Numbered from the stretch's first letter, positions 1-64,000 are shown. The stretch is 64,000 nucleotides of DNA from an uncultured Porphyromonadaceae bacterium (GCA_937891845.1 CALATP010000064.1:14567-78566); one strand, 5' to 3'. Numbers and translations: made by a program. The notes: generated by a model not told the origin, from the sequence alone.

Positions 1-27
1 ACTACTATTTTCATATATTATTCCTCT

Positions 28-1167
28 CTATTTATACAAGTTAGCGGCAATCACCATTCGTTGTACTTCGGATGTGCCTTCATAAATTTCAGTAATTTTA
101 GCGTCACGCATCATTCTTTCAACGGGATATTCGCGTGTGTAACCATATCCACCGTGGAATTGTACAGCCTTTGTTGTTACTTCCATAGCAGTCTCGGCAG
201 CAAACAATTTAGCCATAGCAGCGTCGGCCGAGTAGGGTATACCGCTATCTTTCTTAAACGCAGCAGAACGAACTAGCAAGCGAGCAGCCTCAACTTTGGT
301 CTTGAGGTCGGCCATTTGGAATTGTGTGTTTTGGAATTGACCGATGGCTTTGCCAAATTGTTTTCTTTCTTTGGTATACTTAACAGTCTCGTCCAAAGCT
401 CCTTGAGCAATACCAAGAGCTTGTGCGGCAATACCGATACGACCACCGTCGAGTGTCTTCATTGCGATGGGGAAACCACCACCAATCTTACCCAACAAGT
501 TTTCTTTGGGTATGCGGCAGTTGTTGAATATGAGTTCGGCTGTGGCTGAACCACGAATACCCATCTTCAACTCTTTCTTACCAATCTCAAAACCGGGAGT
601 GCCGGCCTCAACGATGAATGCCGATATACCTTTTGTCTTGAGGGACTTGTCGGTCATAGCAATTACGATATATACGTGGGCAGGGCCGGCATTGGTAATA
701 AAGATTTTGCTACCGTTGAGTACCCATTCTTCGCCATCGAGTACGGCTGTTGTTTGCTGACCGGCAGCGTCGGTACCGGCATTGGGCTCGGTGAGACCAA
801 AAGCACCAATCCATTCGCCCGAAGCCAACTTGGGAAGGTATTTCATTTTTTGTTCTTCTGTACCGTGTTCCATAATAGGAGCAACGCACAACGAAGTGTG
901 AGCCGATACAACTACACCGGTTGTAGCGCAGGCTCTAGAGAGTTCTTCTATTGCAATAGAGTACATCAGGTTGTCGCCACCTGCACCACCGTATTGAGCG
1001 GGAACAGGAATACCAAATATACCCAATTCAGCCATTTTCTTCACTGTCTCTGCGGGAAATCTTTCTTGTTCGTCAATTTCGGCAGCGAGGGGTTTTACCT
1101 CTTTTTCGGCAAACTCTCGTATCATTTGCCTGAACAGCTCTTGTGTTTTTGTTAGATTAAAATTCAT
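28..1167 (-). CDS. bcd: Short-chain acyl-CoA dehydrogenase (butyryl-CoA dehydrogenase type)
   Basis: 379-aa ORF. The N-terminus (MNFNLTKTQELFRQMIREFAEKEVKPLAAEIDE) and C-terminus (ITEIYEGTSEVQRMVIA) are typical of acyl-CoA dehydrogenases. It is the last full gene of a crt-hbd-bcd string. Confidence 0.9.
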   Translation of the reverse strand: MNFNLTKTQELFRQMIREFAEKEVKPLAAEIDEQERFPAETVKKMAELGIFGIPVPAQYGGAGGDNLMYSIAIEELSRACATTGVVVSAHTSLCVAPIMEHGTEEQKMKYLPKLASGEWIGAFGLTEPNAGTDAAGQQTTAVLDGEEWVLNGSKIFITNAGPAHVYIVIAMTDKSLKTKGISAFIVEAGTPGFEIGKKELKMGIRGSATAELIFNNCRIPKENLLGKIGGGFPIAMKTLDGGRIGIAAQALGIAQGALDETVKYTKERKQFGKAIGQFQNTQFQMADLKTKVEAARLLVRSAAFKKDSGIPYSADAAMAKLFAAETAMEVTTKAVQFHGGYGYTREYPVERMMRDAKITEIYEGTSEVQRMVIAANLYK

Positions 1168-1186
1168 ACTTTATTGTATTATACTA

Positions 1187-2026
1187 TTAGTATTTATAAA
1201 ATCCTTCTCCTGTTTTACGACCCAACAAGTTGGCTCTAACCATTTTTCTGAGCAAGGGATGAGGACGATATTTGTCATCGCCATACTCTTGGTGTAGAAC
1301 TTCCATAATGGCCAGACATACGTCGAGACCAATCAAGTCGCCCAATGCCAAAGGACCCATAGGATGGTTGGCACCGAGTTTCATTGCTTCGTCTATCTCA
1401 TCGCGAGTGGCAACACCGTCGGCCAATATACCGATACCCTCGTTGACAAGAGGAATGAGAATGCGGTTTACTACAAAACCGGGTGCTTCGTTGACCATTA
1501 CGGGTACTTTACCAATAGACTTGGCAAGATCGGAAATTGTGGTACATACGTCGTCCGATGTTTTTTGACCTTTGATGAGCTCTACAAGTTTCATCACGGG
1601 AGCCGGATTGAAGAAGTGCATACCAATCACGCGGTCGGGGCGGTTGGTTGCAGCGGCAATCTCGGTAATAGAGAGTGATGAGGTGTTAGACGCAAGAATA
1701 GTCTCGGGCTTGCATATCTCGTCGAGCATTTTGAACAACTCTTTTTTGAGTTCCATTGTCTCAACGGCAGCCTCAATGATGAGGTCTACATCGGCACAAG
1801 CGGCATAGTCGGTAGTGGGAGTAATGTTGGCAAGTGTTGCGTCCATATACTCTTGAGCTATTTTACCTTTCTCTACGAGCTTAGCCAATGATTTTGAAAT
1901 GCGGGCTATAGCTTTTTCGTTGCTAGCTTCGCTACGGCTTTTCATTACAACAGGTACACCTGCTTGAGCAAAAGCTTGTACAATTCCGGAACCCATTGTA
2001 CCGGTTCCAATAACGCATATTTTCAT
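1187..2026 (-). CDS. hbd: 3-hydroxybutyryl-CoA dehydrogenase
   Basis: 279-aa ORF with an N-terminal Rossmann motif ([23 protein letters not shown]) and a 3-hydroxyacyl-CoA dehydrogenase core ([24 protein letters not shown]). It sits 19 nt upstream of bcd. Confidence 0.9.
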
Positions 2027-2049
2027 ATTGTATAGTATGTAAGGTTAAA

Positions 2050-2829
2050 TTATTCGTTTCTAAACATTGCTTTACGCTTGCCAAGGAATGCCGCCATACC
2101 TTCTTTTTGGTCGGCAGTGGCAAAACATTCAGAGAAGTATTTGTTTTCCAACTCTATGGCATCGCACGCGTTGAGGTCGTAATTCTCATTGATACACTTT
2201 TTGGCTAGTCTCACTGCAATAGGAGCGCTTGTGAGGATGCTCTCGGCCATTGTAAGTGTTGCATCCAAGAGTTCTTCGGGCGCAACAACTTTATTGACAA
2301 GCCCTATGCGGAGAGCTTCATCGGCCATAATGCGATTGCCTGTGTATATGAGTTCTTTGGCAATACCTTGTCCTACCAACTTGCTCAGGCGATATGTTCC
2401 CGAAAAACCGGGAATGATGCCCAAGTTGACCTCGGGTTGGCCGAAGCTGGCTTTTTGTGAGGCAATGCGTATGTCGCACGCCATAGCAAGTTCACAACCG
2501 CCACCTAGAGCAAATCCGTTGACAGCAGCAATAACAGGAATGGGCAGGTCTTCAATTTTTTTGAATACTGTTGCACCGAACTTACCAAATTGGTATCCCT
2601 CTTCGGCATTGAGATTACTCATTTGGGCAATGTCGGCACCGGCTACAAAAGCTTTACCCTCACCGGTAATGATGAGTACACGAGTGGTATTTGTATCCAA
2701 CTCGTCGATAAAAGCGTTGAGCTCGCCCAAGATTGTGGTGTTGAGGGCGTTGAGCGTAGCCGGTGAAGATATGGTGAGTATACCAATGCCTTCGCGCGAA
2801 TTGTCGTATTTCAAGAATTGATATTCCAT
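2050..2829 (-). CDS. crt: Enoyl-CoA hydratase (crotonase)
   Basis: 259-aa ORF with crotonase-fold motifs ITGEGKAFVAGADI and AAVNGFALGGGCELAMACD. Confidence 0.85.
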   Translation of the reverse strand: MEYQFLKYDNSREGIGILTISSPATLNALNTTILGELNAFIDELDTNTTRVLIITGEGKAFVAGADIAQMSNLNAEEGYQFGKFGATVFKKIEDLPIPVIAAVNGFALGGGCELAMACDIRIASQKASFGQPEVNLGIIPGFSGTYRLSKLVGQGIAKELIYTGNRIMADEALRIGLVNKVVAPEELLDATLTMAESILTSAPIAVRLAKKCINENYDLNACDAIELENKYFSECFATADQKEGMAAFLGKRKAMFRNE

Positions 2830-2834
2830 AGCAA

Positions 2835-3494
2835 TTATTGTTTCATAGGCTTGAGATCGGGCGAAATGATGAGAGTGGCACCGGTAGCGGCTTGTACTTG
2901 TTCAACAGTAAATTCGGGGTGAATTTCACGAAGTACAATACCCTCGGGTGTAATGTCCATAACACCCATTTCGGTGATAATCATATTTACCTGACCGGCA
3001 GCAGTGAGGGGGAGATTACATTTTTTGAGAATTTTGTGATTGCCTTTGGCAGTGTGTTCCATTGTGAGGATAACCTTGCGAGCGCCTACGAGAAGGTCCA
3101 TCGCACCACCCATACCGGGAGCTTTCTTGCCGGGAATAATCCAGTTGGCAAGGTCGCCTTTTTCGTCGACTTCGAGCGCACCGAGGAATGTAACATCTAC
3201 GTGACCGCCTCTGATGAGGGCAAACGAGTCGCACGAACTGCAAGACCACGCACCGGGAACGGCAGTGATGTATCCGCCACCCGAGTTTACCAAGTCTTTG
3301 TCTTCTTCACCTTCTTTGGGTGTGGGACCCATACCTATCAAACCGTTTTCCGATTGTAGTATGACCGATACACCTTCGGGAAGGAAGTCGGGGATGAGTG
3401 TGGGCAATCCGATACCAAGATTTACAACATCACCATCGTGAAGTTCGAGAGCAGCACGACGTGCAATCACTTCTCTTATTTGATTTTTTTCCAT
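2835..3494 (-). CDS. atoA: Family I CoA-transferase subunit B (butyryl-CoA:acetoacetate type)
   Basis: 219-aa ORF containing the catalytic-glutamate SENG motif (VILQSENGLIGMGP) of 3-oxoacid CoA-transferase B subunits. The partner A subunit lies at 12104-12754. Confidence 0.85.
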   Translation of the reverse strand: MEKNQIREVIARRAALELHDGDVVNLGIGLPTLIPDFLPEGVSVILQSENGLIGMGPTPKEGEEDKDLVNSGGGYITAVPGAWSCSSCDSFALIRGGHVDVTFLGALEVDEKGDLANWIIPGKKAPGMGGAMDLLVGARKVILTMEHTAKGNHKILKKCNLPLTAAGQVNMIITEMGVMDITPEGIVLREIHPEFTVEQVQAATGATLIISPDLKPMKQ

Positions 3495-3503
3495 AGCGAT
3501 ATA

Positions 3504-4292
3504 TTATTTTGTATTTCTATTTACAATTTCTTGAGCAACAAACGAGATAACATCGTCGGCATAGGTATTGGCACCGAAACCAGCATCATAACCTAGCTCT
3601 TTGGCAAGTTCGTGTGAGATACGAGGACCACCGCACACAACAATCATCTTGTCACGAAGGCCTTCGGCCTCCATCAGTTCGATGAGGTTGGTGAGGTTCT
3701 GGATATGCACGTCTTTTTGTGTCACTGTTTGTGAAACGAGTATAGCATCGGCATTGAGTTCGATGGCCTTAGCCAAGAACTCTTCGTTGGGAACTTGACT
3801 ACCCAAGTTGTACGCTTCAACCATATCGTATCGTTCGAGCCCGTAGTGTCCGGCATAGCCTTTCATATTCATAATGGCATCGATACCCACAGTGTGTGCA
3901 TCGGTACCTGTACTGGCACCTACAACTATGAGTTTGCGACCGATGTTTTCTTTGATATACTCATCACATTCGTGCATATCCATTGTATTGCTCTCAACCT
4001 TTGGAACATATATGTTGGAGTAGTCGACAGTGTGAGTGAGGTTGCCGTAACAATTGAAGAATGTGAACCCGGGAGTCAACTCTTTGGCAAACGCAACAAG
4101 CGGATTTTCAAATCCCATTTTCTTCATAAGAAGTTTGGCAGCTTCTTCAGCTTCGGCACCAATGGGAACGGGAAGTGTAAAACTCACTTGTACCTTACCG
4201 TCGTTCATTGTGTCACCGTAAGGTTTTACTTTTGTCAAATCTAGTGTCTGGTCAAAATCTTTTGCCGACATCGAATATAGTCCGCCTGCCAT
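3504..4292 (-). CDS. kamE: Beta-lysine (D-lysine) 5,6-aminomutase beta subunit, B12-binding
   Basis: 262-aa ORF. Its C-terminal Rossmann-like domain carries the cobalamin DxHxxG motif (GTDAHTVGIDAI). It lies 2 nt after kamD. Confidence 0.85.
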   Translation of the reverse strand: MAGGLYSMSAKDFDQTLDLTKVKPYGDTMNDGKVQVSFTLPVPIGAEAEEAAKLLMKKMGFENPLVAFAKELTPGFTFFNCYGNLTHTVDYSNIYVPKVESNTMDMHECDEYIKENIGRKLIVVGASTGTDAHTVGIDAIMNMKGYAGHYGLERYDMVEAYNLGSQVPNEEFLAKAIELNADAILVSQTVTQKDVHIQNLTNLIELMEAEGLRDKMIVVCGGPRISHELAKELGYDAGFGANTYADDVISFVAQEIVNRNTK

Positions 4293-4294
4293 AA

Positions 4295-5848
4295 TTATTT
4301 CTTTCCTTTCATTAAGTTAATAAATGGGTTCATATAGTGAGTGCCTTTTTCAACAACGCCGTCAAGACCTTTACCACCTATGCGGCTTCTCTTAACATCG
4401 CCGAAGATACCTTTTTCAAGAGCGTTGAACAATCCTTCGGAAGTGAGCTGTTCGAGCAGTTCGATGGCTTTGTCAAGTACTTCTTTGGCACGGTTGCGTA
4501 TGATACCACCCTCTTTAAATTCCATTTCATCGCCAATGCTCTTCATATTGTTGAAGATATATTTGGCATTCTCAATCGAGAGGAAACGGTCGGACATAAA
4601 GGGAGTGTGTATGGCCTCTGTGGGCATACCGAGTAGTTGCAAGCCTTGGTTGGTCCATATACCTATCATATTGAAAAGGCAGTCTTGAAGATGACCTCGG
4701 AATATGTTTCCGGTCATAAATTTGGTGGGAGGCATATATTTGAGGGGGGCGTTGGGGAATATTTCACGAGCCATTTGTGCTTGCGCCAACTCGTAAAGGA
4801 AACCGTTTTCGAGCATAGGATCCATCTCAAAAGCGTGTCCCAGACCCATTTGTTCTTCGGGAAGACCGGCCAACAGAGCGAGTTGCTCGTTGATGAGGTC
4901 GGAGGCCAATACGGTGTGAGCAGCTTCAACAGCATCGGCCGTAGTGAGGTAGTTGTCCTCACCTGTATTGATTATCACACCTGCAAAGCCGTTGATAATT
5001 CTCGACATATATTGGTCGATGAGGGTACGTTGCATATTGATATCGCGGAAGAGAATGCCGTATAATGCATCGTTCAACATCACATCAAGACCTTCAAAAG
5101 CTCCCATAATGGCAATCTCGGGCATACACAATCCTGAGCAGTAGTTACATACTCTGATGTAACGACCCAACTCTTCGCCCACTTTGTCCATAGCTTCACG
5201 CATAATCTTGAAGTTGGCTTGTGTGGCGTATGTACCACCAAAACCTTCGGTAGTAACACCGTAGGGTACGTAGTCGAGTAGACTTTGACCGGTAGTACGT
5301 ATTACAGCAATAATATCGGCACCTTGACGAGCGGCAGCCTCGGCTTGTACAGTGTCTTCGTAAATATTACCTGTGGCAACGATTACATACAGATAGGGTT
5401 TGGGTCCTTCACCAATGGTGTTGAGGTAGTTCTCTCTCCTTTGACGACGAGCTCTTATCTTGGCAATGCTATTGTCGATGACAGGTTGCAATACCTTGTC
5501 AATCTCGGCTTGAGGAGCAACTTCGATTTGTGTTATGTCTAGTGTGCCATTGGCAACTTTCTCGGCTATTTCTTGAGGGGTAAGGCCGGTGTTGACCATT
5601 GCATTGGCCAAGAAGAACAAGGCACCTTCACCCAATACGCCTTTTGATTTGAGATTATCAACTATAACGTTGGGTAGGGGTACTTGATTTTCGTCTACTC
5701 CGTCAATTCCCATCAGTCGGCACAACGTACGCTCAACGGCTACTGTCGTTTTCGACTCAACAAAGGCCTGAACCTCATTGGCTATGTCTTTAGCCAAGTT
5801 TTTGGCGTGTTCTACCTTTTTAAAATCTAGTCCTAGTTTACTTTGCAT
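4295..5848 (-). CDS. kamD: Beta-lysine (D-lysine) 5,6-aminomutase alpha subunit
   Basis: 517-aa ORF whose size and overall sequence resemble KamD as I recall it. It is immediately followed by the B12-binding subunit and embedded in lysine-fermentation genes. Confidence 0.82.
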   Translation of the reverse strand: MQSKLGLDFKKVEHAKNLAKDIANEVQAFVESKTTVAVERTLCRLMGIDGVDENQVPLPNVIVDNLKSKGVLGEGALFFLANAMVNTGLTPQEIAEKVANGTLDITQIEVAPQAEIDKVLQPVIDNSIAKIRARRQRRENYLNTIGEGPKPYLYVIVATGNIYEDTVQAEAAARQGADIIAVIRTTGQSLLDYVPYGVTTEGFGGTYATQANFKIMREAMDKVGEELGRYIRVCNYCSGLCMPEIAIMGAFEGLDVMLNDALYGILFRDINMQRTLIDQYMSRIINGFAGVIINTGEDNYLTTADAVEAAHTVLASDLINEQLALLAGLPEEQMGLGHAFEMDPMLENGFLYELAQAQMAREIFPNAPLKYMPPTKFMTGNIFRGHLQDCLFNMIGIWTNQGLQLLGMPTEAIHTPFMSDRFLSIENAKYIFNNMKSIGDEMEFKEGGIIRNRAKEVLDKAIELLEQLTSEGLFNALEKGIFGDVKRSRIGGKGLDGVVEKGTHYMNPFINLMKGKK

Positions 5849-5859
5849 ATAATAGTTTG

Positions 5860-7206
5860 TTAGTTATTTAATTTACTTTTTGTGTATTCTATCCATAATG
5901 TATCGATACCCAGGCTTTGAGCAATGGCAATGGCTTCGTGTGGTACATCGCCACAATGAGTCTCTACCAATGTATAGTCCATTACTCCATCTTTGAGGCC
6001 TTTAACTTTGTATCGTTTTATTGTGTTGTTCTTTATATTATAATGTGTAGTGAGAATAAATCCGCCTTTGTTGTGGCTGATGACTTGCAACAAACCTTCT
6101 ACCAAGGCAGTGCCCTCTATGGGGTTGGTTGTCCTGGCCGGCTCGTCAATGAGTGCCAAGATGTTCTTGCCGGCTCTTATTCCTTGTATCACCTTGTTGA
6201 TGGCTAGTATTTCGGCGGCAAATGATGATATGCCTTTGGCAATGTTTTGTTCATCACCGATGCATAGTGCTATTTCTTCTACAACATTGATACAACATTC
6301 TTGTGCTGCAACTCCAAACCCGTATTGTGCCAGAAGTTGGTTGAGAGCCAATGTCTTGAGGGCAACACTTTTTCCACCCATATTGGCTCCTATGATGCAT
6401 ACAGCCTCATTGCCAAAACTGATGTCTACCGGCATATATTCTTTGCCTTGTTGCGACAGATAGTCTTTGACAGCAGGATTGAACATACCTTTATAATATG
6501 TATTGCCGTCTTGCGTGAAGGTGGGGATGCACAATCCCAATTGTTTTATTTGCTCGACTTGAGCAATGAGCAGGTCGAGAAGTGATAGATTGTGTAGTGC
6601 CTCTTGCAAGAGTGGAGCATATTGTTGTAGGGCTTGCGAGAGTTTTTCTCTTATTTCCAATTCTACGTCGGCACATTGTTGTTGCAGGGATGCCAATTGG
6701 AGGCGATGCTCCTCGGGGAGTTCGGCTCCATTTCCTTGCAGAGCTTTTACCTGTTTTCTCAACTCGCGTAGCGTGTCGCTATAAGAGTCATAGATGTAGA
6801 ATGATGGGATGTTGAGATTGTCGGGATCCAGTATTTCTACTACCTTGTGCAGTGTAGGAAGGTTTACGGCTGTAATGTGTTGCTCATTGAGTATGTGGCG
6901 TATCTCGTCGGATATAATGGCCAAGTGTTTTATCTCGAAAAACTCTATATCATCGAGTATTACACCATTGTCAAGACGGTTTATGGTGTTGTGTATATCT
7001 TTGATATACATCAATTTACCCATAATGGTCTTGTATTCTTTGTCGTATATGTCATTGAGCCGGCTGTGATGTGCCTCAATATGGCGGCGTGTAGTCATCA
7101 TAGTGCTGTCGAGTAGCAGCTTACGACCACAAGAAGATATGATGCACAAGTTGTCGTACATATATCTTATTCCACAATCTATGTCAAGAGCCGACTTAAA
7201 TGTCAT
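5860..7206 (-). CDS. MutS-domain-V-like ATPase lacking mismatch-recognition domains; probable lysine 5,6-aminomutase reactivase ATPase (KamC-like)
   Basis: 448-aa ORF with MutS-type Walker A (GANMGGKSV), Walker B region (LALIDEPARTTNP) and TTHY. There is no N-terminal mismatch-binding region. It overlaps the upstream ORF by 11 nt and lies between kamA and kamD. Confidence 0.65.
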   Translation of the reverse strand: MTFKSALDIDCGIRYMYDNLCIISSCGRKLLLDSTMMTTRRHIEAHHSRLNDIYDKEYKTIMGKLMYIKDIHNTINRLDNGVILDDIEFFEIKHLAIISDEIRHILNEQHITAVNLPTLHKVVEILDPDNLNIPSFYIYDSYSDTLRELRKQVKALQGNGAELPEEHRLQLASLQQQCADVELEIREKLSQALQQYAPLLQEALHNLSLLDLLIAQVEQIKQLGLCIPTFTQDGNTYYKGMFNPAVKDYLSQQGKEYMPVDISFGNEAVCIIGANMGGKSVALKTLALNQLLAQYGFGVAAQECCINVVEEIALCIGDEQNIAKGISSFAAEILAINKVIQGIRAGKNILALIDEPARTTNPIEGTALVEGLLQVISHNKGGFILTTHYNIKNNTIKRYKVKGLKDGVMDYTLVETHCGDVPHEAIAIAQSLGIDTLWIEYTKSKLNN

Positions 7207-8215
7207 AACTGTTTTTTACTATATCGTATACGGGAAGTTGTAATGCTTCCTCTAGTTTTCTGCATAATGTATCGCTATCCAATACGTATCCGTTGGGAGC
7301 GGTAGGGTTTACACAAACTGCAATGAGTTTGCTCTTTTGCATTACCGCAATCTTACCTCCGCGAGAGCAGAAGATGCGATAAACTGTTTCGTTTACAAAT
7401 ATCTTTGTAAAGTCTTTGACAACCAAGGAGATGTTTTTGATATTTTTTGAATTGGCAATGATATTCAATAGCTTATCGGTCAAAGCCCCGGCTGTGTAAA
7501 TAATTTTCATCCCTTGTGTTATATCTACGTCGAGCGTATTTATAGCAAGTGATGATGATAGTTGGAAGTCAACAGTGTTGCCATCCATATCGACACCCCA
7601 CACGCCATTCTCTATATCGAGAAGTTTGTTGCGGAGGTCATCTTGTAATAGTGGGAGAGCTATCATTTCCACTACAAATTTTGTTTTTTGTACGAGAGTG
7701 CTTATGTTGGAGGATAGAGCAGCACCGGTAGATAGTATCATCGCTTTGCTGATAGCGGGCGATGCCGAGCTTAATCGGGATATAGCCCCATCGATTATCG
7801 TGAGGTCGATGTCGAACTTTTTCAATCCGTTGCACCATCGTCTCAAGGATGCTCCTGATGAGGGCCCTGAAATGAGTGCTTTTCCACCTACTATAACTCG
7901 TGCTGTTACGATACGACCTAAAGAACATCTCTCGTCGGTAATCTCTACCAACTCACCGGTGAGTCGTCTCTCACGGTAGTGAGCCTCGGCGGTAGAGAAA
8001 TAGACTCCTTCTCTAAGGAATATCTCGGGTTTCTTGGTTGAGGTTACTTGGTCTTTGTTTTCACCATCAGTTCCTATCGAGGTTACCGCTACTCGCAGTT
8101 GTTGTAGCGGTAACCTTTCCAGGATGTAGTTTAGACACTCTGTCTTGCCTACATTTTTCTCCAGTCCTACAATCGAGAGACTGTCGTATTTGAGAATTTC
8201 TTTTATGAAAGGCAT
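7196..8215 (-). CDS. P-loop-like protein of the lysine operon; possible aminomutase reactivase partner (KamB-like)
   Basis: 339-aa ORF with an N-terminal deviant P-loop (VGLEKNVGKTE). It is translationally coupled (11-nt overlap) to the MutS-like ATPase. The functional call rests on context only. Confidence 0.5.
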   Translation of the reverse strand: MPFIKEILKYDSLSIVGLEKNVGKTECLNYILERLPLQQLRVAVTSIGTDGENKDQVTSTKKPEIFLREGVYFSTAEAHYRERRLTGELVEITDERCSLGRIVTARVIVGGKALISGPSSGASLRRWCNGLKKFDIDLTIIDGAISRLSSASPAISKAMILSTGAALSSNISTLVQKTKFVVEMIALPLLQDDLRNKLLDIENGVWGVDMDGNTVDFQLSSSLAINTLDVDITQGMKIIYTAGALTDKLLNIIANSKNIKNISLVVKDFTKIFVNETVYRIFCSRGGKIAVMQKSKLIAVCVNPTAPNGYVLDSDTLCRKLEEALQLPVYDIVKNSYDI

Positions 8216-8233
8216 AGACAGTTGTGGCTGTTT

Positions 8234-9484
8234 TTATTTCTTTGAACGTTCTTTACGACTGAGTACTGCCGGTTCGATGGTCATACCCTTACCTTCGAGA
8301 AGTGAAGATACGCCTTCGATACTTTGAGAACGATTTTCTTGACAATACTTGCAGTTACATTCGTTCTTGTAGTCGCTAGGCTCGGTGTATGTAGTGATAA
8401 CGCCTTCAAAGTTTCTCAATACTACCTTACCGGGGGCTTGCGATACTACGTATTGGGGCATAACGGGGGTTTTGCCACCGCCGCCGGGAGCATCAACAAC
8501 AAATGTGGGAACTGCATAGCCCGATGTGTGACCGCGCAAGCCTTCGATGATTTCAAGACCTTTAGAAACAGGGGTTCTGAAGTGTTCTATACCCATCGAT
8601 AGGTCGCATTGGTAGATGTAGTAGGGGCGTACTCTCATCTTGACCAATTCGTGCATAAGTTTCTTCATTGTGTGAACGCAGTCGTTGACACCTCTCAAAA
8701 GTACCGATTGGTTGCCCAAAGGAATACCGGCATTGGCTAGTTTGGCGCAAGCCTCTGTGGCTTCTTTGGTTACTTCTTGCGGGTGATTGAAGTGTGTGTT
8801 CAACCATATGGGGTGATATTTCTTGAGCATATTCACCAAATTGTCGGTGATACGTTGCGGACATACAACCGGAGTTCTAGAGCCCAAACGTACAATCTCG
8901 ACGTGAGGTATTTGACGTAGGCGAGAGATGATGTATTCCAATCGTTCGTCGCTTACCATAAGGGCATCGCCACCCGATAATAGTACATCACGTACTTGAG
9001 GTGTCTTGGCAATGTATTCGATAGCGCGGTCGATGCGGTCAACTGCACTCTCTGCATCTTTTTGACCGGCAAAGCGTCTTCTTGTACAGTGACGGCAATA
9101 CATTGAGCACATATCGGTTATAAGTAGCAATACGCGATCGGGATAACGGTGTGTCAGACCCGGTACGGGAGAGTCTTCATCTTCGTGCAAGGGGTCGAGC
9201 AGGTCGGCCGATGATTGGTATGTTTCTTTGGCTGTAGGAACAGCTTGCTTTCTTACCGGACAGTTGGGGTTGTTGGGGTCGATGAGACTAATATAATAAG
9301 GTGTAATAGCCATTCTCAATGTTTGAAGTGTCTTTTTTACACCTTCTTCTTCTTCGGGAGTGAGAGTGACATATTTTTTAAGGTCCTCAAGCGTCTCTAT
9401 TCTATTCTTTACTTGCCATTTCCAATCATTCCATTGTTCGTCGGTAACGTTGGGAAATAGCTCGTATCGTCTTGATTCGGTCAT
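8234..9484 (-). CDS. kamA: L-lysine 2,3-aminomutase (radical SAM)
   Basis: 416-aa ORF with the radical-SAM cluster motif CSMYCRHCTRR and a typical KamA N-terminus (WNDWKWQVKNRI). The length matches clostridial KamA. Confidence 0.92.
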   Translation of the reverse strand: MTESRRYELFPNVTDEQWNDWKWQVKNRIETLEDLKKYVTLTPEEEEGVKKTLQTLRMAITPYYISLIDPNNPNCPVRKQAVPTAKETYQSSADLLDPLHEDEDSPVPGLTHRYPDRVLLLITDMCSMYCRHCTRRRFAGQKDAESAVDRIDRAIEYIAKTPQVRDVLLSGGDALMVSDERLEYIISRLRQIPHVEIVRLGSRTPVVCPQRITDNLVNMLKKYHPIWLNTHFNHPQEVTKEATEACAKLANAGIPLGNQSVLLRGVNDCVHTMKKLMHELVKMRVRPYYIYQCDLSMGIEHFRTPVSKGLEIIEGLRGHTSGYAVPTFVVDAPGGGGKTPVMPQYVVSQAPGKVVLRNFEGVITTYTEPSDYKNECNCKYCQENRSQSIEGVSSLLEGKGMTIEPAVLSRKERSKK

Positions 9485-9638
9485 AATTGTTTTCTGTTTT
9501 TAGGTGTTTTTCTACTTGTTCTTCAATCTTTTGCGTGCAGAAATTTTGTTGTTGATGGGTTGCAACATTGTATATATCGGTGTGATTACACTCTCTAAGA
9601 TTGTGCTTGAAAAGTGTTACTTTTTTAAAACGTCAAAT

Positions 9639-9661
9639 CCGGTAGGGGATTTCCCCACCGG
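9639..9661 (-). terminator. Intra-operon hairpin between kdd and kamA (weak terminator or attenuator candidate)
   Basis: CCGGTAGGGGA/TTCCCCACCGG forms an inverted repeat in a 231-nt gap. On the minus strand the stem is followed by ATTTGACGTTTT, so the U-tract is not directly adjacent. Confidence 0.3.
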
Positions 9662-9715
9662 TTTGAGACGTTTGTGATATTATACGAACATTGTTTCGGT
9701 CAACAAAAAACGTTG

Positions 9716-10756
9716 TTAAGCATAGAGTTCGGTGAAAACTTTTCTCAATGCCTCGCACTCTCTCAATTCTTGAAGAGTAATTTCGGCGTGTCCTTTGGTG
9801 TAACCGTTACCCATAATCATAGTAACGTCGCTACCAACGCCTTCTGCTCCAAGAGCAGCCTTGGTAAAGCTTGTTGCCATTGAGAAGAAGTATACGATAC
9901 CGGTGTTTTTGGTACAGAGAATTGAAGTCATCTCAGTAGCCTCGATGTTTACATTGTTGATTGTAATGTCGCACATCTCGCCTTTGGTGAGTTCTTCGAT
10001 TTTGTTGAGTACGGCAACCGAGTCGGTAGCATCGGCCGAGAATACAACGTCGCAGAAACCGAGTTTTTGCAATCTTTCAGTACTCTTTTGGCTGTGGCAT
10101 AGACCTATGACTTTACCTGTTACACCGGCGCGTTTTTTAGCTTCATAGCAGCAGAGCATACCCGATTTACCACCGGCACCGATGATGAGAACAGTATCGC
10201 CCGGTTTCACGAGCTTGGCTGTTTGTGCGGGAGCACCTGCAACGTCGAGAGCCGAAAGAGCAAGTTTCTCGGGAAGGTCAGAAGGTATCTTGGCATATAT
10301 ACCGCTTTCGAAAAGGATAGCTTTACCCTTGATGTCTACTTGGTCTACTTCGGGACGAACCTCGAGAATCTCATCGATGCGAAGGGGTGTGAGCGAAAGT
10401 GACACTAGTGTGGCAATTTTATCACCAACCTTGAGGTCGATTTTGTCGGCGAGAGCATCACCGATTTTTTCGACAGTACCGAGTAGCATACCACCCGAAC
10501 CGGTCCAAGGATTGCGGTGTTTGCCTTGAGTCTCTACAATCCACATCATTGTCTCTTTGATTTTCTCGATGTCACCATCACATCTTCTAGATATCTCGGT
10601 GAATGAGGCAGAGTCGATGTTGAGAGTTTGAACGTCAATGAGGATTTCATTGTCGTAAATTTCATCCATATTGTTGTCCAACTTGTTGGCAGGTTGAGGG
10701 AGAACGCCTTGAGGCTCAAGTACGCGGTGTATACCGTATTTGTTACCTTTTTTCAT
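9716..10756 (-). CDS. kdd: L-erythro-3,5-diaminohexanoate dehydrogenase
   Basis: 346-aa ORF with a Rossmann motif (VLIIGAGGKSGMLC). Its size and operon position match Kdd of the lysine fermentation pathway. Confidence 0.85.
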   Translation of the reverse strand: MKKGNKYGIHRVLEPQGVLPQPANKLDNNMDEIYDNEILIDVQTLNIDSASFTEISRRCDGDIEKIKETMMWIVETQGKHRNPWTGSGGMLLGTVEKIGDALADKIDLKVGDKIATLVSLSLTPLRIDEILEVRPEVDQVDIKGKAILFESGIYAKIPSDLPEKLALSALDVAGAPAQTAKLVKPGDTVLIIGAGGKSGMLCCYEAKKRAGVTGKVIGLCHSQKSTERLQKLGFCDVVFSADATDSVAVLNKIEELTKGEMCDITINNVNIEATEMTSILCTKNTGIVYFFSMATSFTKAALGAEGVGSDVTMIMGNGYTKGHAEITLQELRECEALRKVFTELYA

Positions 10757-10797
10757 TTTTTCTTGTGTTTTTACAGTTATTGAATTATGTTATTTTA

Positions 10798-11625
10798 TTA
10801 TTTGCGTGCGGGGAGTGATAATATTTCACGAGCTTCGGCCGATGTTGCGATTTCGCGACCCAACTCTTTGGCTATTCTCACTACCTTGGCTACTAATTCG
10901 CCGTTAGACTTGGCAAGTACGCCTCTTTCGAGGTAAAGGTTGTCTTCAAAACCTACGCGCACATTACCACCCATAGCAATAGCGTGTGCTGCTAATGTGA
11001 ATGCGTGGCGACCTATGCCTGTGGCTGTCCAAGTAGAGCCTGCGGGAATGGCATTGACCATCCAAGCAAGATTTTGTACGGTGGCAGGGGTACATCCGGG
11101 TACACCTAATACAAAGTTGAATTGCATAGGCGTTCCGGGCACTTGTCCTTTTCTAGCCATATTGAGAACGGTGTCGAGGTGACCCATTTCAAAGCACTCA
11201 TATTCGGGCTTGATGTTGTTTTCGATCATTCTCTTGCCAAAGTCTCTCATCATAGGCATTGTGTTCTCAAACACGTCATCGCCAAAGTTGCAAGTACCGC
11301 AGTCGAGTGTTGCCATCTCGGGGAATAACTCGGTGGGTTGCAAACGCTCGTCGGCACTCATACCAACAGCACCACCGGTAGAAGGAATGATAATAACATC
11401 GGGGCACTCTTTGTAGATGGCGTCGATGCACTCTTTAAAGCGTGCCTTGTCTTGAGTAGGAGTACCGTCATCGAGACGCACGTGTAGGTGTACAATAGCT
11501 GCACCGGCATCAACAGCCGACTTTGCCTCTCTTACGATTTCTTCTACTGTGTAGGGTACAGCGGGGTTTTGTTCTTTTGTAACCTCGGCACCGCATATCG
11601 CGGCTGTAATGATAAGTTTTTCCAT
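10798..11625 (-). CDS. kce: 3-keto-5-aminohexanoate cleavage enzyme (BKACE/DUF849 family)
   Basis: 275-aa ORF. The N-terminus (MEKLIITAAICGAEVTKEQNPAVPYTVEEI) and HLHVR motif are typical of the BKACE family. Confidence 0.87.
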   Translation of the reverse strand: MEKLIITAAICGAEVTKEQNPAVPYTVEEIVREAKSAVDAGAAIVHLHVRLDDGTPTQDKARFKECIDAIYKECPDVIIIPSTGGAVGMSADERLQPTELFPEMATLDCGTCNFGDDVFENTMPMMRDFGKRMIENNIKPEYECFEMGHLDTVLNMARKGQVPGTPMQFNFVLGVPGCTPATVQNLAWMVNAIPAGSTWTATGIGRHAFTLAAHAIAMGGNVRVGFEDNLYLERGVLAKSNGELVAKVVRIAKELGREIATSAEAREILSLPARK

Positions 11626-11640
11626 ATAGTCGCTATGTTG

Positions 11641-12027
11641 TTATTTTCTTTGACAAGATTTGGGTGTAACGCAAGTACCGCTGGCACGACATACAACGAT
11701 GGGCTCTTCGAGAACGTCGCAAGCCGAAGGTGAAATATCGGGGCGGGGAACAATGACTTTGCGAGCTTCAAAAACCATCTTGCGAGAAGTGTTGCCTTCC
11801 GAAACGATTTCGCCTTCTGCTTCGATATAGTCACCGGCATAAACAGGAGCCATAAATTCGATGTTGTCGTATGCTTTGAAGAGTCCTTCATCGCCATCGC
11901 GTTGGATGAGGAGTTCGGTAGCAACATCACCAAAGAGTTGAAGCATTCTTGCACCATCAACGAGATTGCCACCGTAGTGGGCATCGTGGCTGCTCATACG
12001 CAGTCTGATAATAGATTTGTGTGCCAT
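11641..12027 (-). CDS. kal: 3-aminobutyryl-CoA ammonia-lyase (hotdog fold)
   Basis: 128-aa ORF ([33 protein letters not shown]) located directly after kce, as in known lysine fermentation clusters. Confidence 0.8.
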
Positions 12028-12103
12028 AGTATTATGGGGTTTTAGGTTTATTGCTTGCTGGTCTTATTCATTATATCCGCAGCAATATGTTTGTTATTTG
12101 CTA

Positions 12104-12754
12104 TTATTGTTTTTTGTATATATAGTCGACATATACACCCGAAGTGTGTATGGTCTCGGGAGCCAATTCTCCTGTTTTCACCACTTGCTCGGCCTCGGCA
12201 ATTACAAGGTCGGCGGCTGTGGCCATAATAGGGTTGAAGTTTTGTGTTGTGCCCTTGTATATGAGGTTGCCCGACTCATCGGCAATAGATGCGCCAATGA
12301 TGGCAACGTCGGCTCCGAGGGGCTTTTCAAGGAGGTATTCTTTGCCGTCAACGGTGATGATTTCTTTGCCTTCGGCTACGATTGTACCCAATCCTGTAGC
12401 TGTGAGAACACCACCCAAGCCTGCACCTTTGGCTCTGATGCGCTCGGCAAGTGTGCCTTGAGGGCAAAATTCTATTTCCAACTCACCGGCATTCATCTGG
12501 TTGGCAGTCTCGGGGTTAGTGCCGATATGCGATACATAGAGTTTCTTTACTTGATGATTGACAATGAGTTTGCCCAACGATTTGTCGGGGAAAGCGGTGT
12601 CATTACAGATGATGGTAAGGTCTTTAACGCCTTTTTCAACAAGAGCATCAACAATTTGTGTGGGTGCTCCTACGGCTAGAAAGCCACCAATCATTAGTGT
12701 CATACCGTCTTGTATTTTATCAACGGCTTCTTGGAGTGTGATTTCCTTGTTCAT
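12104..12754 (-). CDS. atoD: Family I CoA-transferase subunit A
   Basis: 216-aa ORF with an N-terminus (MNKEITLQEAVDKIQDGMTLMIGGFLAVGAP) typical of 3-oxoacid CoA-transferase A subunits. It is the first gene of the operon. Confidence 0.85.
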   Translation of the reverse strand: MNKEITLQEAVDKIQDGMTLMIGGFLAVGAPTQIVDALVEKGVKDLTIICNDTAFPDKSLGKLIVNHQVKKLYVSHIGTNPETANQMNAGELEIEFCPQGTLAERIRAKGAGLGGVLTATGLGTIVAEGKEIITVDGKEYLLEKPLGADVAIIGASIADESGNLIYKGTTQNFNPIMATAADLVIAEAEQVVKTGELAPETIHTSGVYVDYIYKKQ

Positions 12755-12786
12755 AGTATATTGTTTAATTAATTTTCTTTAGTTGG

Positions 12787-12794
12787 CAAATATA
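12787..12794 (-). promoter_or_regulatory. Candidate Bacteroidota -7 promoter box (TAnnTTTG) for the lysine operon
   Basis: The plus strand reads CAAATATA, which is TATATTTG on the minus strand, 33-40 nt upstream of the atoD ATG. This is a motif match only. Confidence 0.3.
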
Positions 12795-12831
12795 ATCAAA
12801 TTTTTGTTAGAAGCATAGTAGTTTTGTGCTT

Positions 12832-12849
12832 TTTTTACATATGTAAAAA
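12832..12849. promoter_or_regulatory. Perfect 18-bp palindrome upstream of the lysine operon (operator candidate)
   Basis: TTTTTACATATGTAAAAA reads identically on both strands and lies about 80-95 nt upstream of the atoD start. Confidence 0.3.
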
Positions 12850-12913
12850 GGTTGTTATATAAAAGGCGATTTTGCGTTGGTGTATTCTTGATAGCGATAT
12901 GGTAGATGGCGGG

Positions 12914-12958
12914 TAAAGAAACGGCATCCACGATAGTGTGTTGCTGTCGTGGACGCCG
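12914..12958 (-). terminator. Intrinsic terminator downstream of the 431-aa gene
   Basis: On the minus strand, the stem CGGCGTCCACGACAG...CTATCGTGGATGCCG is followed by TTTCTTT. Confidence 0.5.
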
Positions 12959-13003
12959 TGAGTGGAAACTTATTGTTGTGAGCTTATGACAAGAACGGTT
13001 TCA

Positions 13004-14299
13004 TTATTGTGCTATGAGTCTTACGGTGCTTCGTTGTGTGATGTTGGGAATCTTACCGGATGTGTTGATGGGTTTAATGATATTGCGAGGTACTATTGCT
13101 TGTGACGGTGCCAAATCGGCGGCAACTGCCTCGGCGGGTGTTGTAAATCGCACTTCGGTAACGGGTCCCCACTCACCATTGATGTTCTTGGCTGCAGCAA
13201 TGGCTACACACTCGGTATTGGGATTGATTTGATAGTCGGTTGTCAACTCTTCAAATTGATACCAACCGGTCATAGGCATAGGAGGCTCGCTGCAAAGCTC
13301 TGCTTTGATAGCTTCGGCTTCAGGATCGTAATTCTCGGCAGTGTATACACTCATACGATAAGCACTGGCTTGGTCGTTGGGGGTGAAAGTGATGAATTGG
13401 CTAGGAAGCATTTCGCCACCCCAGTCTTGCATCTTGTAATCGCCCAATGTTATAGTTACTTCGGCTGTTCCTTCACCACCTAGTGCTGTGGTTGTTAGCT
13501 CGTACACGAAATGGGGTGTCATTGTGCCTTCGGCATCCCACATCTGAATGAAAACTTCGTATTCGGTACCGGGTGTCATACTGGTCCAAGTGAAAGAGGC
13601 TTCCTCGGTATATTGTACGCCCCACATTTCAATCATTTGTCCGATGTTGGAGAATCCGAACATAGGTGCGAATGATTCGTATTGAGTTTGCAGAGTGCCT
13701 TTTTCGCCTGCAACAACACTATATTTGGTAACATCGGCATTGGGCTTGAATGTGAGTGTAAATTCAAATTGTTGAATATCGGTTTCAACTACTTCTACTT
13801 GCGGGTTGCCTACGATGGGTTTTGAGGGTGTCGTGAAAGCTGCTTTTTTTACGTCGCAAAGTACACCGTATCCGTCGATACCAACTGTGATAATTGTGTA
13901 TTCGGTGTTGGGTTCAAACTCCATACCGCTCATCTCGGCATTTTCAAAATCCTGATAATAGGCGTTGGGTGAGTCTTTGTCTACGAGAGAGGCCAATGTT
14001 TCATCATCGTAAAGAGAGATGGCTGCAGTAGGAAAGCAAGATAATTTGAATGATTGACATTCTGTTGTGCGTTGTACGCTCAATATTACCTTTTCGAGTG
14101 TCACTTCTTTGATGGTAACGTCGGCTGCTACTTCGCCATATATGGTTTCAAACTCTATATAATCTACTTTGTCGAGGATGTATCCTTGTATATTGCCCGA
14201 TTTTTGATATATCAACAAGCGATTTACGTCGTCGGTAGCTTGAGCAAAAAGTGTTAGGCAGATAATAGCTGATAGTATTGAGGTGAATAATCTTTTCAT
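13004..14299 (-). CDS. Secreted hypothetical protein (signal peptide, beta-rich)
   Basis: 431-aa ORF with a signal peptide (MKRLFTSILSAIICLTLFAQA). I recognise no family. Its start overlaps the stop of the upstream T9SS-CTD gene by 4 nt. Confidence 0.7.
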   Translation of the reverse strand: MKRLFTSILSAIICLTLFAQATDDVNRLLIYQKSGNIQGYILDKVDYIEFETIYGEVAADVTIKEVTLEKVILSVQRTTECQSFKLSCFPTAAISLYDDETLASLVDKDSPNAYYQDFENAEMSGMEFEPNTEYTIITVGIDGYGVLCDVKKAAFTTPSKPIVGNPQVEVVETDIQQFEFTLTFKPNADVTKYSVVAGEKGTLQTQYESFAPMFGFSNIGQMIEMWGVQYTEEASFTWTSMTPGTEYEVFIQMWDAEGTMTPHFVYELTTTALGGEGTAEVTITLGDYKMQDWGGEMLPSQFITFTPNDQASAYRMSVYTAENYDPEAEAIKAELCSEPPMPMTGWYQFEELTTDYQINPNTECVAIAAAKNINGEWGPVTEVRFTTPAEAVAADLAPSQAIVPRNIIKPINTSGKIPNITQRSTVRLIAQ

Positions 14300-14784
14300 A
14301 ATTTTATAAATTTAAGAGTTGTGTTTTGAATGTTGATAAAATATACGCCCGATGGGAGGTGTGAAACATTGATGGTGTTGCCATCCCATTGTGCTACTCC
14401 CATAACGTATGCGCCTGTTGCCGAAAATATCTTGATGTCGGAACCAAGCAATTCGTCGCCACCTCTTATCGATAAGATGTCGCGTGCGGGATTGGGTGAA
14501 AGTACTACTTGAGTATCGTTCTCGATGGCTTCGATACTCGCATCATTTATAAATGATATTCTCTCAATCTGTCTGTAATCAAAGTACAGAACGTCGGTGG
14601 AGTTTTCGTATAAAATGCTTAACTCTGACGGGTCAAATTTGATTTGAGAAACATCAGATATGGCCACATCTGTGGGGGTTGCTCCCGATTCGTAAGGCTG
14701 AATCCGAATGAGCATCTTGGCACTCGTGCTTAGTGATATTAAGCACAGTGTTGCTACGATTAACAGATAAATTTTTAATTTCAT
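14296..14784 (-). CDS. Small T9SS C-terminal-sorting-domain protein
   Basis: I trimmed the ORF to the internal ATG that gives a signal peptide (MKLKIYLLIVATLCLISLSTSA). The C-terminus (LSPNPARDILSI...IFSATGAYV...LPSGVYFINIQNTTLKFIKL) is a typical T9SS CTD. Confidence 0.75.
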   Translation of the reverse strand: MKLKIYLLIVATLCLISLSTSAKMLIRIQPYESGATPTDVAISDVSQIKFDPSELSILYENSTDVLYFDYRQIERISFINDASIEAIENDTQVVLSPNPARDILSIRGGDELLGSDIKIFSATGAYVMGVAQWDGNTINVSHLPSGVYFINIQNTTLKFIKL

Positions 14785-15094
14785 AAATATATAATTTGGG
14801 TTAGCTTTTGCAAATGTGGAATTAATTTTTATAAAAACAATAGAAAAGTGTTTGATTTTATTTATTTTGTATAATAATTTGATATATGTCAATTCTCTTG
14901 TTGAATTTCATATGTAAATAGGATAGTGATATCGATAAAAAATGAATAAGTGGGGTCGCATAACGATTGATGCAATCTCGACAATAAACAAGGAGTTAGA
15001 GGCGGAGTTGTGAACCTCAAATAGTGCGATTCTAAAATTGTAGGATGAAAACGTATTCTAACTCTTTTTTTTATGAACGGGTTTGGCGTATGTG

Positions 15095-15127
15095 CCAAAA
15101 GTGGATGTTTCGTTTTGATACATCCAC
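15095..15127 (-). terminator. Intrinsic terminator after the hybrid kinase gene
   Basis: On the minus strand, GTGGATGT-loop-ACATCCAC is followed by TTTTGG, about 25 nt after the stop at 15153. Confidence 0.5.
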
Positions 15128-15152
15128 TATGTGACGTGTGAGCTAATATGTG

Positions 15153-16571
15153 TTATGGTTGCTTGTTGTATTGCGATGGGGTGATGCCGTATATCTGTTT
15201 GAATGCACGAGTGAAGTTGGAGCTTTCTTCGTAGCCACAGCGTTGCGCAACTTCGGCTATAGTGTATCCGTTGTCCGAGTCTAATAGTCGTTTGGCTCGG
15301 TTCATACGCACTTGAAGGATATATTTACTAAGGCTCTCTCCTGTAATGGCCGTTATTTTACGGCTCAGCTGCTTGTTGCATATGCATAGTGCCGATGCTA
15401 TCTCGGTGGGAGTAACATTTTGCTGTGCCATAAGGGTGTAGATAATATCTATTACTTTGTTTAGGAAGGCCTGATCGGCTTTGCTTATATTGGTGTCATT
15501 TTCTTTTATCTCGGACGGGTTGTTTCGGGCAAAATTCTCTTGAATTCGTCTTCGATGTTGTAGTGATGTGTTGATGGTGGCGTTTAGTTCATCGGCGTTA
15601 AAGGGTTTGTAGATGTATGTATTTATACCAGCTTTTATACCCTCTATTTTGTTTTCCTCGGTACTTCGGGCTGTTATTGCTATGATGGGTATGTGGTTGA
15701 GTATCTCCGACTGGCGTATTTGACGACACATCTCCAGACCGTCCATACCAGGCATCATAATATCGGTTATAATAATGTCGGGCACAATGTCCAATGCAAT
15801 CTTTATGCCTTCGTTACCATTGTGTGCATATTGAATATGTGCATCTTTTACGACTGCGCCAATATATGATAGAATATCGTTGTTATCTTCTACAACAAGT
15901 ATGATAGGTTTGTTGTCATCTAGTTCGTTATTTGTTTCTGTCGTAGGTGCTTCTCCTTCATCGTGTAGCAACACGTTGTCTACTGTGTTGGATGGTAATT
16001 CTTCCCATTGACCGTTACCTTGTTTCAAGGGCAAGGTGATGATGAATACACTGCCTTCGTTTTCGGCACTTTTTATTATGATGCTACCATTCATTGCTTC
16101 TATGAGTTGTCGCACCAATGAGAGTCCTATGCCTGAGCCTATTTCCGGCTTGCCATTTTCCCCTTGATAGAATACGTCAAAGATGTGTGGTATCTCTTTA
16201 CGAGCTATGCCACAGCCATTATCTGCAACACATATACAGAGTTTCTCTCCTTGTATATCGGCCGTGATGTATATGCGTCCATTTTCGGGTGTGAATTTTA
16301 TGGCGTTGGCGACAAGATTGGTTATTATTTTGTTTATGTAGTCGGGTATGAAGTCCATTAGAATGCGAGGCTGAACAGGAGAGAAGAGTAGCGATATGTG
16401 TTTGCGTTGAGCCAGTTCTCGTGTACACTCAACTACTGTGTGTATATATCCGGCTATGTCGCCGTGTTTGTACTCTTGAACGCTTGCTACCGATTTCATT
16501 TTGGTGATGTCCAAAATTTGGTTGATGAGCAATAGTAAATTGCGACCTTGTCGTGCTATCATATTGCCCAT
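15153..16571 (-). CDS. Hybrid sensor kinase/response regulator, C-terminal fragment (HATPase + receiver + AraC HTH)
   Basis: 472 aa. It has ATPase N-box (NLVANAIKFT), G-boxes (DNGCGI, GSGIGLSLV), a receiver (VVEDNNDIL...ITDIMMPGMDG...YKPF) and an AraC-type HTH (GYEESSNFTRAFKQIYGITPSQY). The H-box is missing because it lies in the upstream ORF. Confidence 0.8.
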   Translation of the reverse strand: MGNMIARQGRNLLLLINQILDITKMKSVASVQEYKHGDIAGYIHTVVECTRELAQRKHISLLFSPVQPRILMDFIPDYINKIITNLVANAIKFTPENGRIYITADIQGEKLCICVADNGCGIARKEIPHIFDVFYQGENGKPEIGSGIGLSLVRQLIEAMNGSIIIKSAENEGSVFIITLPLKQGNGQWEELPSNTVDNVLLHDEGEAPTTETNNELDDNKPIILVVEDNNDILSYIGAVVKDAHIQYAHNGNEGIKIALDIVPDIIITDIMMPGMDGLEMCRQIRQSEILNHIPIIAITARSTEENKIEGIKAGINTYIYKPFNADELNATINTSLQHRRRIQENFARNNPSEIKENDTNISKADQAFLNKVIDIIYTLMAQQNVTPTEIASALCICNKQLSRKITAITGESLSKYILQVRMNRAKRLLDSDNGYTIAEVAQRCGYEESSNFTRAFKQIYGITPSQYNKQP

Positions 16572-16594
16572 TTCGGCAATCCTATCGGCGCTAA

Positions 16595-17980
16595 TTACCC
16601 CCCCCCACTTATTCTTGTAAGTTCCTCACTTACACCTACTATAACGGTTAGCGGTGTGCGGAATTCGTGTGTTATATTGGTGAAAAAAGAAGTGCGTGCA
16701 TCGTCTAATTGTTGAAGTGCTTGATTGCGCTTTTTTCTCAATGCCAGGGCGTAGGTCAATAGTATAATTGTTGCAATAAATAGTGTGGCGATAGCAATGA
16801 TAGCCCACACCATAATGTTGTTGAAGTTTTTTTCTTGAATGTAGTTGGCTTGTAGGGTTTCAATCTCTTGTTGACGACGCTGATACTCATACTGCACGCG
16901 CTCGTTTTGCATCTGAATGAGATTTTTCTCGCTTATTATACTATCATTGTAGTTGTGACTCTTTTTGTAGTAGGCGAGGGCTTGTGTCGGGTTGCCTGTT
17001 TTTTCGTCTAATACAGATAGCAGGGCGTATATTGATGCCGAATGGTCGCGTGATCGACAGGCAAGGGCTACGGTCTCGGCCTGTGTGAGTAGTTGTCGTG
17101 CTTTTGTATAGTTGCCTTGCTTTATATATAGTTGGGCTAGCGAAAGGCACGAATTGAGCCAATGCCAATCGTCTATACGCCCTTTCATTGTAAAAGCCTT
17201 GTTGTATTCTAAGATGGCGCTGTCTATCTTTCCTTCTTTTTCGTACAGTCCACCAAAGTATTCGTGGCAGAGTGATATGCCAAGGTCTGATTTGGCCTTG
17301 ATGTTCATCTCCATAGACTTGTTGTAGTAGTGCCAGGCCGAGTCTAATAGATTCTTTTGCTCAAAGATTGCTGCAAGGTTGGCGTAGTTGATGGCTTGCC
17401 CCAATGCGCTACCCAACTCGCTTTCTCCTTTCAGTGCTGCGCGAAATACCGAGTCGGCCGTAGAGTAGTCGCCCAATCTTAAACTTATGTTACCTATACC
17501 GTTGAGCGATACAACTCTGTTTTTTCTTGCTCCGTATGTCTCTTTATCGCTATAATTCTCACAATACTTGAGCGCTCTATAATGAAATATGGTAGCATCT
17601 TCAAGCATTCCCATACGACGATAATTGGTACCTATGTTATTGAGGGCATATATAATCTCGGGGGTGTCGCATAGTTGAATAGCGATATTGAGTCCTTGTG
17701 TATGGCTATCTATGGCATCGGCAAATTTATTTAACTCTCGTTGTCGACGACCCAATTGTTTGAGGCACATCATTTGCCCTTCGAGATTGTTTTTGCTCTT
17801 GTATATGTCAAGATGTATAGCAAGTGTGTCGATATTGGAAATTGTGCGCATCAAACTATCGGTATATGATTTTTCTACGGCTGAATATCTTACCGATGAT
17901 GTTTCGCTACAAGATTGTAGTACCATCATTCCAATACCGAATAGAAGAAGTATACAGAAATCTTTCAAATGTATAAACAT
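16595..17980 (-). CDS. Hybrid sensor kinase, N-terminal fragment (TPR sensor + TM + HisKA H-box)
   Basis: 461 aa. It has an N-terminal hydrophobic segment, TPR-like repeats, a TM helix (MVWAIIAIATLFIATIILLTYAL) and an H-box (FFTNITHEFRTPLTVIVG). It ends ...ISGGG* inside the G9 tract. Confidence 0.8.
   Translation of the reverse strand: MFIHLKDFCILLLFGIGMMVLQSCSETSSVRYSAVEKSYTDSLMRTISNIDTLAIHLDIYKSKNNLEGQMMCLKQLGRRQRELNKFADAIDSHTQGLNIAIQLCDTPEIIYALNNIGTNYRRMGMLEDATIFHYRALKYCENYSDKETYGARKNRVVSLNGIGNISLRLGDYSTADSVFRAALKGESELGSALGQAINYANLAAIFEQKNLLDSAWHYYNKSMEMNIKAKSDLGISLCHEYFGGLYEKEGKIDSAILEYNKAFTMKGRIDDWHWLNSCLSLAQLYIKQGNYTKARQLLTQAETVALACRSRDHSASIYALLSVLDEKTGNPTQALAYYKKSHNYNDSIISEKNLIQMQNERVQYEYQRRQQEIETLQANYIQEKNFNNIMVWAIIAIATLFIATIILLTYALALRKKRNQALQQLDDARTSFFTNITHEFRTPLTVIVGVSEELTRISGGG
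16598..16606. repeat. C9/G9 homopolymer at the junction of the two kinase fragments
   Basis: Nine consecutive C on the plus strand (G9 in the coding sense) encode GGG immediately before the TAA that ends the upstream fragment. Confidence 0.9.
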
Positions 17981-18162
17981 AGTGTCATTTGTGAATTTTG
18001 TTTTTAGATAGCTTGTTGCTACTATCGCAAAGGTAATAAAAAATGAGTATCTAAAAACAAATGAATCGAAATAATTTTCAAAGATATTTGCTTAAAACAG
18101 TCATTGAAATATATTGATAATAAATAATATAATATCACAATATGTCCTTATTTTACCATTTG

Positions 18163-18170
18163 TATATTTG
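18163..18170 (+). promoter_or_regulatory. Candidate -7 promoter box (TATATTTG) in the divergent intergenic region
   Basis: It matches TAnnTTTG on the plus strand, 95 nt upstream of the small ORF ATG and 292 nt upstream of the 1,198-aa gene. This is a motif match only. Confidence 0.2.
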
Positions 18171-18264
18171 AAAATGTCCGCGATTGATAATTGATTGTCC
18201 ATATTTGATAAGTATGTTATAGTTATAGGTGCTTAATTTTGCTATTGACTTAAAATGCCCAATT

Positions 18265-18429
18265 ATGAATAACAAAAAGGATCAAACGCAGGTTCATAGT
18301 GAGCTGCTTAACGAAATCAATAAGCAACTCGACCATATCTCGGCGATAGAGCAACGAGATCAGGAAAATGTGCCCAAGAAGGAGTCGTTTTGGCGTAAAT
18401 TCATAGGAATATTTTCAAGAAAAAAATAA
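18265..18429 (+). CDS. Small hypothetical ORF (54 aa from the first ATG)
   Basis: MNNKKDQTQVHSELLNEINKQLDHISAIEQRDQENVPKKESFWRKFIGIFSRKK is hydrophilic and helical-looking. The only support is its position 32 nt upstream of the next gene. Confidence 0.2.
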   Translation: MNNKKDQTQVHSELLNEINKQLDHISAIEQRDQENVPKKESFWRKFIGIFSRKK

Positions 18430-18461
18430 TCAATTTAATTCTATAATAAATACTGCAAGTT

Positions 18462-21400
18462 ATGAAGAAATTAGTACTTCTGTTAGTGAGTTTGTTTTGC
18501 ATCACAGTGGTGCACGCTCAAGAGGAGATTGTATGGGAAGAACCGTCGGGCAATTACCAGACAGAGACGGTTGTATATGCGACCATATTGGTGAATAATC
18601 AACCTAGTTCCGATGTATTGTACCCCGCTATTTACAATGAAGGCGATTGGAAAATAGGAGCCTTTGTCAATGGTGAGTTGCGAGACCTTGTAGATCCATA
18701 TGACTACCAAACCGCAGCTTTCCCCGGTGGTAACATAAACAACAGAGTTGATGCTGTCGAATATACCGAAGACGGTACAAAACTTATGGCTGTATACACT
18801 TTCCGTATAGGTGGTGATGAGGCTGTAGATAAGGATGCAAATATTGAGTTTAAAGTACTCAATGGAGGTGCTGTTTATCAAACGCACGTTTATACTGCGA
18901 GTACTATAGCATACAATACCGCATCGGCAATCAATCAGGACGAGTTGGGCGAAGCAATGTATGGAGGTGTTACTACAGCTATAAATTTGCAGTGGCAGGG
19001 TGATGTCTCTCTCAATCAGCCTAACGAGATGTATTATATCGTGTTTGCTCCGGCAATGTCATTAAGATCGAGCCCCGAAACTGTTTCGCTTGAGATGCGA
19101 ATAGGAGATCCTGCTATCAATCTCAGAGATCAATTTGAACTCATTGAATATTATGCCGGTGATGGAACCCAAGTAGTAGGTCCGGTAGAGGGTGGACAAT
19201 GGGAATATGACAGTAATTACCTGTCGATAGAAGGCGATTATGTAACAGCAATAGCAAAGCCCGAGTTTGAGGAGCCTCTTTTGGTAGTTTTTGCCGGTGG
19301 CGCATTTATTGCCCCCGAAGGATGTATGGCCGAAATTACAATTTTAGACCCCTTGGTGTATGTCGAGAGCATTATGGTAGAAGATGTAACCCTTTTCAAG
19401 GGTCAAACACCTTTAAGACCTGACGTTATATTCAATAATGGAGATTCAGAGCCTTCGGATACGGGCTACACTATGGTGTCGGATAACCCCGATGTGGTTG
19501 CTATTGTAAATGGAGCTTTAGATCCGGTAGGTATTGGCGAAACAACTGTTACTATAACATCGACCGGAACTAATTCTGACGGAAATCAAGTTAGTCATAC
19601 TTTTGCAGTGAATGTTCGTTCTGCTATTGAGAACTATGGTTTCTGGGGTGTCGATGAATTAGTAAATGAGAAATTGATAGAAGTATGGCACGAAACCGAG
19701 GATTTTGATCTTTCTAACTTCTTAGGAGCACCTGACTATGTTTTGAGTGAAGAGTTGACAGGAGATATTATGGTCAACTTGTATGCTTTTACAATGGAAA
19801 GTGACGCCCCTGACGTTGTTTCAATTATAACCAGCGAAGATGTCGGACAACGTGCCTATGCAATCAAAAAAGGTGTTGCAACAATTACATTTACCAACCA
19901 ATATGATCCTTCATTTACTGCTACGGCGGTAGTAACAGTTAAGCAAGTGCCTTCATCGATTGAATTTATTTCATACTCAATCAATGGTGGTGAAGAACAA
20001 TTGTTTGCTAATCTAACCGCAAATCAACTTGAGGTCGGAATTGAACAACCTATTACTATCAAGGCTCGCATTTCACCCGAAGATGCCGACTTTGATGATG
20101 GTACTTTTATAATGGATTTGATGCGAGCCGAAGGTATTGGCGAAATAGTAACACCATCGGCTGTTGAAGGTAATGAATGTACTATTACTGTCAAGGGAGT
20201 TGCTTCAGGGTTATTTATTCTTCAAGCCGATGCACAATATACTCGCGAAGAAGAATCAATGACAATATCTAACAATATTTATATTCTGGTTAAAGAAACA
20301 GTAACAAGTATTGAAGTTGCCGATGAAACAACCCTTTGGATTGATAATCGCTATGAAACATTCGATTTCCCAATTACTGTGCTCCCTGAAAATGCAAGCA
20401 ATAAGGAGTTGAATTTCGCTTATGAGATACTAGATGAAGGTGTAGAGTATGAGGTCAGTCCTATTGAAATATTGTTGGGAGATAATGGATATTCAGTGGT
20501 TGTCAACCAAAAGGCAAATGTAAAAGTAACAGCAACAAGCGTTGACAATCCTGCTGTTTCAAAATCGTTCAACATCTATGCCAAACAGCGTGTTCAAGCT
20601 ATTATATTCGAAACCGATGACCAAGCTTCAAAAATTAGTATGTTTAACGATGGTCAAGAGTATAATGTATATGCACGCATCTCTCCTGCCGATGCCGATT
20701 TCGTTGAAGAAGAATTTGAATTAATGGCTATATATAATGCGGATAATTTTGGAGGTGAAGCCGGTTGGGAAGCATTCGAATATTCTTTGCTCGAAGTTGT
20801 GCAAACTCCAGGATCAGAAGAGGCTGATGGTGAATACTATTATAACTATCGCATCACCGGTAAGGCTTTGTGTCCCCAAGGTTTCATTCTGTCGGCAAGT
20901 TATAGTGGAGTAACACAAAACTTCCCTGTAGAGAAAATTGCAGCAATAGATGTAACAGTGAGCGAAAAACTAGAAATACCTACCGGTTGGAGTTGGATTT
21001 CTTTGACATCGGGCACAAGCACTGCACATCTCCCCGGGTTGGTAGAGGCTCGTAGCCAAACCGAACTTGTATATAACGACCCTGTTTATGGTTACTTTGG
21101 AAGTTTTGCAATGATGTATCCTATGTATGAGGCATATAAACTTGATATGTCGGAGTCTTATGTAATGTTCCCTGCTTACGAAGCCGACTTTGCAGCATTT
21201 ATGGTAGGTAGCACACCTTCGGTGACACTTAATAAGGGATGGAATTGGATAGGTTATCCTTATGAGTATACTTATATGGCCAGTGAGGTGTTTGATGCTA
21301 CTCAGTTTGCCGAAGGCGATATCATCCTTTCGAAGGAGAGTGGTCTTGCCGCATTGAAGAATGGCGTGTGGGAGAATGACTTTGAACTCAATCCCAACGA

Positions 21401-22058
21401 AGGTTATATGGTATATCACAATGGAGAAGAAATCTCGGTAGAAATGCCCGGACGCTTTGATATGCCTCAAGGCTCATTTAACGTCAATGAAGCAGAGCAA
21501 GCACCTCGTCGCAATGCAAGAGCCGAGGGCGTGTGGAATTATGATGGTAGTCGTTTTGCCAATACAATGGCAATCATAGGTTCGATTGAGATGAGTGGTG
21601 ATGCCTCTGAATATTCAATCGGAGCCTTTGTAGGCGATGAATGTCGTGGCGAGGGTAGAGTGGTGAATGGTACTGCTTACATTACTGCTGCCGGTGAAGC
21701 CGGTGAAACTGTTTCATTCCGACTTTACAATCCATCAACCGGTCGATATAGTGATGTTGTGACTGAACTTGAGTTTACCAATTTGGCTGGTTCGGTTAAT
21801 GCACCCGTAATGCTTATGACTTCTATTGCAACTGATATCGATGATGTTGCAATGGGAGGTCAAGCAATCTATCTCAATGGCAATACATTGAACCTTGGCG
21901 ATTATAACGGTACAGCTGTTGTGGTAACTATAGATGGCAAAGTTGTTGCAACAACTACCGAAGCAAACATCTCGGTTGACACATTGCCCAATGGCGTGTA
22001 TGTTGTAATTGTTGATGGCGCAAATGGTCGCATTGTTAAGAAAGTAGTTAAAAACTAA
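18462..22058 (+). CDS. T9SS-secreted surface protein with bacterial Ig-like (Big_2-type) repeats
   Basis: 1,198 aa with a signal peptide (MKKLVLLLVSLFCITVVHAQ). Several Big_2-like segments are present (for example VSDNPDVVAIVNGALDPVGIGETTVTITS). The T9SS CTD at the end reads TIDGKVVATT...LPNGVYVVIVDGANGRIVKKVVKN. A related domain occurs near both termini (IGAFVNGELR and IGAFVGDECRGEG). Confidence 0.85.
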   Translation: MKKLVLLLVSLFCITVVHAQEEIVWEEPSGNYQTETVVYATILVNNQPSSDVLYPAIYNEGDWKIGAFVNGELRDLVDPYDYQTAAFPGGNINNRVDAVEYTEDGTKLMAVYTFRIGGDEAVDKDANIEFKVLNGGAVYQTHVYTASTIAYNTASAINQDELGEAMYGGVTTAINLQWQGDVSLNQPNEMYYIVFAPAMSLRSSPETVSLEMRIGDPAINLRDQFELIEYYAGDGTQVVGPVEGGQWEYDSNYLSIEGDYVTAIAKPEFEEPLLVVFAGGAFIAPEGCMAEITILDPLVYVESIMVEDVTLFKGQTPLRPDVIFNNGDSEPSDTGYTMVSDNPDVVAIVNGALDPVGIGETTVTITSTGTNSDGNQVSHTFAVNVRSAIENYGFWGVDELVNEKLIEVWHETEDFDLSNFLGAPDYVLSEELTGDIMVNLYAFTMESDAPDVVSIITSEDVGQRAYAIKKGVATITFTNQYDPSFTATAVVTVKQVPSSIEFISYSINGGEEQLFANLTANQLEVGIEQPITIKARISPEDADFDDGTFIMDLMRAEGIGEIVTPSAVEGNECTITVKGVASGLFILQADAQYTREEESMTISNNIYILVKETVTSIEVADETTLWIDNRYETFDFPITVLPENASNKELNFAYEILDEGVEYEVSPIEILLGDNGYSVVVNQKANVKVTATSVDNPAVSKSFNIYAKQRVQAIIFETDDQASKISMFNDGQEYNVYARISPADADFVEEEFELMAIYNADNFGGEAGWEAFEYSLLEVVQTPGSEEADGEYYYNYRITGKALCPQGFILSASYSGVTQNFPVEKIAAIDVTVSEKLEIPTGWSWISLTSGTSTAHLPGLVEARSQTELVYNDPVYGYFGSFAMMYPMYEAYKLDMSESYVMFPAYEADFAAFMVGSTPSVTLNKGWNWIGYPYEYTYMASEVFDATQFAEGDIILSKESGLAALKNGVWENDFELNPNEGYMVYHNGEEISVEMPGRFDMPQGSFNVNEAEQAPRRNARAEGVWNYDGSRFANTMAIIGSIEMSGDASEYSIGAFVGDECRGEGRVVNGTAYITAAGEAGETVSFRLYNPSTGRYSDVVTELEFTNLAGSVNAPVMLMTSIATDIDDVAMGGQAIYLNGNTLNLGDYNGTAVVVTIDGKVVATTTEANISVDTLPNGVYVVIVDGANGRIVKKVVKN

Positions 22059-22065
22059 TTGAGTC

Positions 22066-22124
22066 ACAGTAATGGGAGATTCCCTCGCGAAGTGGTGGAG
22101 GGGATTTCCCTGTTACTGTTTTAT
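22066..22124 (+). terminator. Long hairpin terminator after the 1,198-aa gene
   Basis: ACAGTAATGGGAGATTCCC...GGGGATTTCCCTGTTACTGT is followed by TTTTAT. Confidence 0.5.
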
Positions 22125-22350
22125 ACGCTAAGAAAAAATCCACTTACATCGATTATTCTCAATAATCAAATGCCCATTCCGATAGGCTCGGAAACAAAAG
22201 AAGAAAAGCATATGCTTTTGAAGATATACGATATTCAATCAAACAGAATATTGACACAAACAACCCAAGACGGCACGGCAAAGCCGGACGAGGATAGTCG
22301 AACAGAAACAAGCATTAGACACCACGAAAGTGGTATATATAGAACACAAA

Positions 22351-24228
22351 ATGCAAAAAGTGCATAGTATGAAATTGAGACTTAAACAAGCAATATGGGT
22401 GGCGTTGATGGCAGTGGGTGCCATATCTAATGCTTCGGCCTTTGATATTGCAACGATAGCCCAGAGCGATCCTCTTGTAATAACAGGATCGGTAGGTACG
22501 CAGAATACCTACTATCATTCATCATCGAGAAGTGGATATTCTTCACCGTTCAGTTCGTCGATATACCTCAATCTGAATATCAATGTCTATGGCATTGCAA
22601 TGCCATTCTCTTTCTACTATAATACCGATAATGTCTCTTTTTCATACCCACAATTTTCATTTAACATAAGCCCTACATTCAAGGGTTGGACGTTGCACTT
22701 GGGAAATCGTTCTATGATGTTCTCCAATTATGTATTTAATATACCATTCAATGGTGTAGGTCTTGAATATCAACGTCCCGGAGGAAAGGGCGGATTTAGG
22801 TTTGGTGCATTTTACGGAAATTTGAAGAATGCAATCAACTATTCACCCGATGATATTTCGGTAGCTACTCCTGTATATCGTCGTTCGGGATTTGGATTTA
22901 AAGCCGGTTATGGAAACTCCAAGAACTATATTGACCTCTATCTATTCAGAGCTCAAGACCATCAAACATCAATTGATGAATATTGGTGGGATCAAGTAAC
23001 AGCACAAGAAAATATTGTTATCGGCTTGAAAGGTCGTTGGCAAGTCATCCGAAATATTGCTTTGACAGCCAATGTCGCTGCTTCAATATTCTCGACCGAT
23101 ATGACTGCGCAAAAGGTCGATAGCGAAGAGGCTCAAAAGTGGGAAGGTATTTACGATGTGCGATATAGCTCGTTGGTAAGATGGGCAGGTGACGTAAATC
23201 TTACAGCTACATTCAAACCCATTTCATTTGCGTTGACCTACAAAATGGTGCAACCCGATTATATGAGCCTTGGTGTGTCGTATATGAGCAACAACTACCA
23301 CAGCATTGGCGTGTCGGCCAATACTCGTATATGGAAAATGAGCCTTGGTGGTAACTTCTCAATACAGAGTGATAACCTATCGAAGGAACAATTATACACA
23401 ACTCGAGGTCTTGTGTATAGTGCTAATCTTTCATTACCCATTAGTAATAAGATAAATATTACGGCAAGTTATAACGGATATTTGCAAAAACAATATGATG
23501 GAGTGGCAATAGTAAACGATACTACCGGTATTCACCGTGTTATGAATAGTTTTACATTGACTCCCAGCTTTAATACAGCGAGCGAAGTACTTTCGCACGG
23601 AGTGTCATTGTCGGCCAACTACTCCGATAACAGAGATTTAAGCCTCATATCGGAAGGTAAAAGCGACGTAAAAACGTTGGCTGTAGGTGGCAACTATTCG
23701 TTGACGGTAATTCCTATCGAAACAAGTTTTGGTCTTAACTATAGCTACCAGAACTCCAATGGTTACGATACACGATATTCAACCAGTGTATATTCACTAT
23801 CGGCATCTAAGGCACTGCTCAAAGAAAAGAACTTGACATTGTCGGCGGGTATATCGTTGGTTGACAACCGAATGGATATGAACAAAAATCTATCGGTGGG
23901 AGGTACCCTGTCGGCAGGATACACATTGGCAGGTGTACACAATTTTGCTTTTTCGGCAAGTTACAACAGTTATTCCAACACTAATATTGTAGCCGACGGC
24001 TATGCGCGCGATGGAGGATATGACTTCTCTTGTTCTTTGAGCTACAACTACTCATTCACAGCATTCAGCATTACTCGCAATAAGGACAAGAGCAGTAAGA
24101 AGAAATATGAATACTATTCGGACTGGTCGCGGACAGCACGTCGCGAACGTGAAATGAAAACATTCCAAGAGAACCAGAATACTGAAAATCGCCAGCAACA
24201 GAATGCTAAAAATTTACCCAATTTTTAA
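22351..24228 (+). CDS. Predicted outer-membrane beta-barrel protein (unknown family)
   Basis: The track ORF starts at a GTG (22330), with ATGs at 22351 and 22369. The signal peptide reads MKLRLKQAIWVALMAVGAISNASA. The long body has alternating hydrophobic/polar strands rich in S/N/Y/G (LSANYSDNRDLSL, LAVGGNYSLTV, FGLNYSYQN, FSASYNSYSN). It has a basic polar tail and a terminal F. Confidence 0.7.
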   Translation: MQKVHSMKLRLKQAIWVALMAVGAISNASAFDIATIAQSDPLVITGSVGTQNTYYHSSSRSGYSSPFSSSIYLNLNINVYGIAMPFSFYYNTDNVSFSYPQFSFNISPTFKGWTLHLGNRSMMFSNYVFNIPFNGVGLEYQRPGGKGGFRFGAFYGNLKNAINYSPDDISVATPVYRRSGFGFKAGYGNSKNYIDLYLFRAQDHQTSIDEYWWDQVTAQENIVIGLKGRWQVIRNIALTANVAASIFSTDMTAQKVDSEEAQKWEGIYDVRYSSLVRWAGDVNLTATFKPISFALTYKMVQPDYMSLGVSYMSNNYHSIGVSANTRIWKMSLGGNFSIQSDNLSKEQLYTTRGLVYSANLSLPISNKINITASYNGYLQKQYDGVAIVNDTTGIHRVMNSFTLTPSFNTASEVLSHGVSLSANYSDNRDLSLISEGKSDVKTLAVGGNYSLTVIPIETSFGLNYSYQNSNGYDTRYSTSVYSLSASKALLKEKNLTLSAGISLVDNRMDMNKNLSVGGTLSAGYTLAGVHNFAFSASYNSYSNTNIVADGYARDGGYDFSCSLSYNYSFTAFSITRNKDKSSKKKYEYYSDWSRTARREREMKTFQENQNTENRQQQNAKNLPNF

Positions 24229-24248
24229 TCAACATAACGTGTGAAAAT

Positions 24249-24779
24249 ATGATGAGCAATAGAATATACACATTATTGATATTTGTGACCCTATACATTA
24301 CCCATATGATGGCGCAGTTCCCTATGGGAGCAGATGGTATGAACAATACAGCCTCGGCACCATCGTTTGTACAACCGCAAGCTCAAGAATCGGGTTATGG
24401 TTGGCTCGAAGCCGAGTTCCCTACACAAAATGCACAATTTGTATGGATACCTCCGGTTGCCAACAATGCACCAACAACTCGGTTTGTCTACGATTTCAGC
24501 ATTATGCGTGTAGTGCCCGGTCAAGAGGTTTTCGATGCTGTAGAATATGGCAATATAGCTTTTCAACAGAAAGGACTGATGACAGCCATGTGTATGATAC
24601 CACAGAATGTATTGGAAACACTGAAAAATAGTGGAACAGAATATTTTGTAGCATTGGTAACAGCTCGACCGGTAGGAGGTCAAGTAACAATGATCAATGA
24701 TGGTCGCAGTGAGGTAATGTTGTTGCGTTTCCCTGTTGTGCCAGAGCCTTGTAACACCGATAGTATTGACAATAAATAA
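24249..24779 (+). CDS. Small secreted protein, stand-alone paralogue of residues about 191-324 of the giant protein
   Basis: 176 aa with a signal peptide. Residues 37-162 (APSFVQPQ...DFSIMRVVPG...QQKGLMTAMC...VTARP...INDGRSEVMLLRFP) align with the giant protein's APSFIEPT...DFRIMRVTDG...EQKGLMTTFC...VTARS...DNDGKSEIMELYLP. Confidence 0.75.
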   Translation: MMSNRIYTLLIFVTLYITHMMAQFPMGADGMNNTASAPSFVQPQAQESGYGWLEAEFPTQNAQFVWIPPVANNAPTTRFVYDFSIMRVVPGQEVFDAVEYGNIAFQQKGLMTAMCMIPQNVLETLKNSGTEYFVALVTARPVGGQVTMINDGRSEVMLLRFPVVPEPCNTDSIDNK

Positions 24780-24802
24780 CACACAGATAATACAATATAA
24801 TT

Positions 24803-27800
24803 ATGATAAAGCATAGGATATTTTCGATAGTAACATTCATTTGCTCATTGCTATGTGCAAGTATGGCAATGGCGCAAGATGTTTATGTAGATGTGAGACC
24901 TAAGCAAAACCCGTTGCCGGCGCAAGCGGCTCTCTATGTTGATAATCCGGGACGTTTCTTCAGCATCACACTAAACAATCTCTCGGACGAGCCTATCCCA
25001 GTGAGATTGGAATTGCGTGTGGAAGGTCCTATTGAGAGCCAGATGGATATTTGGCCCAATGGTAACGACTATTTGGCTATCGTTGCCGATCGTCCTATCG
25101 AATACTATCAATATCTCGATAAAGGTCAAGTGAGAACCTTGGCCGATTCGGAATTGAATCTGATGTTTAATCAATATGTAAACAACGAACGGTATGCAGG
25201 TGGTAAAATATCTGAGATATTCAGTAATGTTACCGAAGGACACGTCGGATTATTACCAGAGGGTCATTATGGCTTGCGTGTTATTGTTAAGACTAACTAT
25301 ATTGACCAGAACGACCGTGGTCGCGTTGTAGGAGAAAATGAGTGCTATTTCGATATCAGTTATAAGGGTTCTGCTCCCTCCTTTATCGAGCCTACAGCAT
25401 CATCGGATGGTGGGTATCTCAAAGCCGATTTTCCATATCAGACAGGTCGTTTTGCTTGGACGCCTCCCACATTCAGCAATAATCGTTTGGACGCCTCTCG
25501 CAATATATTGTACGACTTCCGTATTATGCGTGTTACCGATGGTATGTCGGCTTATGATGCTGCCACAAGAGGTGCAGTGGCCTACGAACAGAAGGGCTTG
25601 ATGACAACATTCTGTAATGTGCCGTATTCCGTAATCTCTACTCTACGACGCAGTGGTGATACTCGTTATGTGGCGCAGGTTACAGCACGCTCATTGGTGA
25701 GCGATGCATCAAGCAACCAATTTGTAATGATAGATAATGATGGCAAGAGCGAAATAATGGAATTGTATCTGCCTCCATTCTCGTCGACTGGGCAAGATGG
25801 AGATATTGCAATACCTGATGATGCCGCGTTTCCCATTATTGCAACCATTCAGCCCAAAGCCAGTGTGCTCAACAGCGAGATGGAAAACTACTTCTTGATA
25901 CCTAGCCAATTGTTTACTGTCACGTTGAAGAACACATCAAGCAAGGAGTATGAGGTGAGTATGTTGTTGCAATTCCATAAGGGTAACTGGGGTGTGTGTC
26001 CAACTCCTGCTATGCAGCACAGTGACCGCTCTATGACCATTGCTGCCGGTGCCGAAATAACGCTTGATGATGATATGTTGGATTATCTTGCAGGTGAATA
26101 CTTGATGGATTATATTATAGCCTTTAAGGCCGAGACAGGATTTATTATTGGTCCGCCTTCATCTACGCACTTCCAAGATATTAATAACTTTGCTACATTG
26201 CGTGTGTGTGAATTTACCGGCCAACCTGTATTGCGTGAAAAAATCATTGGAAAGGCACGCTGTGAATATACCGTTGACCCCAATGTAGAGCTGGGTAACG
26301 ATTTCAAGATCGAATTTACTCCTAAGATGGAGCTTATGCCTCATCAACCCGAGATATACTTTACCAATCCGTCTCGTCTATATAATCTGAAAATTACCAA
26401 CTTAACCACTTCGAATAAGAAACTTACCGCAATATTACAATATGTAATTGATGAAGATCATAGTTATAATGGCTACGATGAAAAAGGTGATAGAATAGAC
26501 CAATATTTTGAGATTGGAGCAGGTGATACTTTTATCTTCTCTGATGCCGATTTTGATAAACTTTTTGGTGGTTTTAAATCCGTAAACTATCAAGGGAAAA
26601 GTGGGCAAGTAGCTGGGCAATCGTTCTCTAAGTTCGAATTTTCAGATGATGATAACAACATAGCACGCATCAACTTATTTGATTACGAGAAACTTCTCAA
26701 AAATAAAGATAAGAAATCAGAGGCATTGATACAAACCGGCGATGTCGAGTTTGTTGTGTCTGATATGATAAAGGTGGGACGTGTTAATATCACAATAAAA
26801 CCGGCTCTTACCGAAATGCCATTTTGGGGCGACCCATATATTGCCGAGCCGGGACGTTTGTTTGATATCTCTATTGAAAACACAAGTGATGCAACACTTC
26901 GATTAATGCCTCAACTCACATATAAAGGCGTTGAAGTTGATGGAGTAACCTATGATTATGTACCATTGCAATGCTATCAAGACAACATTACCGACATTAT
27001 TTTAGAACCATATGATAAAAAGGATCTGACTATCGATGAAATAAATAGATGGTTGGGTGGCGCTCAAAAAGATTTTGATGGTGATGGTGTAATTGATACC
27101 GTAGCGATGCGTTACAACTATGACACCGAGAAAGTGGAGTCTTGTACCGATGTCTTGATGATGTTTAATGGAAATGAAACCGGTATTGTAGAGTTCCGCT
27201 TGCTCAATCGCATTATGTATGATGAGTTGGTAGCCGTGAACGACCCCGATCGTATCAATAAGTCATTGGAAAGTTCGGCTATATGTGAATTTATTCCTAA
27301 TGAAGATGCAACTCTCAGTGTGGTTGATGTGGAAATCAAGAAGAAATCCGACCTGATGCCTACAAACCCCGATGCCTACTTTGATAAACCCGAAAAGCTA
27401 TGGGATATCACATTGCGCAATTCTGCTACTCACGAAGTTGATGTTGTATTGTATCCTTTGATTGCGTTTAATGATGAATATGGTATTGAATATACCACTC
27501 GCAAATTGGCCGATTGCAAGAGAATTACACTTAAAGCCGGACAGGAAATGCCTTTGACCGAAGCTGAGATTAACGCATTATTCGGTGGCCGGAACGCATA
27601 CCGATTAAGAGACGAATCTAATGGAGTAGTAAACTCAGACCTTATTCCATATCACGAACTTGATGAAAAAATTAATGTCGGAGTAGAGCTCACCAACAGA
27701 TTCAAAATTTTAGTATTGTCTGACGCAATCTTAAGTGAGGATCGTGAAGGAACTCTAGAAGACTATAGCTATGGTTCCGGTTATATCGAATGGAAAGCTA

Positions 27801-30800
27801 ATGACACATATACACTTCACGACTTAACTATCACAATTACACCCAAAGAAGAACATCTTGTAGATGATGGTAAGGCTTATTTTGTAAGCCCGGGTGCATT
27901 GTTTGATGTAGAAATCAAGAACAACACAAATAGGGTGCAGAATACTGTGTTGGCTATATCATATCTATTTGACGAAACAGGAGCTTATTATCAGGGAGAC
28001 CTCACCAATCGCAATGATATACCACTCTCAATTGGTGCAAACGATACAAAGAAACTGACAGCCAAGGAACTCAACGATATGTGTGGTAATATGACGAAGG
28101 TGTATCGTTTTAATCCTACTACCGATGGTTTTGACAGACAAGAAATTACTTTTGATGAAATAAAAGTTAATGTTACGTCATATAACCGCGTCGAAATAAA
28201 TGCTTATAACACTGATTCGCTCAAAACTTCTACAAAAGAAGACCCTTATCGCTTGCAAAAAGCATATTTGGGTGGAGATAAAAGCGACTTTAATGCTCGC
28301 AGTGGTGTCAGCGATATCGGTCTGAAAGTGATAATAGAGCCCAAATCGGGTGCCACTTTCAAAAGCGATGCGGAGCCTTATTATGCAACACCCGCCGATC
28401 TTTTCGATGTTACACTTATCAACGAGAATGCTGTTGATGCACAAGTAAAACTACGTATCACTTACAACAAGCGTTTCTATGGTGATGATCGTGATAGTGT
28501 TATTACTATTAAGTCCAATACCACAATGAAACTCGATGGTACTCGTCTCAACAATATATGTGGTGGATACGACTTATATTCCGATAAGATACACGAACTC
28601 AATGAGAAAGGTGAGTATGTTGGTACCAAGTCGGGCAAAGAAGTTGTGATGAAAGAGGGTGTCAATATTGTTACTGCTCTTTTGTGGAGAAAAGAGGAGA
28701 AAGACCATAAATTTGTTGTTGATACAATATGCACGCACGACTCTATCTTTGTAACATCTTTCTCGCAAATAAAGATTGGTGAGTATGATCTTACAATCGA
28801 GGATATTGAAAAGGTAACAGGTGGTAATAAAGAGCAAGAGAAACTCAAGAACGATTGTTATAAAGGTAAGGGATATGTTACAGCACCCATTATGGGTGTC
28901 AAGGTTGATATAAACGTCGAGTGGGATTCGATATATATCAACTGGAAGGAGAAGAAAGTTACCTTGGGTACTGTAAAATCGCGTCAGCCCGAGAATCAAT
29001 TCTTCCCTGCCGAGCTATTTAGCGACGATACCAAAGAGCTGTTAAAAACTGTCTCCGACTCGGTTTTTGTCGAGAAAGTAGATTCAATTTTCGATGCTCG
29101 CAACATCAACGAGTACTATCGTTGGGTGCAAAAAGATATTCAGTATGTACAAAACTTGACCGGAGGAGGTCGTGTCACACTGCCTATAGGTATATCTTTC
29201 CCAATGAAGTCGGGAGGGCAATGTCCTGCCGACATACAATTGGCACAAATGACATTCTCCGAGAAAGAAGCCAAGATGGATATTATAGGTGAGTTTGTAT
29301 TGCCCGAGACCGACTATCTGGGTAATGTTACCTATGATAATGGAGTAAGCAAATACTCGGGTGACATTCTTGTATTTGCCGCTCAAGACCTTGTTACTAC
29401 TCCCGGCAAGTTCCTTCCCGAATCGGGCACTTTGGGACTGCTTACCGATATCACGGTTAAGGATCCCGGAACAGGCTTTGATTTTACTTTTGTTGCTCCT
29501 CTGACACGATTTAGCGAAGCCACATCAGGCTGTTTCATCCGTTGGGAAAATGGCAATTTCGGTGCGTTATCGGCATCTATTAAGGTTAATGTTCCGGGTG
29601 GCGAAGTTGTAAAAGTTGTTGATGGCGTTGTTGATGAAACCGGTGCGCCCCCTTCTATTCAGATTGATGCACTTATCAACGATGGTAGCGATTGGTTTGG
29701 TAACGTATCAATGGACAGTTTTGAGATTGTCGATTTGCCCGATTTTACATTTACTGTTGCAGGTACAAAAGCCGGTGATACAGGTATCTATTATGACCAC
29801 TCGCGTAAGACTACTCGAGGATCGGAGTCTGAGGCAGGCGGATTGGGACGCGTCGAGTTCCACCCCGACTACTATGACAAGACATTGGGCGGATCGGGTA
29901 AACCGGCATCTGATAAGACTGCCTATAACGCTTGGCAAGGTTTTTACTTCAAGGAGCTAGGAGTTGAATTGCCACACTACGATTTTCTCAACAACACTAC
30001 CGAAGAACGTCCCAAGATTACAGTAAACAACTTGATGTACGATGAGACAGGTTTCTCGATGAGTGCCGAGGTGAAAAATGTTATAGATTATAGTACCGAG
30101 AAGGCCGGTGGTTGGCGATTCTCAATCGATAGTATTGCATTGAGTGTGCTTCAAGGTAACTTCCGCGATACCGGTTTCAAGGGTAAGATAGGAATACCAT
30201 TGCTCTCCGATAAGAGTGCAAGTAATGACACGGTAACAGTCCCTGCTGCTATATTATATAAGGCAAAGGTTATTGCTTTCGATAAGAAGTCAAATGCCAA
30301 GAAGGGTACAAGTACGACATTTGAACTCGACCAAGAGATGGACTCTATGGCTATCAACTGCTTCCTTGCCGAAGTATATCTTGAGAATAGTAAAACTTGG
30401 TTCTGGATCAATCACAATACAACTCGTCCCGAAGATAGGCAAACACTGTTTGACTTCAGTTTGGGTGGCTCGATAAAGATTAATTGTGGTGACTTCAGTC
30501 TGCCCGAAATACCATTTAGTGGTATGGGTTACTCTAACTGTACTGCTGCCGAGAAGGAGAGCGCCGAAGAACAGTTTAAGACGTCACAACAATCTACAAC
30601 ACCATCAAAACCCGATAATCCGAAGAGTCAGATTAAGTCGCCCGATGGTTCCAAAACCTTTTCTCTTGGTGATTGGGATTTCAATAAAAATGATGCCTCG
30701 AGCGAAGAATCATATTTCCAGGGATTCCCTGTATATATCAAGGATCTCAGTTTAGATATTCAAGGTACTGATAAGGTAGGTATTAAGTTCAATTGCGGAC

Positions 30801-33800
30801 TATCGGTAATGGGTAGTAAGAAGGCGGGTGTTTCCGCCGATGTGGGTCTTGGTATTTATGCTAAGATTAACTGGGATGATTTCTCTCTCGCATACGATAC
30901 AACCGAGGTTTCCGACCTGCAACTTCAAGGTCACTTTGGTGGAGTTGTAACTATAAGTGGAGGACTCGAGTTCTGTAAGACCGAGGAGAAAGAGGGTTTC
31001 GCTACCAAGGCCGGAGCACCGTTGGAACTCGGTATAAAAGGTCTCTTTAACTTGCAAATTGCCGGAGGCTATTACAAGGTGAAGAAGACCGAAGAAGACT
31101 ATGCCCTCGACACCTTCGATGAGAAGAAAGACGCTTACTTCCACGCAGGATATTTCTTGGGTAAAGCAAGTAAAATGAATGTTCCTATGGGACCTGTCGC
31201 TCTAACTTCGGTGATGGGAGGATTGTTTATCAACTATGGAACGACAGCCGGTGGTGTGAGTGGAACCGACAAGGCATTCTATGAGGCTATTCAAGAAAAC
31301 GCTAAGATAAAATATAAAACTTATGGTGGCGCATTCGGTATAGGTTTGTCAAGCGTGGGTTCTGAAGCTTTGCTCAAAGGCGACCTCAACTTTATGCTGT
31401 TGATTGATATCAATGGCTCGAAGGTGCGTGTACCCGAATTCCATATGCAAGGTAACGTTCACGCTATATGTGCCAACCCCGATTCGGAAGAAGGCCTTAT
31501 CAACTCGAGTGTTGACCTTATATTCCAAGACAATACCGACGAAAACGATCCCCAGCCCGACCAATGCAAGCGTTTCAATCTCAATATGACTACAACGGCG
31601 GGTGCTACTATCGATCAACTATACGAACAATTTACGGGCGAAAAACTTGAAGTGCCCGAAGCTGTTGGAGACTTCCTCAGCGATTTGGATGCTAAGAACG
31701 CCAGTGACGAGAACAAAGGCGAGGGTGGCAATACTGCCGATACATCATCAAAGACCGAGTCGAAAGGTTTCCTCAAAGCTGGTTGCAGTGCCGAGATTAA
31801 GTTGGAACTAGAGATACGCAACTATCCCTATGCTACCGATGGTAAAAAGACATTTTGGCATATATATGTAGGTAAGCCTACCCCCGACAATGAGCGTTGT
31901 CGCATCACGTTTATCGACTTTGAGATAGGTAAAGACAAGCCCGTAGGATTGTGGGCTAAGGTATATGCCAATGCTTATCTGTGCTTGGGTAATGAATTGC
32001 CCGATAATGGTGCGTTACCTCCTATACCCGACAAGGTGCTTGAGGCGTTGGGAATGAAGGGTGCCGATGGCAAAGCGCACCCTGAGAATATGTCCAAACT
32101 TGAGGCCGAACGTGAGGATCAAATGTCGGGCTTCAAGAATAGAGGTATTAATGGTGGTATTATGGTGGGTGCTGCTCTGGGTGCCGAGATAGGCTGTAAT
32201 GCCGTGTTCTGCTATGCAAGCGTAGAAGGTATGCTTGGTTTTGATATGGTATTGAAGAAATTCAGCCCGGGAGAGCGATGTGGCGATGGCACACTGATGG
32301 GAGGTACTAATGGTTACTACGCAACCGGTCAGCTTTATGCTATGCTTAAGGGTGAGCTTGGCCTGATGCTCGACTTGTGGATTTACAAGGGCAAGATACC
32401 ATTGGTCGATATGACTCTTGGTGCATTGCTTCAAGGTGGTTTCCCCAATCCCACTTGGGTATATGGTCGCCTGCGTGCAAGCGGTTCGGTGCTTGGTGGA
32501 TTGATTAAGTTCAATTCAACCATAGAGATGAAAGCCGGTAGGGTATGTGTGCCGGCATTTGGCAATCCGCTTGATGATGTGAAGATATTTGGAGACTTTA
32601 ATCCCGGTGATGAAGACCTTGAAAATGGTTGGGCTGCTGAAAATGCCGTATCACCATACAGCACGGTAAGTTTTACAACCAATATGAAGATGGGTAAATA
32701 TCTACCTCTGGTTGACCAAACTCGTACAGCCAACAATATAGGTATGGATATTCCCGAAGAAGGTGAAAAAGCTGAAGACAAGACTGTGTTGCGTACCTAT
32801 GTGTTCTATCTTGGTCGTGTCGATGATGAAGGAGAGCCTATTTCTTCGGTTCCTACATTTGAGATTACTCAATATAATGATAATAGTACGAGCGACAGTC
32901 GACCAGAAACCGATGCTCGCTATATCGAGTGTACCAACCCATCGGGCGACAAAGAAAACTTTACACTTATCACCGGTTCTCTAAAAGAAAATAAGTGCTA
33001 CCGAGTTGTACTTTCGGGATATTGTAAGGAGGTGGTTAATGGCAAAGAAATCAACCCTATATTCAACGATTCTACAACCAACTATCAAGATAAAGAAGAA
33101 GTGTGGGATCAATTGCAAACAGTTTACTTCCGCACAGGTGAGTTTAGCAAAAACATCGTTGATGATGTGGCGGGTTTCACTCCTATGGCAGTAGATGATA
33201 AGTACAATTATTATACAGCTACTCTTGAAGATGTAACCAACCCCACTGTGATGATGAGAAATGATCGTGAATCCTATTGGAATAATCCTGATTATGAGTT
33301 CTCGGCATCTCTCACCGAATATGTTGAACGCGAAAATGAAGATGGCGTTACAGTAGGCGAATGGGTATATCCCGATGCAAAAGATGGTTTATATCGAGGT
33401 CAGAAATCGGCATATCAAGACTTGGAGATAAAATTAGTCACCGAAAAAGGTGTCGATGAATATGGCGATGAATACTTCTATCAAACAGTGAAATTAGCTC
33501 AACCACTTCCTAAAGAAGCGTTTAAGAAAGGTGGTAGATATAAGTTTGAAATCACTCGTTTCAATCGCAAACTGATGACCGATCAGCTCAATCTTATTGA
33601 GGAACGATATGAAGATATGATGAATGTTATACAATCGGACAAGGAAACCTTTGAGAAAGAACTCGACAAGATGAACGATGACGAAAAGGCTGTAGCTAAG
33701 CAATTGTATGACTACTATCAATCGATGGAAGAAGAGTATGGCGAAAATACAGCCGAACAACGTAAAGTAGAATTTATGGAACAGGCAAAACAAAACTCCG

Positions 33801-36800
33801 ATATGTTTGTCGAGGTGGTGTGGAGCCACGAATACACATATAATGGTATTGCTACATTCCAAGATTATGTAAGAACTAAATTCGACGAAGGTTTTGATGC
33901 TTACAGAAACAGTTCGATAAGAATAGGAACAAGCTATAAATATTTCTCACTTCCATTACAATATATGTATAATGGTCGCTTATTTAGAGACTATTCATTT
34001 ACTCGCGATAATAACCCTTATTATGCAATGAACTATTGGCATTCAAAGGCATTTGTGTGGTATGGCGGTGATAGTGGCGACAAAGATGGTAAACTTGATA
34101 AATTCAAATATTGCGATGAGAAAATCCTTGCCAATGTGGGTATTTCTTATGACACATATACTCCCGAAGCATCTAACTTGAAGTTTGAGCAGCCTACTTT
34201 AAAGGTCTCGTATCCTCCTTATTGGGAGTACCGTATTATAAGCCTTGGTATAAAGGGTTATAACTGGGGTAGCAAGCGCAGTGATTATGCAGTGCAATAT
34301 ATGCTCGACCCTATCTATGGTAAAGAAGAACGAGCTACTCGTTGGCATAATGTGCCACCGAATGTGTATTATTTAGGTCAAACAATGACATCTGATATCC
34401 AGCAAATATATGATATTGACTGTGATGCAGTTATTAATTTTGAAAGCAGGTTGCATCTCCTTTGGTCTAACAGCACCAAGTATGCTCATACTTATAATCT
34501 CTCGGGTAAAAATTTAGAACATTTTAAAACTTTCAATACTAACAAAGCCAAGCTTGACTCATATAGTTATGGTATTGCGACTACAAAGCAAGGTGGTCTC
34601 ATTACCTTCCCTGAATGGCAAATGGGCTTGATGCTTGGTGCCGACAATGGCCATATAAAAGAGGTTAAGGGTACACGTGCACAATCGGTAGCTTCTTATA
34701 GGTATCTTATGGGTTCATATGACGGAACAATATATCAATTTGACAAATCTTTATTCTTAAAGAATTTCAAGCAATTGCAATTTAGAGTGAGATATCCCGA
34801 TGGATATAACCAAGTTTCATCGACCTACGGTGTGCGTCCTGAACATCAAAACATTCGCGATATTAATGTATTATGCAACTTAACCGAAAAAGGATTAGAA
34901 GGAGGTGACTTCTATCGTGCTAATTATATAACATATGCAGTAGAAGATAAGATACATTTCTCAGATCCCGAATTCCGTCGTTATCTAACAAATAATTTTG
35001 ATACTGATAAAGACGGAAGTCTCTCATCTGCCGAGCTTAATGCTATTACTCAAATTGATGTGTCATATCCTGCATATAAGGTAGAATCGTTTGATGGATT
35101 GTCTTTTCTACCTAACTTGAAAATTGTGGGATTGTATAACTTTAATTATGCGCAAAATGGAGTTAAGGCAATGAAAGTATATTTTGACTTCAATGAGTTG
35201 CCTCAATTGGAAAAATTGACACTGGTTAATACCAATTGCGATAATATCACACTGGATTTAGGTAAAGCGAAGAACCTAAAGACATTCTGTGTTGAAAACA
35301 GTGATTTGCGAAGAGTTCGTTTCAATGAAAACAGCAATTTGACTAAATTGGAAGTTCGCGATTGTTATGATTACTTCTTTGATGTTGATGTGGTGTGCAA
35401 CTACCGAAATCTCACGTATCTGGATATTAGTGGTTCGGGTCTCAATAACGATACCGTTTCAATCGTGGGACTCACCAAACTGACTCATATCAATGTTAAA
35501 CCACATAGCCAAAAAGGTAATCAACGTGTAACACGCAAGTTGCTTGCCGAACCTTTTTCACAATATACTGAATATTTGAGCGGTAATACATTCAAGACTC
35601 TTAATTCGCACACCGGTAAGGCTGCTGGTTGCAAAGTAGATGTCGTTTGGTATAGTATAGACGAATCTCTGCTTGATGAGAACTTGTGTGCTGCTCTTAA
35701 AGATATTTTGAAAGTCTCCACCCTGTCAGGTCAAGCGACGAAAGATGTTACATCGCTTAATTTGAAGGGACGCAAAATCAAGTCATTGAAATATCTTGAA
35801 TACTTCTGTCCCAAACTTGAAGAACTCAATGTTGAAGATAACCAGTTAAAAGAACTTGATTTAAGCGGATACAACTTCCTCATTTGGATATATGCGGGTA
35901 ACAACAATATTTCATATTTTGATATTGCCAATGAAAACAATATCACTACGATTGATGTTTCAAATAATCAAATTTCGGCATTACCTGCACATAAAATGGG
36001 TAAAGTGACAACACTTGATTGTTCAGAGAACTTGATTGAAGAGTTGTATGTCAATAGTTTGAAGTCACTTTCGATATTTGATTGTTCAAGCAACTTGTTG
36101 ACCGAAATGATTATGGATCAAGTGACAGGATTGACCGACGTAAACATTAGCAACAATAATTTCTCAACCATCAAGATGCCAACATCTACCTCTTATTTAA
36201 AGAAATTTGTGGCTAATAACTGTTTGGTTGATGGTTTGAATCTTAAATTGGATTTAAGCAGTTGTTCTAAATTGTCGGAAGTTGAATTGTCGGATAATCC
36301 GGGATTGACTTATGTGTGGTATCCTTTGAAAAATATTGAGTCGATTATTGCCAAGAACTGTAATTTAACCGGAACATTTAATTTCTATCCCGGTATAGCT
36401 TATGATGACAATTTTGGAGTGTTGGAGCATATAGATATGTCTAATAATCCCAATTTGACGGTTAATATATATTCTGACAACTTTGGCGCCAACTACGTTA
36501 AATATGTAAACTTTACCGGTTGTGAAGTAGGTGTAGTTGATATTGGAGGTATACCATATTATGCTCAGGGATTGCAAGTGAGAGTGGGTGTCCCACAACG
36601 CACGAGCGGCGTAAAGGTGTCAATTACATTCAGTGATGTAAACTGGTTTGAACGTTGGGAAGAATGGATGAAATATCCCGAAAACCGTTACACTGTTATC
36701 GCATTTGCAAAAGTAGGCGATACATATGAAGCCTATGATGATAATCAAAATGCAATTCTTGAAGAAATAACCGATGAAGACCAACAAATGCGTGAGGACT

Positions 36801-38311
36801 TTGGCGAAAAACTCTACGCATCATTATTGAAAAAGAAAAATGAGGGCAAGGCAGTAGAAGAACAATCGCGTGCATTCCACGTGGCAGATGCTAAGGCTCT
36901 TACCGAGTTGAATGCAACAAATATGGATATCAACCACTTGAATAAAGTGATAAAGTGGATGCCTGGATTGACCAATATTTATGCCGATGGCAACAATCTT
37001 ACAACTGTAAACTTGAAATCGGCGTCTGTTAAATTAGGTAGGTTTCAGACTACTATGAAATTTATTGGTAAAATTGACAATTTAAGTTTAGCAAATATCG
37101 GTACATTGGAGTCGCTTATTTTACCAAGTACAACATCACAATATGTCAACAATCTTGATCTGACTAATTCAACAGTGTCGAATACTACATTTAACAATGC
37201 AATTTCTCAAGTTAAGAATAGGTTGATTTTAAGTAACCCGGGTGGAACAGCTTCGGCTTATGAACTGAATAATAGTTCTTCGGCTGTTGATGTATTGTAT
37301 TATGGTAACACATCAAAGAAATTGAATGTTAATTCTTGCGAGCTTGACTCATTGGTGTTGACCAATGCTAATATGGTATTACCTGCAACGATTACTTCTA
37401 CTACAAATATTTCTATTGATAATATTGTAGTGAGAGATGATGCAAAAACTAACTTTGGAACCGGCTTGAGGGTTAATACACAAGTGACTATAGCCAAGAA
37501 TACATATTTTGAAAACTTTGTATTAACAGCCAATTTATTAGAAACGTGGTTAAAGCTTACCTCCGATAAGTTGACTATGAACAATTGTAGAATGCCTATC
37601 CCCGGTTCTCTTGCTGTTGCTACGACAAGTACAAGCAAAACTAAACAATTGGTAATATCTAATATGACCACTGATGTGTCATTTGTAAGTTGTAACTTTG
37701 ACAAAGTATTGGTAGAAAATGGAGTTATTACTCTAAATGGTAGGAGTACTAATAAAATTAATATAGACCAATTTATTGTAAGAGGTAACACTACAATTAA
37801 TTTCCAAACTGCCGATATGATGTTGATGTGGCTATATGGCTGGCAAACTCAGAATCCGGGGGTAACAGTAAACTATAAGGTTTCGGCAATGACTTCCGAA
37901 AAAGAATCTCTTGCAGCTATGGCAAATGCATTTATCAGTTCCGGTCAGCTTGATTTGAACAGTATGTCGCAAGCCGAAATTATTAACGCATTGAATGTGT
38001 TGATTGAAAAAGGATTCTTGCCTAAAGGCGATCGTTACGATGAAATTGTAGAAAAGCTCAATAACAACAAAAAACTTGTTGAAGATGTGGAATTAGAGCC
38101 TATTGAAGATGAAGAAAGTGAACCCACAGAGACTCCATCAACCGGTAGCCGTACTACTAATACCGTGGCTACACGACCTTCAACAACAACAAGACCATCC
38201 ACATCGGGCACTTCTACAAGAAGTAGTTCTACAACTACCCGTAGAGCATCAGGTACTACTACTAGCAGTAGTTCTACAACAGGCAGAAGATTGCCCGCAT
38301 TGAATCTATAA
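24803..38311 (+). CDS. Giant (4,502 aa) secreted multidomain protein: seven N-terminal modules, large beta-rich core, acidic helical segment, two LRR blocks, Ser/Thr/Arg tail
   Basis: A single uninterrupted 13.5-kb ORF with a signal peptide (MIKHRIFSIVTFICSLLCASMAMAQD). Repeated modules start at aa 29, 347, 503, 663, 843, 1010 and 1176. The helical, acidic stretch lies around 33560-33800. Canonical LxxLxLxxN repeats run from about aa 3386 to 4359. No T9SS CTD is present. Confidence 0.9.
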   Translation: MIKHRIFSIVTFICSLLCASMAMAQDVYVDVRPKQNPLPAQAALYVDNPGRFFSITLNNLSDEPIPVRLELRVEGPIESQMDIWPNGNDYLAIVADRPIEYYQYLDKGQVRTLADSELNLMFNQYVNNERYAGGKISEIFSNVTEGHVGLLPEGHYGLRVIVKTNYIDQNDRGRVVGENECYFDISYKGSAPSFIEPTASSDGGYLKADFPYQTGRFAWTPPTFSNNRLDASRNILYDFRIMRVTDGMSAYDAATRGAVAYEQKGLMTTFCNVPYSVISTLRRSGDTRYVAQVTARSLVSDASSNQFVMIDNDGKSEIMELYLPPFSSTGQDGDIAIPDDAAFPIIATIQPKASVLNSEMENYFLIPSQLFTVTLKNTSSKEYEVSMLLQFHKGNWGVCPTPAMQHSDRSMTIAAGAEITLDDDMLDYLAGEYLMDYIIAFKAETGFIIGPPSSTHFQDINNFATLRVCEFTGQPVLREKIIGKARCEYTVDPNVELGNDFKIEFTPKMELMPHQPEIYFTNPSRLYNLKITNLTTSNKKLTAILQYVIDEDHSYNGYDEKGDRIDQYFEIGAGDTFIFSDADFDKLFGGFKSVNYQGKSGQVAGQSFSKFEFSDDDNNIARINLFDYEKLLKNKDKKSEALIQTGDVEFVVSDMIKVGRVNITIKPALTEMPFWGDPYIAEPGRLFDISIENTSDATLRLMPQLTYKGVEVDGVTYDYVPLQCYQDNITDIILEPYDKKDLTIDEINRWLGGAQKDFDGDGVIDTVAMRYNYDTEKVESCTDVLMMFNGNETGIVEFRLLNRIMYDELVAVNDPDRINKSLESSAICEFIPNEDATLSVVDVEIKKKSDLMPTNPDAYFDKPEKLWDITLRNSATHEVDVVLYPLIAFNDEYGIEYTTRKLADCKRITLKAGQEMPLTEAEINALFGGRNAYRLRDESNGVVNSDLIPYHELDEKINVGVELTNRFKILVLSDAILSEDREGTLEDYSYGSGYIEWKANDTYTLHDLTITITPKEEHLVDDGKAYFVSPGALFDVEIKNNTNRVQNTVLAISYLFDETGAYYQGDLTNRNDIPLSIGANDTKKLTAKELNDMCGNMTKVYRFNPTTDGFDRQEITFDEIKVNVTSYNRVEINAYNTDSLKTSTKEDPYRLQKAYLGGDKSDFNARSGVSDIGLKVIIEPKSGATFKSDAEPYYATPADLFDVTLINENAVDAQVKLRITYNKRFYGDDRDSVITIKSNTTMKLDGTRLNNICGGYDLYSDKIHELNEKGEYVGTKSGKEVVMKEGVNIVTALLWRKEEKDHKFVVDTICTHDSIFVTSFSQIKIGEYDLTIEDIEKVTGGNKEQEKLKNDCYKGKGYVTAPIMGVKVDINVEWDSIYINWKEKKVTLGTVKSRQPENQFFPAELFSDDTKELLKTVSDSVFVEKVDSIFDARNINEYYRWVQKDIQYVQNLTGGGRVTLPIGISFPMKSGGQCPADIQLAQMTFSEKEAKMDIIGEFVLPETDYLGNVTYDNGVSKYSGDILVFAAQDLVTTPGKFLPESGTLGLLTDITVKDPGTGFDFTFVAPLTRFSEATSGCFIRWENGNFGALSASIKVNVPGGEVVKVVDGVVDETGAPPSIQIDALINDGSDWFGNVSMDSFEIVDLPDFTFTVAGTKAGDTGIYYDHSRKTTRGSESEAGGLGRVEFHPDYYDKTLGGSGKPASDKTAYNAWQGFYFKELGVELPHYDFLNNTTEERPKITVNNLMYDETGFSMSAEVKNVIDYSTEKAGGWRFSIDSIALSVLQGNFRDTGFKGKIGIPLLSDKSASNDTVTVPAAILYKAKVIAFDKKSNAKKGTSTTFELDQEMDSMAINCFLAEVYLENSKTWFWINHNTTRPEDRQTLFDFSLGGSIKINCGDFSLPEIPFSGMGYSNCTAAEKESAEEQFKTSQQSTTPSKPDNPKSQIKSPDGSKTFSLGDWDFNKNDASSEESYFQGFPVYIKDLSLDIQGTDKVGIKFNCGLSVMGSKKAGVSADVGLGIYAKINWDDFSLAYDTTEVSDLQLQGHFGGVVTISGGLEFCKTEEKEGFATKAGAPLELGIKGLFNLQIAGGYYKVKKTEEDYALDTFDEKKDAYFHAGYFLGKASKMNVPMGPVALTSVMGGLFINYGTTAGGVSGTDKAFYEAIQENAKIKYKTYGGAFGIGLSSVGSEALLKGDLNFMLLIDINGSKVRVPEFHMQGNVHAICANPDSEEGLINSSVDLIFQDNTDENDPQPDQCKRFNLNMTTTAGATIDQLYEQFTGEKLEVPEAVGDFLSDLDAKNASDENKGEGGNTADTSSKTESKGFLKAGCSAEIKLELEIRNYPYATDGKKTFWHIYVGKPTPDNERCRITFIDFEIGKDKPVGLWAKVYANAYLCLGNELPDNGALPPIPDKVLEALGMKGADGKAHPENMSKLEAEREDQMSGFKNRGINGGIMVGAALGAEIGCNAVFCYASVEGMLGFDMVLKKFSPGERCGDGTLMGGTNGYYATGQLYAMLKGELGLMLDLWIYKGKIPLVDMTLGALLQGGFPNPTWVYGRLRASGSVLGGLIKFNSTIEMKAGRVCVPAFGNPLDDVKIFGDFNPGDEDLENGWAAENAVSPYSTVSFTTNMKMGKYLPLVDQTRTANNIGMDIPEEGEKAEDKTVLRTYVFYLGRVDDEGEPISSVPTFEITQYNDNSTSDSRPETDARYIECTNPSGDKENFTLITGSLKENKCYRVVLSGYCKEVVNGKEINPIFNDSTTNYQDKEEVWDQLQTVYFRTGEFSKNIVDDVAGFTPMAVDDKYNYYTATLEDVTNPTVMMRNDRESYWNNPDYEFSASLTEYVERENEDGVTVGEWVYPDAKDGLYRGQKSAYQDLEIKLVTEKGVDEYGDEYFYQTVKLAQPLPKEAFKKGGRYKFEITRFNRKLMTDQLNLIEERYEDMMNVIQSDKETFEKELDKMNDDEKAVAKQLYDYYQSMEEEYGENTAEQRKVEFMEQAKQNSDMFVEVVWSHEYTYNGIATFQDYVRTKFDEGFDAYRNSSIRIGTSYKYFSLPLQYMYNGRLFRDYSFTRDNNPYYAMNYWHSKAFVWYGGDSGDKDGKLDKFKYCDEKILANVGISYDTYTPEASNLKFEQPTLKVSYPPYWEYRIISLGIKGYNWGSKRSDYAVQYMLDPIYGKEERATRWHNVPPNVYYLGQTMTSDIQQIYDIDCDAVINFESRLHLLWSNSTKYAHTYNLSGKNLEHFKTFNTNKAKLDSYSYGIATTKQGGLITFPEWQMGLMLGADNGHIKEVKGTRAQSVASYRYLMGSYDGTIYQFDKSLFLKNFKQLQFRVRYPDGYNQVSSTYGVRPEHQNIRDINVLCNLTEKGLEGGDFYRANYITYAVEDKIHFSDPEFRRYLTNNFDTDKDGSLSSAELNAITQIDVSYPAYKVESFDGLSFLPNLKIVGLYNFNYAQNGVKAMKVYFDFNELPQLEKLTLVNTNCDNITLDLGKAKNLKTFCVENSDLRRVRFNENSNLTKLEVRDCYDYFFDVDVVCNYRNLTYLDISGSGLNNDTVSIVGLTKLTHINVKPHSQKGNQRVTRKLLAEPFSQYTEYLSGNTFKTLNSHTGKAAGCKVDVVWYSIDESLLDENLCAALKDILKVSTLSGQATKDVTSLNLKGRKIKSLKYLEYFCPKLEELNVEDNQLKELDLSGYNFLIWIYAGNNNISYFDIANENNITTIDVSNNQISALPAHKMGKVTTLDCSENLIEELYVNSLKSLSIFDCSSNLLTEMIMDQVTGLTDVNISNNNFSTIKMPTSTSYLKKFVANNCLVDGLNLKLDLSSCSKLSEVELSDNPGLTYVWYPLKNIESIIAKNCNLTGTFNFYPGIAYDDNFGVLEHIDMSNNPNLTVNIYSDNFGANYVKYVNFTGCEVGVVDIGGIPYYAQGLQVRVGVPQRTSGVKVSITFSDVNWFERWEEWMKYPENRYTVIAFAKVGDTYEAYDDNQNAILEEITDEDQQMREDFGEKLYASLLKKKNEGKAVEEQSRAFHVADAKALTELNATNMDINHLNKVIKWMPGLTNIYADGNNLTTVNLKSASVKLGRFQTTMKFIGKIDNLSLANIGTLESLILPSTTSQYVNNLDLTNSTVSNTTFNNAISQVKNRLILSNPGGTASAYELNNSSSAVDVLYYGNTSKKLNVNSCELDSLVLTNANMVLPATITSTTNISIDNIVVRDDAKTNFGTGLRVNTQVTIAKNTYFENFVLTANLLETWLKLTSDKLTMNNCRMPIPGSLAVATTSTSKTKQLVISNMTTDVSFVSCNFDKVLVENGVITLNGRSTNKINIDQFIVRGNTTINFQTADMMLMWLYGWQTQNPGVTVNYKVSAMTSEKESLAAMANAFISSGQLDLNSMSQAEIINALNVLIEKGFLPKGDRYDEIVEKLNNNKKLVEDVELEPIEDEESEPTETPSTGSRTTNTVATRPSTTTRPSTSGTSTRSSSTTTRRASGTTTSSSSTTGRRLPALNL
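24887..28800 (+). repeat. Seven divergent protein-level modules (about 156-180 aa each) in the giant ORF
   Basis: Each module opens with a (V/I)xIxPK...P..(Y/F)(F/Y)..P..LF(D)(V/I)(T)LxNxS motif and later carries an L(T)xxE(I/L)Nxx(F)GG motif. All seven starts are in frame at nt 24887, 25841, 26309, 26789, 27329, 27830 and 28328. Confidence 0.7.
34960..37880 (+). repeat. Leucine-rich-repeat region of the giant ORF (two blocks)
   Basis: Example repeats are LEELNVEDNQLKELDLSGYNFLIWIYAGNNNISYFDIANENNITTIDVSNNQISALP and TTLDCSENLIEELYV. The second block starts about 36900 (LTELNATNMDINHL...YADGNNLTTVNL). Confidence 0.75.
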
Positions 38312-38350
38312 ATCGTTAAATTTTGATATAAACAAGATATACATAGAAAT

Positions 38351-40588
38351 ATGAAAAAGATACTAATAATAGGTGCATTACTCTTGTCGGTAGCAGGGTT
38401 GACTGCTCAGCAACCCACATATACCGATGAGGAAATCAGCAAAATGTCGAGAGAGGAATTTGCCGAATATCTCAACTCCATTCAAGTTGACACAACGGCA
38501 CAATTTGATACCATTGCCCAGCGACATCGTTTTGTGATAAGAACGCTCGTGCGACCCAAAGGCGATAAAGTGATACTGCGTTGGGCTCCCGATCAGTATG
38601 TGCCTTGGTTCTTTGGTAATATTCACGGATATAAACTATTGCGCATAGATGACGATGGCAATATCGACACTCTTGAATCTTGCTTGAAACCGATGCCTCT
38701 TGAGCAAATGAAAACCCATTTCGAGCCGTCCGACTCGTTAGCCGGAGCAGCTGCACAGTTGGTGTACGGACAAGGTACTACACTCGATGAAGCCTTGGCA
38801 AGTGAAGGCGCAAAAGGTATTATGAAAGTATATGAAGAGCAAGAAACACGATTTGCCTATGCAATGTTGTTGGCCGAAATCCGTCCCGACATCGCCAAGG
38901 CAATGGGTTTGATGTGGGAAGATAAGACTGCCCAAAAAGGAAAAACCTACGAATATGTTGTGGCATCAAATATTCCCGACTCGATAGCTTATATGTCCAC
39001 AATGCCCATAGTGGTGAAAAATGTGCGTCAAGAGCCGGTACATTTCGATCCGATTATTACCGACTCAATAGGTCAAGATGGTCGTTCGATAAGACTTTTC
39101 TGGCCTATGAATCATAACTTCAGTACCTACGATATAGAATGCCGTTATAATGGAGGAGAGTGGGAAAAACTCAATGAACATCCATTCTTGACTCTTATGA
39201 CTGTCGAAGATGAGGACGCCGGACAAAATATTTATAGTCACAATGATGCAGAAGTAGGACTCTATGAATATCGCATTTGTGGTTACGATGCCTTTGGTGA
39301 TAAGAGTAATTATAGTACCGTAGTAGAGGTAGAACTCAAAGATATTATTGCTCCTACACCTCCTGAATTGCGCCAATTTTACTTGAATAAGGAAGATAAT
39401 GGCGACTATGTGGTAGATATCCATTGGACCAAAGCCGAGCTCGAACCCGACTTTGTTGGATATGACATCTATTACTATCAACCCAAGGTACACGACAATT
39501 GGTTGAAGATTAACGAGCAACGATTAGCACCAACCGATACAACCTATCGTTACACTCTGCCCGTAGATATGTCGGCATATATTACTATTGCAGCTTTCGA
39601 CACAATAGGCAACTATACAGCATCGCTGCCGGCCGAGGTACACATTGTCGATGAAATACCACCCTCAGCGCCCACCAATCTCCGGTATCAATTGTCACCC
39701 AACGGACTGCTCACAATAATGTGGAACCCTTCGCCCGAGGATGATGTGTATCGTTATCAAGTTTATAAAGCCGATAATAGCAAGATGGAATTCTTGCCAA
39801 TGAAAGGACGATTGGTGAGCGATACGGTTGCATTGGATACAATCCCCGTAAAAGGACAACAACGATATAATTACTATCGTGTAAAAGCCTATGACTTTTC
39901 GGGTAACGAATCGGACTTCTCAGAGATACTAGAAGTGCAACGTCTTAACTTTAAGCAACCGGAGCCTTGTCGTATCGACTCGCTCTATACGACCGAAGAG
40001 TATGTCTATATGAAGTGGTACCCATCTCCCGAAAATGATGTGGTAAAATACTATGTTTATCGTCATCGCTCGGATGAAGAGGTGGCTCAACTTATCAAGG
40101 TGGTATCTGCCGATTCGTTGGTCGATGGCCGCATTATCATATATGATACACCTATACCGCACAGCGAGAAACGTTATCACTATTACATCGAGTCGATGAA
40201 TGCTACGGGTGTAAGCTCAAGACCTTCGCACGAGGTATCATCGATGTTTAAGGGGCCGAGAACAATCCGTGCAACAGTAACCCTCAGTGCCAATTATCGT
40301 CCCGATATGGATCGTATCATATTGGCTTGGGACTATCACGACCTTACACAAGAGATTATAGATGAAGGTGCTTACTTATGCTTGTATCGCAAGATAGAGG
40401 GCGAAGAATACTTCCAATTTATGGAATCGTTGAGGATAACCGAACGCTCTACTTATGACCGTCGTGTACCGGAGGGAAAGACTGCCGAGTACGAAATGCG
40501 TATTCTCACTCGCACAGGTAAGAAGAGCGAGTACTCCAATCGCGCACAAGCAACAGTTCCGGTAAAACAGGCCGAAATGAGCAATTAA
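38351..40588 (+). CDS. Secreted protein with multiple fibronectin type III-like domains
   Basis: 745 aa with a signal peptide (MKKILIIGALLLSVAGLTAQQ). FN3-like units repeat (SIRLFWPMNH...YEYRICGYDAFGDKSNYS; PTNLRYQLSPNGLLTIMWNPSPEDDVYRYQVYK...YYRVKAYDFSGNESDFS; MKWYPSPENDVVKYYVYRH). Confidence 0.8.
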   Translation: MKKILIIGALLLSVAGLTAQQPTYTDEEISKMSREEFAEYLNSIQVDTTAQFDTIAQRHRFVIRTLVRPKGDKVILRWAPDQYVPWFFGNIHGYKLLRIDDDGNIDTLESCLKPMPLEQMKTHFEPSDSLAGAAAQLVYGQGTTLDEALASEGAKGIMKVYEEQETRFAYAMLLAEIRPDIAKAMGLMWEDKTAQKGKTYEYVVASNIPDSIAYMSTMPIVVKNVRQEPVHFDPIITDSIGQDGRSIRLFWPMNHNFSTYDIECRYNGGEWEKLNEHPFLTLMTVEDEDAGQNIYSHNDAEVGLYEYRICGYDAFGDKSNYSTVVEVELKDIIAPTPPELRQFYLNKEDNGDYVVDIHWTKAELEPDFVGYDIYYYQPKVHDNWLKINEQRLAPTDTTYRYTLPVDMSAYITIAAFDTIGNYTASLPAEVHIVDEIPPSAPTNLRYQLSPNGLLTIMWNPSPEDDVYRYQVYKADNSKMEFLPMKGRLVSDTVALDTIPVKGQQRYNYYRVKAYDFSGNESDFSEILEVQRLNFKQPEPCRIDSLYTTEEYVYMKWYPSPENDVVKYYVYRHRSDEEVAQLIKVVSADSLVDGRIIIYDTPIPHSEKRYHYYIESMNATGVSSRPSHEVSSMFKGPRTIRATVTLSANYRPDMDRIILAWDYHDLTQEIIDEGAYLCLYRKIEGEEYFQFMESLRITERSTYDRRVPEGKTAEYEMRILTRTGKKSEYSNRAQATVPVKQAEMSN

Positions 40589-40612
40589 TACGATATGTAA
40601 TAAATTAGTAAT

Positions 40613-41314
40613 ATGAAACTAATCCGAAATATATGGCTACTGCTGACGGTGTTATTGGTAACATCGTGTGGCGAATTGTTCAATCTGAACGTTAATGATG
40701 CCGATGCCCCCGATGGAGTGATGATGACACATCACAACATCGATGTGATGGTAGGTGACTCGGTATTTTTCGATGCAAAGGCCTATCCTGACTCGGTGGT
40801 AGTATCTTATAGATGGAAATTATTGGGTGATACCGACGCCGGTAAATTGGAGGGAAATTGGTTTCACGCTACGGCTGCCGGAGAGTTGCAACTACAAGTT
40901 GAGGCCGAGAATATCGACCTTGTTGACGACTCTATCTTTACAGTAAAGGATGTATGTGATATCGTAGTTTTTGAATGGAGCGAAGGAGCCGATCAAGGCG
41001 AGTACCTTTATGAGACTGTCGTATATGCCTCGCTTGAAATAGATGAAGTAGATGTGACTGCTTCTATCGACAGCCTCCAAGTAGTAGCAGTGGTCAAAGA
41101 CGAGGTGAGAGCTCGTGCCGAGATGAAAGAAGCCTATGGTGTGAATTATCTGCAATTGCGTATTGGCTCGTATTGGCCCGGTGAGATCGCTACTCTCCAA
41201 TGCTATCATCCGGGATTGCATCAGCATTTTGTTTTTCAAGAGATAAAGCTCAACGGATCTACATACGGACGATTGTCCGATCTTGTAAAACTTGTAGGAT
41301 ATAGTAAAGATTAA
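40613..41314 (+). CDS. Lipoprotein, unknown function
   Basis: 233 aa with a lipobox (LLVTSCGE). It is beta-rich, with an Ig-like-looking N-terminal part (IDVMVGDSVFFDAKAYPDSVVVSYRWKLLG). Confidence 0.72.
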   Translation: MKLIRNIWLLLTVLLVTSCGELFNLNVNDADAPDGVMMTHHNIDVMVGDSVFFDAKAYPDSVVVSYRWKLLGDTDAGKLEGNWFHATAAGELQLQVEAENIDLVDDSIFTVKDVCDIVVFEWSEGADQGEYLYETVVYASLEIDEVDVTASIDSLQVVAVVKDEVRARAEMKEAYGVNYLQLRIGSYWPGEIATLQCYHPGLHQHFVFQEIKLNGSTYGRLSDLVKLVGYSKD

Positions 41315-41331
41315 TTATAAAGCTAGATGAT

Positions 41332-41829
41332 ATGAAAAAGTTGAAATTGGTGCTATTGATGCTTTTGTGCGTGATTATGGCAAATGCATCTGAAGATTTG
41401 AAGCAATTTGACAAGATTGTACTTCAACTGACTGATGGAACGAGATACGAAATACCTATCAATAGTAGTTCATATATATATTCGTGTATAGAAGAAAGTG
41501 ATACAATAGTGCGACAAGTCGTAATTGTCAAAGGTGACAATTGTGAATATAAATTTGAACGAGCTGAAATAGCATCGATAAGGTGTGTTGAGGTTCCTGA
41601 AGGTATGGGTGTTACTCCTATAAAGACAGATAAACTGCGATATGAAGATGGTGTAATCAAGACGCACTCTTCTCTTGCCGGTGAATATATTACTATATAC
41701 GACCTTGCCGGACGTGTGGTTCTATATACCAAGATACAAGAGAAAACAGCCGTATCAATAGAGCATTTGCCGGTGGGTATCTATATTGCAAAATCTGGTG
41801 GTCAAACAATTAAAGTGGCAGTAAGATGA
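41332..41829 (+). CDS. Small T9SS C-terminal-sorting-domain protein
   Basis: 165 aa with a signal peptide (MKKLKLVLLMLLCVIMANA). The C-terminus (GEYITIYDLAGRVVLYTKIQEKTAVSIEHLPVGIYIAKSGGQTIKVAVR) is CTD-like. Its stop overlaps the next start (ATGA). Confidence 0.72.
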   Translation: MKKLKLVLLMLLCVIMANASEDLKQFDKIVLQLTDGTRYEIPINSSSYIYSCIEESDTIVRQVVIVKGDNCEYKFERAEIASIRCVEVPEGMGVTPIKTDKLRYEDGVIKTHSSLAGEYITIYDLAGRVVLYTKIQEKTAVSIEHLPVGIYIAKSGGQTIKVAVR

Positions 41830-44800
41830 GACGAAATATAAAACATTTGATTGTTTGGGTTCTGATGCTAATGGTATTAGCCCCCAATGTCAAGGCGCAA
41901 GTTGACCTGCAAAGTTCCTTTATGGTGATGAGAAAAGATAGTCTTATTAATGGTATTCTCGAAGGAGGTGAGTGGATTATAAAGTTTACCGATACCGACA
42001 CTTTGGGTAATATATACGACTATCCCGTGGCAATGAATGTACAAAGTATTGTCAAACCCGATACTGCATTTATCCCATTGGAAGAAGTTGATAGTGTGAT
42101 GTTTCAACTTCCGGAATCGGAAATGGAGTATGGCGTGTTTGAACTTAAAGAGGAACACTTCAAGTATATAGTAAGTTCCGACAGTGTCACAACTGTCAAT
42201 TTCCGTATAGACTGCTTGACACAGATCGATTTACCCCGAGTGGGTCAAAAGGTTATCTGCAATATCTTGCGCGACCCATTGCCATTTGGTTTGGTAGGTC
42301 AAGTTAAGAGCGTTAAAGTGAGCTATGATGACGGTTATATTCAGATGGTATGTAACCCTTTGACATTGGGCGATATTTATACCAAATATTACAAAGTATC
42401 GGTTACAGATGAGATGGACGAAAGCGTAACACCAAGCGGCTCGCGAGCTACTCGTGCACTTGCTCCGCCGGCGATGAAGCCTCAAGATTATGAAATTACA
42501 CCCAAAAAACTCGGTTGCCCTTTTAAAGGAGGTAGTTATTTGGTATGTGATGATAATGCTAATCTTAAAATTACCAACGATCCGGGCTTGTTATCGTCTA
42601 GTAGTCATATATTCTCTTTCGGAGTAGAAGTGGACGGTAGTATTGCTGTTTATCATATTGCGGCTATCGATAGGGAACGGGATCTCGATTATACCGATGT
42701 ATTCATAGAATTTGATTTATTGGCAAAGTTACCAATGAGGTTCACGATGGCAAAATTTAATCCTATGAAAAATATGTGGGAGGGTACTCCTTTCGAGAAG
42801 AAAGACAAGTTAGAAATAGATTTTCCCAATATCCCAACACCAGTTCCGGGCCTATCCGTAACAACACGAACCGGTATGGAATATGATGCGTCTATCCAAT
42901 TGGTTTTTCAAATAGCTCCTACAATACCTATACGTAAGCGCATAGGTCTGCATCTCGATGGTTTGAATTCGTCGGGAATATTTGATGACCTGCCGGGAGA
43001 TCAAAATCCTAAAGATAATAATGAAGAGGGTATTAACACATCGATTTTGCTTCGTGGAAGCATCTCTGTAGGTATGTATATAGAGGCCGGATTGTCTATT
43101 GCTAATTTTTTTGACCTTGTGATAAATGTCAAACCTACAGTGCGCTTGGGTGGAAGCATCGATTTTAATCCAGGGCATATCAATAATAGAGTAACTGATA
43201 TTGAGAACGGTGACATCGAAATGATGAAGGAAATCTATACAAATTTCACTCAGAATAATGGTCTTAATATTGAAGCCGGTGTAATATTGGATGGAAAGGC
43301 AAAAATTCCTGCTATAGACGTTTTGGAATTGTCACTTGTTGAATTCCTTAAAAGTGTAGGAGTTCTTAAAGGAGATCCATTTATGTTTCCCGCTTCTAGA
43401 ATTTCGGCGTTGTCACCTTTCACTCCGTCCGATATATCGCTTATGAGCATAGGCCTAAATGATTATTACTCTATGACTTTTGAGCGAGATGCTATTGCCT
43501 CAACAGCTTTGTTTCAAGATAAGGCAACGGGTGGACTATTTTTCAAAGATAAGTCAAATAAATTCATAATCTCAAGAGAAATAGATTCGTGGAAAGACAT
43601 ATACGATAAGAATAACGCCTTTGATTTAGGGCAGTCGTGTCGGGGAGAAAAGGTCTCGGTATATCCATATTTATATACCACCTACACCGGCTATATGACA
43701 CCCGGAAAAGCCGAAGATGTGTATATCCCATTCCAACCTACAATTGAGATTGTTGGAGAACCTTCGTATGATGTAATTAAGTTTAAGGGAGCTGTAGTTG
43801 AGGACGAAATAAAAAATAATATTGACAAATATAGAAAGGTGCGTGTCCTTATTGAGGTTGTTGATAAAAGTGAGAATGGGTTCTTTAATAATACAACTCA
43901 ATCATATGATTTGGATGACAATGGTGAGTTTGAAGGTCAGATAGAACGCCATATGTTTCAGAATTACTTTGGTCTAAAAGCCAGAAAAGCCAACATCAGC
44001 GTACAGGTATATGACCCTGACGATAATGTATATTGTTCAAGCGAAAAGGTATATGCCGAGTATCTTGATTTGTCGAGACCTACAACTCTTGCCGCAACAG
44101 ATATCACATACAATAGCGCAACATTAAATGCCGAATTATCTGAAGACCTGATTTTTGAAATTCTTTATGGCGATAGTAAGGTAAAACTAGGATTTTTATA
44201 TCATATTCCGGGTGAGTCCGGTACAACCCAAGAAGTGGAATTTGATGCCAATGACATTATAGACAATGGCAAATATTACCATACAATCACCGGATTAAGA
44301 TCCAATACACAATATGAATATTATGCATACACGCGTGTTGATGGTATCAGATACGATGGTGATGTATTCTATTTGAATACCGAGTCGCCTATATCTAATG
44401 TTCGATACGAATCGGGATCGGACTTTATAATAACGTATGCCGATATTGTACAAGGATTTGTTGATGCAAGTGCGCGCCAAGACATATATTTTGAGCTTAC
44501 CGATTTTGATGATCGTAAATTCGAAAAAGCAACAAAACTAAACGTCGAGCCTGAAGATTGGACTATCCACGAAGACGGTTCAGCAACAGTAGATGTTATG
44601 TTCTTGGATCTCACGCCTTCAACATATTATAGATACCGATTGGTATTGATTGATGCTTCGGGTTATAAAATTATCAGTGAAGAAAAAGTTGCTATTACAT
44701 CGGAATCTGACTTAAAAGCAACAACAGGCTATGCAACCGTAGATGGCAATACAGCGACGATTAGAGGAAGTATATCGCCCTATTTGCTTGAATTGTTGAA

Positions 44801-45383
44801 GAGCCAAGATGTAACAAATGCCTATTTTGAATACTCAAAAGAAGAAAACTTCATATCAAGCACAGTAGTATTTGTTTCGCTTGACGACGATACCGAATAC
44901 TCAACAACTTTGAGCGATTTGAGCTACGAAACAGTATATTACTACCGATTCTGTGCTATGGATAGGGATTATACAGTTTATGAAGGTGATATATTGTCAT
45001 TTGTTACTGATGATGCCCCTGTTGAAAATGTAGAAGAGTGCTACACATTGTCGGCATCGGTTGAAGATGCAAATGTAGTGATGACCGGAGGAGTTCCTGC
45101 TGCAACATTGAAAGCAATTGAAAATGGTACATACAAAAACGTACAATATGGATTTGAAATAGCAACAAGCAAGGGCGAATTGACAGGTAAGAAACCTACA
45201 TTTGTTACGAATGAAATAGACGAAGATAGCGGTCTGTTTACCATTACAAAAGTGTTGCAACCCAATACCACTTACTACATCCGTGCGATGGTATTCTTCA
45301 ATGACAAATGGGTTGTCGCACCTGAGATAGTCTCTGTAAAAACAGCCGACTTCGATCCCGGTCTGATACCCCCAGATGTATAA
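41826..45383 (+). CDS. Large secreted protein, unknown N-terminal half plus C-terminal FN3-like array
   Basis: 1,185 aa with a signal peptide (MRRNIKHLIVWVLMLMVLAPNVKAQ). From about nt 44080 there are four to five FN3-like units (TDITYNSATLNAEL...ITGLRSNTQYEYYAY; LDLTPSTYYRYRLV; LSDLSYETVYYYRFCA; LQPNTTYYIRAMV). No T9SS CTD is present. Confidence 0.8.
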   Translation: MRRNIKHLIVWVLMLMVLAPNVKAQVDLQSSFMVMRKDSLINGILEGGEWIIKFTDTDTLGNIYDYPVAMNVQSIVKPDTAFIPLEEVDSVMFQLPESEMEYGVFELKEEHFKYIVSSDSVTTVNFRIDCLTQIDLPRVGQKVICNILRDPLPFGLVGQVKSVKVSYDDGYIQMVCNPLTLGDIYTKYYKVSVTDEMDESVTPSGSRATRALAPPAMKPQDYEITPKKLGCPFKGGSYLVCDDNANLKITNDPGLLSSSSHIFSFGVEVDGSIAVYHIAAIDRERDLDYTDVFIEFDLLAKLPMRFTMAKFNPMKNMWEGTPFEKKDKLEIDFPNIPTPVPGLSVTTRTGMEYDASIQLVFQIAPTIPIRKRIGLHLDGLNSSGIFDDLPGDQNPKDNNEEGINTSILLRGSISVGMYIEAGLSIANFFDLVINVKPTVRLGGSIDFNPGHINNRVTDIENGDIEMMKEIYTNFTQNNGLNIEAGVILDGKAKIPAIDVLELSLVEFLKSVGVLKGDPFMFPASRISALSPFTPSDISLMSIGLNDYYSMTFERDAIASTALFQDKATGGLFFKDKSNKFIISREIDSWKDIYDKNNAFDLGQSCRGEKVSVYPYLYTTYTGYMTPGKAEDVYIPFQPTIEIVGEPSYDVIKFKGAVVEDEIKNNIDKYRKVRVLIEVVDKSENGFFNNTTQSYDLDDNGEFEGQIERHMFQNYFGLKARKANISVQVYDPDDNVYCSSEKVYAEYLDLSRPTTLAATDITYNSATLNAELSEDLIFEILYGDSKVKLGFLYHIPGESGTTQEVEFDANDIIDNGKYYHTITGLRSNTQYEYYAYTRVDGIRYDGDVFYLNTESPISNVRYESGSDFIITYADIVQGFVDASARQDIYFELTDFDDRKFEKATKLNVEPEDWTIHEDGSATVDVMFLDLTPSTYYRYRLVLIDASGYKIISEEKVAITSESDLKATTGYATVDGNTATIRGSISPYLLELLKSQDVTNAYFEYSKEENFISSTVVFVSLDDDTEYSTTLSDLSYETVYYYRFCAMDRDYTVYEGDILSFVTDDAPVENVEECYTLSASVEDANVVMTGGVPAATLKAIENGTYKNVQYGFEIATSKGELTGKKPTFVTNEIDEDSGLFTITKVLQPNTTYYIRAMVFFNDKWVVAPEIVSVKTADFDPGLIPPDV

Positions 45384-45403
45384 AGACAATAAACCCAATA
45401 AAC

Positions 45404-45437
45404 AAAAGGCTGTGCCCATCGGCACAGCCTTTTGTTG
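45404..45437. terminator. Bidirectional hairpin terminator between convergent genes
   Basis: AAAAGGCTGTGCC-CATC-GGCACAGCCTTTT is a perfect 13-bp stem flanked by A and T runs. Confidence 0.65.
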
Positions 45438-45487
45438 TATAATATGAAAGAGGAATTTCTTGAAGAACAAAAGATAGCTGCCTGAAA

Positions 45488-45880
45488 TCAATCTAACTCC
45501 GGATTGATAACCGAATAAACACGAACGGTCTTTTTCTTGGGGCGTGTATTGGTGTATATATATATGCTTTTGATATATTCACCTTCACGACCCGTCGGGT
45601 CAAGTGTTACATTTACAGTCCCTTTCTCACCCGGAGCAATAGGCTCTTGGGTAAAGTCGTATGTTATGCAACTACATTTTACATATACGCCCAATATGAC
45701 CAAAGGTTCATCACCCTCATTCTCTATTTCGAAAGCGTAACTCACTTTGCCATCAGCCTCATTGATAGAGCCGAAATCATACGATTCTTGCAGATACTTG
45801 GCGCGTGGTTGCGACACAGCACCCACTGCGATCATAGAGGCAAGCATTAAAGCCGATATCTTAATAGCTGAATACTTCAT
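45488..45880 (-). CDS. DUF1573-like secreted protein
   Basis: I trimmed to the ATG that gives a signal peptide (MKYSAIKISALMLASMIAVGAVSQ). The core (YDFGSINEADGKVSYAFEIENEGDEPLVILGVYVKCSCITYDF) matches the DUF1573 pattern as I recall it. Confidence 0.75.
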   Translation of the reverse strand: MKYSAIKISALMLASMIAVGAVSQPRAKYLQESYDFGSINEADGKVSYAFEIENEGDEPLVILGVYVKCSCITYDFTQEPIAPGEKGTVNVTLDPTGREGEYIKSIYIYTNTRPKKKTVRVYSVINPELD

Positions 45881-46194
45881 AAGGCAAAGATACAATATTT
45901 CTACAATGCAATTACTATAATGCGCGAATTATAATTTTAGTGGTATCTTATCAAACAGTTGAGAAGAAATATTCAGGTTTTGATGCAGATATACATTGCA
46001 AGCGACATAAAAGGCATCACAACGACCGAAAGCAGGTAGTTGTTACAATTCCTATGAGATAATAAGTAGGGCATATTGGTGTTGAAATTATAGAATAATC
46101 GTTGTGTGTTGAGTGTATTAGAAAATAGATATTTTTTTTGCTCCCCACCGGTTTTTCGGGGCTGTGCCCGATTTCTACTAATTGTGGTGCATAT

Positions 46195-46224
46195 ACGAAA
46201 AAAGCCACTCGATTGAGTGGCTTC
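46195..46224 (-). terminator. Intrinsic terminator after tRNA-Lys
   Basis: On the minus strand, AAGCCACTC-AATC-GAGTGGCTT is followed by TTTTTC. Confidence 0.55.
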
Positions 46225-46229
46225 TTCTG

Positions 46230-46302
46230 TGATCCGCCTGGGGCTCGAACCCAGGACCCCAACATTAAAAGTGTTGTGCTCTACCTGCTGAGCTAGCGAA
46301 TC
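46230..46302 (-). tRNA. tRNA-Lys (anticodon TTT)
   Basis: The minus strand folds as a cloverleaf. Acceptor: GATTCGC/GCGGATC. D arm: GCTC-AGCAGGTA-GAGC. Anticodon arm: CAACA-CTTTTAA-TGTTG. T arm: CTGGG-TTCGAGC-CCCAG. Discriminator: A. No CCA is encoded. Confidence 0.9.
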
Positions 46303-46403
46303 ATCATTGTGCTTTTCCTTAAAAGCGATGCAAAGGTATGATTTTAATTATTATCTACCAAATTTTATCACTGTTTATTTTGTTAACAAATATAAACGCG
46401 CGT

Positions 46404-47531
46404 CTAAACATCTAGTTTTGTGTCGGTTGTATTATCGCTTTTGTATAGAGGCTTTTTGTCTATGATATAGCGTTGGTAGTAAGAAAGCAATAGGGTTGTG
46501 AGTGGTAGGGCAATGATGAGTCCTACAAATCCCAATAACGAGCCCCAAATAGAGAGTGATAGTAGGATGAGGGCAGGATTGAGTCCTGTAACATTACCCA
46601 TAATGCGAGGAATGAGAAAACCATCTTGTAGTATCTGACATACGATAAAGACAAGAATTGTGAGTCCTCCCAGTACCCAGAAGTTGGCTCCGCCATCAGC
46701 TGCGCCTATTATGCATAGCAATAGGGCCGGTATGTAGCTGAGGATTTGCATATAGGGGACTAGGTTGAGTATGCCGACCAGTATTCCCATTGGTATCGCC
46801 ATAGGCAGGCCGATAATGAGAAATCCTACACAATGTGATAGTCCTACAATGGTGGCTATGAGAGCTTGTCCTCTAAAGTATCGATTCATACTCTCTTTCA
46901 TATCGCCGGCTATTTTGGATGCTATGGGACGATAATTATGAGGTACGAGTTGTCCAAAGCGATCGGCAATATTGTCATAGTCGATGAGGATAAAGAATAC
47001 GTACAATATAACGATACTCCAACTGAATATGGTGGCTACGCCGTGTACCGATGTGCTAATGACATTTTGTATCTGCATCCATATATTGCGACCTAATTCG
47101 CTCCATTGTTCGGGGCTGAGTAGCTTGCTGAGGTGATCGAGGGTAATATTTTGTCGCAAGAAGTCTTGTAATGCTACTGGCAGATAGGGTATGAGGTCGG
47201 TAGACTTGACATATACCGTAAGCAATCGGTATAGGTGTTGTGTCTCGTTGATAATCATTGGTATGACAATAACACCTATAAGGGTGAGTGCTATAAGTAA
47301 CTCGCCAAATGTTGCGAAAATGGAAAGGGTGCGTTTTTTGATGCGCAGTGTGCGTTGGTTCCATTCGACTATAGGGTTGAGCATATAAGCTATGAGCCAA
47401 GCTACAAGAAAGGGTAGAATTACGCTCTTGAGCCTGTTTAATAGCAATATTATACCAGCAATGATGGCTAGGGTGATAATAATGCGTACCACTCGGTCAA
47501 ATGTGTAGGGCTTATGCGAGTTGTTTACCAT
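46404..47531 (-). CDS. AI-2E family (PerM/UPF0118) transporter
   Basis: 375-aa polytopic membrane protein with family-typical segments (VILPFLVAWLIAYMLNPIVEW, ALIIALPLT). Confidence 0.82.
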   Translation of the reverse strand: MVNNSHKPYTFDRVVRIIITLAIIAGIILLLNRLKSVILPFLVAWLIAYMLNPIVEWNQRTLRIKKRTLSIFATFGELLIALTLIGVIVIPMIINETQHLYRLLTVYVKSTDLIPYLPVALQDFLRQNITLDHLSKLLSPEQWSELGRNIWMQIQNVISTSVHGVATIFSWSIVILYVFFILIDYDNIADRFGQLVPHNYRPIASKIAGDMKESMNRYFRGQALIATIVGLSHCVGFLIIGLPMAIPMGILVGILNLVPYMQILSYIPALLLCIIGAADGGANFWVLGGLTILVFIVCQILQDGFLIPRIMGNVTGLNPALILLSLSIWGSLLGFVGLIIALPLTTLLLSYYQRYIIDKKPLYKSDNTTDTKLDV

Positions 47532-47591
47532 ATCACATATAACGTGTTGTTGGATTGATGAGTTTGCTCGGTATTGCTCGGTATTGCAATA

Positions 47592-48179
47592 TTATGCTTC
47601 GTTTTTCTCTTTCATACGGCGCAAATAACATTTGCGACATAGAGGTTGATATTCGTTTTTCTCGCCCAATAATACTCGACGGTCGCTGTCGACAAGGCGA
47701 TATGAGTAGTTGGCAGTGTGACCACATTCTACACAGATGGCGTGAACTTTGCTCACATCATCGGCTAGTGAAAGCAGTGCGGGCATCGGGCCAAAGGGGA
47801 TGCGACGATAATCGGTGTCGAGTCCGGCAACGATTACGCGGATGCCGTTGTCCGATAGTTGTGTGCATACGTCAACCAATCCATCATCAAAGAATTGTGC
47901 CTCGTCGATACCTACAACATCAACATCGGTAGTCATCAATAGTATGCTGCTAGAGTTGTCGACGGGTGTAGAGTGTATAGCGTTGCTGTCGTGCGAAACT
48001 ACTTCGTCATCGGAGTATCGTTTGTCAACAGCTGGTTTGAATATTTCGACCTTTTGACGAGCAATTTTGGCGCGTTTGAGACGACGGATGAGTTCTTCGG
48101 TTTTTCCCGAGAACATTGAGCCACAAATAACTTCTATGCTACCGCGGCGGCAGGTTTCGTAATTATCTTCGTTGAACAT
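47592..48179 (-). CDS. tdk: Thymidine kinase
   Basis: I trimmed to the ATG (MFNEDNYE...). It has a P-loop ([12 protein letters not shown]), a Walker B ([10 protein letters not shown]) and a C-terminal zinc ribbon (CVECG...CRKCY). Confidence 0.9.
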
Positions 48180-48334
48180 ATTGTGTGTTTTTAGGTAATG
48201 AGCGGTAAAATTACACATTTTTTTTAGATTAAAGTTGATTGTGCGATATATTTATTATGAGGTTGTATTTTTTAGAAAATAATTATAGATTTGTAGTCCG
48301 ATAATATTGTCACACATTTTAAGTCCATAACACT

Positions 48335-49126
48335 ATGACAACTTTGTTATTACCCATATTGTTGGCATTATTGCCTGTAATATTGCTGATTATGTTTATT
48401 CAGGCCAAGGATAAGTTACATCCCGAACCCGCAATGCAATTGGTGAAAGCTTTCTTTGCCGGAGTGCTTACACTACCGATTTCGTTATTGTTTTATTATA
48501 TGCTTATGGGCTCTTATGAATGTGCAGAGACTGTAGGCGGGCAGATTATGAATGCTTTTGTGGGAGCTGCTATCCCCGAGGAGAGTGCCAAACTGTTGGT
48601 GTTGTGGCTTGTGTTGAGGAAAAACCGGTTCTTTGATGAGCATTTGGATGGTATTGTATATGCTGTAATGGTGGGCTTGGGATTTGCAGCCATAGAAAAT
48701 ATACTTTATGTATTGTTTAAAGAGAATTGGATCGCGGTGGGTATAGTTCGTTCATTGCTTGCTGTTCCGGCACATTATATTTTTGCTGTGTTTATGGGCT
48801 ATTTCTATACAAAGGCCTATTTTGCACGAGACAAGAAGTGGCTCAATTATGCGTTGGCCTTGTTTGTACCCATTGTGTTGCACGGTGTATATGATATGCT
48901 GTTATTGGTGGGTGGTGTATTAGGAGGATGGATTTGTGTTATGTTATTTGTAATGTGCTGTGTGATGTGTTATTTTCTGCACAAAGCTGCCTATGAGCGC
49001 ATCAAATTGATGGCGCAATCGGATATGATTATTATGCCTGAACCAGCCACCGATAATGTTGCGAATAGTAGTGATAATATAGAATATATTGAGTATGAAG
49101 AGAATAATAATGCAAATAAAGAGTAG
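48335..49126 (+). CDS. PrsW-family intramembrane metalloprotease
   Basis: 263-aa multi-TM protein with the EExxK (IPEESAKLLV) and HxxxD (LHGVYDML) motifs of the PrsW family. Confidence 0.78.
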   Translation: MTTLLLPILLALLPVILLIMFIQAKDKLHPEPAMQLVKAFFAGVLTLPISLLFYYMLMGSYECAETVGGQIMNAFVGAAIPEESAKLLVLWLVLRKNRFFDEHLDGIVYAVMVGLGFAAIENILYVLFKENWIAVGIVRSLLAVPAHYIFAVFMGYFYTKAYFARDKKWLNYALALFVPIVLHGVYDMLLLVGGVLGGWICVMLFVMCCVMCYFLHKAAYERIKLMAQSDMIIMPEPATDNVANSSDNIEYIEYEENNNANKE

Positions 49127-50270
49127 AATAAAGGTGCTGTGTGTTGTGGCTGTTGCTACAATGTGGATGGTAGTGAATGCACAACAAAACATAGGAGTAA
49201 ATACTGCTGTTATTGTTTCGCCTAATGTGCAGGATGGAGTGGTGGAACTTTTCTTGTCTATGCCCAATGCGCAGTCGGTAGTGGTGCAAGGCGATTGGCT
49301 GGATGCTCCTGTTGCTATGTCTCGTCGAGAAGATGGTGTGTGGTGTTATCGTAGTGATGAGTTGTTGCCCGGAATGTATACTTACACATATAATGTAGAT
49401 GGTGTAACAATGATAGACCCATCGTGTGTCTACTCGGTACGTGATGTGAGTACGCTGTTTAGTTATTTTATTGTATCGGGTGGAGTGGCCGATAATTATG
49501 TTATAAATGATGTTTCGCACGGTACGGTATCGTCTCGATGGTATTATTCTGATGCGATGGGATATGATCGCCGGCTCACTGTATACACTCCTGCCGGCTA
49601 TGAGACAGGAGAATTGCGCTATCCGGTGTTGTACCTGTTGCACGGTATGGGCGGTGATGAAACTGCGTGGCAAGAACTAGGTAGAGCTTCTGTTATATTG
49701 GATAATATGATAGCATCGGGTAGTGTAGAGCCTATGATAGTGGTTATGACAAATGGAAACGTGGCGCAAAAAGCTGCTCCGGGACACTCGTCGAGAGGGT
49801 TGGTGCCTGTGAGATTTGATGAGCCTCGTACTTGTAATGGCGAGTTTGAGGCTGCATTTGGCGAGATAATAAGTTTTGTCGACACACAATATCGCACGCA
49901 ACCCGATGCGGCTCATCGTGCTATTGCGGGCTTGTCGATGGGAGGTTACCATTCGATGTATATATCGGCCAATTGGCCTCGTATGTTTGATTATGTAGGG
50001 CTTTTCTCTCCGGCTATTGAAGCACGCGGTGTTCACGCAGTGTATGATGATATAGATGCAAAGTTGGCTATGCAGCGTGATGGAAATATGCGATTGTATT
50101 GGATTGCCATTGGTTGTGATGATTTCTTATATAAAGAAGTGGCCGATTTTCGTGACCGACTCGATGCGTTGCACTTCCCTTATACCTATCGTGAGAGTAA
50201 AGGTGGCCATCGTTGGAGTAACTGGCGTATGTATCTTACTGAATTTTTGCCTCTGTTATTTAAGAATTAG
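49095..50270 (+). CDS. Secreted esterase (esterase D/enterochelin-esterase-like alpha/beta hydrolase with N-terminal E-set/CBM48-like domain)
   Basis: The start is set at an ATG giving a signal peptide (MKRIIMQIKSRIKVLCVVAVATMWMVVNAQQ). It has YPVLYLLHGMGGDETAW and a nucleophile elbow (GLSMGG). The first codons overlap the end of the PrsW-like gene. Confidence 0.8.
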   Translation: MKRIIMQIKSRIKVLCVVAVATMWMVVNAQQNIGVNTAVIVSPNVQDGVVELFLSMPNAQSVVVQGDWLDAPVAMSRREDGVWCYRSDELLPGMYTYTYNVDGVTMIDPSCVYSVRDVSTLFSYFIVSGGVADNYVINDVSHGTVSSRWYYSDAMGYDRRLTVYTPAGYETGELRYPVLYLLHGMGGDETAWQELGRASVILDNMIASGSVEPMIVVMTNGNVAQKAAPGHSSRGLVPVRFDEPRTCNGEFEAAFGEIISFVDTQYRTQPDAAHRAIAGLSMGGYHSMYISANWPRMFDYVGLFSPAIEARGVHAVYDDIDAKLAMQRDGNMRLYWIAIGCDDFLYKEVADFRDRLDALHFPYTYRESKGGHRWSNWRMYLTEFLPLLFKN

Positions 50271-50409
50271 TTTCTGATTGATATTATTAATATTTTATAC
50301 GACGGTTGTACTCTGTCGTGATGACCTGATGTAGAACATTGATAGGTCGCGTGTGCTATTGTGTCAAATAAAATGTTTGTTTTGTTATTGTTTATTATGA
50401 CAATTATTG

Positions 50410-50417
50410 TACATTTG
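50410..50417 (+). promoter_or_regulatory. Candidate -7 promoter box (TACATTTG) for the MarR gene
   Basis: It matches TAnnTTTG 23 nt upstream of the ATG at 50440 and lies inside a TTGTA(C)ATTTGCA direct repeat. Confidence 0.25.
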
Positions 50418-50439
50418 CATAGTTGTATTTGCAATTATT

Positions 50440-50907
50440 ATGGATATTAACTTTTCTACTTTCAGTCCCGAATTGTTGTTTTCGATGATAAGTGGTAAAT
50501 TATCGGCAGCAATCAGTCGTCGGTTATATAGGGTGTTTCGTCAAGAAGGAATTGAGGTGACTCCCGAACAATGGACCGTGATGTATTATTTGTGGTCGCG
50601 CGATGGCGTGACTCAACAAGAGTTATGTAATCTCACGTTTAAGGATAAGCCCAGTATGACACGCCTCATTGATAATCTTGAGAAGTTGAATTGTGTAGAG
50701 CGCATTCCCAGTAAACGAGATAGGCGCATCAACATTATTATGCTTACCGAGAAAGGCCACGCGCTGGAGGGAATAACCAAGCCTGTTGTACTCAGTGTTA
50801 TTCGTGAGGCGTTGGCATCATTATCATCCGACGATATAGATGTAGCTTGTCGGGTGTTGATATCGATATTTGACAATTTGCGTAATTCTCTAGAAATCAA
50901 GAATTGA
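50440..50907 (+). CDS. MarR-family transcriptional regulator
   Basis: 155 aa from the ATG. The winged-helix region (TPEQWTVMYYLWSRDGVTQQELCNLTFKDKPSMTRLIDNLEKLNCVERIPSKRDRR) is typical of MarR. Confidence 0.85.
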   Translation: MDINFSTFSPELLFSMISGKLSAAISRRLYRVFRQEGIEVTPEQWTVMYYLWSRDGVTQQELCNLTFKDKPSMTRLIDNLEKLNCVERIPSKRDRRINIIMLTEKGHALEGITKPVVLSVIREALASLSSDDIDVACRVLISIFDNLRNSLEIKN

Positions 50908-50918
50908 GGTGATTTGAT

Positions 50919-51941
50919 ATGAAGCGTTTGTTTATTGTATTGCTCGGTCTGACATCGTTAGTTGCATCGGCGCAGTATTATGTGCCGGATGTGCTGGGTA
51001 GTGGATTTGAACAGCACACTTTTATTATGGCCGATGATTATAAAGGAGAAGTTGTATCGACGTTGGTGCGAAAGATGTCGCCCGATACGGTGCAGCGTGC
51101 AGTGTTGTATGTACACGGTTATAATGACTATTTTTTTCAGACCGAGATGGCACAGCAATTTATCGATAACGGATTTAATTTCTATGCCATAGACTTGCGT
51201 AAGTATGGTCGTTCACTGCGTCCCGGACAATGGGAGTATGAAGTGCGAGATATGAGTGAGTATTTTGCCGATATAGACTCGGCACTGATGGTCGTAAAAC
51301 GAGAGGGAAACAGTACTGTTGTGATGATGGGACATTCGACAGGAGGTTTGACAACATCCTTATATTGTCACGCAAGAAAAGATAACAACAACATTGATGC
51401 ACTGATACTTAACAGTCCGTTCTTTGAGTGGAACTTTAATGCGATGTATCGCAATGTACTCATTCCATCGGTCGCATTTATGGGTAAATATTTTCCCGAT
51501 TGGGGTTTGCCCGACGCAACACGCGTGTCGCCCTATGCTATGAGTCTGTTGGCTACTTATAATGGAGAGTGGGAGTATAATACCGATTGGAAAAAATCGA
51601 TGTCACGAGGAGAGCGATTTGGTTGGATAAGAGCTATCGACCAAGGTCATAAACTAATACAAAATGAGGTGGATATAATGTGTCCTATTTTGTTGATGCA
51701 CTCCGATAAGACCATTAGAGGTAATGAGTGGACTCCCGATTTTCAATGTGGCGATGCGGTATTGGATGTAGAGCATATAGCTAGATATGGGCAAGGTATA
51801 GGACGAGATGTAACCGAAGTCACTGTAACTGATGGCTTGCACGATTTATTTCTATCGCGCCAAGAAGTGCGCAAGGAGGCCTATCGGGCAGTATTTGAAT
51901 GGTTACGCATTAAAGAAATAATATCCAATGAAGATAAATAA
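50919..51941 (+). CDS. Alpha/beta hydrolase (lysophospholipase/monoacylglycerol-lipase-like)
   Basis: 340 aa with a signal peptide, an oxyanion region (VLYVHGYNDYFFQ) and a nucleophile elbow (GHSTGG). Confidence 0.8.
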   Translation: MKRLFIVLLGLTSLVASAQYYVPDVLGSGFEQHTFIMADDYKGEVVSTLVRKMSPDTVQRAVLYVHGYNDYFFQTEMAQQFIDNGFNFYAIDLRKYGRSLRPGQWEYEVRDMSEYFADIDSALMVVKREGNSTVVMMGHSTGGLTTSLYCHARKDNNNIDALILNSPFFEWNFNAMYRNVLIPSVAFMGKYFPDWGLPDATRVSPYAMSLLATYNGEWEYNTDWKKSMSRGERFGWIRAIDQGHKLIQNEVDIMCPILLMHSDKTIRGNEWTPDFQCGDAVLDVEHIARYGQGIGRDVTEVTVTDGLHDLFLSRQEVRKEAYRAVFEWLRIKEIISNEDK

Positions 51942-52404
51942 GACCAATGCGGCAAGGTTGCTTGATAAGGCGCATATTCCTTATGAACTGATACCTTATA
52001 CGGTAGATGAAAATAATCTTGCAGCCGAACACGTAGCTCAAGAATTGGGCGAAAATATAGAACAGGTATTCAAAACACTTGTTTTGAGAGGCGATCGTAA
52101 TGGTATATTTGTGTGTGTAGTACCCGGAAATAAAGAAGTTAATCTCAAGTTTGCTGCCAAAATATCGGGAAACAAAAGTGCCGAGATGATAGCGATGAAA
52201 GAGTTGTTGCCCACAACCGGATATATCAGAGGCGGATGCTCGCCCATAGGTATGAAAAAGCCGTTTCCTACCTATATACACACCTCGTGCAATGCATTTG
52301 AATACATATACATAAGTGCCGGAGTGAGAGGTTTGCAGATAAAAATATCGCCTATCAGGCTTATAGAATATGTGGGTGCAATAGTTGGTAATATTGCCGA
52401 GTAA
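51928..52404 (+). CDS. ybaK: Cys-tRNA(Pro)/Cys-tRNA(Cys) deacylase YbaK
   Basis: 158 aa. The N-terminus (MKINKTNAARLLDKAHIPYELIPY) and YbaK/EbsC core (FKTLVLRGDRNG...GGCSPIGMKK) are characteristic. Confidence 0.85.
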   Translation: MKINKTNAARLLDKAHIPYELIPYTVDENNLAAEHVAQELGENIEQVFKTLVLRGDRNGIFVCVVPGNKEVNLKFAAKISGNKSAEMIAMKELLPTTGYIRGGCSPIGMKKPFPTYIHTSCNAFEYIYISAGVRGLQIKISPIRLIEYVGAIVGNIAE

Positions 52405-52476
52405 GATGGATTATATGTGAAAATAAAATTGTAACTTCGCATCACTTTTACATTAATCAAGAATAAAGATACAATT

Positions 52477-53268
52477 ATGTCACAACATACACGAGAAGAA
52501 AAGTTGGCGGCTTTTGGTCGCCTTTTGGATGTGCTTGACGAATTGCGTGAAAAATGTCCGTGGGATCGTAAGCAGACCAACGAAAGCCTTCGACCCAATA
52601 CGATTGAAGAGACCTATGAACTGTGTGAGGCTATTATAAAATGCGATGATGAGGCCATCAAGAAAGAACTTGGTGATGTGTTGTTGCACGTAGTTTTCTA
52701 CTCGAAGATAGGCGAAGAGAAGGGGCTGTACGATGTAGCCGATGTGTGCAATGCACTGTGCGATAAACTTATATTCCGCCATCCGCACGTGTTTGGTGAT
52801 GTGAGTGTCGATGGCTCGCGACAAGTAGAGCAAAATTGGGAGCAAATCAAGCTCAAAGAGAAAGGCGGGAACAAGACTGTCTTGGCAGGTGTACCTGCAG
52901 GATTGCCTGCTCTGGTCAAGTCGTTTCGTATACAAGAGAAGGCCTGTAATGTAGGCTTCGATTGGGAGAAACCCGAGCAAGTGTGGGATAAAGTAAAAGA
53001 GGAGTTGAACGAACTCATCACAGAGATAGAGAAAGGTGACAAAGACAATATGGAAGCCGAGATGGGTGATTTTATTTTCAGCATTGTCAATGCCGCTCGT
53101 CTTTATAAGATCAACCCCGAGAATGCGTTGGAGCGTACCAATCAAAAGTTTATCAGACGATTTAATTATGTGGAAAGTGTGGCGCATTCACAAGAAAAAA
53201 GTCTCAAAGAGATGACACTTGCCCAGATGGACGAGTTGTGGAATGAAGCCAAACATAAAGGATTGTAG
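52477..53268 (+). CDS. mazG: Nucleoside triphosphate pyrophosphohydrolase MazG
   Basis: 263 aa with tandem MazG EExxE motifs (IEETYELCEAI...ELGDVLLHVVFYS; second half EELNELITEI...EMGDFIFSIVN). Confidence 0.9.
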   Translation: MSQHTREEKLAAFGRLLDVLDELREKCPWDRKQTNESLRPNTIEETYELCEAIIKCDDEAIKKELGDVLLHVVFYSKIGEEKGLYDVADVCNALCDKLIFRHPHVFGDVSVDGSRQVEQNWEQIKLKEKGGNKTVLAGVPAGLPALVKSFRIQEKACNVGFDWEKPEQVWDKVKEELNELITEIEKGDKDNMEAEMGDFIFSIVNAARLYKINPENALERTNQKFIRRFNYVESVAHSQEKSLKEMTLAQMDELWNEAKHKGL

Positions 53269-53273
53269 TGCCA

Positions 53274-55364
53274 ATGAAGGTGTGTATAGCCGAGAAACCC
53301 AGCGTAGCCAAGGATATTGCCGAAATATTGGGTGCGCACACAAGACGTGATGGTTATTATGAAGGTAATAACTACTGTGTTACGTGGGTGTATGGCCATT
53401 TGTGTGAACTGAAAGAACCTCACGAATATGATGAACGCTGGAAGCGATGGACGTTGAGTTCGTTGCCAATGATACCACAACGATTTGGTATAAAACTCAA
53501 AGACGATAAAGGTATAGAAAAACAGTTTAAGACGATAGAGCAACTTATCTCGCAAGCCGAGTGTGTAATAAACTGTGGTGATGCCGGTCAGGAGGGTGAA
53601 CTTATACAACGTTGGGTGATGCAGAAGGCCGGTTGTAAATGTCCGGTGCAACGATTGTGGATTTCGTCGCTTACCGAAGAGGCTATTCGAGAGGGATTTG
53701 CCAATCTGCGACCTCAGGATGATTTCAATCGTCTCTATTTGGCGGGACTTACTCGTGCAATAGGTGATTGGTTGTTGGGAATGAATGCAACAAGATTGTA
53801 TACGTTGAGATATGGTCGCGAGCGACAAGTATTGTCGATAGGGCGTGTGCAAACCCCAACATTGGCACTGATAGTCAATCGTCAACTTGAAATAGAAAAC
53901 TTTATACCTCAGCCCTATTGGGAACTGAAAACTATATATCGTGGCACGACGTTCTCTGTTACGCAAGGACGATTTAATAGTGTTGATGAGGGACAAAAAG
54001 CGTTGGAAACCATTATAGGAAAGCCCTTTACAGTAACCGACGTATCAACCAAAAATGGTAAAGAAGCCCCTCCACGATTATTTGACCTTACAAGCTTACA
54101 AGTCGAGTGTAACAAAAAGTTTGGTTTCTCGGCCGACGAAACATTACAACTCATACAAACATTGTATGAGAAGAAAGTAACCACCTATCCTCGTGTCGAT
54201 ACGACCTATCTGAGCGATGATATTTATCCCAAAGTAGGGGGGATATTGAGAGCCTTGCATCAGTATGAAAGCCTTGTTTCTCCATTGTTGCAGCTCGCCA
54301 AATTGCCCAAAAGTAAGAAAGTATTCGACAACAGTAAAGTTACCGATCACCACGCTATCATACCAACCAATGTCAAAGCCAATAATCTGACCGATAGAGA
54401 AAAACAAGTCTATGACCTTGTTGCTCGTAGGTTTATTGCCGCATTCTATCCCGATTGTCAAGTAGCCAATACAACCGTATTGGGTAGAGTGGAAGATGTG
54501 GATTTTAAGGTGACAGGCCGTCAGATACTAGCACCCGGATGGCGAGTCGTATTTGGTAAAGATGATGCCGGAGAAGAGGGAAACGAGGGTCAAATATTGC
54601 CCGAGTTTGTTGTGGGAGAGAGTGGCGAACACGAGCCGTCACTCACCGAAAAGCAAACACAACCGCCCAAACCCTATACCGAGGCGACGCTGTTGCGTGC
54701 TATGGAAACAGCCGGCAAAAGTGTAGACGATGAGGTGCTGAGAGATGCTCTGAAAGAGAATGGTATAGGCCGCCCATCGACACGTGCTGCAATTATCGAG
54801 ATACTATTCAAACGCAGATATATACGCAAAGAGCGTAAAAGCCTTATTGCTACACCGACCGGAGTGGAATTGATACAAACTATACGCAATGAGTTGCTCA
54901 AATCGGTAGAGCTGACCGGACAGTGGGAAAACAAGTTGCGTAGGATAGAGCGTAATGAGTATGAGCCTGTCAATTTCCTTGACGAACTGAAAGCAATGGT
55001 GTCGTCGATAGTTATAGATGTACTCAGTGATAATACCGGTTCGGTGGCAAGCACACCGGCCGAAGAAGAGAAAAAGAAAAAGAGTCGCAAACCGACAACT
55101 GTAGATGGCGATGGGAATAAAAAGTCGCGTAAGCCTCGTGCTAAAAAAGAGAAAGTCGGAGATGACCCATCAATGCCTGCATCTGACAAACTTGTATGTC
55201 CTATCTGTGGAAAAGGTTATGTCATAAAAGGTCGTACGGCCTATGGATGCAGCGCCTGGCAAGATGGCTGTACCTTGCGATTGCCATTTGATACTTATGG
55301 CGCCGAGTTGACACAAACCCAATTGCTAGAAATAGTAGAAAAAATAAAGAAGAATAATGTGTAA
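53274..55364 (+). CDS. topB: DNA topoisomerase III
   Basis: It has a Toprim N-terminus (MKVCIAEKPSVAKDIA...DAGQEGELI), a type IA core and a C-terminal zinc ribbon (CPICGKGYVIKGRTAYGCSAWQDGC). An alternative GTG start lies at 53268. Confidence 0.9.
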   Translation: MKVCIAEKPSVAKDIAEILGAHTRRDGYYEGNNYCVTWVYGHLCELKEPHEYDERWKRWTLSSLPMIPQRFGIKLKDDKGIEKQFKTIEQLISQAECVINCGDAGQEGELIQRWVMQKAGCKCPVQRLWISSLTEEAIREGFANLRPQDDFNRLYLAGLTRAIGDWLLGMNATRLYTLRYGRERQVLSIGRVQTPTLALIVNRQLEIENFIPQPYWELKTIYRGTTFSVTQGRFNSVDEGQKALETIIGKPFTVTDVSTKNGKEAPPRLFDLTSLQVECNKKFGFSADETLQLIQTLYEKKVTTYPRVDTTYLSDDIYPKVGGILRALHQYESLVSPLLQLAKLPKSKKVFDNSKVTDHHAIIPTNVKANNLTDREKQVYDLVARRFIAAFYPDCQVANTTVLGRVEDVDFKVTGRQILAPGWRVVFGKDDAGEEGNEGQILPEFVVGESGEHEPSLTEKQTQPPKPYTEATLLRAMETAGKSVDDEVLRDALKENGIGRPSTRAAIIEILFKRRYIRKERKSLIATPTGVELIQTIRNELLKSVELTGQWENKLRRIERNEYEPVNFLDELKAMVSSIVIDVLSDNTGSVASTPAEEEKKKKSRKPTTVDGDGNKKSRKPRAKKEKVGDDPSMPASDKLVCPICGKGYVIKGRTAYGCSAWQDGCTLRLPFDTYGAELTQTQLLEIVEKIKKNNV

Positions 55365-55866
55365 TATAAAAGAAGAATATTTCCCGTTGCTCGACGATGC
55401 CGGCAATGTAATAGGAAAGGCAACTCGTCGAGAATGTCACAGTGGCAGTATGTTGTTACACCCGGTTGTTCATTTGCACATTTTTGATAGCTATGGAAGA
55501 TTGTATCTGCAACGTCGCTCGATGAGTAAAGATATACAGCCCGGCAAATGGGATACTGCCGTAGGTGGTCACATCGATTATGGAGAGAGTGTCGAAGAAG
55601 CCTTGTTTAGAGAGGTAAGAGAGGAGTTGGGTATAACAGATTTTGTGCCACAACCACTCTTTACATATCAATTCCAATCGAGTATAGAGCGTGAAATGGT
55701 ATATGCCTATCGTACTACTTATGAGGGCGAAATATCAATTGATCCGGTAGAGATTGATGAAGGTCGTTACTGGAAGATAGAAGAGATAAAAGCACAATTG
55801 GGTAAAGGTGTATTTACACCCAACTTTGAACAAGAGTTTGAACGTTTACTTGCTGTAATGTCATAG
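55357..55866 (+). CDS. NUDIX hydrolase
   Basis: 169 aa with a Nudix box (GGHIDYGESVEEALFREVREELGI). The start overlaps the topB stop. Confidence 0.85.
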   Translation: MCNIKEEYFPLLDDAGNVIGKATRRECHSGSMLLHPVVHLHIFDSYGRLYLQRRSMSKDIQPGKWDTAVGGHIDYGESVEEALFREVREELGITDFVPQPLFTYQFQSSIEREMVYAYRTTYEGEISIDPVEIDEGRYWKIEEIKAQLGKGVFTPNFEQEFERLLAVMS

Positions 55867-55959
55867 AATTAAATATTTTTCAGAAAGTTTTATTGAGATA
55901 AAAGAGCTATTAATAAGCAGAGTCATAAAATTCTCGATATTATTTAGTAATTTTGCGCT

Positions 55960-57000
55960 ATGATTACGCCAATAATAGACCAAGACAAAATAAACGAACT
56001 AGATCGTGCGCTGTTGCGCTGTAATAATATTGTTATCACAAGCCACGTTTCGCCCGATGGTGATGCCATTGGTTCGTCGTTAGGAATGTATCATTTCTTG
56101 CGTAAGTTGGGCAAGAATGTGTCGGTCGTTATTCCCGATATGGTTCCTCGCAATCTGCATTTTCTGCCCGGAATGCGTTATGTGGTGATATATACACAGC
56201 AACGCGAAAAGGCCGAATCGTTGATATCACAAGCCGACCTCGTGTTTTGTCTCGACTATAATGCGCTACATCGTGTTGATAAGTTGTCACAAACAGTAGC
56301 CGATGCCAAAGGGTATAAAGTACTGATAGATCATCATCTCGACCCCGAGCCGTTTACCAACCTCACTATATCTCACCCCGAAATATCATCGGCCAGTGAG
56401 TTGGTGTTTCGTGTAATATGGCAAATGGGGCGTTATCGTATGCTAGGTCGATCGGCTGCCGAGGCTATTTATACCGGTATGATGACCGATACAGGAAACT
56501 TTACCTATAACTCCAATCAGCCCGAAATATATAACATCATTGCGCTCTTGTTGAAAAAAGGTGTTGACAAGGATCGTATTTATAACTTGGCTTGTAACAC
56601 CCAAAGTGCCAATAAGTTGCAGTTGAATAGTTATGCGCTATGCAATAAATTGGAGTTATTCCCCGAGTATGGAGCCGCATTGGTATATCTGACACGTGAA
56701 GAGATGGAACGATATAACTTCCAGAAAGGCGATTGCGATGGATTGGTAAATGTGCCTTTGAGTGTAAAAGGTATATACTTCTCGGCCTTTATACGTGAAG
56801 ATAAGGAGTATATCAAGATTTCGTTGCGTTCGCAAGGTGAATTTGCAGTCAATACCATAGCTGCCAATCACTTTGGAGGCGGAGGTCACCTCAATGCTGC
56901 CGGTGGTGAGTTCTACGGAACATTAGAAGAGGCTGTCACACTTTTCCGTGAAATATTGCCCCAATATTGCGGTAATGAAAATAGAGAAGAAAAAAATTGA
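55960..57000 (+). CDS. nrnA: DHH/DHHA1 phosphoesterase (NrnA-like oligoribonuclease/pAp phosphatase)
   Basis: 346 aa with DHH motifs (ITSHVSPDGDAIGS, DYN, LIDHH) and a DHHA1 motif (GGGHLNAAG). Confidence 0.82.
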   Translation: MITPIIDQDKINELDRALLRCNNIVITSHVSPDGDAIGSSLGMYHFLRKLGKNVSVVIPDMVPRNLHFLPGMRYVVIYTQQREKAESLISQADLVFCLDYNALHRVDKLSQTVADAKGYKVLIDHHLDPEPFTNLTISHPEISSASELVFRVIWQMGRYRMLGRSAAEAIYTGMMTDTGNFTYNSNQPEIYNIIALLLKKGVDKDRIYNLACNTQSANKLQLNSYALCNKLELFPEYGAALVYLTREEMERYNFQKGDCDGLVNVPLSVKGIYFSAFIREDKEYIKISLRSQGEFAVNTIAANHFGGGGHLNAAGGEFYGTLEEAVTLFREILPQYCGNENREEKN

Positions 57001-57014
57001 AATATAGTAATATA

Positions 57015-57584
57015 ATGAAGACTCTAGAAAAAATCTTAGGTATCGTAACATTGGCACTTATGTCGCTGATGTGGGTATCGTGCGATGACCAGAAGTCGTA
57101 TGCCGAGTTGCTCGATGAGGAAACCGATGCTGTAGAAAAATTCCTTAAAACACAGAAAGTTGTAGAGAAGATACCTGCCGACTCGGTATTTGAAGTGGGC
57201 GAGGATGCTCCTTACTACAAAATCGATGAGGATGGCTATGTGTATATGCAAGTGTTGATGAATGGCGAGGATGGAAAAGCCCATTATAACGAGTTGATAT
57301 TTTTCCGTTATTCGCGCATCAATCTGCTCACTTGGGCCGAGGGTGGTACACAAGTACCCAGCGGTAATGATAATGACTTGAGCAAAGCCTATTCGTTTAA
57401 CTTCCAAAATACCAACTTGGACTCGTCGTCGCAGTATGGTACAGGAATACAGATGCCCTTGAATTTCCTTGAGATGCCGTGCAAGGTCAACTTGCTTGTC
57501 AAGTCGAAAGCCGGCTCGCTCAATGACCTTACCTCGGTAACTCCCTATCTTTATACAGTACGTTATTATCGCTCAAATATATAG
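57015..57584 (+). CDS. Lipoprotein, unknown function
   Basis: The ATG at 57015 gives a signal peptide and lipobox (MKTLEKILGIVTLALMSLMWVSCDD). I am not confident of any family assignment. Confidence 0.65.
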   Translation: MKTLEKILGIVTLALMSLMWVSCDDQKSYAELLDEETDAVEKFLKTQKVVEKIPADSVFEVGEDAPYYKIDEDGYVYMQVLMNGEDGKAHYNELIFFRYSRINLLTWAEGGTQVPSGNDNDLSKAYSFNFQNTNLDSSSQYGTGIQMPLNFLEMPCKVNLLVKSKAGSLNDLTSVTPYLYTVRYYRSNI

Positions 57585-57590
57585 AATATT

Positions 57591-58976
57591 ATGGCACTAA
57601 TCAAATCAATTTCAGGTATTCGTGGAACCATAGGAGGCTCGGTAGGCGAAGGTCTCAATCCACTGGACATAGTGAAATTTACAGCTGCGTATGCTGCATT
57701 TATTCGTAAGAATAATAAACTCGACAGCAATAAAATCGTTGTAGGTCGTGATGCTCGTATCTCGGGCGAAATGGTCATGCACACCGTAGTGGGCACACTC
57801 ATGGGCATGGGTTGGGATGTTGTGTATATAGGATTGGCAACAACACCCACAACCGAGATTGCTGTAACCGGCGAGGGCGCTTGCGGAGGTATCATCCTCA
57901 CAGCCAGTCACAATCCCAAGCAATGGAATGCCTTGAAGTTGCTCAATGAGAAGGGTGAATTTCTCAATGCCGCCGAGGGTCAAGAGGTGCTTCGCATAGC
58001 CGAGGCTGAGGAGTTTACCTTTGCCGATGTTGACCACTTGGGACGACTTATCAACGTAGACGACTATAATGAACGCCACATAGCACAAGTATTGGCTCTT
58101 GCACTTGTAGACAAGGCAGCTATCGAAGCTGCTAACTTTACTGTAGCCATCGATTGTGTCAACTCGGTAGGAGGTGTAGTGATACCTCAACTGTTGCGTG
58201 CCTTGGGCGTGAAAAATATTGTAGAACTCAACTGCGAAGCAACCGGTCACTTTGCTCACAATCCCGAGCCGATACCCGCCAACCTTACAGAGATAGCCGA
58301 TGTAATGCGTCAAGGTAAGGCCGATGTGGGTTTTGTGGTAGACCCCGACGTAGACCGATTGGCTATTATCTGCGAAAATGGCGAGATGTTTGTTGAGGAA
58401 TATACCCTTGTAGCCGTAGCCGACTATGTGTTGCGCCACACACCCGGCAACACCGTGTCGAACCTGAGTTCGTCGCGAGCCTTGCGCGATGTGACTCGCA
58501 AGTATGGTTGCGAATATAATGCTGCTGCCGTAGGTGAGGTGAACGTTGTAGAGAAGATGAAGGCAACCAATGCCATTATAGGTGGTGAAGGTAATGGCGG
58601 AGTAATCTATCCCGAGAGCCACTACGGACGTGATGCGTTGGTAGGTATAGCATTGTTCTTGTCGCACCTTGCACACGAGAAGAAGAGTGTGAGCGAGTTG
58701 AAAGCTACTTATCCTCCCTACAGCATTACCAAACAAAAGATAGAACTTACACCCGACATCGATGTTGATGCACTGCTTGTTGCCGTAAAAGAGAAATATG
58801 CCGGAGAGGAAATCAACGATATAGATGGCGTGAAGATTGACTTTGCCGACAGTTGGGTACACTTGCGCAAGTCGAACACCGAGCCTATCATCCGCGTATA
58901 TGCCGAGGCACATAGCGAAGAGGCTGCCGAAGCCGTTGCCGCCGGTGTGATGGAAGTGATAAAGACAATGATTTAA
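57591..58976 (+). CDS. glmM: Phosphoglucosamine mutase
   Basis: 461 aa. The N-terminus reads ALIKSISGIRGTIG, the active-site loop is TASHNP, the metal-binding loop is VDPDVDR, and GEGNGG is present. Confidence 0.88.
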   Translation: MALIKSISGIRGTIGGSVGEGLNPLDIVKFTAAYAAFIRKNNKLDSNKIVVGRDARISGEMVMHTVVGTLMGMGWDVVYIGLATTPTTEIAVTGEGACGGIILTASHNPKQWNALKLLNEKGEFLNAAEGQEVLRIAEAEEFTFADVDHLGRLINVDDYNERHIAQVLALALVDKAAIEAANFTVAIDCVNSVGGVVIPQLLRALGVKNIVELNCEATGHFAHNPEPIPANLTEIADVMRQGKADVGFVVDPDVDRLAIICENGEMFVEEYTLVAVADYVLRHTPGNTVSNLSSSRALRDVTRKYGCEYNAAAVGEVNVVEKMKATNAIIGGEGNGGVIYPESHYGRDALVGIALFLSHLAHEKKSVSELKATYPPYSITKQKIELTPDIDVDALLVAVKEKYAGEEINDIDGVKIDFADSWVHLRKSNTEPIIRVYAEAHSEEAAEAVAAGVMEVIKTMI

Positions 58977-59004
58977 TACCTAAGTTTCACACGATAAATA
59001 TGAT

Positions 59005-59050
59005 ACATCGGGGTTGCATTGAAAAGTTCAGTGCAACCCCGATGCTTTGC
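59005..59050 (+). terminator. Intrinsic terminator after glmM
   Basis: CATCGGGGTTGCATTGAA-AAG-TTCAGTGCAACCCCGATG is followed by CTTTGCT. Confidence 0.6.
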
Positions 59051-59491
59051 TATACATACAAAGAACTGTAAATGCCCATTAATTTGTATTATTAAATCAT
59101 AGTTGCTATATTTGTAGTCAATATTAGGGCGCTGTAGAGACAGCCTCTATATACGTTTTATTAGATATAAGGTGTTATTGATATTATCTTCTGTATTCGA
59201 ACTTGGCGGTTTATATGCAACGAAGATGATAGACGATAGCGCCTGCATCGCTTGCTCATACAATTGCTGTTGTGGCAATTTTATATGGCAATGTCGGTGT
59301 GGGGCTGTTGTTTTATCTGTTGCATAGGTACGCCAAGACCCGAATACAAGATGAAACAGTACAATCTCCACACCTTTTTTATGTCCTTTAGATGCTTCTT
59401 TTTAGAGGTAGTATATTATTTGTTTAATAACAACCATATCGGAGATTGGGTGGTTTCGTAATGAATTGTAACTTTTTAAATTTTATAAATT

Positions 59492-61432
59492 ATGAAATTC
59501 AATCTAACGAAAACCCTTGTTGCATTAGTAGGTCTATTGTGTACAATAGGTGTTTATGCACACGACTTTGAGGTGAGTGGTATCTATTACAAAATTTTGC
59601 CGGAGAATAAAGAGGTATCTGTAACGTACTATGGTGATAATCGGTATGGCGTACCCTCGGAGTATGAATACAAAGGTGTTATAACAATACCCAAAAAGGT
59701 TTTATATCAGGGAACTCCGTATTATGTTACCGAGATAGGTGATTATGCTTTTGGCTATTGTTCTAGTCTTACTGAAATAACCATCTCTAATAGTGTTACC
59801 GAGATAGGTGTTCATGCTTTTGATGGTTGTTCTAGTCTTACTGAAATAACCATCCCTAATAGTGTTACCGAGATAGGTGTTGTTGCTTTTTGTGGTTGTT
59901 CTAGTCTTACTGAAATAACCATTCCTAATAGTGTTAGCGAGATAGGTGATTATGCTTTTGCATATTGTTCTAGTCTTACTGAAATAACCATCCCTAATAG
60001 TGTTAGCGAGATAGGTGAAGGTTCTTTTGATAGTTGTTCTAGTCTTACAGAAATAACCATCCCCAATAGTGTTACTACGATAGATGCTTTTACTTTTGGC
60101 TATTGTTCTAGTCTTACTGAAATAACCATCCCCAATAGTGTTACCGAGATAGGTCATTATGCTTTTTGTGATTGTTCTAGTCTTACTGAAATAACTATCC
60201 CTAATAGTGTTACCGAGATAGGTATAGGTGCTTTTAGTGACTGTTCTTTTACAGAGATAATAATTGATGCTATTACTCCACCTAATATATACGAAGATGC
60301 GTTTTCGGATTATGATGCAACACTAATTGTCCCTAAAGGTTGCGTTGATGTGTACAAGAATCATGATGTATGGGGAAATTTTAGTGAAATCGTTGAACGT
60401 GAAAATAATGATGATAACGGTGATGATAATGAAGACGATAATGGAGACGATAATGGAGATGATGATAATAGCGAGGATATAGAAATAGAAGATATAGAAA
60501 TAACTGATGTAAACCGTAACTGGGGTATGTTACGGAACGATGTTATCGAAAATCAACCGTATGAGTACGAAATGCTTGATGAAGATGAAACGAGTGTGAT
60601 TTTTACAAAATCAGTAGATAAATCGACTGCTGTATTTGTATCATATAAGTTTGATACAGATGATTGCCTCTGTGCGGCTACACTTTCATTGCCGGAGAGT
60701 GTTAAGGCGAAAGAATGGTTAGACGAAATTTTCTCGGAATTTAAAGCTGATATCTATGTAGAGGATAATGTGGAGGTGAAGAAAATAGACGATAATATAA
60801 TCACCTACGATAGATCAAACTATATGGATGCCGGTAATTTCATAACTGTTGGATTTTCTTATTACGAACCAATGGAAGAACGAGATGATTGTGTAGATCT
60901 CGGACTAAGTGTGCGATGGGCAACGATGAATTTGGGTGCAAAATCACCTGAAGGTGTTGGCAACTTTTATGCTTTTTCGGAAACGAGTACAAAGTTGGAG
61001 TATTGGAGAGAAAATTACACCTATTGTAATAATAATTCGGATAAGTATATTTTTGAGTATAACAATCCTTTGGCCAATATTTGTGGTACGCAATATGACG
61101 CGGCTACAAAGAAGCTGGGTGATGGATGGAAGATGCCCAGTGTGTATGAAGCAAACGAATTGCTGACTTTATGCACTTGGACAAAAGAAACTGTTAATGG
61201 AATGGAAGTTTATCGTGTTACCGGACCGAATGGCAATAGTATTATAATACCCATTGTAGGGCGTAAACGACAAGATGATGATTATAAAACAAGACTAGAA
61301 TTGGCAATAGGCGAATCACCGTCGAAAACCAGTGAGTATTGTTATTCTATTACGCCTATAGCCGGTATACTTAAAGTAGATACAATGTTTAAAGCTTGGG
61401 GACTAAATATACGACCTGTTTATACAAAATAA
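59492..61432 (+). CDS. BspA-type leucine-rich-repeat surface protein with acidic linker and FISUMP/DUF1566-like C-terminal domain
   Basis: 646 aa with a signal peptide. There are about 8 copies of the 23-aa unit CSSLTEITIPNSVTEIGxxAFxx. The D/N/E-rich linker reads NNDDNGDDNEDDNGDDNGDDDNSEDIEIEDIEI. The C-terminal motif is VRWATMNLGA...GDGWKMPSVYEANELL. Confidence 0.85.
   Translation: MKFNLTKTLVALVGLLCTIGVYAHDFEVSGIYYKILPENKEVSVTYYGDNRYGVPSEYEYKGVITIPKKVLYQGTPYYVTEIGDYAFGYCSSLTEITISNSVTEIGVHAFDGCSSLTEITIPNSVTEIGVVAFCGCSSLTEITIPNSVSEIGDYAFAYCSSLTEITIPNSVSEIGEGSFDSCSSLTEITIPNSVTTIDAFTFGYCSSLTEITIPNSVTEIGHYAFCDCSSLTEITIPNSVTEIGIGAFSDCSFTEIIIDAITPPNIYEDAFSDYDATLIVPKGCVDVYKNHDVWGNFSEIVERENNDDNGDDNEDDNGDDNGDDDNSEDIEIEDIEITDVNRNWGMLRNDVIENQPYEYEMLDEDETSVIFTKSVDKSTAVFVSYKFDTDDCLCAATLSLPESVKAKEWLDEIFSEFKADIYVEDNVEVKKIDDNIITYDRSNYMDAGNFITVGFSYYEPMEERDDCVDLGLSVRWATMNLGAKSPEGVGNFYAFSETSTKLEYWRENYTYCNNNSDKYIFEYNNPLANICGTQYDAATKKLGDGWKMPSVYEANELLTLCTWTKETVNGMEVYRVTGPNGNSIIIPIVGRKRQDDDYKTRLELAIGESPSKTSEYCYSITPIAGILKVDTMFKAWGLNIRPVYTK
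59726..60265 (+). repeat. Tandem 69-bp repeats (about 7.8 copies) encoding the BspA-type LRRs
   Basis: The core TGTTCTAGTCTTACTGAAATAACCATCCCTAATAGTGTTACCGAGATAGGT recurs with only a few substitutions per copy. Variation is concentrated in the 12-15 nt encoding the xxAFxx positions. Confidence 0.88.
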
Positions 61433-61451
61433 CATAAAAAAATAAATAACT

Positions 61452-62339
61452 ATGAAATCAATTATATGTAGAATTCTCTTGATATTGGGAATTATTTTTA
61501 ATAGCTATAGTATCTGTTATGCCATTATTGACTTACCTTCAACGTCGTATACGTTAAATGTAGGAGTTGATAAATACTTGCCGGTTCCGGATGCCTATTA
61601 TGGTTATATTGATAATGCGGTTTGGGCTTGCTCTCAATCTGAAATTACATTTAAGCAAAAAGATGCAGCAGGTGCAATAATTCAGATTACTCGAAAGTTC
61701 AGTGGAACGGCTATAGTAGAAGTTCTTGCTACCGAAAAATATTATGATAGTAAGGGATATACTCGTTCTGAAACATATTACAAGCAATACTTGATAACAT
61801 GTACCGGAGGATCTTCAAGCGAAGTTTCTGAAATTATACTTCCCACAACCATTTCATTAAATTTAGGAGAAACAAAAAGCTTTAAAATTTTGTCGGGCGA
61901 TTGTTACAATGGTGCATTCACAATAACCAATAAAGAGGGATCGGGTTGTATAAGCTACTCTGTTGATTATAACACCGGTGATATTTTAATGTCTGGAATA
62001 ATGGTTGGTGAATGTGTGCTAAATATAAGAACTGTAAATGGTGATGAAAAAGATTGTAGAATTGTTGTTTCGGCTGTAGGACAATCTAGTGGCCGAAGAA
62101 CTGAAAAGGATGCAATATTAGATATTAAATTACTCACCAATAGAGTATTGTCTCTTGCATATAAAACGGGAATGGATGAAGTCATCTCTGACGGTAAGGA
62201 GACACAAGTGAAGGATAATAATATATATAGTATTCAAGGCGTTTTACTTATGCAGAATGCAACAGAAGAGGATATAAGATCGCTTAAACCAGGTATATAT
62301 ATAGTGAAAGGTAGAAAAATAGTAGTACCGAAGTTTTAA
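61452..62339 (+). CDS. T9SS C-terminal-sorting-domain protein with Ig-like (Big_2-type) domains
   Basis: 295 aa with a signal peptide (MKSIICRILLILGIIFNSYSICYA). It has two Ig-like segments and a CTD-like end (IYSIQGVLLMQNATEEDIRSLKPGIYIVKGRKIVVPKF). Confidence 0.72.
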   Translation: MKSIICRILLILGIIFNSYSICYAIIDLPSTSYTLNVGVDKYLPVPDAYYGYIDNAVWACSQSEITFKQKDAAGAIIQITRKFSGTAIVEVLATEKYYDSKGYTRSETYYKQYLITCTGGSSSEVSEIILPTTISLNLGETKSFKILSGDCYNGAFTITNKEGSGCISYSVDYNTGDILMSGIMVGECVLNIRTVNGDEKDCRIVVSAVGQSSGRRTEKDAILDIKLLTNRVLSLAYKTGMDEVISDGKETQVKDNNIYSIQGVLLMQNATEEDIRSLKPGIYIVKGRKIVVPKF

Positions 62340-62350
62340 TTACTTCAAAT

Positions 62351-62405
62351 AAAGAATAGGCTATGCTAAATTTGAGATTTTTCATTGCATAGCCTATTCT
62401 TTTAC
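62351..62405 (+). terminator. Intrinsic terminator after the 295-aa gene
   Basis: AAAGAATAGGCTATGC...GCATAGCCTATTCTTT forms a 16-bp stem followed by a T run. Confidence 0.6.
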
Positions 62406-62596
62406 TTGTGCTTACTTGTCGCTATAGTTTGTCGTTTTTGTATATCTTACTTACTATGAGTCGTTGTAAAAAGAGCGGAAAATAGGAAGAACGATATAGT
62501 ATTTGTTAAGTGTGAAAAAATGTTCATTAAACAAAAACCTCAATACTATTGCAAAGCTCAAAAATAAAGTGTACTTTTGCACCGCTCAATGAGCAA

Positions 62597-62670
62597 CGGG
62601 GCGTAGCGCAGTCCGGTAGCGCACCTGGTTTGGGACCAGGGGGTCGCAGGTTCGAATCCTGTCACCCCGA
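62597..62670 (+). tRNA. tRNA-Pro (anticodon TGG)
   Basis: Cloverleaf fold. Acceptor: CGGGGCG/CACCCCG (one mismatch). D arm: GCGC-AGTCCGGTA-GCGC. Anticodon arm: CCTGG-TTTGGGA-CCAGG. T arm: GCAGG-TTCGAAT-CCTGT. Discriminator: A. Confidence 0.9.
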
Positions 62671-62675
62671 CTATC

Positions 62676-62716
62676 AAGACCGATAACCACAGAAAAGAGG
62701 TTGTCGGTCTTTTTCT
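62676..62716 (+). terminator. Intrinsic terminator after tRNA-Pro
   Basis: AAGACCGATAACC-loop-GGTTGTCGGTCTT is followed by TTTTCT. Confidence 0.5.
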
Positions 62717-62796
62717 ATTTTAATACTTTATATGTTGGATGTGTTGCGAATAAATTGTACCTTCGCATATGAATGTAACACATTAATAGTAATGTT

Positions 62797-63393
62797 ATGA
62801 GAAAGATATTGTATGTAGTGGCAGTGTTAGCCTTGTTGGTGGGCTGCCAAGGAAATAAAGGCAGTAATGCCGAGGTGGTAACTACCGATAGCGTAGCTAC
62901 TGATACCATCGTGCCCGATGAGCGTGGTTATATAGTAGCTGTGGGCGATATGGCTCCCGACTTTACAGCTACCCTTGCCGGTACGGGCGAGCAGGTAACA
63001 CTATCGGATTATCGAGGCAAGCGAGTGGTTATGTTGCAATTTACCGCATCGTGGTGTGGCGTGTGTCGCCATGAGATGCCCGAGATAGAGCGTCAGATAT
63101 GGCAACGACACAAAGATAACGAACGATTTGCGTTGATAGGTATCGACCGCGATGAGCCCGATAGTACCGTGATGGCATTTGCCGAGAAGACGGGTGTGAC
63201 CTATCCGCTTGCGTTGGATGAGGGTGGCGAAATATTCTGCCGTTACGCCCACCGTCTGGCCGGTATCACTCGCAATGTAATAGTTGATACCGACGGTCGT
63301 ATAGTGATGATGACTCGGTTGTATGACGAGGAGGAGTTTGCCCGCATGACACAGGTAATCGATAGCTTGTTGAATGTAACCGATGTACAATAA
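62797..63393 (+). CDS. TlpA/ResA-like thiol-disulfide oxidoreductase lipoprotein (thioredoxin fold)
   Basis: 198 aa with a lipobox (LALLVGCQG) and a redox motif (WCGVC) in a thioredoxin-like context (VVMLQFTASWCGVCRHEMPE). Confidence 0.85.
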   Translation: MRKILYVVAVLALLVGCQGNKGSNAEVVTTDSVATDTIVPDERGYIVAVGDMAPDFTATLAGTGEQVTLSDYRGKRVVMLQFTASWCGVCRHEMPEIERQIWQRHKDNERFALIGIDRDEPDSTVMAFAEKTGVTYPLALDEGGEIFCRYAHRLAGITRNVIVDTDGRIVMMTRLYDEEEFARMTQVIDSLLNVTDVQ

Positions 63394-63413
63394 TATGTAA
63401 AACAGAGGAATCC

Positions 63414-64000
63414 ATGTCGAAGGAACTGCTTGTAAAATATAAGGGCGCAGAGGTGTTGCGCGAGGACTTGCCGGTATTGAAGGATGTAGACTTTGAATTG
63501 TGTGCCGGGGAGTATGTGTACCTGATAGGTCGCGTAGGTAGTGGTAAGAGTAGTCTGCTCAAGACCATGTATGCCGACCTACCCGTTACAGCCGATTGTG
63601 CCGATGTGTTGGGTTATGATATGACCTCGATACGCGAGCGCGATGTACCCTATTTGCGCCGTAAGTTGGGTATTGTGTTTCAAGATTTTCAGTTGCTTAC
63701 CGACCGCACAGTGCGCGACAATCTCGACTTTGTGTTGCGTGCAACCGGTTGGAAAAAGAGCGATGAAATGGAGTCCCGAGTAGAAGAGGTACTCACGCAA
63801 GTGGGTATGTTGAAGAAGGCCTATCGCATGCCCCACGAGTTGTCGGGAGGTGAGCAACAACGCATAGCCATAGCGCGCGCCTTGCTCAATAAGCCTCAGA
63901 TAATACTTGCCGATGAGCCTACCGGCAACCTTGACCCGCAAACCGGTCGCCAAATCGTAGACTTGCTATATCGTATATCGAAGGAGGGTACTGCCGTAGT
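63414..64000 (+). CDS. ftsE: Cell-division ABC ATPase FtsE (3' end truncated by the window)
   Basis: This ORF is absent from the track because it runs off the end. My translation from the ATG at 63414 is MSKELLVKYKGAEVLREDLPVLKDVDFEL. It has Walker A (GRVGSGKSS), Q-loop (IVFQDFQL), signature (LSGGEQQR) and Walker B (ILADEPT). Confidence 0.82.
   Translation, partial: MSKELLVKYKGAEVLREDLPVLKDVDFELCAGEYVYLIGRVGSGKSSLLKTMYADLPVTADCADVLGYDMTSIRERDVPYLRRKLGIVFQDFQLLTDRTVRDNLDFVLRATGWKKSDEMESRVEEVLTQVGMLKKAYRMPHELSGGEQQRIAIARALLNKPQIILADEPTGNLDPQTGRQIVDLLYRISKEGTAV

Follow-up and report, generated by a model that had tools for sequence, protein, structure and literature searches.

A giant-protein gene cluster of an uncultured Porphyromonadaceae bacterium as a putative Bacteroidales branch of TANFOR-type exoprotein systems with a predicted outer-membrane barrel

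According to its sequence, the gene cluster at positions 22351-45383 of the analysed DNA (a stretch of 64,000 nucleotides, referred to below as the window) appears to belong to the TANFOR-type systems of giant exoproteins, of which it would be a branch found in Bacteroidales. It is centred on a gene for a predicted secreted protein of 4,502 amino acids, which is preceded in the cluster by a gene for a predicted outer-membrane barrel. We regard the locus as a TANFOR-type display system composed of a barrel and its passenger and resembling two-partner secretion; for this reading, the mechanism of which we infer, the probability is roughly 0.55. In 2020 Jana et al. (PMC7073777) proposed that TANFOR proteins form a class of polymorphic toxins, and described tandem TANFOR modules in Tannerella forsythia and C-terminal toxin domains (nucleases, deaminases or VIP2) at the ends of many of these proteins.

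Seven open reading frames of the plus strand, g1-g7, were confirmed in the window by ORF calling. They are separated by gaps of 20, 23, 39, 24 and 17 nt, and g6 shares with g7 an ATGA overlap, by which g7 would be translationally coupled to g6. Signal-peptide-like N-termini of the cluster proteins and the lipobox of g5 can be seen by eye in the translations. ORF calls, folding and alignment reproduced the seven frames, their spacing, the two flanking hairpins and a 176-aa paralogue much as the original prediction had described them. Both hairpins are indeed strong in comparison with shuffled sequences, and only their limits shifted to 22066-22119 and 45401-45436. The first one (−32.9 kcal/mol, z −5.3) has a terminator-like structure and lies in the intergenic gap between g0 and g1 (22059..22350, plus strand) together with conserved sequence blocks. 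This gap is about 80% identical to the matching gap of a related locus (L009), while protein identity between the two loci is only 60-80%, and it is probably a promoter or leader of g1-g7. The second one (45401..45436) is a perfect hairpin of 16 bp at the end of the cluster (−28 kcal/mol, z −7.7), which probably serves as a bidirectional terminator. On the minus strand, in divergent orientation, there is a hybrid sensor/regulator with the Pfam domain order TPR-HisKA-HATPase-receiver-AraC (15153..17980). It is split into two ORFs by a G9 run, at which the frame breaks; no other homopolymer in the window reaches a length of 8. Regulators of the same type also adjoin the cluster in L001, L006, L009 and L010, and are thus recurrently linked to such clusters.

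The giant gene g3 (24803..38311, plus strand) has homologues in 92 clusters with products of 2,740-5,111 aa, and a search with the whole protein found no Pfam family. Its N-terminus, MIKHRIFSIVTFICSLLCASMAMAQD, resembles a signal peptide by appearance (translation, hydrophobicity). Residues 24-330 (24872..25792), composed of the segments M0 (24-190) and S2 (190-330), were assigned to a divergent TANFOR-type N-terminal region by profile comparison. The set used for this comparison consisted of the N-termini of 119 Cytophagales proteins, including WP_019942835.1 of Dyadobacter beijingensis, which is listed as TANFOR 27-168 (PMC7073777, Supplemental Data 1). The family profile of the first 325 residues of the giant aligned with these N-termini at 99.7% in hhalign (E 2e-26, 273 columns); M0 matched the TANFOR part at 98.4% and S2 the second part at 98.3%. 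The giant is therefore linked to the TANFOR polymorphic toxins, and the idea that the system is entirely undescribed had to be given up, since its N-terminal 325 residues are homologous to published proteins (PMC7073777).

Further into the protein, residues 340-1321 (25820..28765) carry six more TANFOR-like modules of about 160 aa each, M1-M6, every one of which matches M0 with 97-99% probability in hhalign, so that the total is seven. Offset BLAST alignments indicate that the number of modules varies across homologues. The small gene g2 (24249..24779, plus strand) encodes a secreted protein of 176 aa, which is a stand-alone copy of S2: its residues 35-162 align with residues 189-324 of the giant at 44.5% identity (E 1e-34). 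The paralogy suspected initially is thereby confirmed, but the duplicated domain is located near the N-terminus of the giant and is not internal. Small g2-like proteins are present in seven loci, distant ones included.

Likeness to the known TANFOR toxins extends beyond homology of the ends. They, like the giant, are large proteins with an N-terminal TANFOR-type region (98-99.7% in hhalign), and tandem modules and a variable part past the conserved region are common to both; TANFOR proteins start with a Sec signal peptide, which the N-terminus of the giant resembles by appearance. There are also clear differences. The model TIGR02542 (T_forsyth_147), which serves to define TANFOR proteins, does not recognise the window giant: no match was found at E≤0.01 for the whole protein, or at E≤1 for its residues 1-500 and for g2. 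A relative from Ravibacter reached only 24 bits against the cut-off of 67. The list of Jana et al. contains no Prevotella or any other member of the giant's branch, and neither the barrel partner, nor the beta-core, nor the g4 family is described there (PMC7073777). Unlike TANFOR toxins, the window giant bears leucine-rich repeats (LRRs) and has neither a toxin domain nor an immunity gene.

The central part of the giant, residues 1322-3080 (28766..34042), is a conserved all-beta core, delineated by the conservation profile and AlphaFold2; species-representative genomes contain it at no fewer than 566 loci. Conservation peaks at residues 2300-2640 (31700-32722), where Gly and Cys residues are invariant; the cysteines are compatible with disulfide bonds formed outside the cytoplasm. 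A Gly-rich hydrophobic hairpin (residues 2452-2471) is found inside this most conserved part. The AlphaFold2 model of residues 1650-2849, which is of moderate confidence (pLDDT 70, pTM 0.45), contains about 37 long antiparallel strands, and in Foldseek it gave only weak barrel-like matches (TM at most 0.2), LptD being the best of them. With this moderate model and no convincing structural match, the core may act as a plug, as a second barrel or as a shaft.

The C-terminal region, residues 3081-4502 (34043..38311), is lineage-variable: in the alignment of the family it is poorly occupied and of low identity. It includes LRRs at about residues 3446-3846 (35138-36340), which match internalin-J, SlrP and SHOC-2, a repeated domain without family assignment at about 3950-4430, and a Ser/Thr-rich tail. 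Profile matches and the sampling of 34 tails thus support the early description of the giant as LRR-tipped. Such variability, together with the homology to a class with many toxin-ended members, may be taken as a sign that residues from about 3850 to 4430 are an unrecognised antibacterial or anti-eukaryotic toxin, delivered by contact. Moreover, some relatives of 38% identity end in L7/L12 C-terminal-like domains. The L7/L12 C-terminal fold binds translation GTPases, and therefore such ends could act inside a target cell. Nevertheless, we consider it improbable that the product is a weapon. No toxin family was detected in the window giant, and the tails of the 34 relatives contain only LRR-type (8 of 34), L7/L12-like or DUF285 domains. 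No small immunity-like gene follows the giant: after a gap of 39 nt comes g4, which occupies the directly downstream position in 69 of 72 loci. LRRs and Ser/Thr-rich tails, in turn, typify binding or surface proteins. Since the giant ends here in an LRR binding module, we propose that in the lineage of the window it would not be a toxin but would serve as an adhesin of great length or as a fibre that binds receptors.

The gene g1 (22351..24228, plus strand, with the ORF open from 22330) encodes the presumed partner, a protein of 619-625 aa. The expectation of an outer-membrane beta-barrel was borne out by AlphaFold2 and Foldseek, which predict a large one, but its length of 632 aa was most likely overestimated, as the likely start codon is ATG at 22369, giving 619 aa in agreement with the database copy P0107. 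The model (pLDDT 78.5) has 26 long strands and neither plug nor periplasmic domains. Its best match in the PDB is MtrB (6r2q_B, TM 0.47), followed by the ushers FimD and PapC (TM 0.3-0.4), SlpA and LptD; all of these nearest folds house or pass a partner protein. As g1 has no plug of its own, a luminal partner is plausible, and on the model this may be either the conserved core of the giant or the lipoprotein g5. The number of strands predicted for g1 is the same as in MtrB (with MtrA) and in LptD (with LptE), but there is no sequence relationship to them, and g1 lacks both haem motifs and the beta-jellyroll of LptD. Neither g1 nor 50 members of its family matched any Pfam or NCBIfam family even at E≤1, although this family comprises 2,130 clusters at 50% identity. 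Of the 81 loci with sufficient flank, 76 have a barrel gene of this type immediately before the giant gene, and g1 is better conserved than the giant, retaining about 50% identity where the giants share 26-30%. It is this synteny that suggests that g1 would pair physically with the giant.

Positioning of a barrel gene directly before the gene of a giant exoprotein is familiar from TpsB/TpsA and CdiB/CdiA. The giant also shares with TpsA and CdiA a conserved N-terminal domain on otherwise differing passengers, a long repetitive beta-rich shaft and a polymorphic C-terminal end. This is a likeness in logic, not in descent. TpsB is an Omp85-family barrel of 16 strands with POTRA domains, whereas g1 is predicted to have 26 strands and no periplasmic domains; Omp85, ShlB and POTRA were not matched by g1 or 50 of its relatives (E≤1), and Pfam and NCBIfam searches of the giant gave no TPS (haemagglutination activity) domain. 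Classical and inverse autotransporters (type Va/Ve) combine a 12-strand barrel and the passenger in one polypeptide; here they are encoded by two genes, and searches for profiles of autotransporters, intimins and invasins gave no match. For the chaperone-usher pathway, the cluster contains no match to usher (PF00577), chaperone or pilin profiles, and only the fold of g1 recalls FimD/PapC. The loci of SprB/SprF and RemA type are similar in that a giant surface protein of Bacteroidota adjoins an outer-membrane protein gene and genes of T9SS cargo, but neither SprB repeats, nor a type B sorting domain, nor PorP/SprF was matched in Pfam and NCBIfam, and the gliding-adhesin alternative considered earlier was dropped. 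The initial impression that no known secretion component can be recognised thus holds for g1 and the giant, which by profiles fall outside the SprB/SprF, TamAB, autotransporter, two-partner and usher families.

The same gene order, with a barrel gene just 5' of a very large beta-rich protein, may also be expected for a machine of envelope biogenesis comparable to TamA/TamB or AsmA/LptD, whose giant component would span the periplasm and pass lipids or proteins on to the partner barrel, and the best, though weak, Foldseek matches of the core to LptD point in the same direction. Other data make this highly improbable. Neither Omp85/POTRA (TamA), nor DUF490 (TamB), nor AsmA profiles were matched, so the TamA/TamB variant of the original prediction lost its basis; where TamB has its C-terminal DUF490, the giant has a Ser/Thr-rich tail. 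The signal peptide of the giant looks cleavable rather than like a signal anchor, and its LRRs, like its variation in module number and C-terminal end, are at odds with such a function. Besides, Jana et al. report that the TANFOR model detects a protein in only 5.8% of RefSeq Bacteroidetes genomes (PMC7073777); with the caveat that this search missed the present branch, a patchy distribution would ill fit a housekeeping machine. The cluster also sits among different neighbours in different genomes.

Counts of synteny were based on 92 related loci, with those having enough flank as denominators. The recurrence of g1 and g4 given above means that the gene set is not a one-off. Its composition differs from the dedicated set of seven genes assumed initially: the conserved core is g0-g1-giant-g4-g5, while the accessory genes g2, g6 and g7 occur in only some members of the family. 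Throughout the FCB group the giant is encoded between g1 and g4, to which Bacteroidales add the small lipoprotein g5 and the T9SS-sorted surface proteins g0 and g6. The gene g0 (18462..22058, plus strand), which fell outside the segment covered by the original prediction, encodes a secreted protein of 1,198 aa with a T9SS type-A C-terminal sorting domain (TIGR04183, 27.3 bits with the cut-off 23; Pfam Por_Secre_tail, 24.3 bits, under the cut-off 27), and 30 of the 39 loci with flanks of at least 7 kb have a g0 homologue before the barrel gene. The product of g4 (38351..40588, plus strand) is a secreted protein of 745 aa whose N-terminal domain (about residues 60-200) is peculiar to the family and precedes some five FN3 domains. 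The profile of 31 members matches FN3 arrays of titin, RPTP and contactin over positions 180-730, and Pfam fn3 was detected in 21 of these 31. Next comes g5 (40613..41314, plus strand), a predicted lipoprotein of 233 aa with the lipobox LVTSC, located downstream in 61 of 72 loci; its relatives at L006 and L008 contain an Ig-like Big_2 domain. The two last genes encode a protein of 165 aa that bears the T9SS sorting domain of type A (g6, 41332..41829, plus strand; TIGR04183, 30.6 bits, cut-off 23) and a secreted protein of 1,185 aa with FN3-like domains (g7, 41826..45383, plus strand; matches to Pur_ac_phosph_N and fn3). Their pair also occurs in L001, L005, L007, L009, L010, L031, L037 and L044. 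Pfam, TIGR04183 and the lipobox agree with the domain calls made for g4-g7 at the outset.

An FN3- and CTD-rich neighbourhood (g4 and g7 with FN3, g0 and g6 with the sorting domain) is one more feature shared with TANFOR loci, near which CTD, FN3, PKD and SprB domains are enriched, and T9SS is present in more than 95% of TANFOR genomes (PMC7073777). Given this and the T9SS cargo genes in the cluster, T9SS-dependent export is possible. Jana et al. hypothesised such a route; the giant would then exit through type IX secretion, perhaps carried by or handed to g0 and g6, and g1 would be only an outer-membrane anchor, as PorP/SprF is for SprB. Apart from the two sorting-domain proteins of the cluster, one more is encoded nearby (14296-14892), and CTD proteins recur at related loci. 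However, neither type A nor type B sorting domains were found by Pfam and NCBIfam at the C-termini of the giant and its relatives, which are mutually unrelated. Furthermore, g1 has no signature of PorP/SprF, PorV or PorQ, and with 26 strands it is far larger than an anchor needs to be. Finally, g6 and g7 are absent from many loci and g0 from distant ones, where g1 and g4 stay. We therefore consider the export by T9SS rather unlikely.

The barrel, in its turn, seems to track the TANFOR N-domain. In Dyadobacter beijingensis the canonical TANFOR protein WP_019942835.1, devoid of the beta-core, overlaps by 17 nt with the upstream gene of a g1-family barrel (E 3e-69). The supplement of PMC7073777 lists upstream of TANFOR genes an unannotated signal-peptide protein of about 550-565 aa, often with a 17-nt overlap, and places downstream of them an FN3 protein of about 660-800 aa; one such upstream neighbour was tested and proved to be a member of the g1 barrel family. 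The N-domain and the core reside on separate proteins within one cluster in Paludibacter and in a Flavobacteriaceae MAG, and the trio of g1, core and g4 was also found in Ravibacter (Cytophagales), Chitinophagales and Chlorobiota. We tentatively suggest, without giving it even odds, that g1 and g4 might constitute the outer-membrane machine of an undescribed, T9SS-independent secretion and display pathway of Bacteroidota and Chlorobiota, with the N-terminal TANFOR region as the targeting signal and with giant passengers that would be toxins in some lineages and LRR adhesins in gut Bacteroidales.

Returning to the barrel-plus-passenger display system, gene order and fold suggest g1 as the exporter or anchor of the giant, and the following sequence of events can be assumed. 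The giant would cross the inner membrane via the Sec pathway, and its N-terminal TANFOR region may then serve as an address docking it to the g1 barrel, similarly to the TPS domain that directs TpsA or CdiA to its partner. The wide barrel would be a conduit and/or a sheath holding part of the giant, or the lipoprotein g5, in the manner of MtrA within MtrB and LptE within LptD. The variable C-terminal end would be displayed outside the cell, and g4 may be a rod-like accessory spanning or extending the complex.

With this locus and its relatives, the class is extended to ruminant and gut Bacteroidales (Prevotella-like lineages, Muribaculaceae), and TANFOR-type giants are paired with a conserved FN3 protein and a dedicated unannotated outer-membrane barrel of 26 predicted strands, whose family counts about 2,100 clusters at 50% identity and is not covered by any Pfam model. 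This pairing makes the question of TANFOR export testable, and the locus points to an undescribed route for placing giant proteins on the cell surface. As the passengers of gut Bacteroidales end in LRR binding modules, abundant gut bacteria may possess in them very large fibres that bind hosts or partners.

On the plus strand, ORF calling returned the seven closely packed reading frames of the original prediction: g1, encoding a predicted barrel (22330/22351-24228), g2 (24249-24779), g3, encoding the giant of 4,502 aa (24803-38311), g4 (38351-40588), g5 (40613-41314), g6 (41332-41829) and g7 (41826-45383), with gaps of 20, 23, 39, 24 and 17 nt and an ATGA overlap between g6 and g7. The start formerly assigned to g1 probably needs correcting, its database copy beginning at 22369 (619 aa), and the cluster had been drawn too short, since g0 (18462-22058, plus strand, 1,198 aa) is also a member of the conserved gene set. 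All N-termini look like signal peptides in the translations, and that of g5 also carries a putative lipobox. Profile searches of the eight proteins against Pfam and NCBIfam gave, as anticipated, generic domains and no named system: T9SS sorting domains in g0 and g6, FN3 in g4 and g7, leucine-rich repeats (LRR) in the giant, and no domain match for g1, g2 and g5.

Both hairpins said to bracket the genes are real. The downstream one (45401-45436) has a perfect 16-bp stem (−28 kcal/mol, z = −7.7 against shuffles) and is followed, about 800 nt past this terminator, by the first of two tRNA genes (46230-46302, minus strand; 62597-62670, plus strand). The upstream one (22066-22119, −32.9 kcal/mol, z = −5.3 against shuffles) lies in the g0-g1 gap (22059-22350), which is ~80% identical to its counterpart in the related locus L009, a conservation exceeding that of the flanking proteins, and which contains several invariant blocks, e.g. 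GCCCAyTCCGATAGGCTCGGAAACAA. Rfam gave no RNA family in the cluster, this gap included, and a sigma-70 promoter scan is uninformative for Bacteroidota. Probably the gap serves as a conserved leader or promoter of g1-g7. A hybrid sensor of TPR-HisKA-HATPase-receiver-AraC architecture (15153-17980, minus strand) adjoins the cluster, and regulators of the same type do so in L001, L006, L009 and L010. In the window it is divided into two ORFs by a run of nine G (16598-16606) just after the HisKA H-box, with no other G/C run reaching 8 nt in the 64 kb; the orthologue in L009 is a single 947-aa ORF with no G run. The locus may thus have a phase-variable switch here, or the assembly may be wrong at this point.

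Homologues of the giant fall into 92 clusters (2,740-5,111 aa), metagenomic nearly throughout and none with a meaningful name. In ten metagenomic loci, whose giants are 22-60% identical to the query, the same order recurs. It begins with a protein of ~900-1,400 aa that in many cases carries a sorting domain; a ~600-aa protein, the giant, a ~750-aa FN3 protein and a ~240-aa protein come next, and the g6-g7 pair often completes the set. Over 92 loci, counting those with enough flank, a g1 homologue stands directly upstream of the giant in 76 of 81 and a g4 homologue directly downstream in 69 of 72; g5 follows in 61/72 and g0 precedes in 30/39, while g6 and g7 are present in part of the family and g2-like small proteins in 7 loci in all. 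A scan with the conserved all-beta core of the giant, taking one genome per species, registered at least 566 related loci, mostly in Bacteroidales MAGs of ruminant and gut origin that bear the label Bacteroidaceae, Prevotella or Muribaculaceae. The nearest relatives go under the name Muribaculaceae (81% identity for the barrel, 78% for the core), which makes a gut bacterium of Muribaculaceae type the probable source of the window. Among cultured bacteria the locus is carried by, for example, Segatella baroniae DSM 16972, Hallella faecis and Ravibacter arvi, and further relatives occur in Chitinophagales, Flavobacteriaceae, Paludibacter, Ignavibacteria and Chlorobiota. The trio of g1, core and g4 is kept in Cytophagales, Chitinophagales and Chlorobiota. 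Thus the possibility, raised with the original prediction, that the gene set is syntenic in no other genome does not hold. Related clusters occupy varied genomic neighbourhoods, and L003 adjoins mobile-element genes of primase-like and DUF3987 type, so that this could be a mobile locus or one situated in a variable region.

The family alignment divides the giant into four zones: a conserved N-terminus (residues 1-500), modules of varying number (to about residue 1320), the conserved core (1322 to ~3080) and a poorly conserved C-terminal third. Within the core, residues 2300-2640 are the most conserved; some Gly and Cys positions are invariant there, and there is a single hydrophobic hairpin rich in Gly. 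The model computed for residues 1650-2849 from 27 sequences only (pLDDT 70, pTM 0.45) predicts ~37 long antiparallel strands of 12-20 residues and almost nothing else. Foldseek found no usable match for it in the PDB (TM ≤0.2; weak, generic barrels such as LptD and SlpA) and none among viral structures, which leaves a phage-tail or RHS-cocoon reading unsupported.

The giant gave no match to the TANFOR model TIGR02542 at E≤1. Its Ravibacter relative matched weakly (24 bits, cut-off 67), and UniRef names this protein and relatives from Dyadobacter and Fibrella "TANFOR domain-containing protein". In profile-profile comparison the first 325 residues of the giant matched the N-termini of TANFOR-named proteins at 99.7% (E 2e-26, 273 columns), residues 24-190 corresponding to the TANFOR part (98.4%) and 190-330, of which g2 is a paralogue, to the subdomain after it (98.3%). 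Residues 340-1321 hold six further modules, each matching the first at 97-99%; BLAST of the giant against itself revealed no repeats, the modules emerging only with family profiles. The predicted paralogy of g2 is real (44.5% identity between g2 35-162 and giant 189-324), only the duplicated domain lies near the N-terminus and is not internal. Stand-alone secreted copies of this second subdomain (170-192 aa) are located between barrel and giant in L009, L042, L058, L063, L067 and L068, and their recurrence in distant branches suggests a function of their own and not a recent accidental duplication.

TANFOR proteins were proposed by Jana, Salomon and Bosis (PMC7073777) as a polymorphic toxin class whose members have Sec signals and differ in the toxin at the C-terminus. 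FN3, PKD and SprB domains and T9SS sorting domains are over-represented around their genes, their export by T9SS is the authors' speculation, and Prevotella is absent from the published list. Since toxins occur among relatives, the giant itself might be an unrecognised toxin, but we found no toxin domain in it and no immunity gene, and this explanation is quite improbable. Nor did any of the tails of 34 diverse relatives contain a toxin domain: 8/34 are of LRR type, as in the giant (~residues 3446-3846, its only matches in a PDB sequence search), 2/34 resemble the L7/L12 C-terminal domain, and the rest have DUF285 or nothing recognisable. Relatives P0025-P0069 (37-38% identity; e.g. L001 10001-24364) end in at least one ribosomal protein L7/L12 C-terminal-like domain (PF00542, best E 1e-44), which is why GenBank calls one 4,970-aa relative 'ribosomal protein L7/L12'. 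The window has another LRR surface protein, of 646 aa and BspA-type (LRR_5, E 3e-60), encoded at 59492-61432 on the plus strand, and L005 has a similar LRR_5 gene inserted between g4 and g5.

The supplementary table of the TANFOR paper (PMC7073777) already contains, unannotated, an upstream signal-peptide protein of ~550-565 aa, often with a 17-nt overlap, and a downstream protein of ~660-800 aa. One published entry was tested, the canonical TANFOR protein WP_019942835.1 of Dyadobacter beijingensis (L092 6338-17405), which has no beta-core. The gene upstream of it encodes a barrel of the g1 family (E 3e-69, the profile being made from Bacteroidales sequences only) and overlaps the start of the TANFOR gene by 17 nt; FN3 proteins are encoded downstream, with a response regulator and a TPR histidine kinase in the vicinity. 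In Paludibacter (L090 3996-17060), where a barrel gene lies downstream, and in a Flavobacteriaceae MAG (L088 1-15851), the TANFOR N-domain and the core are separate proteins of one cluster. The cassette is thus modular and, together with the core-less Dyadobacter case, this means that the barrel accompanies the TANFOR N-domain, as expected if this domain is an address for the barrel. Apart from the 2020 paper, the literature searched gave nothing on how TANFOR proteins are secreted or on a barrel that pairs with them. The system was originally put forward as a candidate undescribed one; as the giant is a distant member of a class already in print, it is not new in kind. In the papers searched there is no description of the g4 family, of the beta-core or of the conserved barrel, nor of a toxin-less, LRR-tipped Bacteroidales branch missed by the TANFOR model.

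The g1 family comprises 2,130 clusters at 50% identity in an exhaustive search (1,074 at E≤1e-30); 50 members gave no Pfam family at E≤1, and neither g1 nor g0 had a PDB match by sequence. The g1 model (50 homologues, pLDDT 78.5) predicts 26 long strands and a C-terminal charged helix, with no plug and no periplasmic domain. Its top solved structural match is MtrB (TM 0.47), then the FimD and PapC ushers, SlpA and LptD, all large barrels, each passing or housing another protein. Membership among ushers and autotransporters was rejected on defining features, as were the SprB/SprF gliding-adhesin and TamA/TamB alternatives originally offered. A TamAB- or Lpt-like envelope machine, suggested by a barrel adjoining a large beta-rich protein, is highly improbable given the profiles, the variable architecture and the patchy distribution.

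Coupling of export to T9SS, with g1 as an anchor, would agree with the sorting-domain genes within the cluster. The layout of g6-g7 is repeated at 13004-14892 (minus strand), where the gene of a 197-aa T9SS sorting-domain protein, weakly similar to g6 (E 4e-6), runs 4 nt into the start of that for a family-less 430-aa protein. But a C-terminal sorting domain is absent from the giant and from the relatives examined, and the cluster keeps g1 and g4 more consistently than it does g0 or g6, so that such coupling seems unlikely.

A conserved cassette, the predicted barrel fold, TANFOR homology, a variable C-terminal end and a giant with no sorting domain are the observed base for two-partner-like display by the barrel of a TANFOR-addressed giant, to which we assign a probability of about 55%. 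Its logic resembles that of two-partner secretion (CdiB/CdiA), but g1 lacks any Omp85 or POTRA signature and the giant lacks a TPS domain, so that membership in that system was rejected. The giant would cross the inner membrane by Sec and dock to g1 by its TANFOR region. On the model of MtrB/MtrA and LptD/LptE, part of the giant, or else the g5 lipoprotein, would have the 26-strand barrel as its passage, its sheath or both, and the LRR-bearing end would be shown outside the cell. A rod-like accessory role would belong to g4, in which some five FN3 domains come after an N-terminal domain peculiar to the family and which matched FN3 arrays in a PDB sequence search. Tentatively, the g1 barrel and the TANFOR signal may constitute a new secretion and display pathway independent of T9SS.
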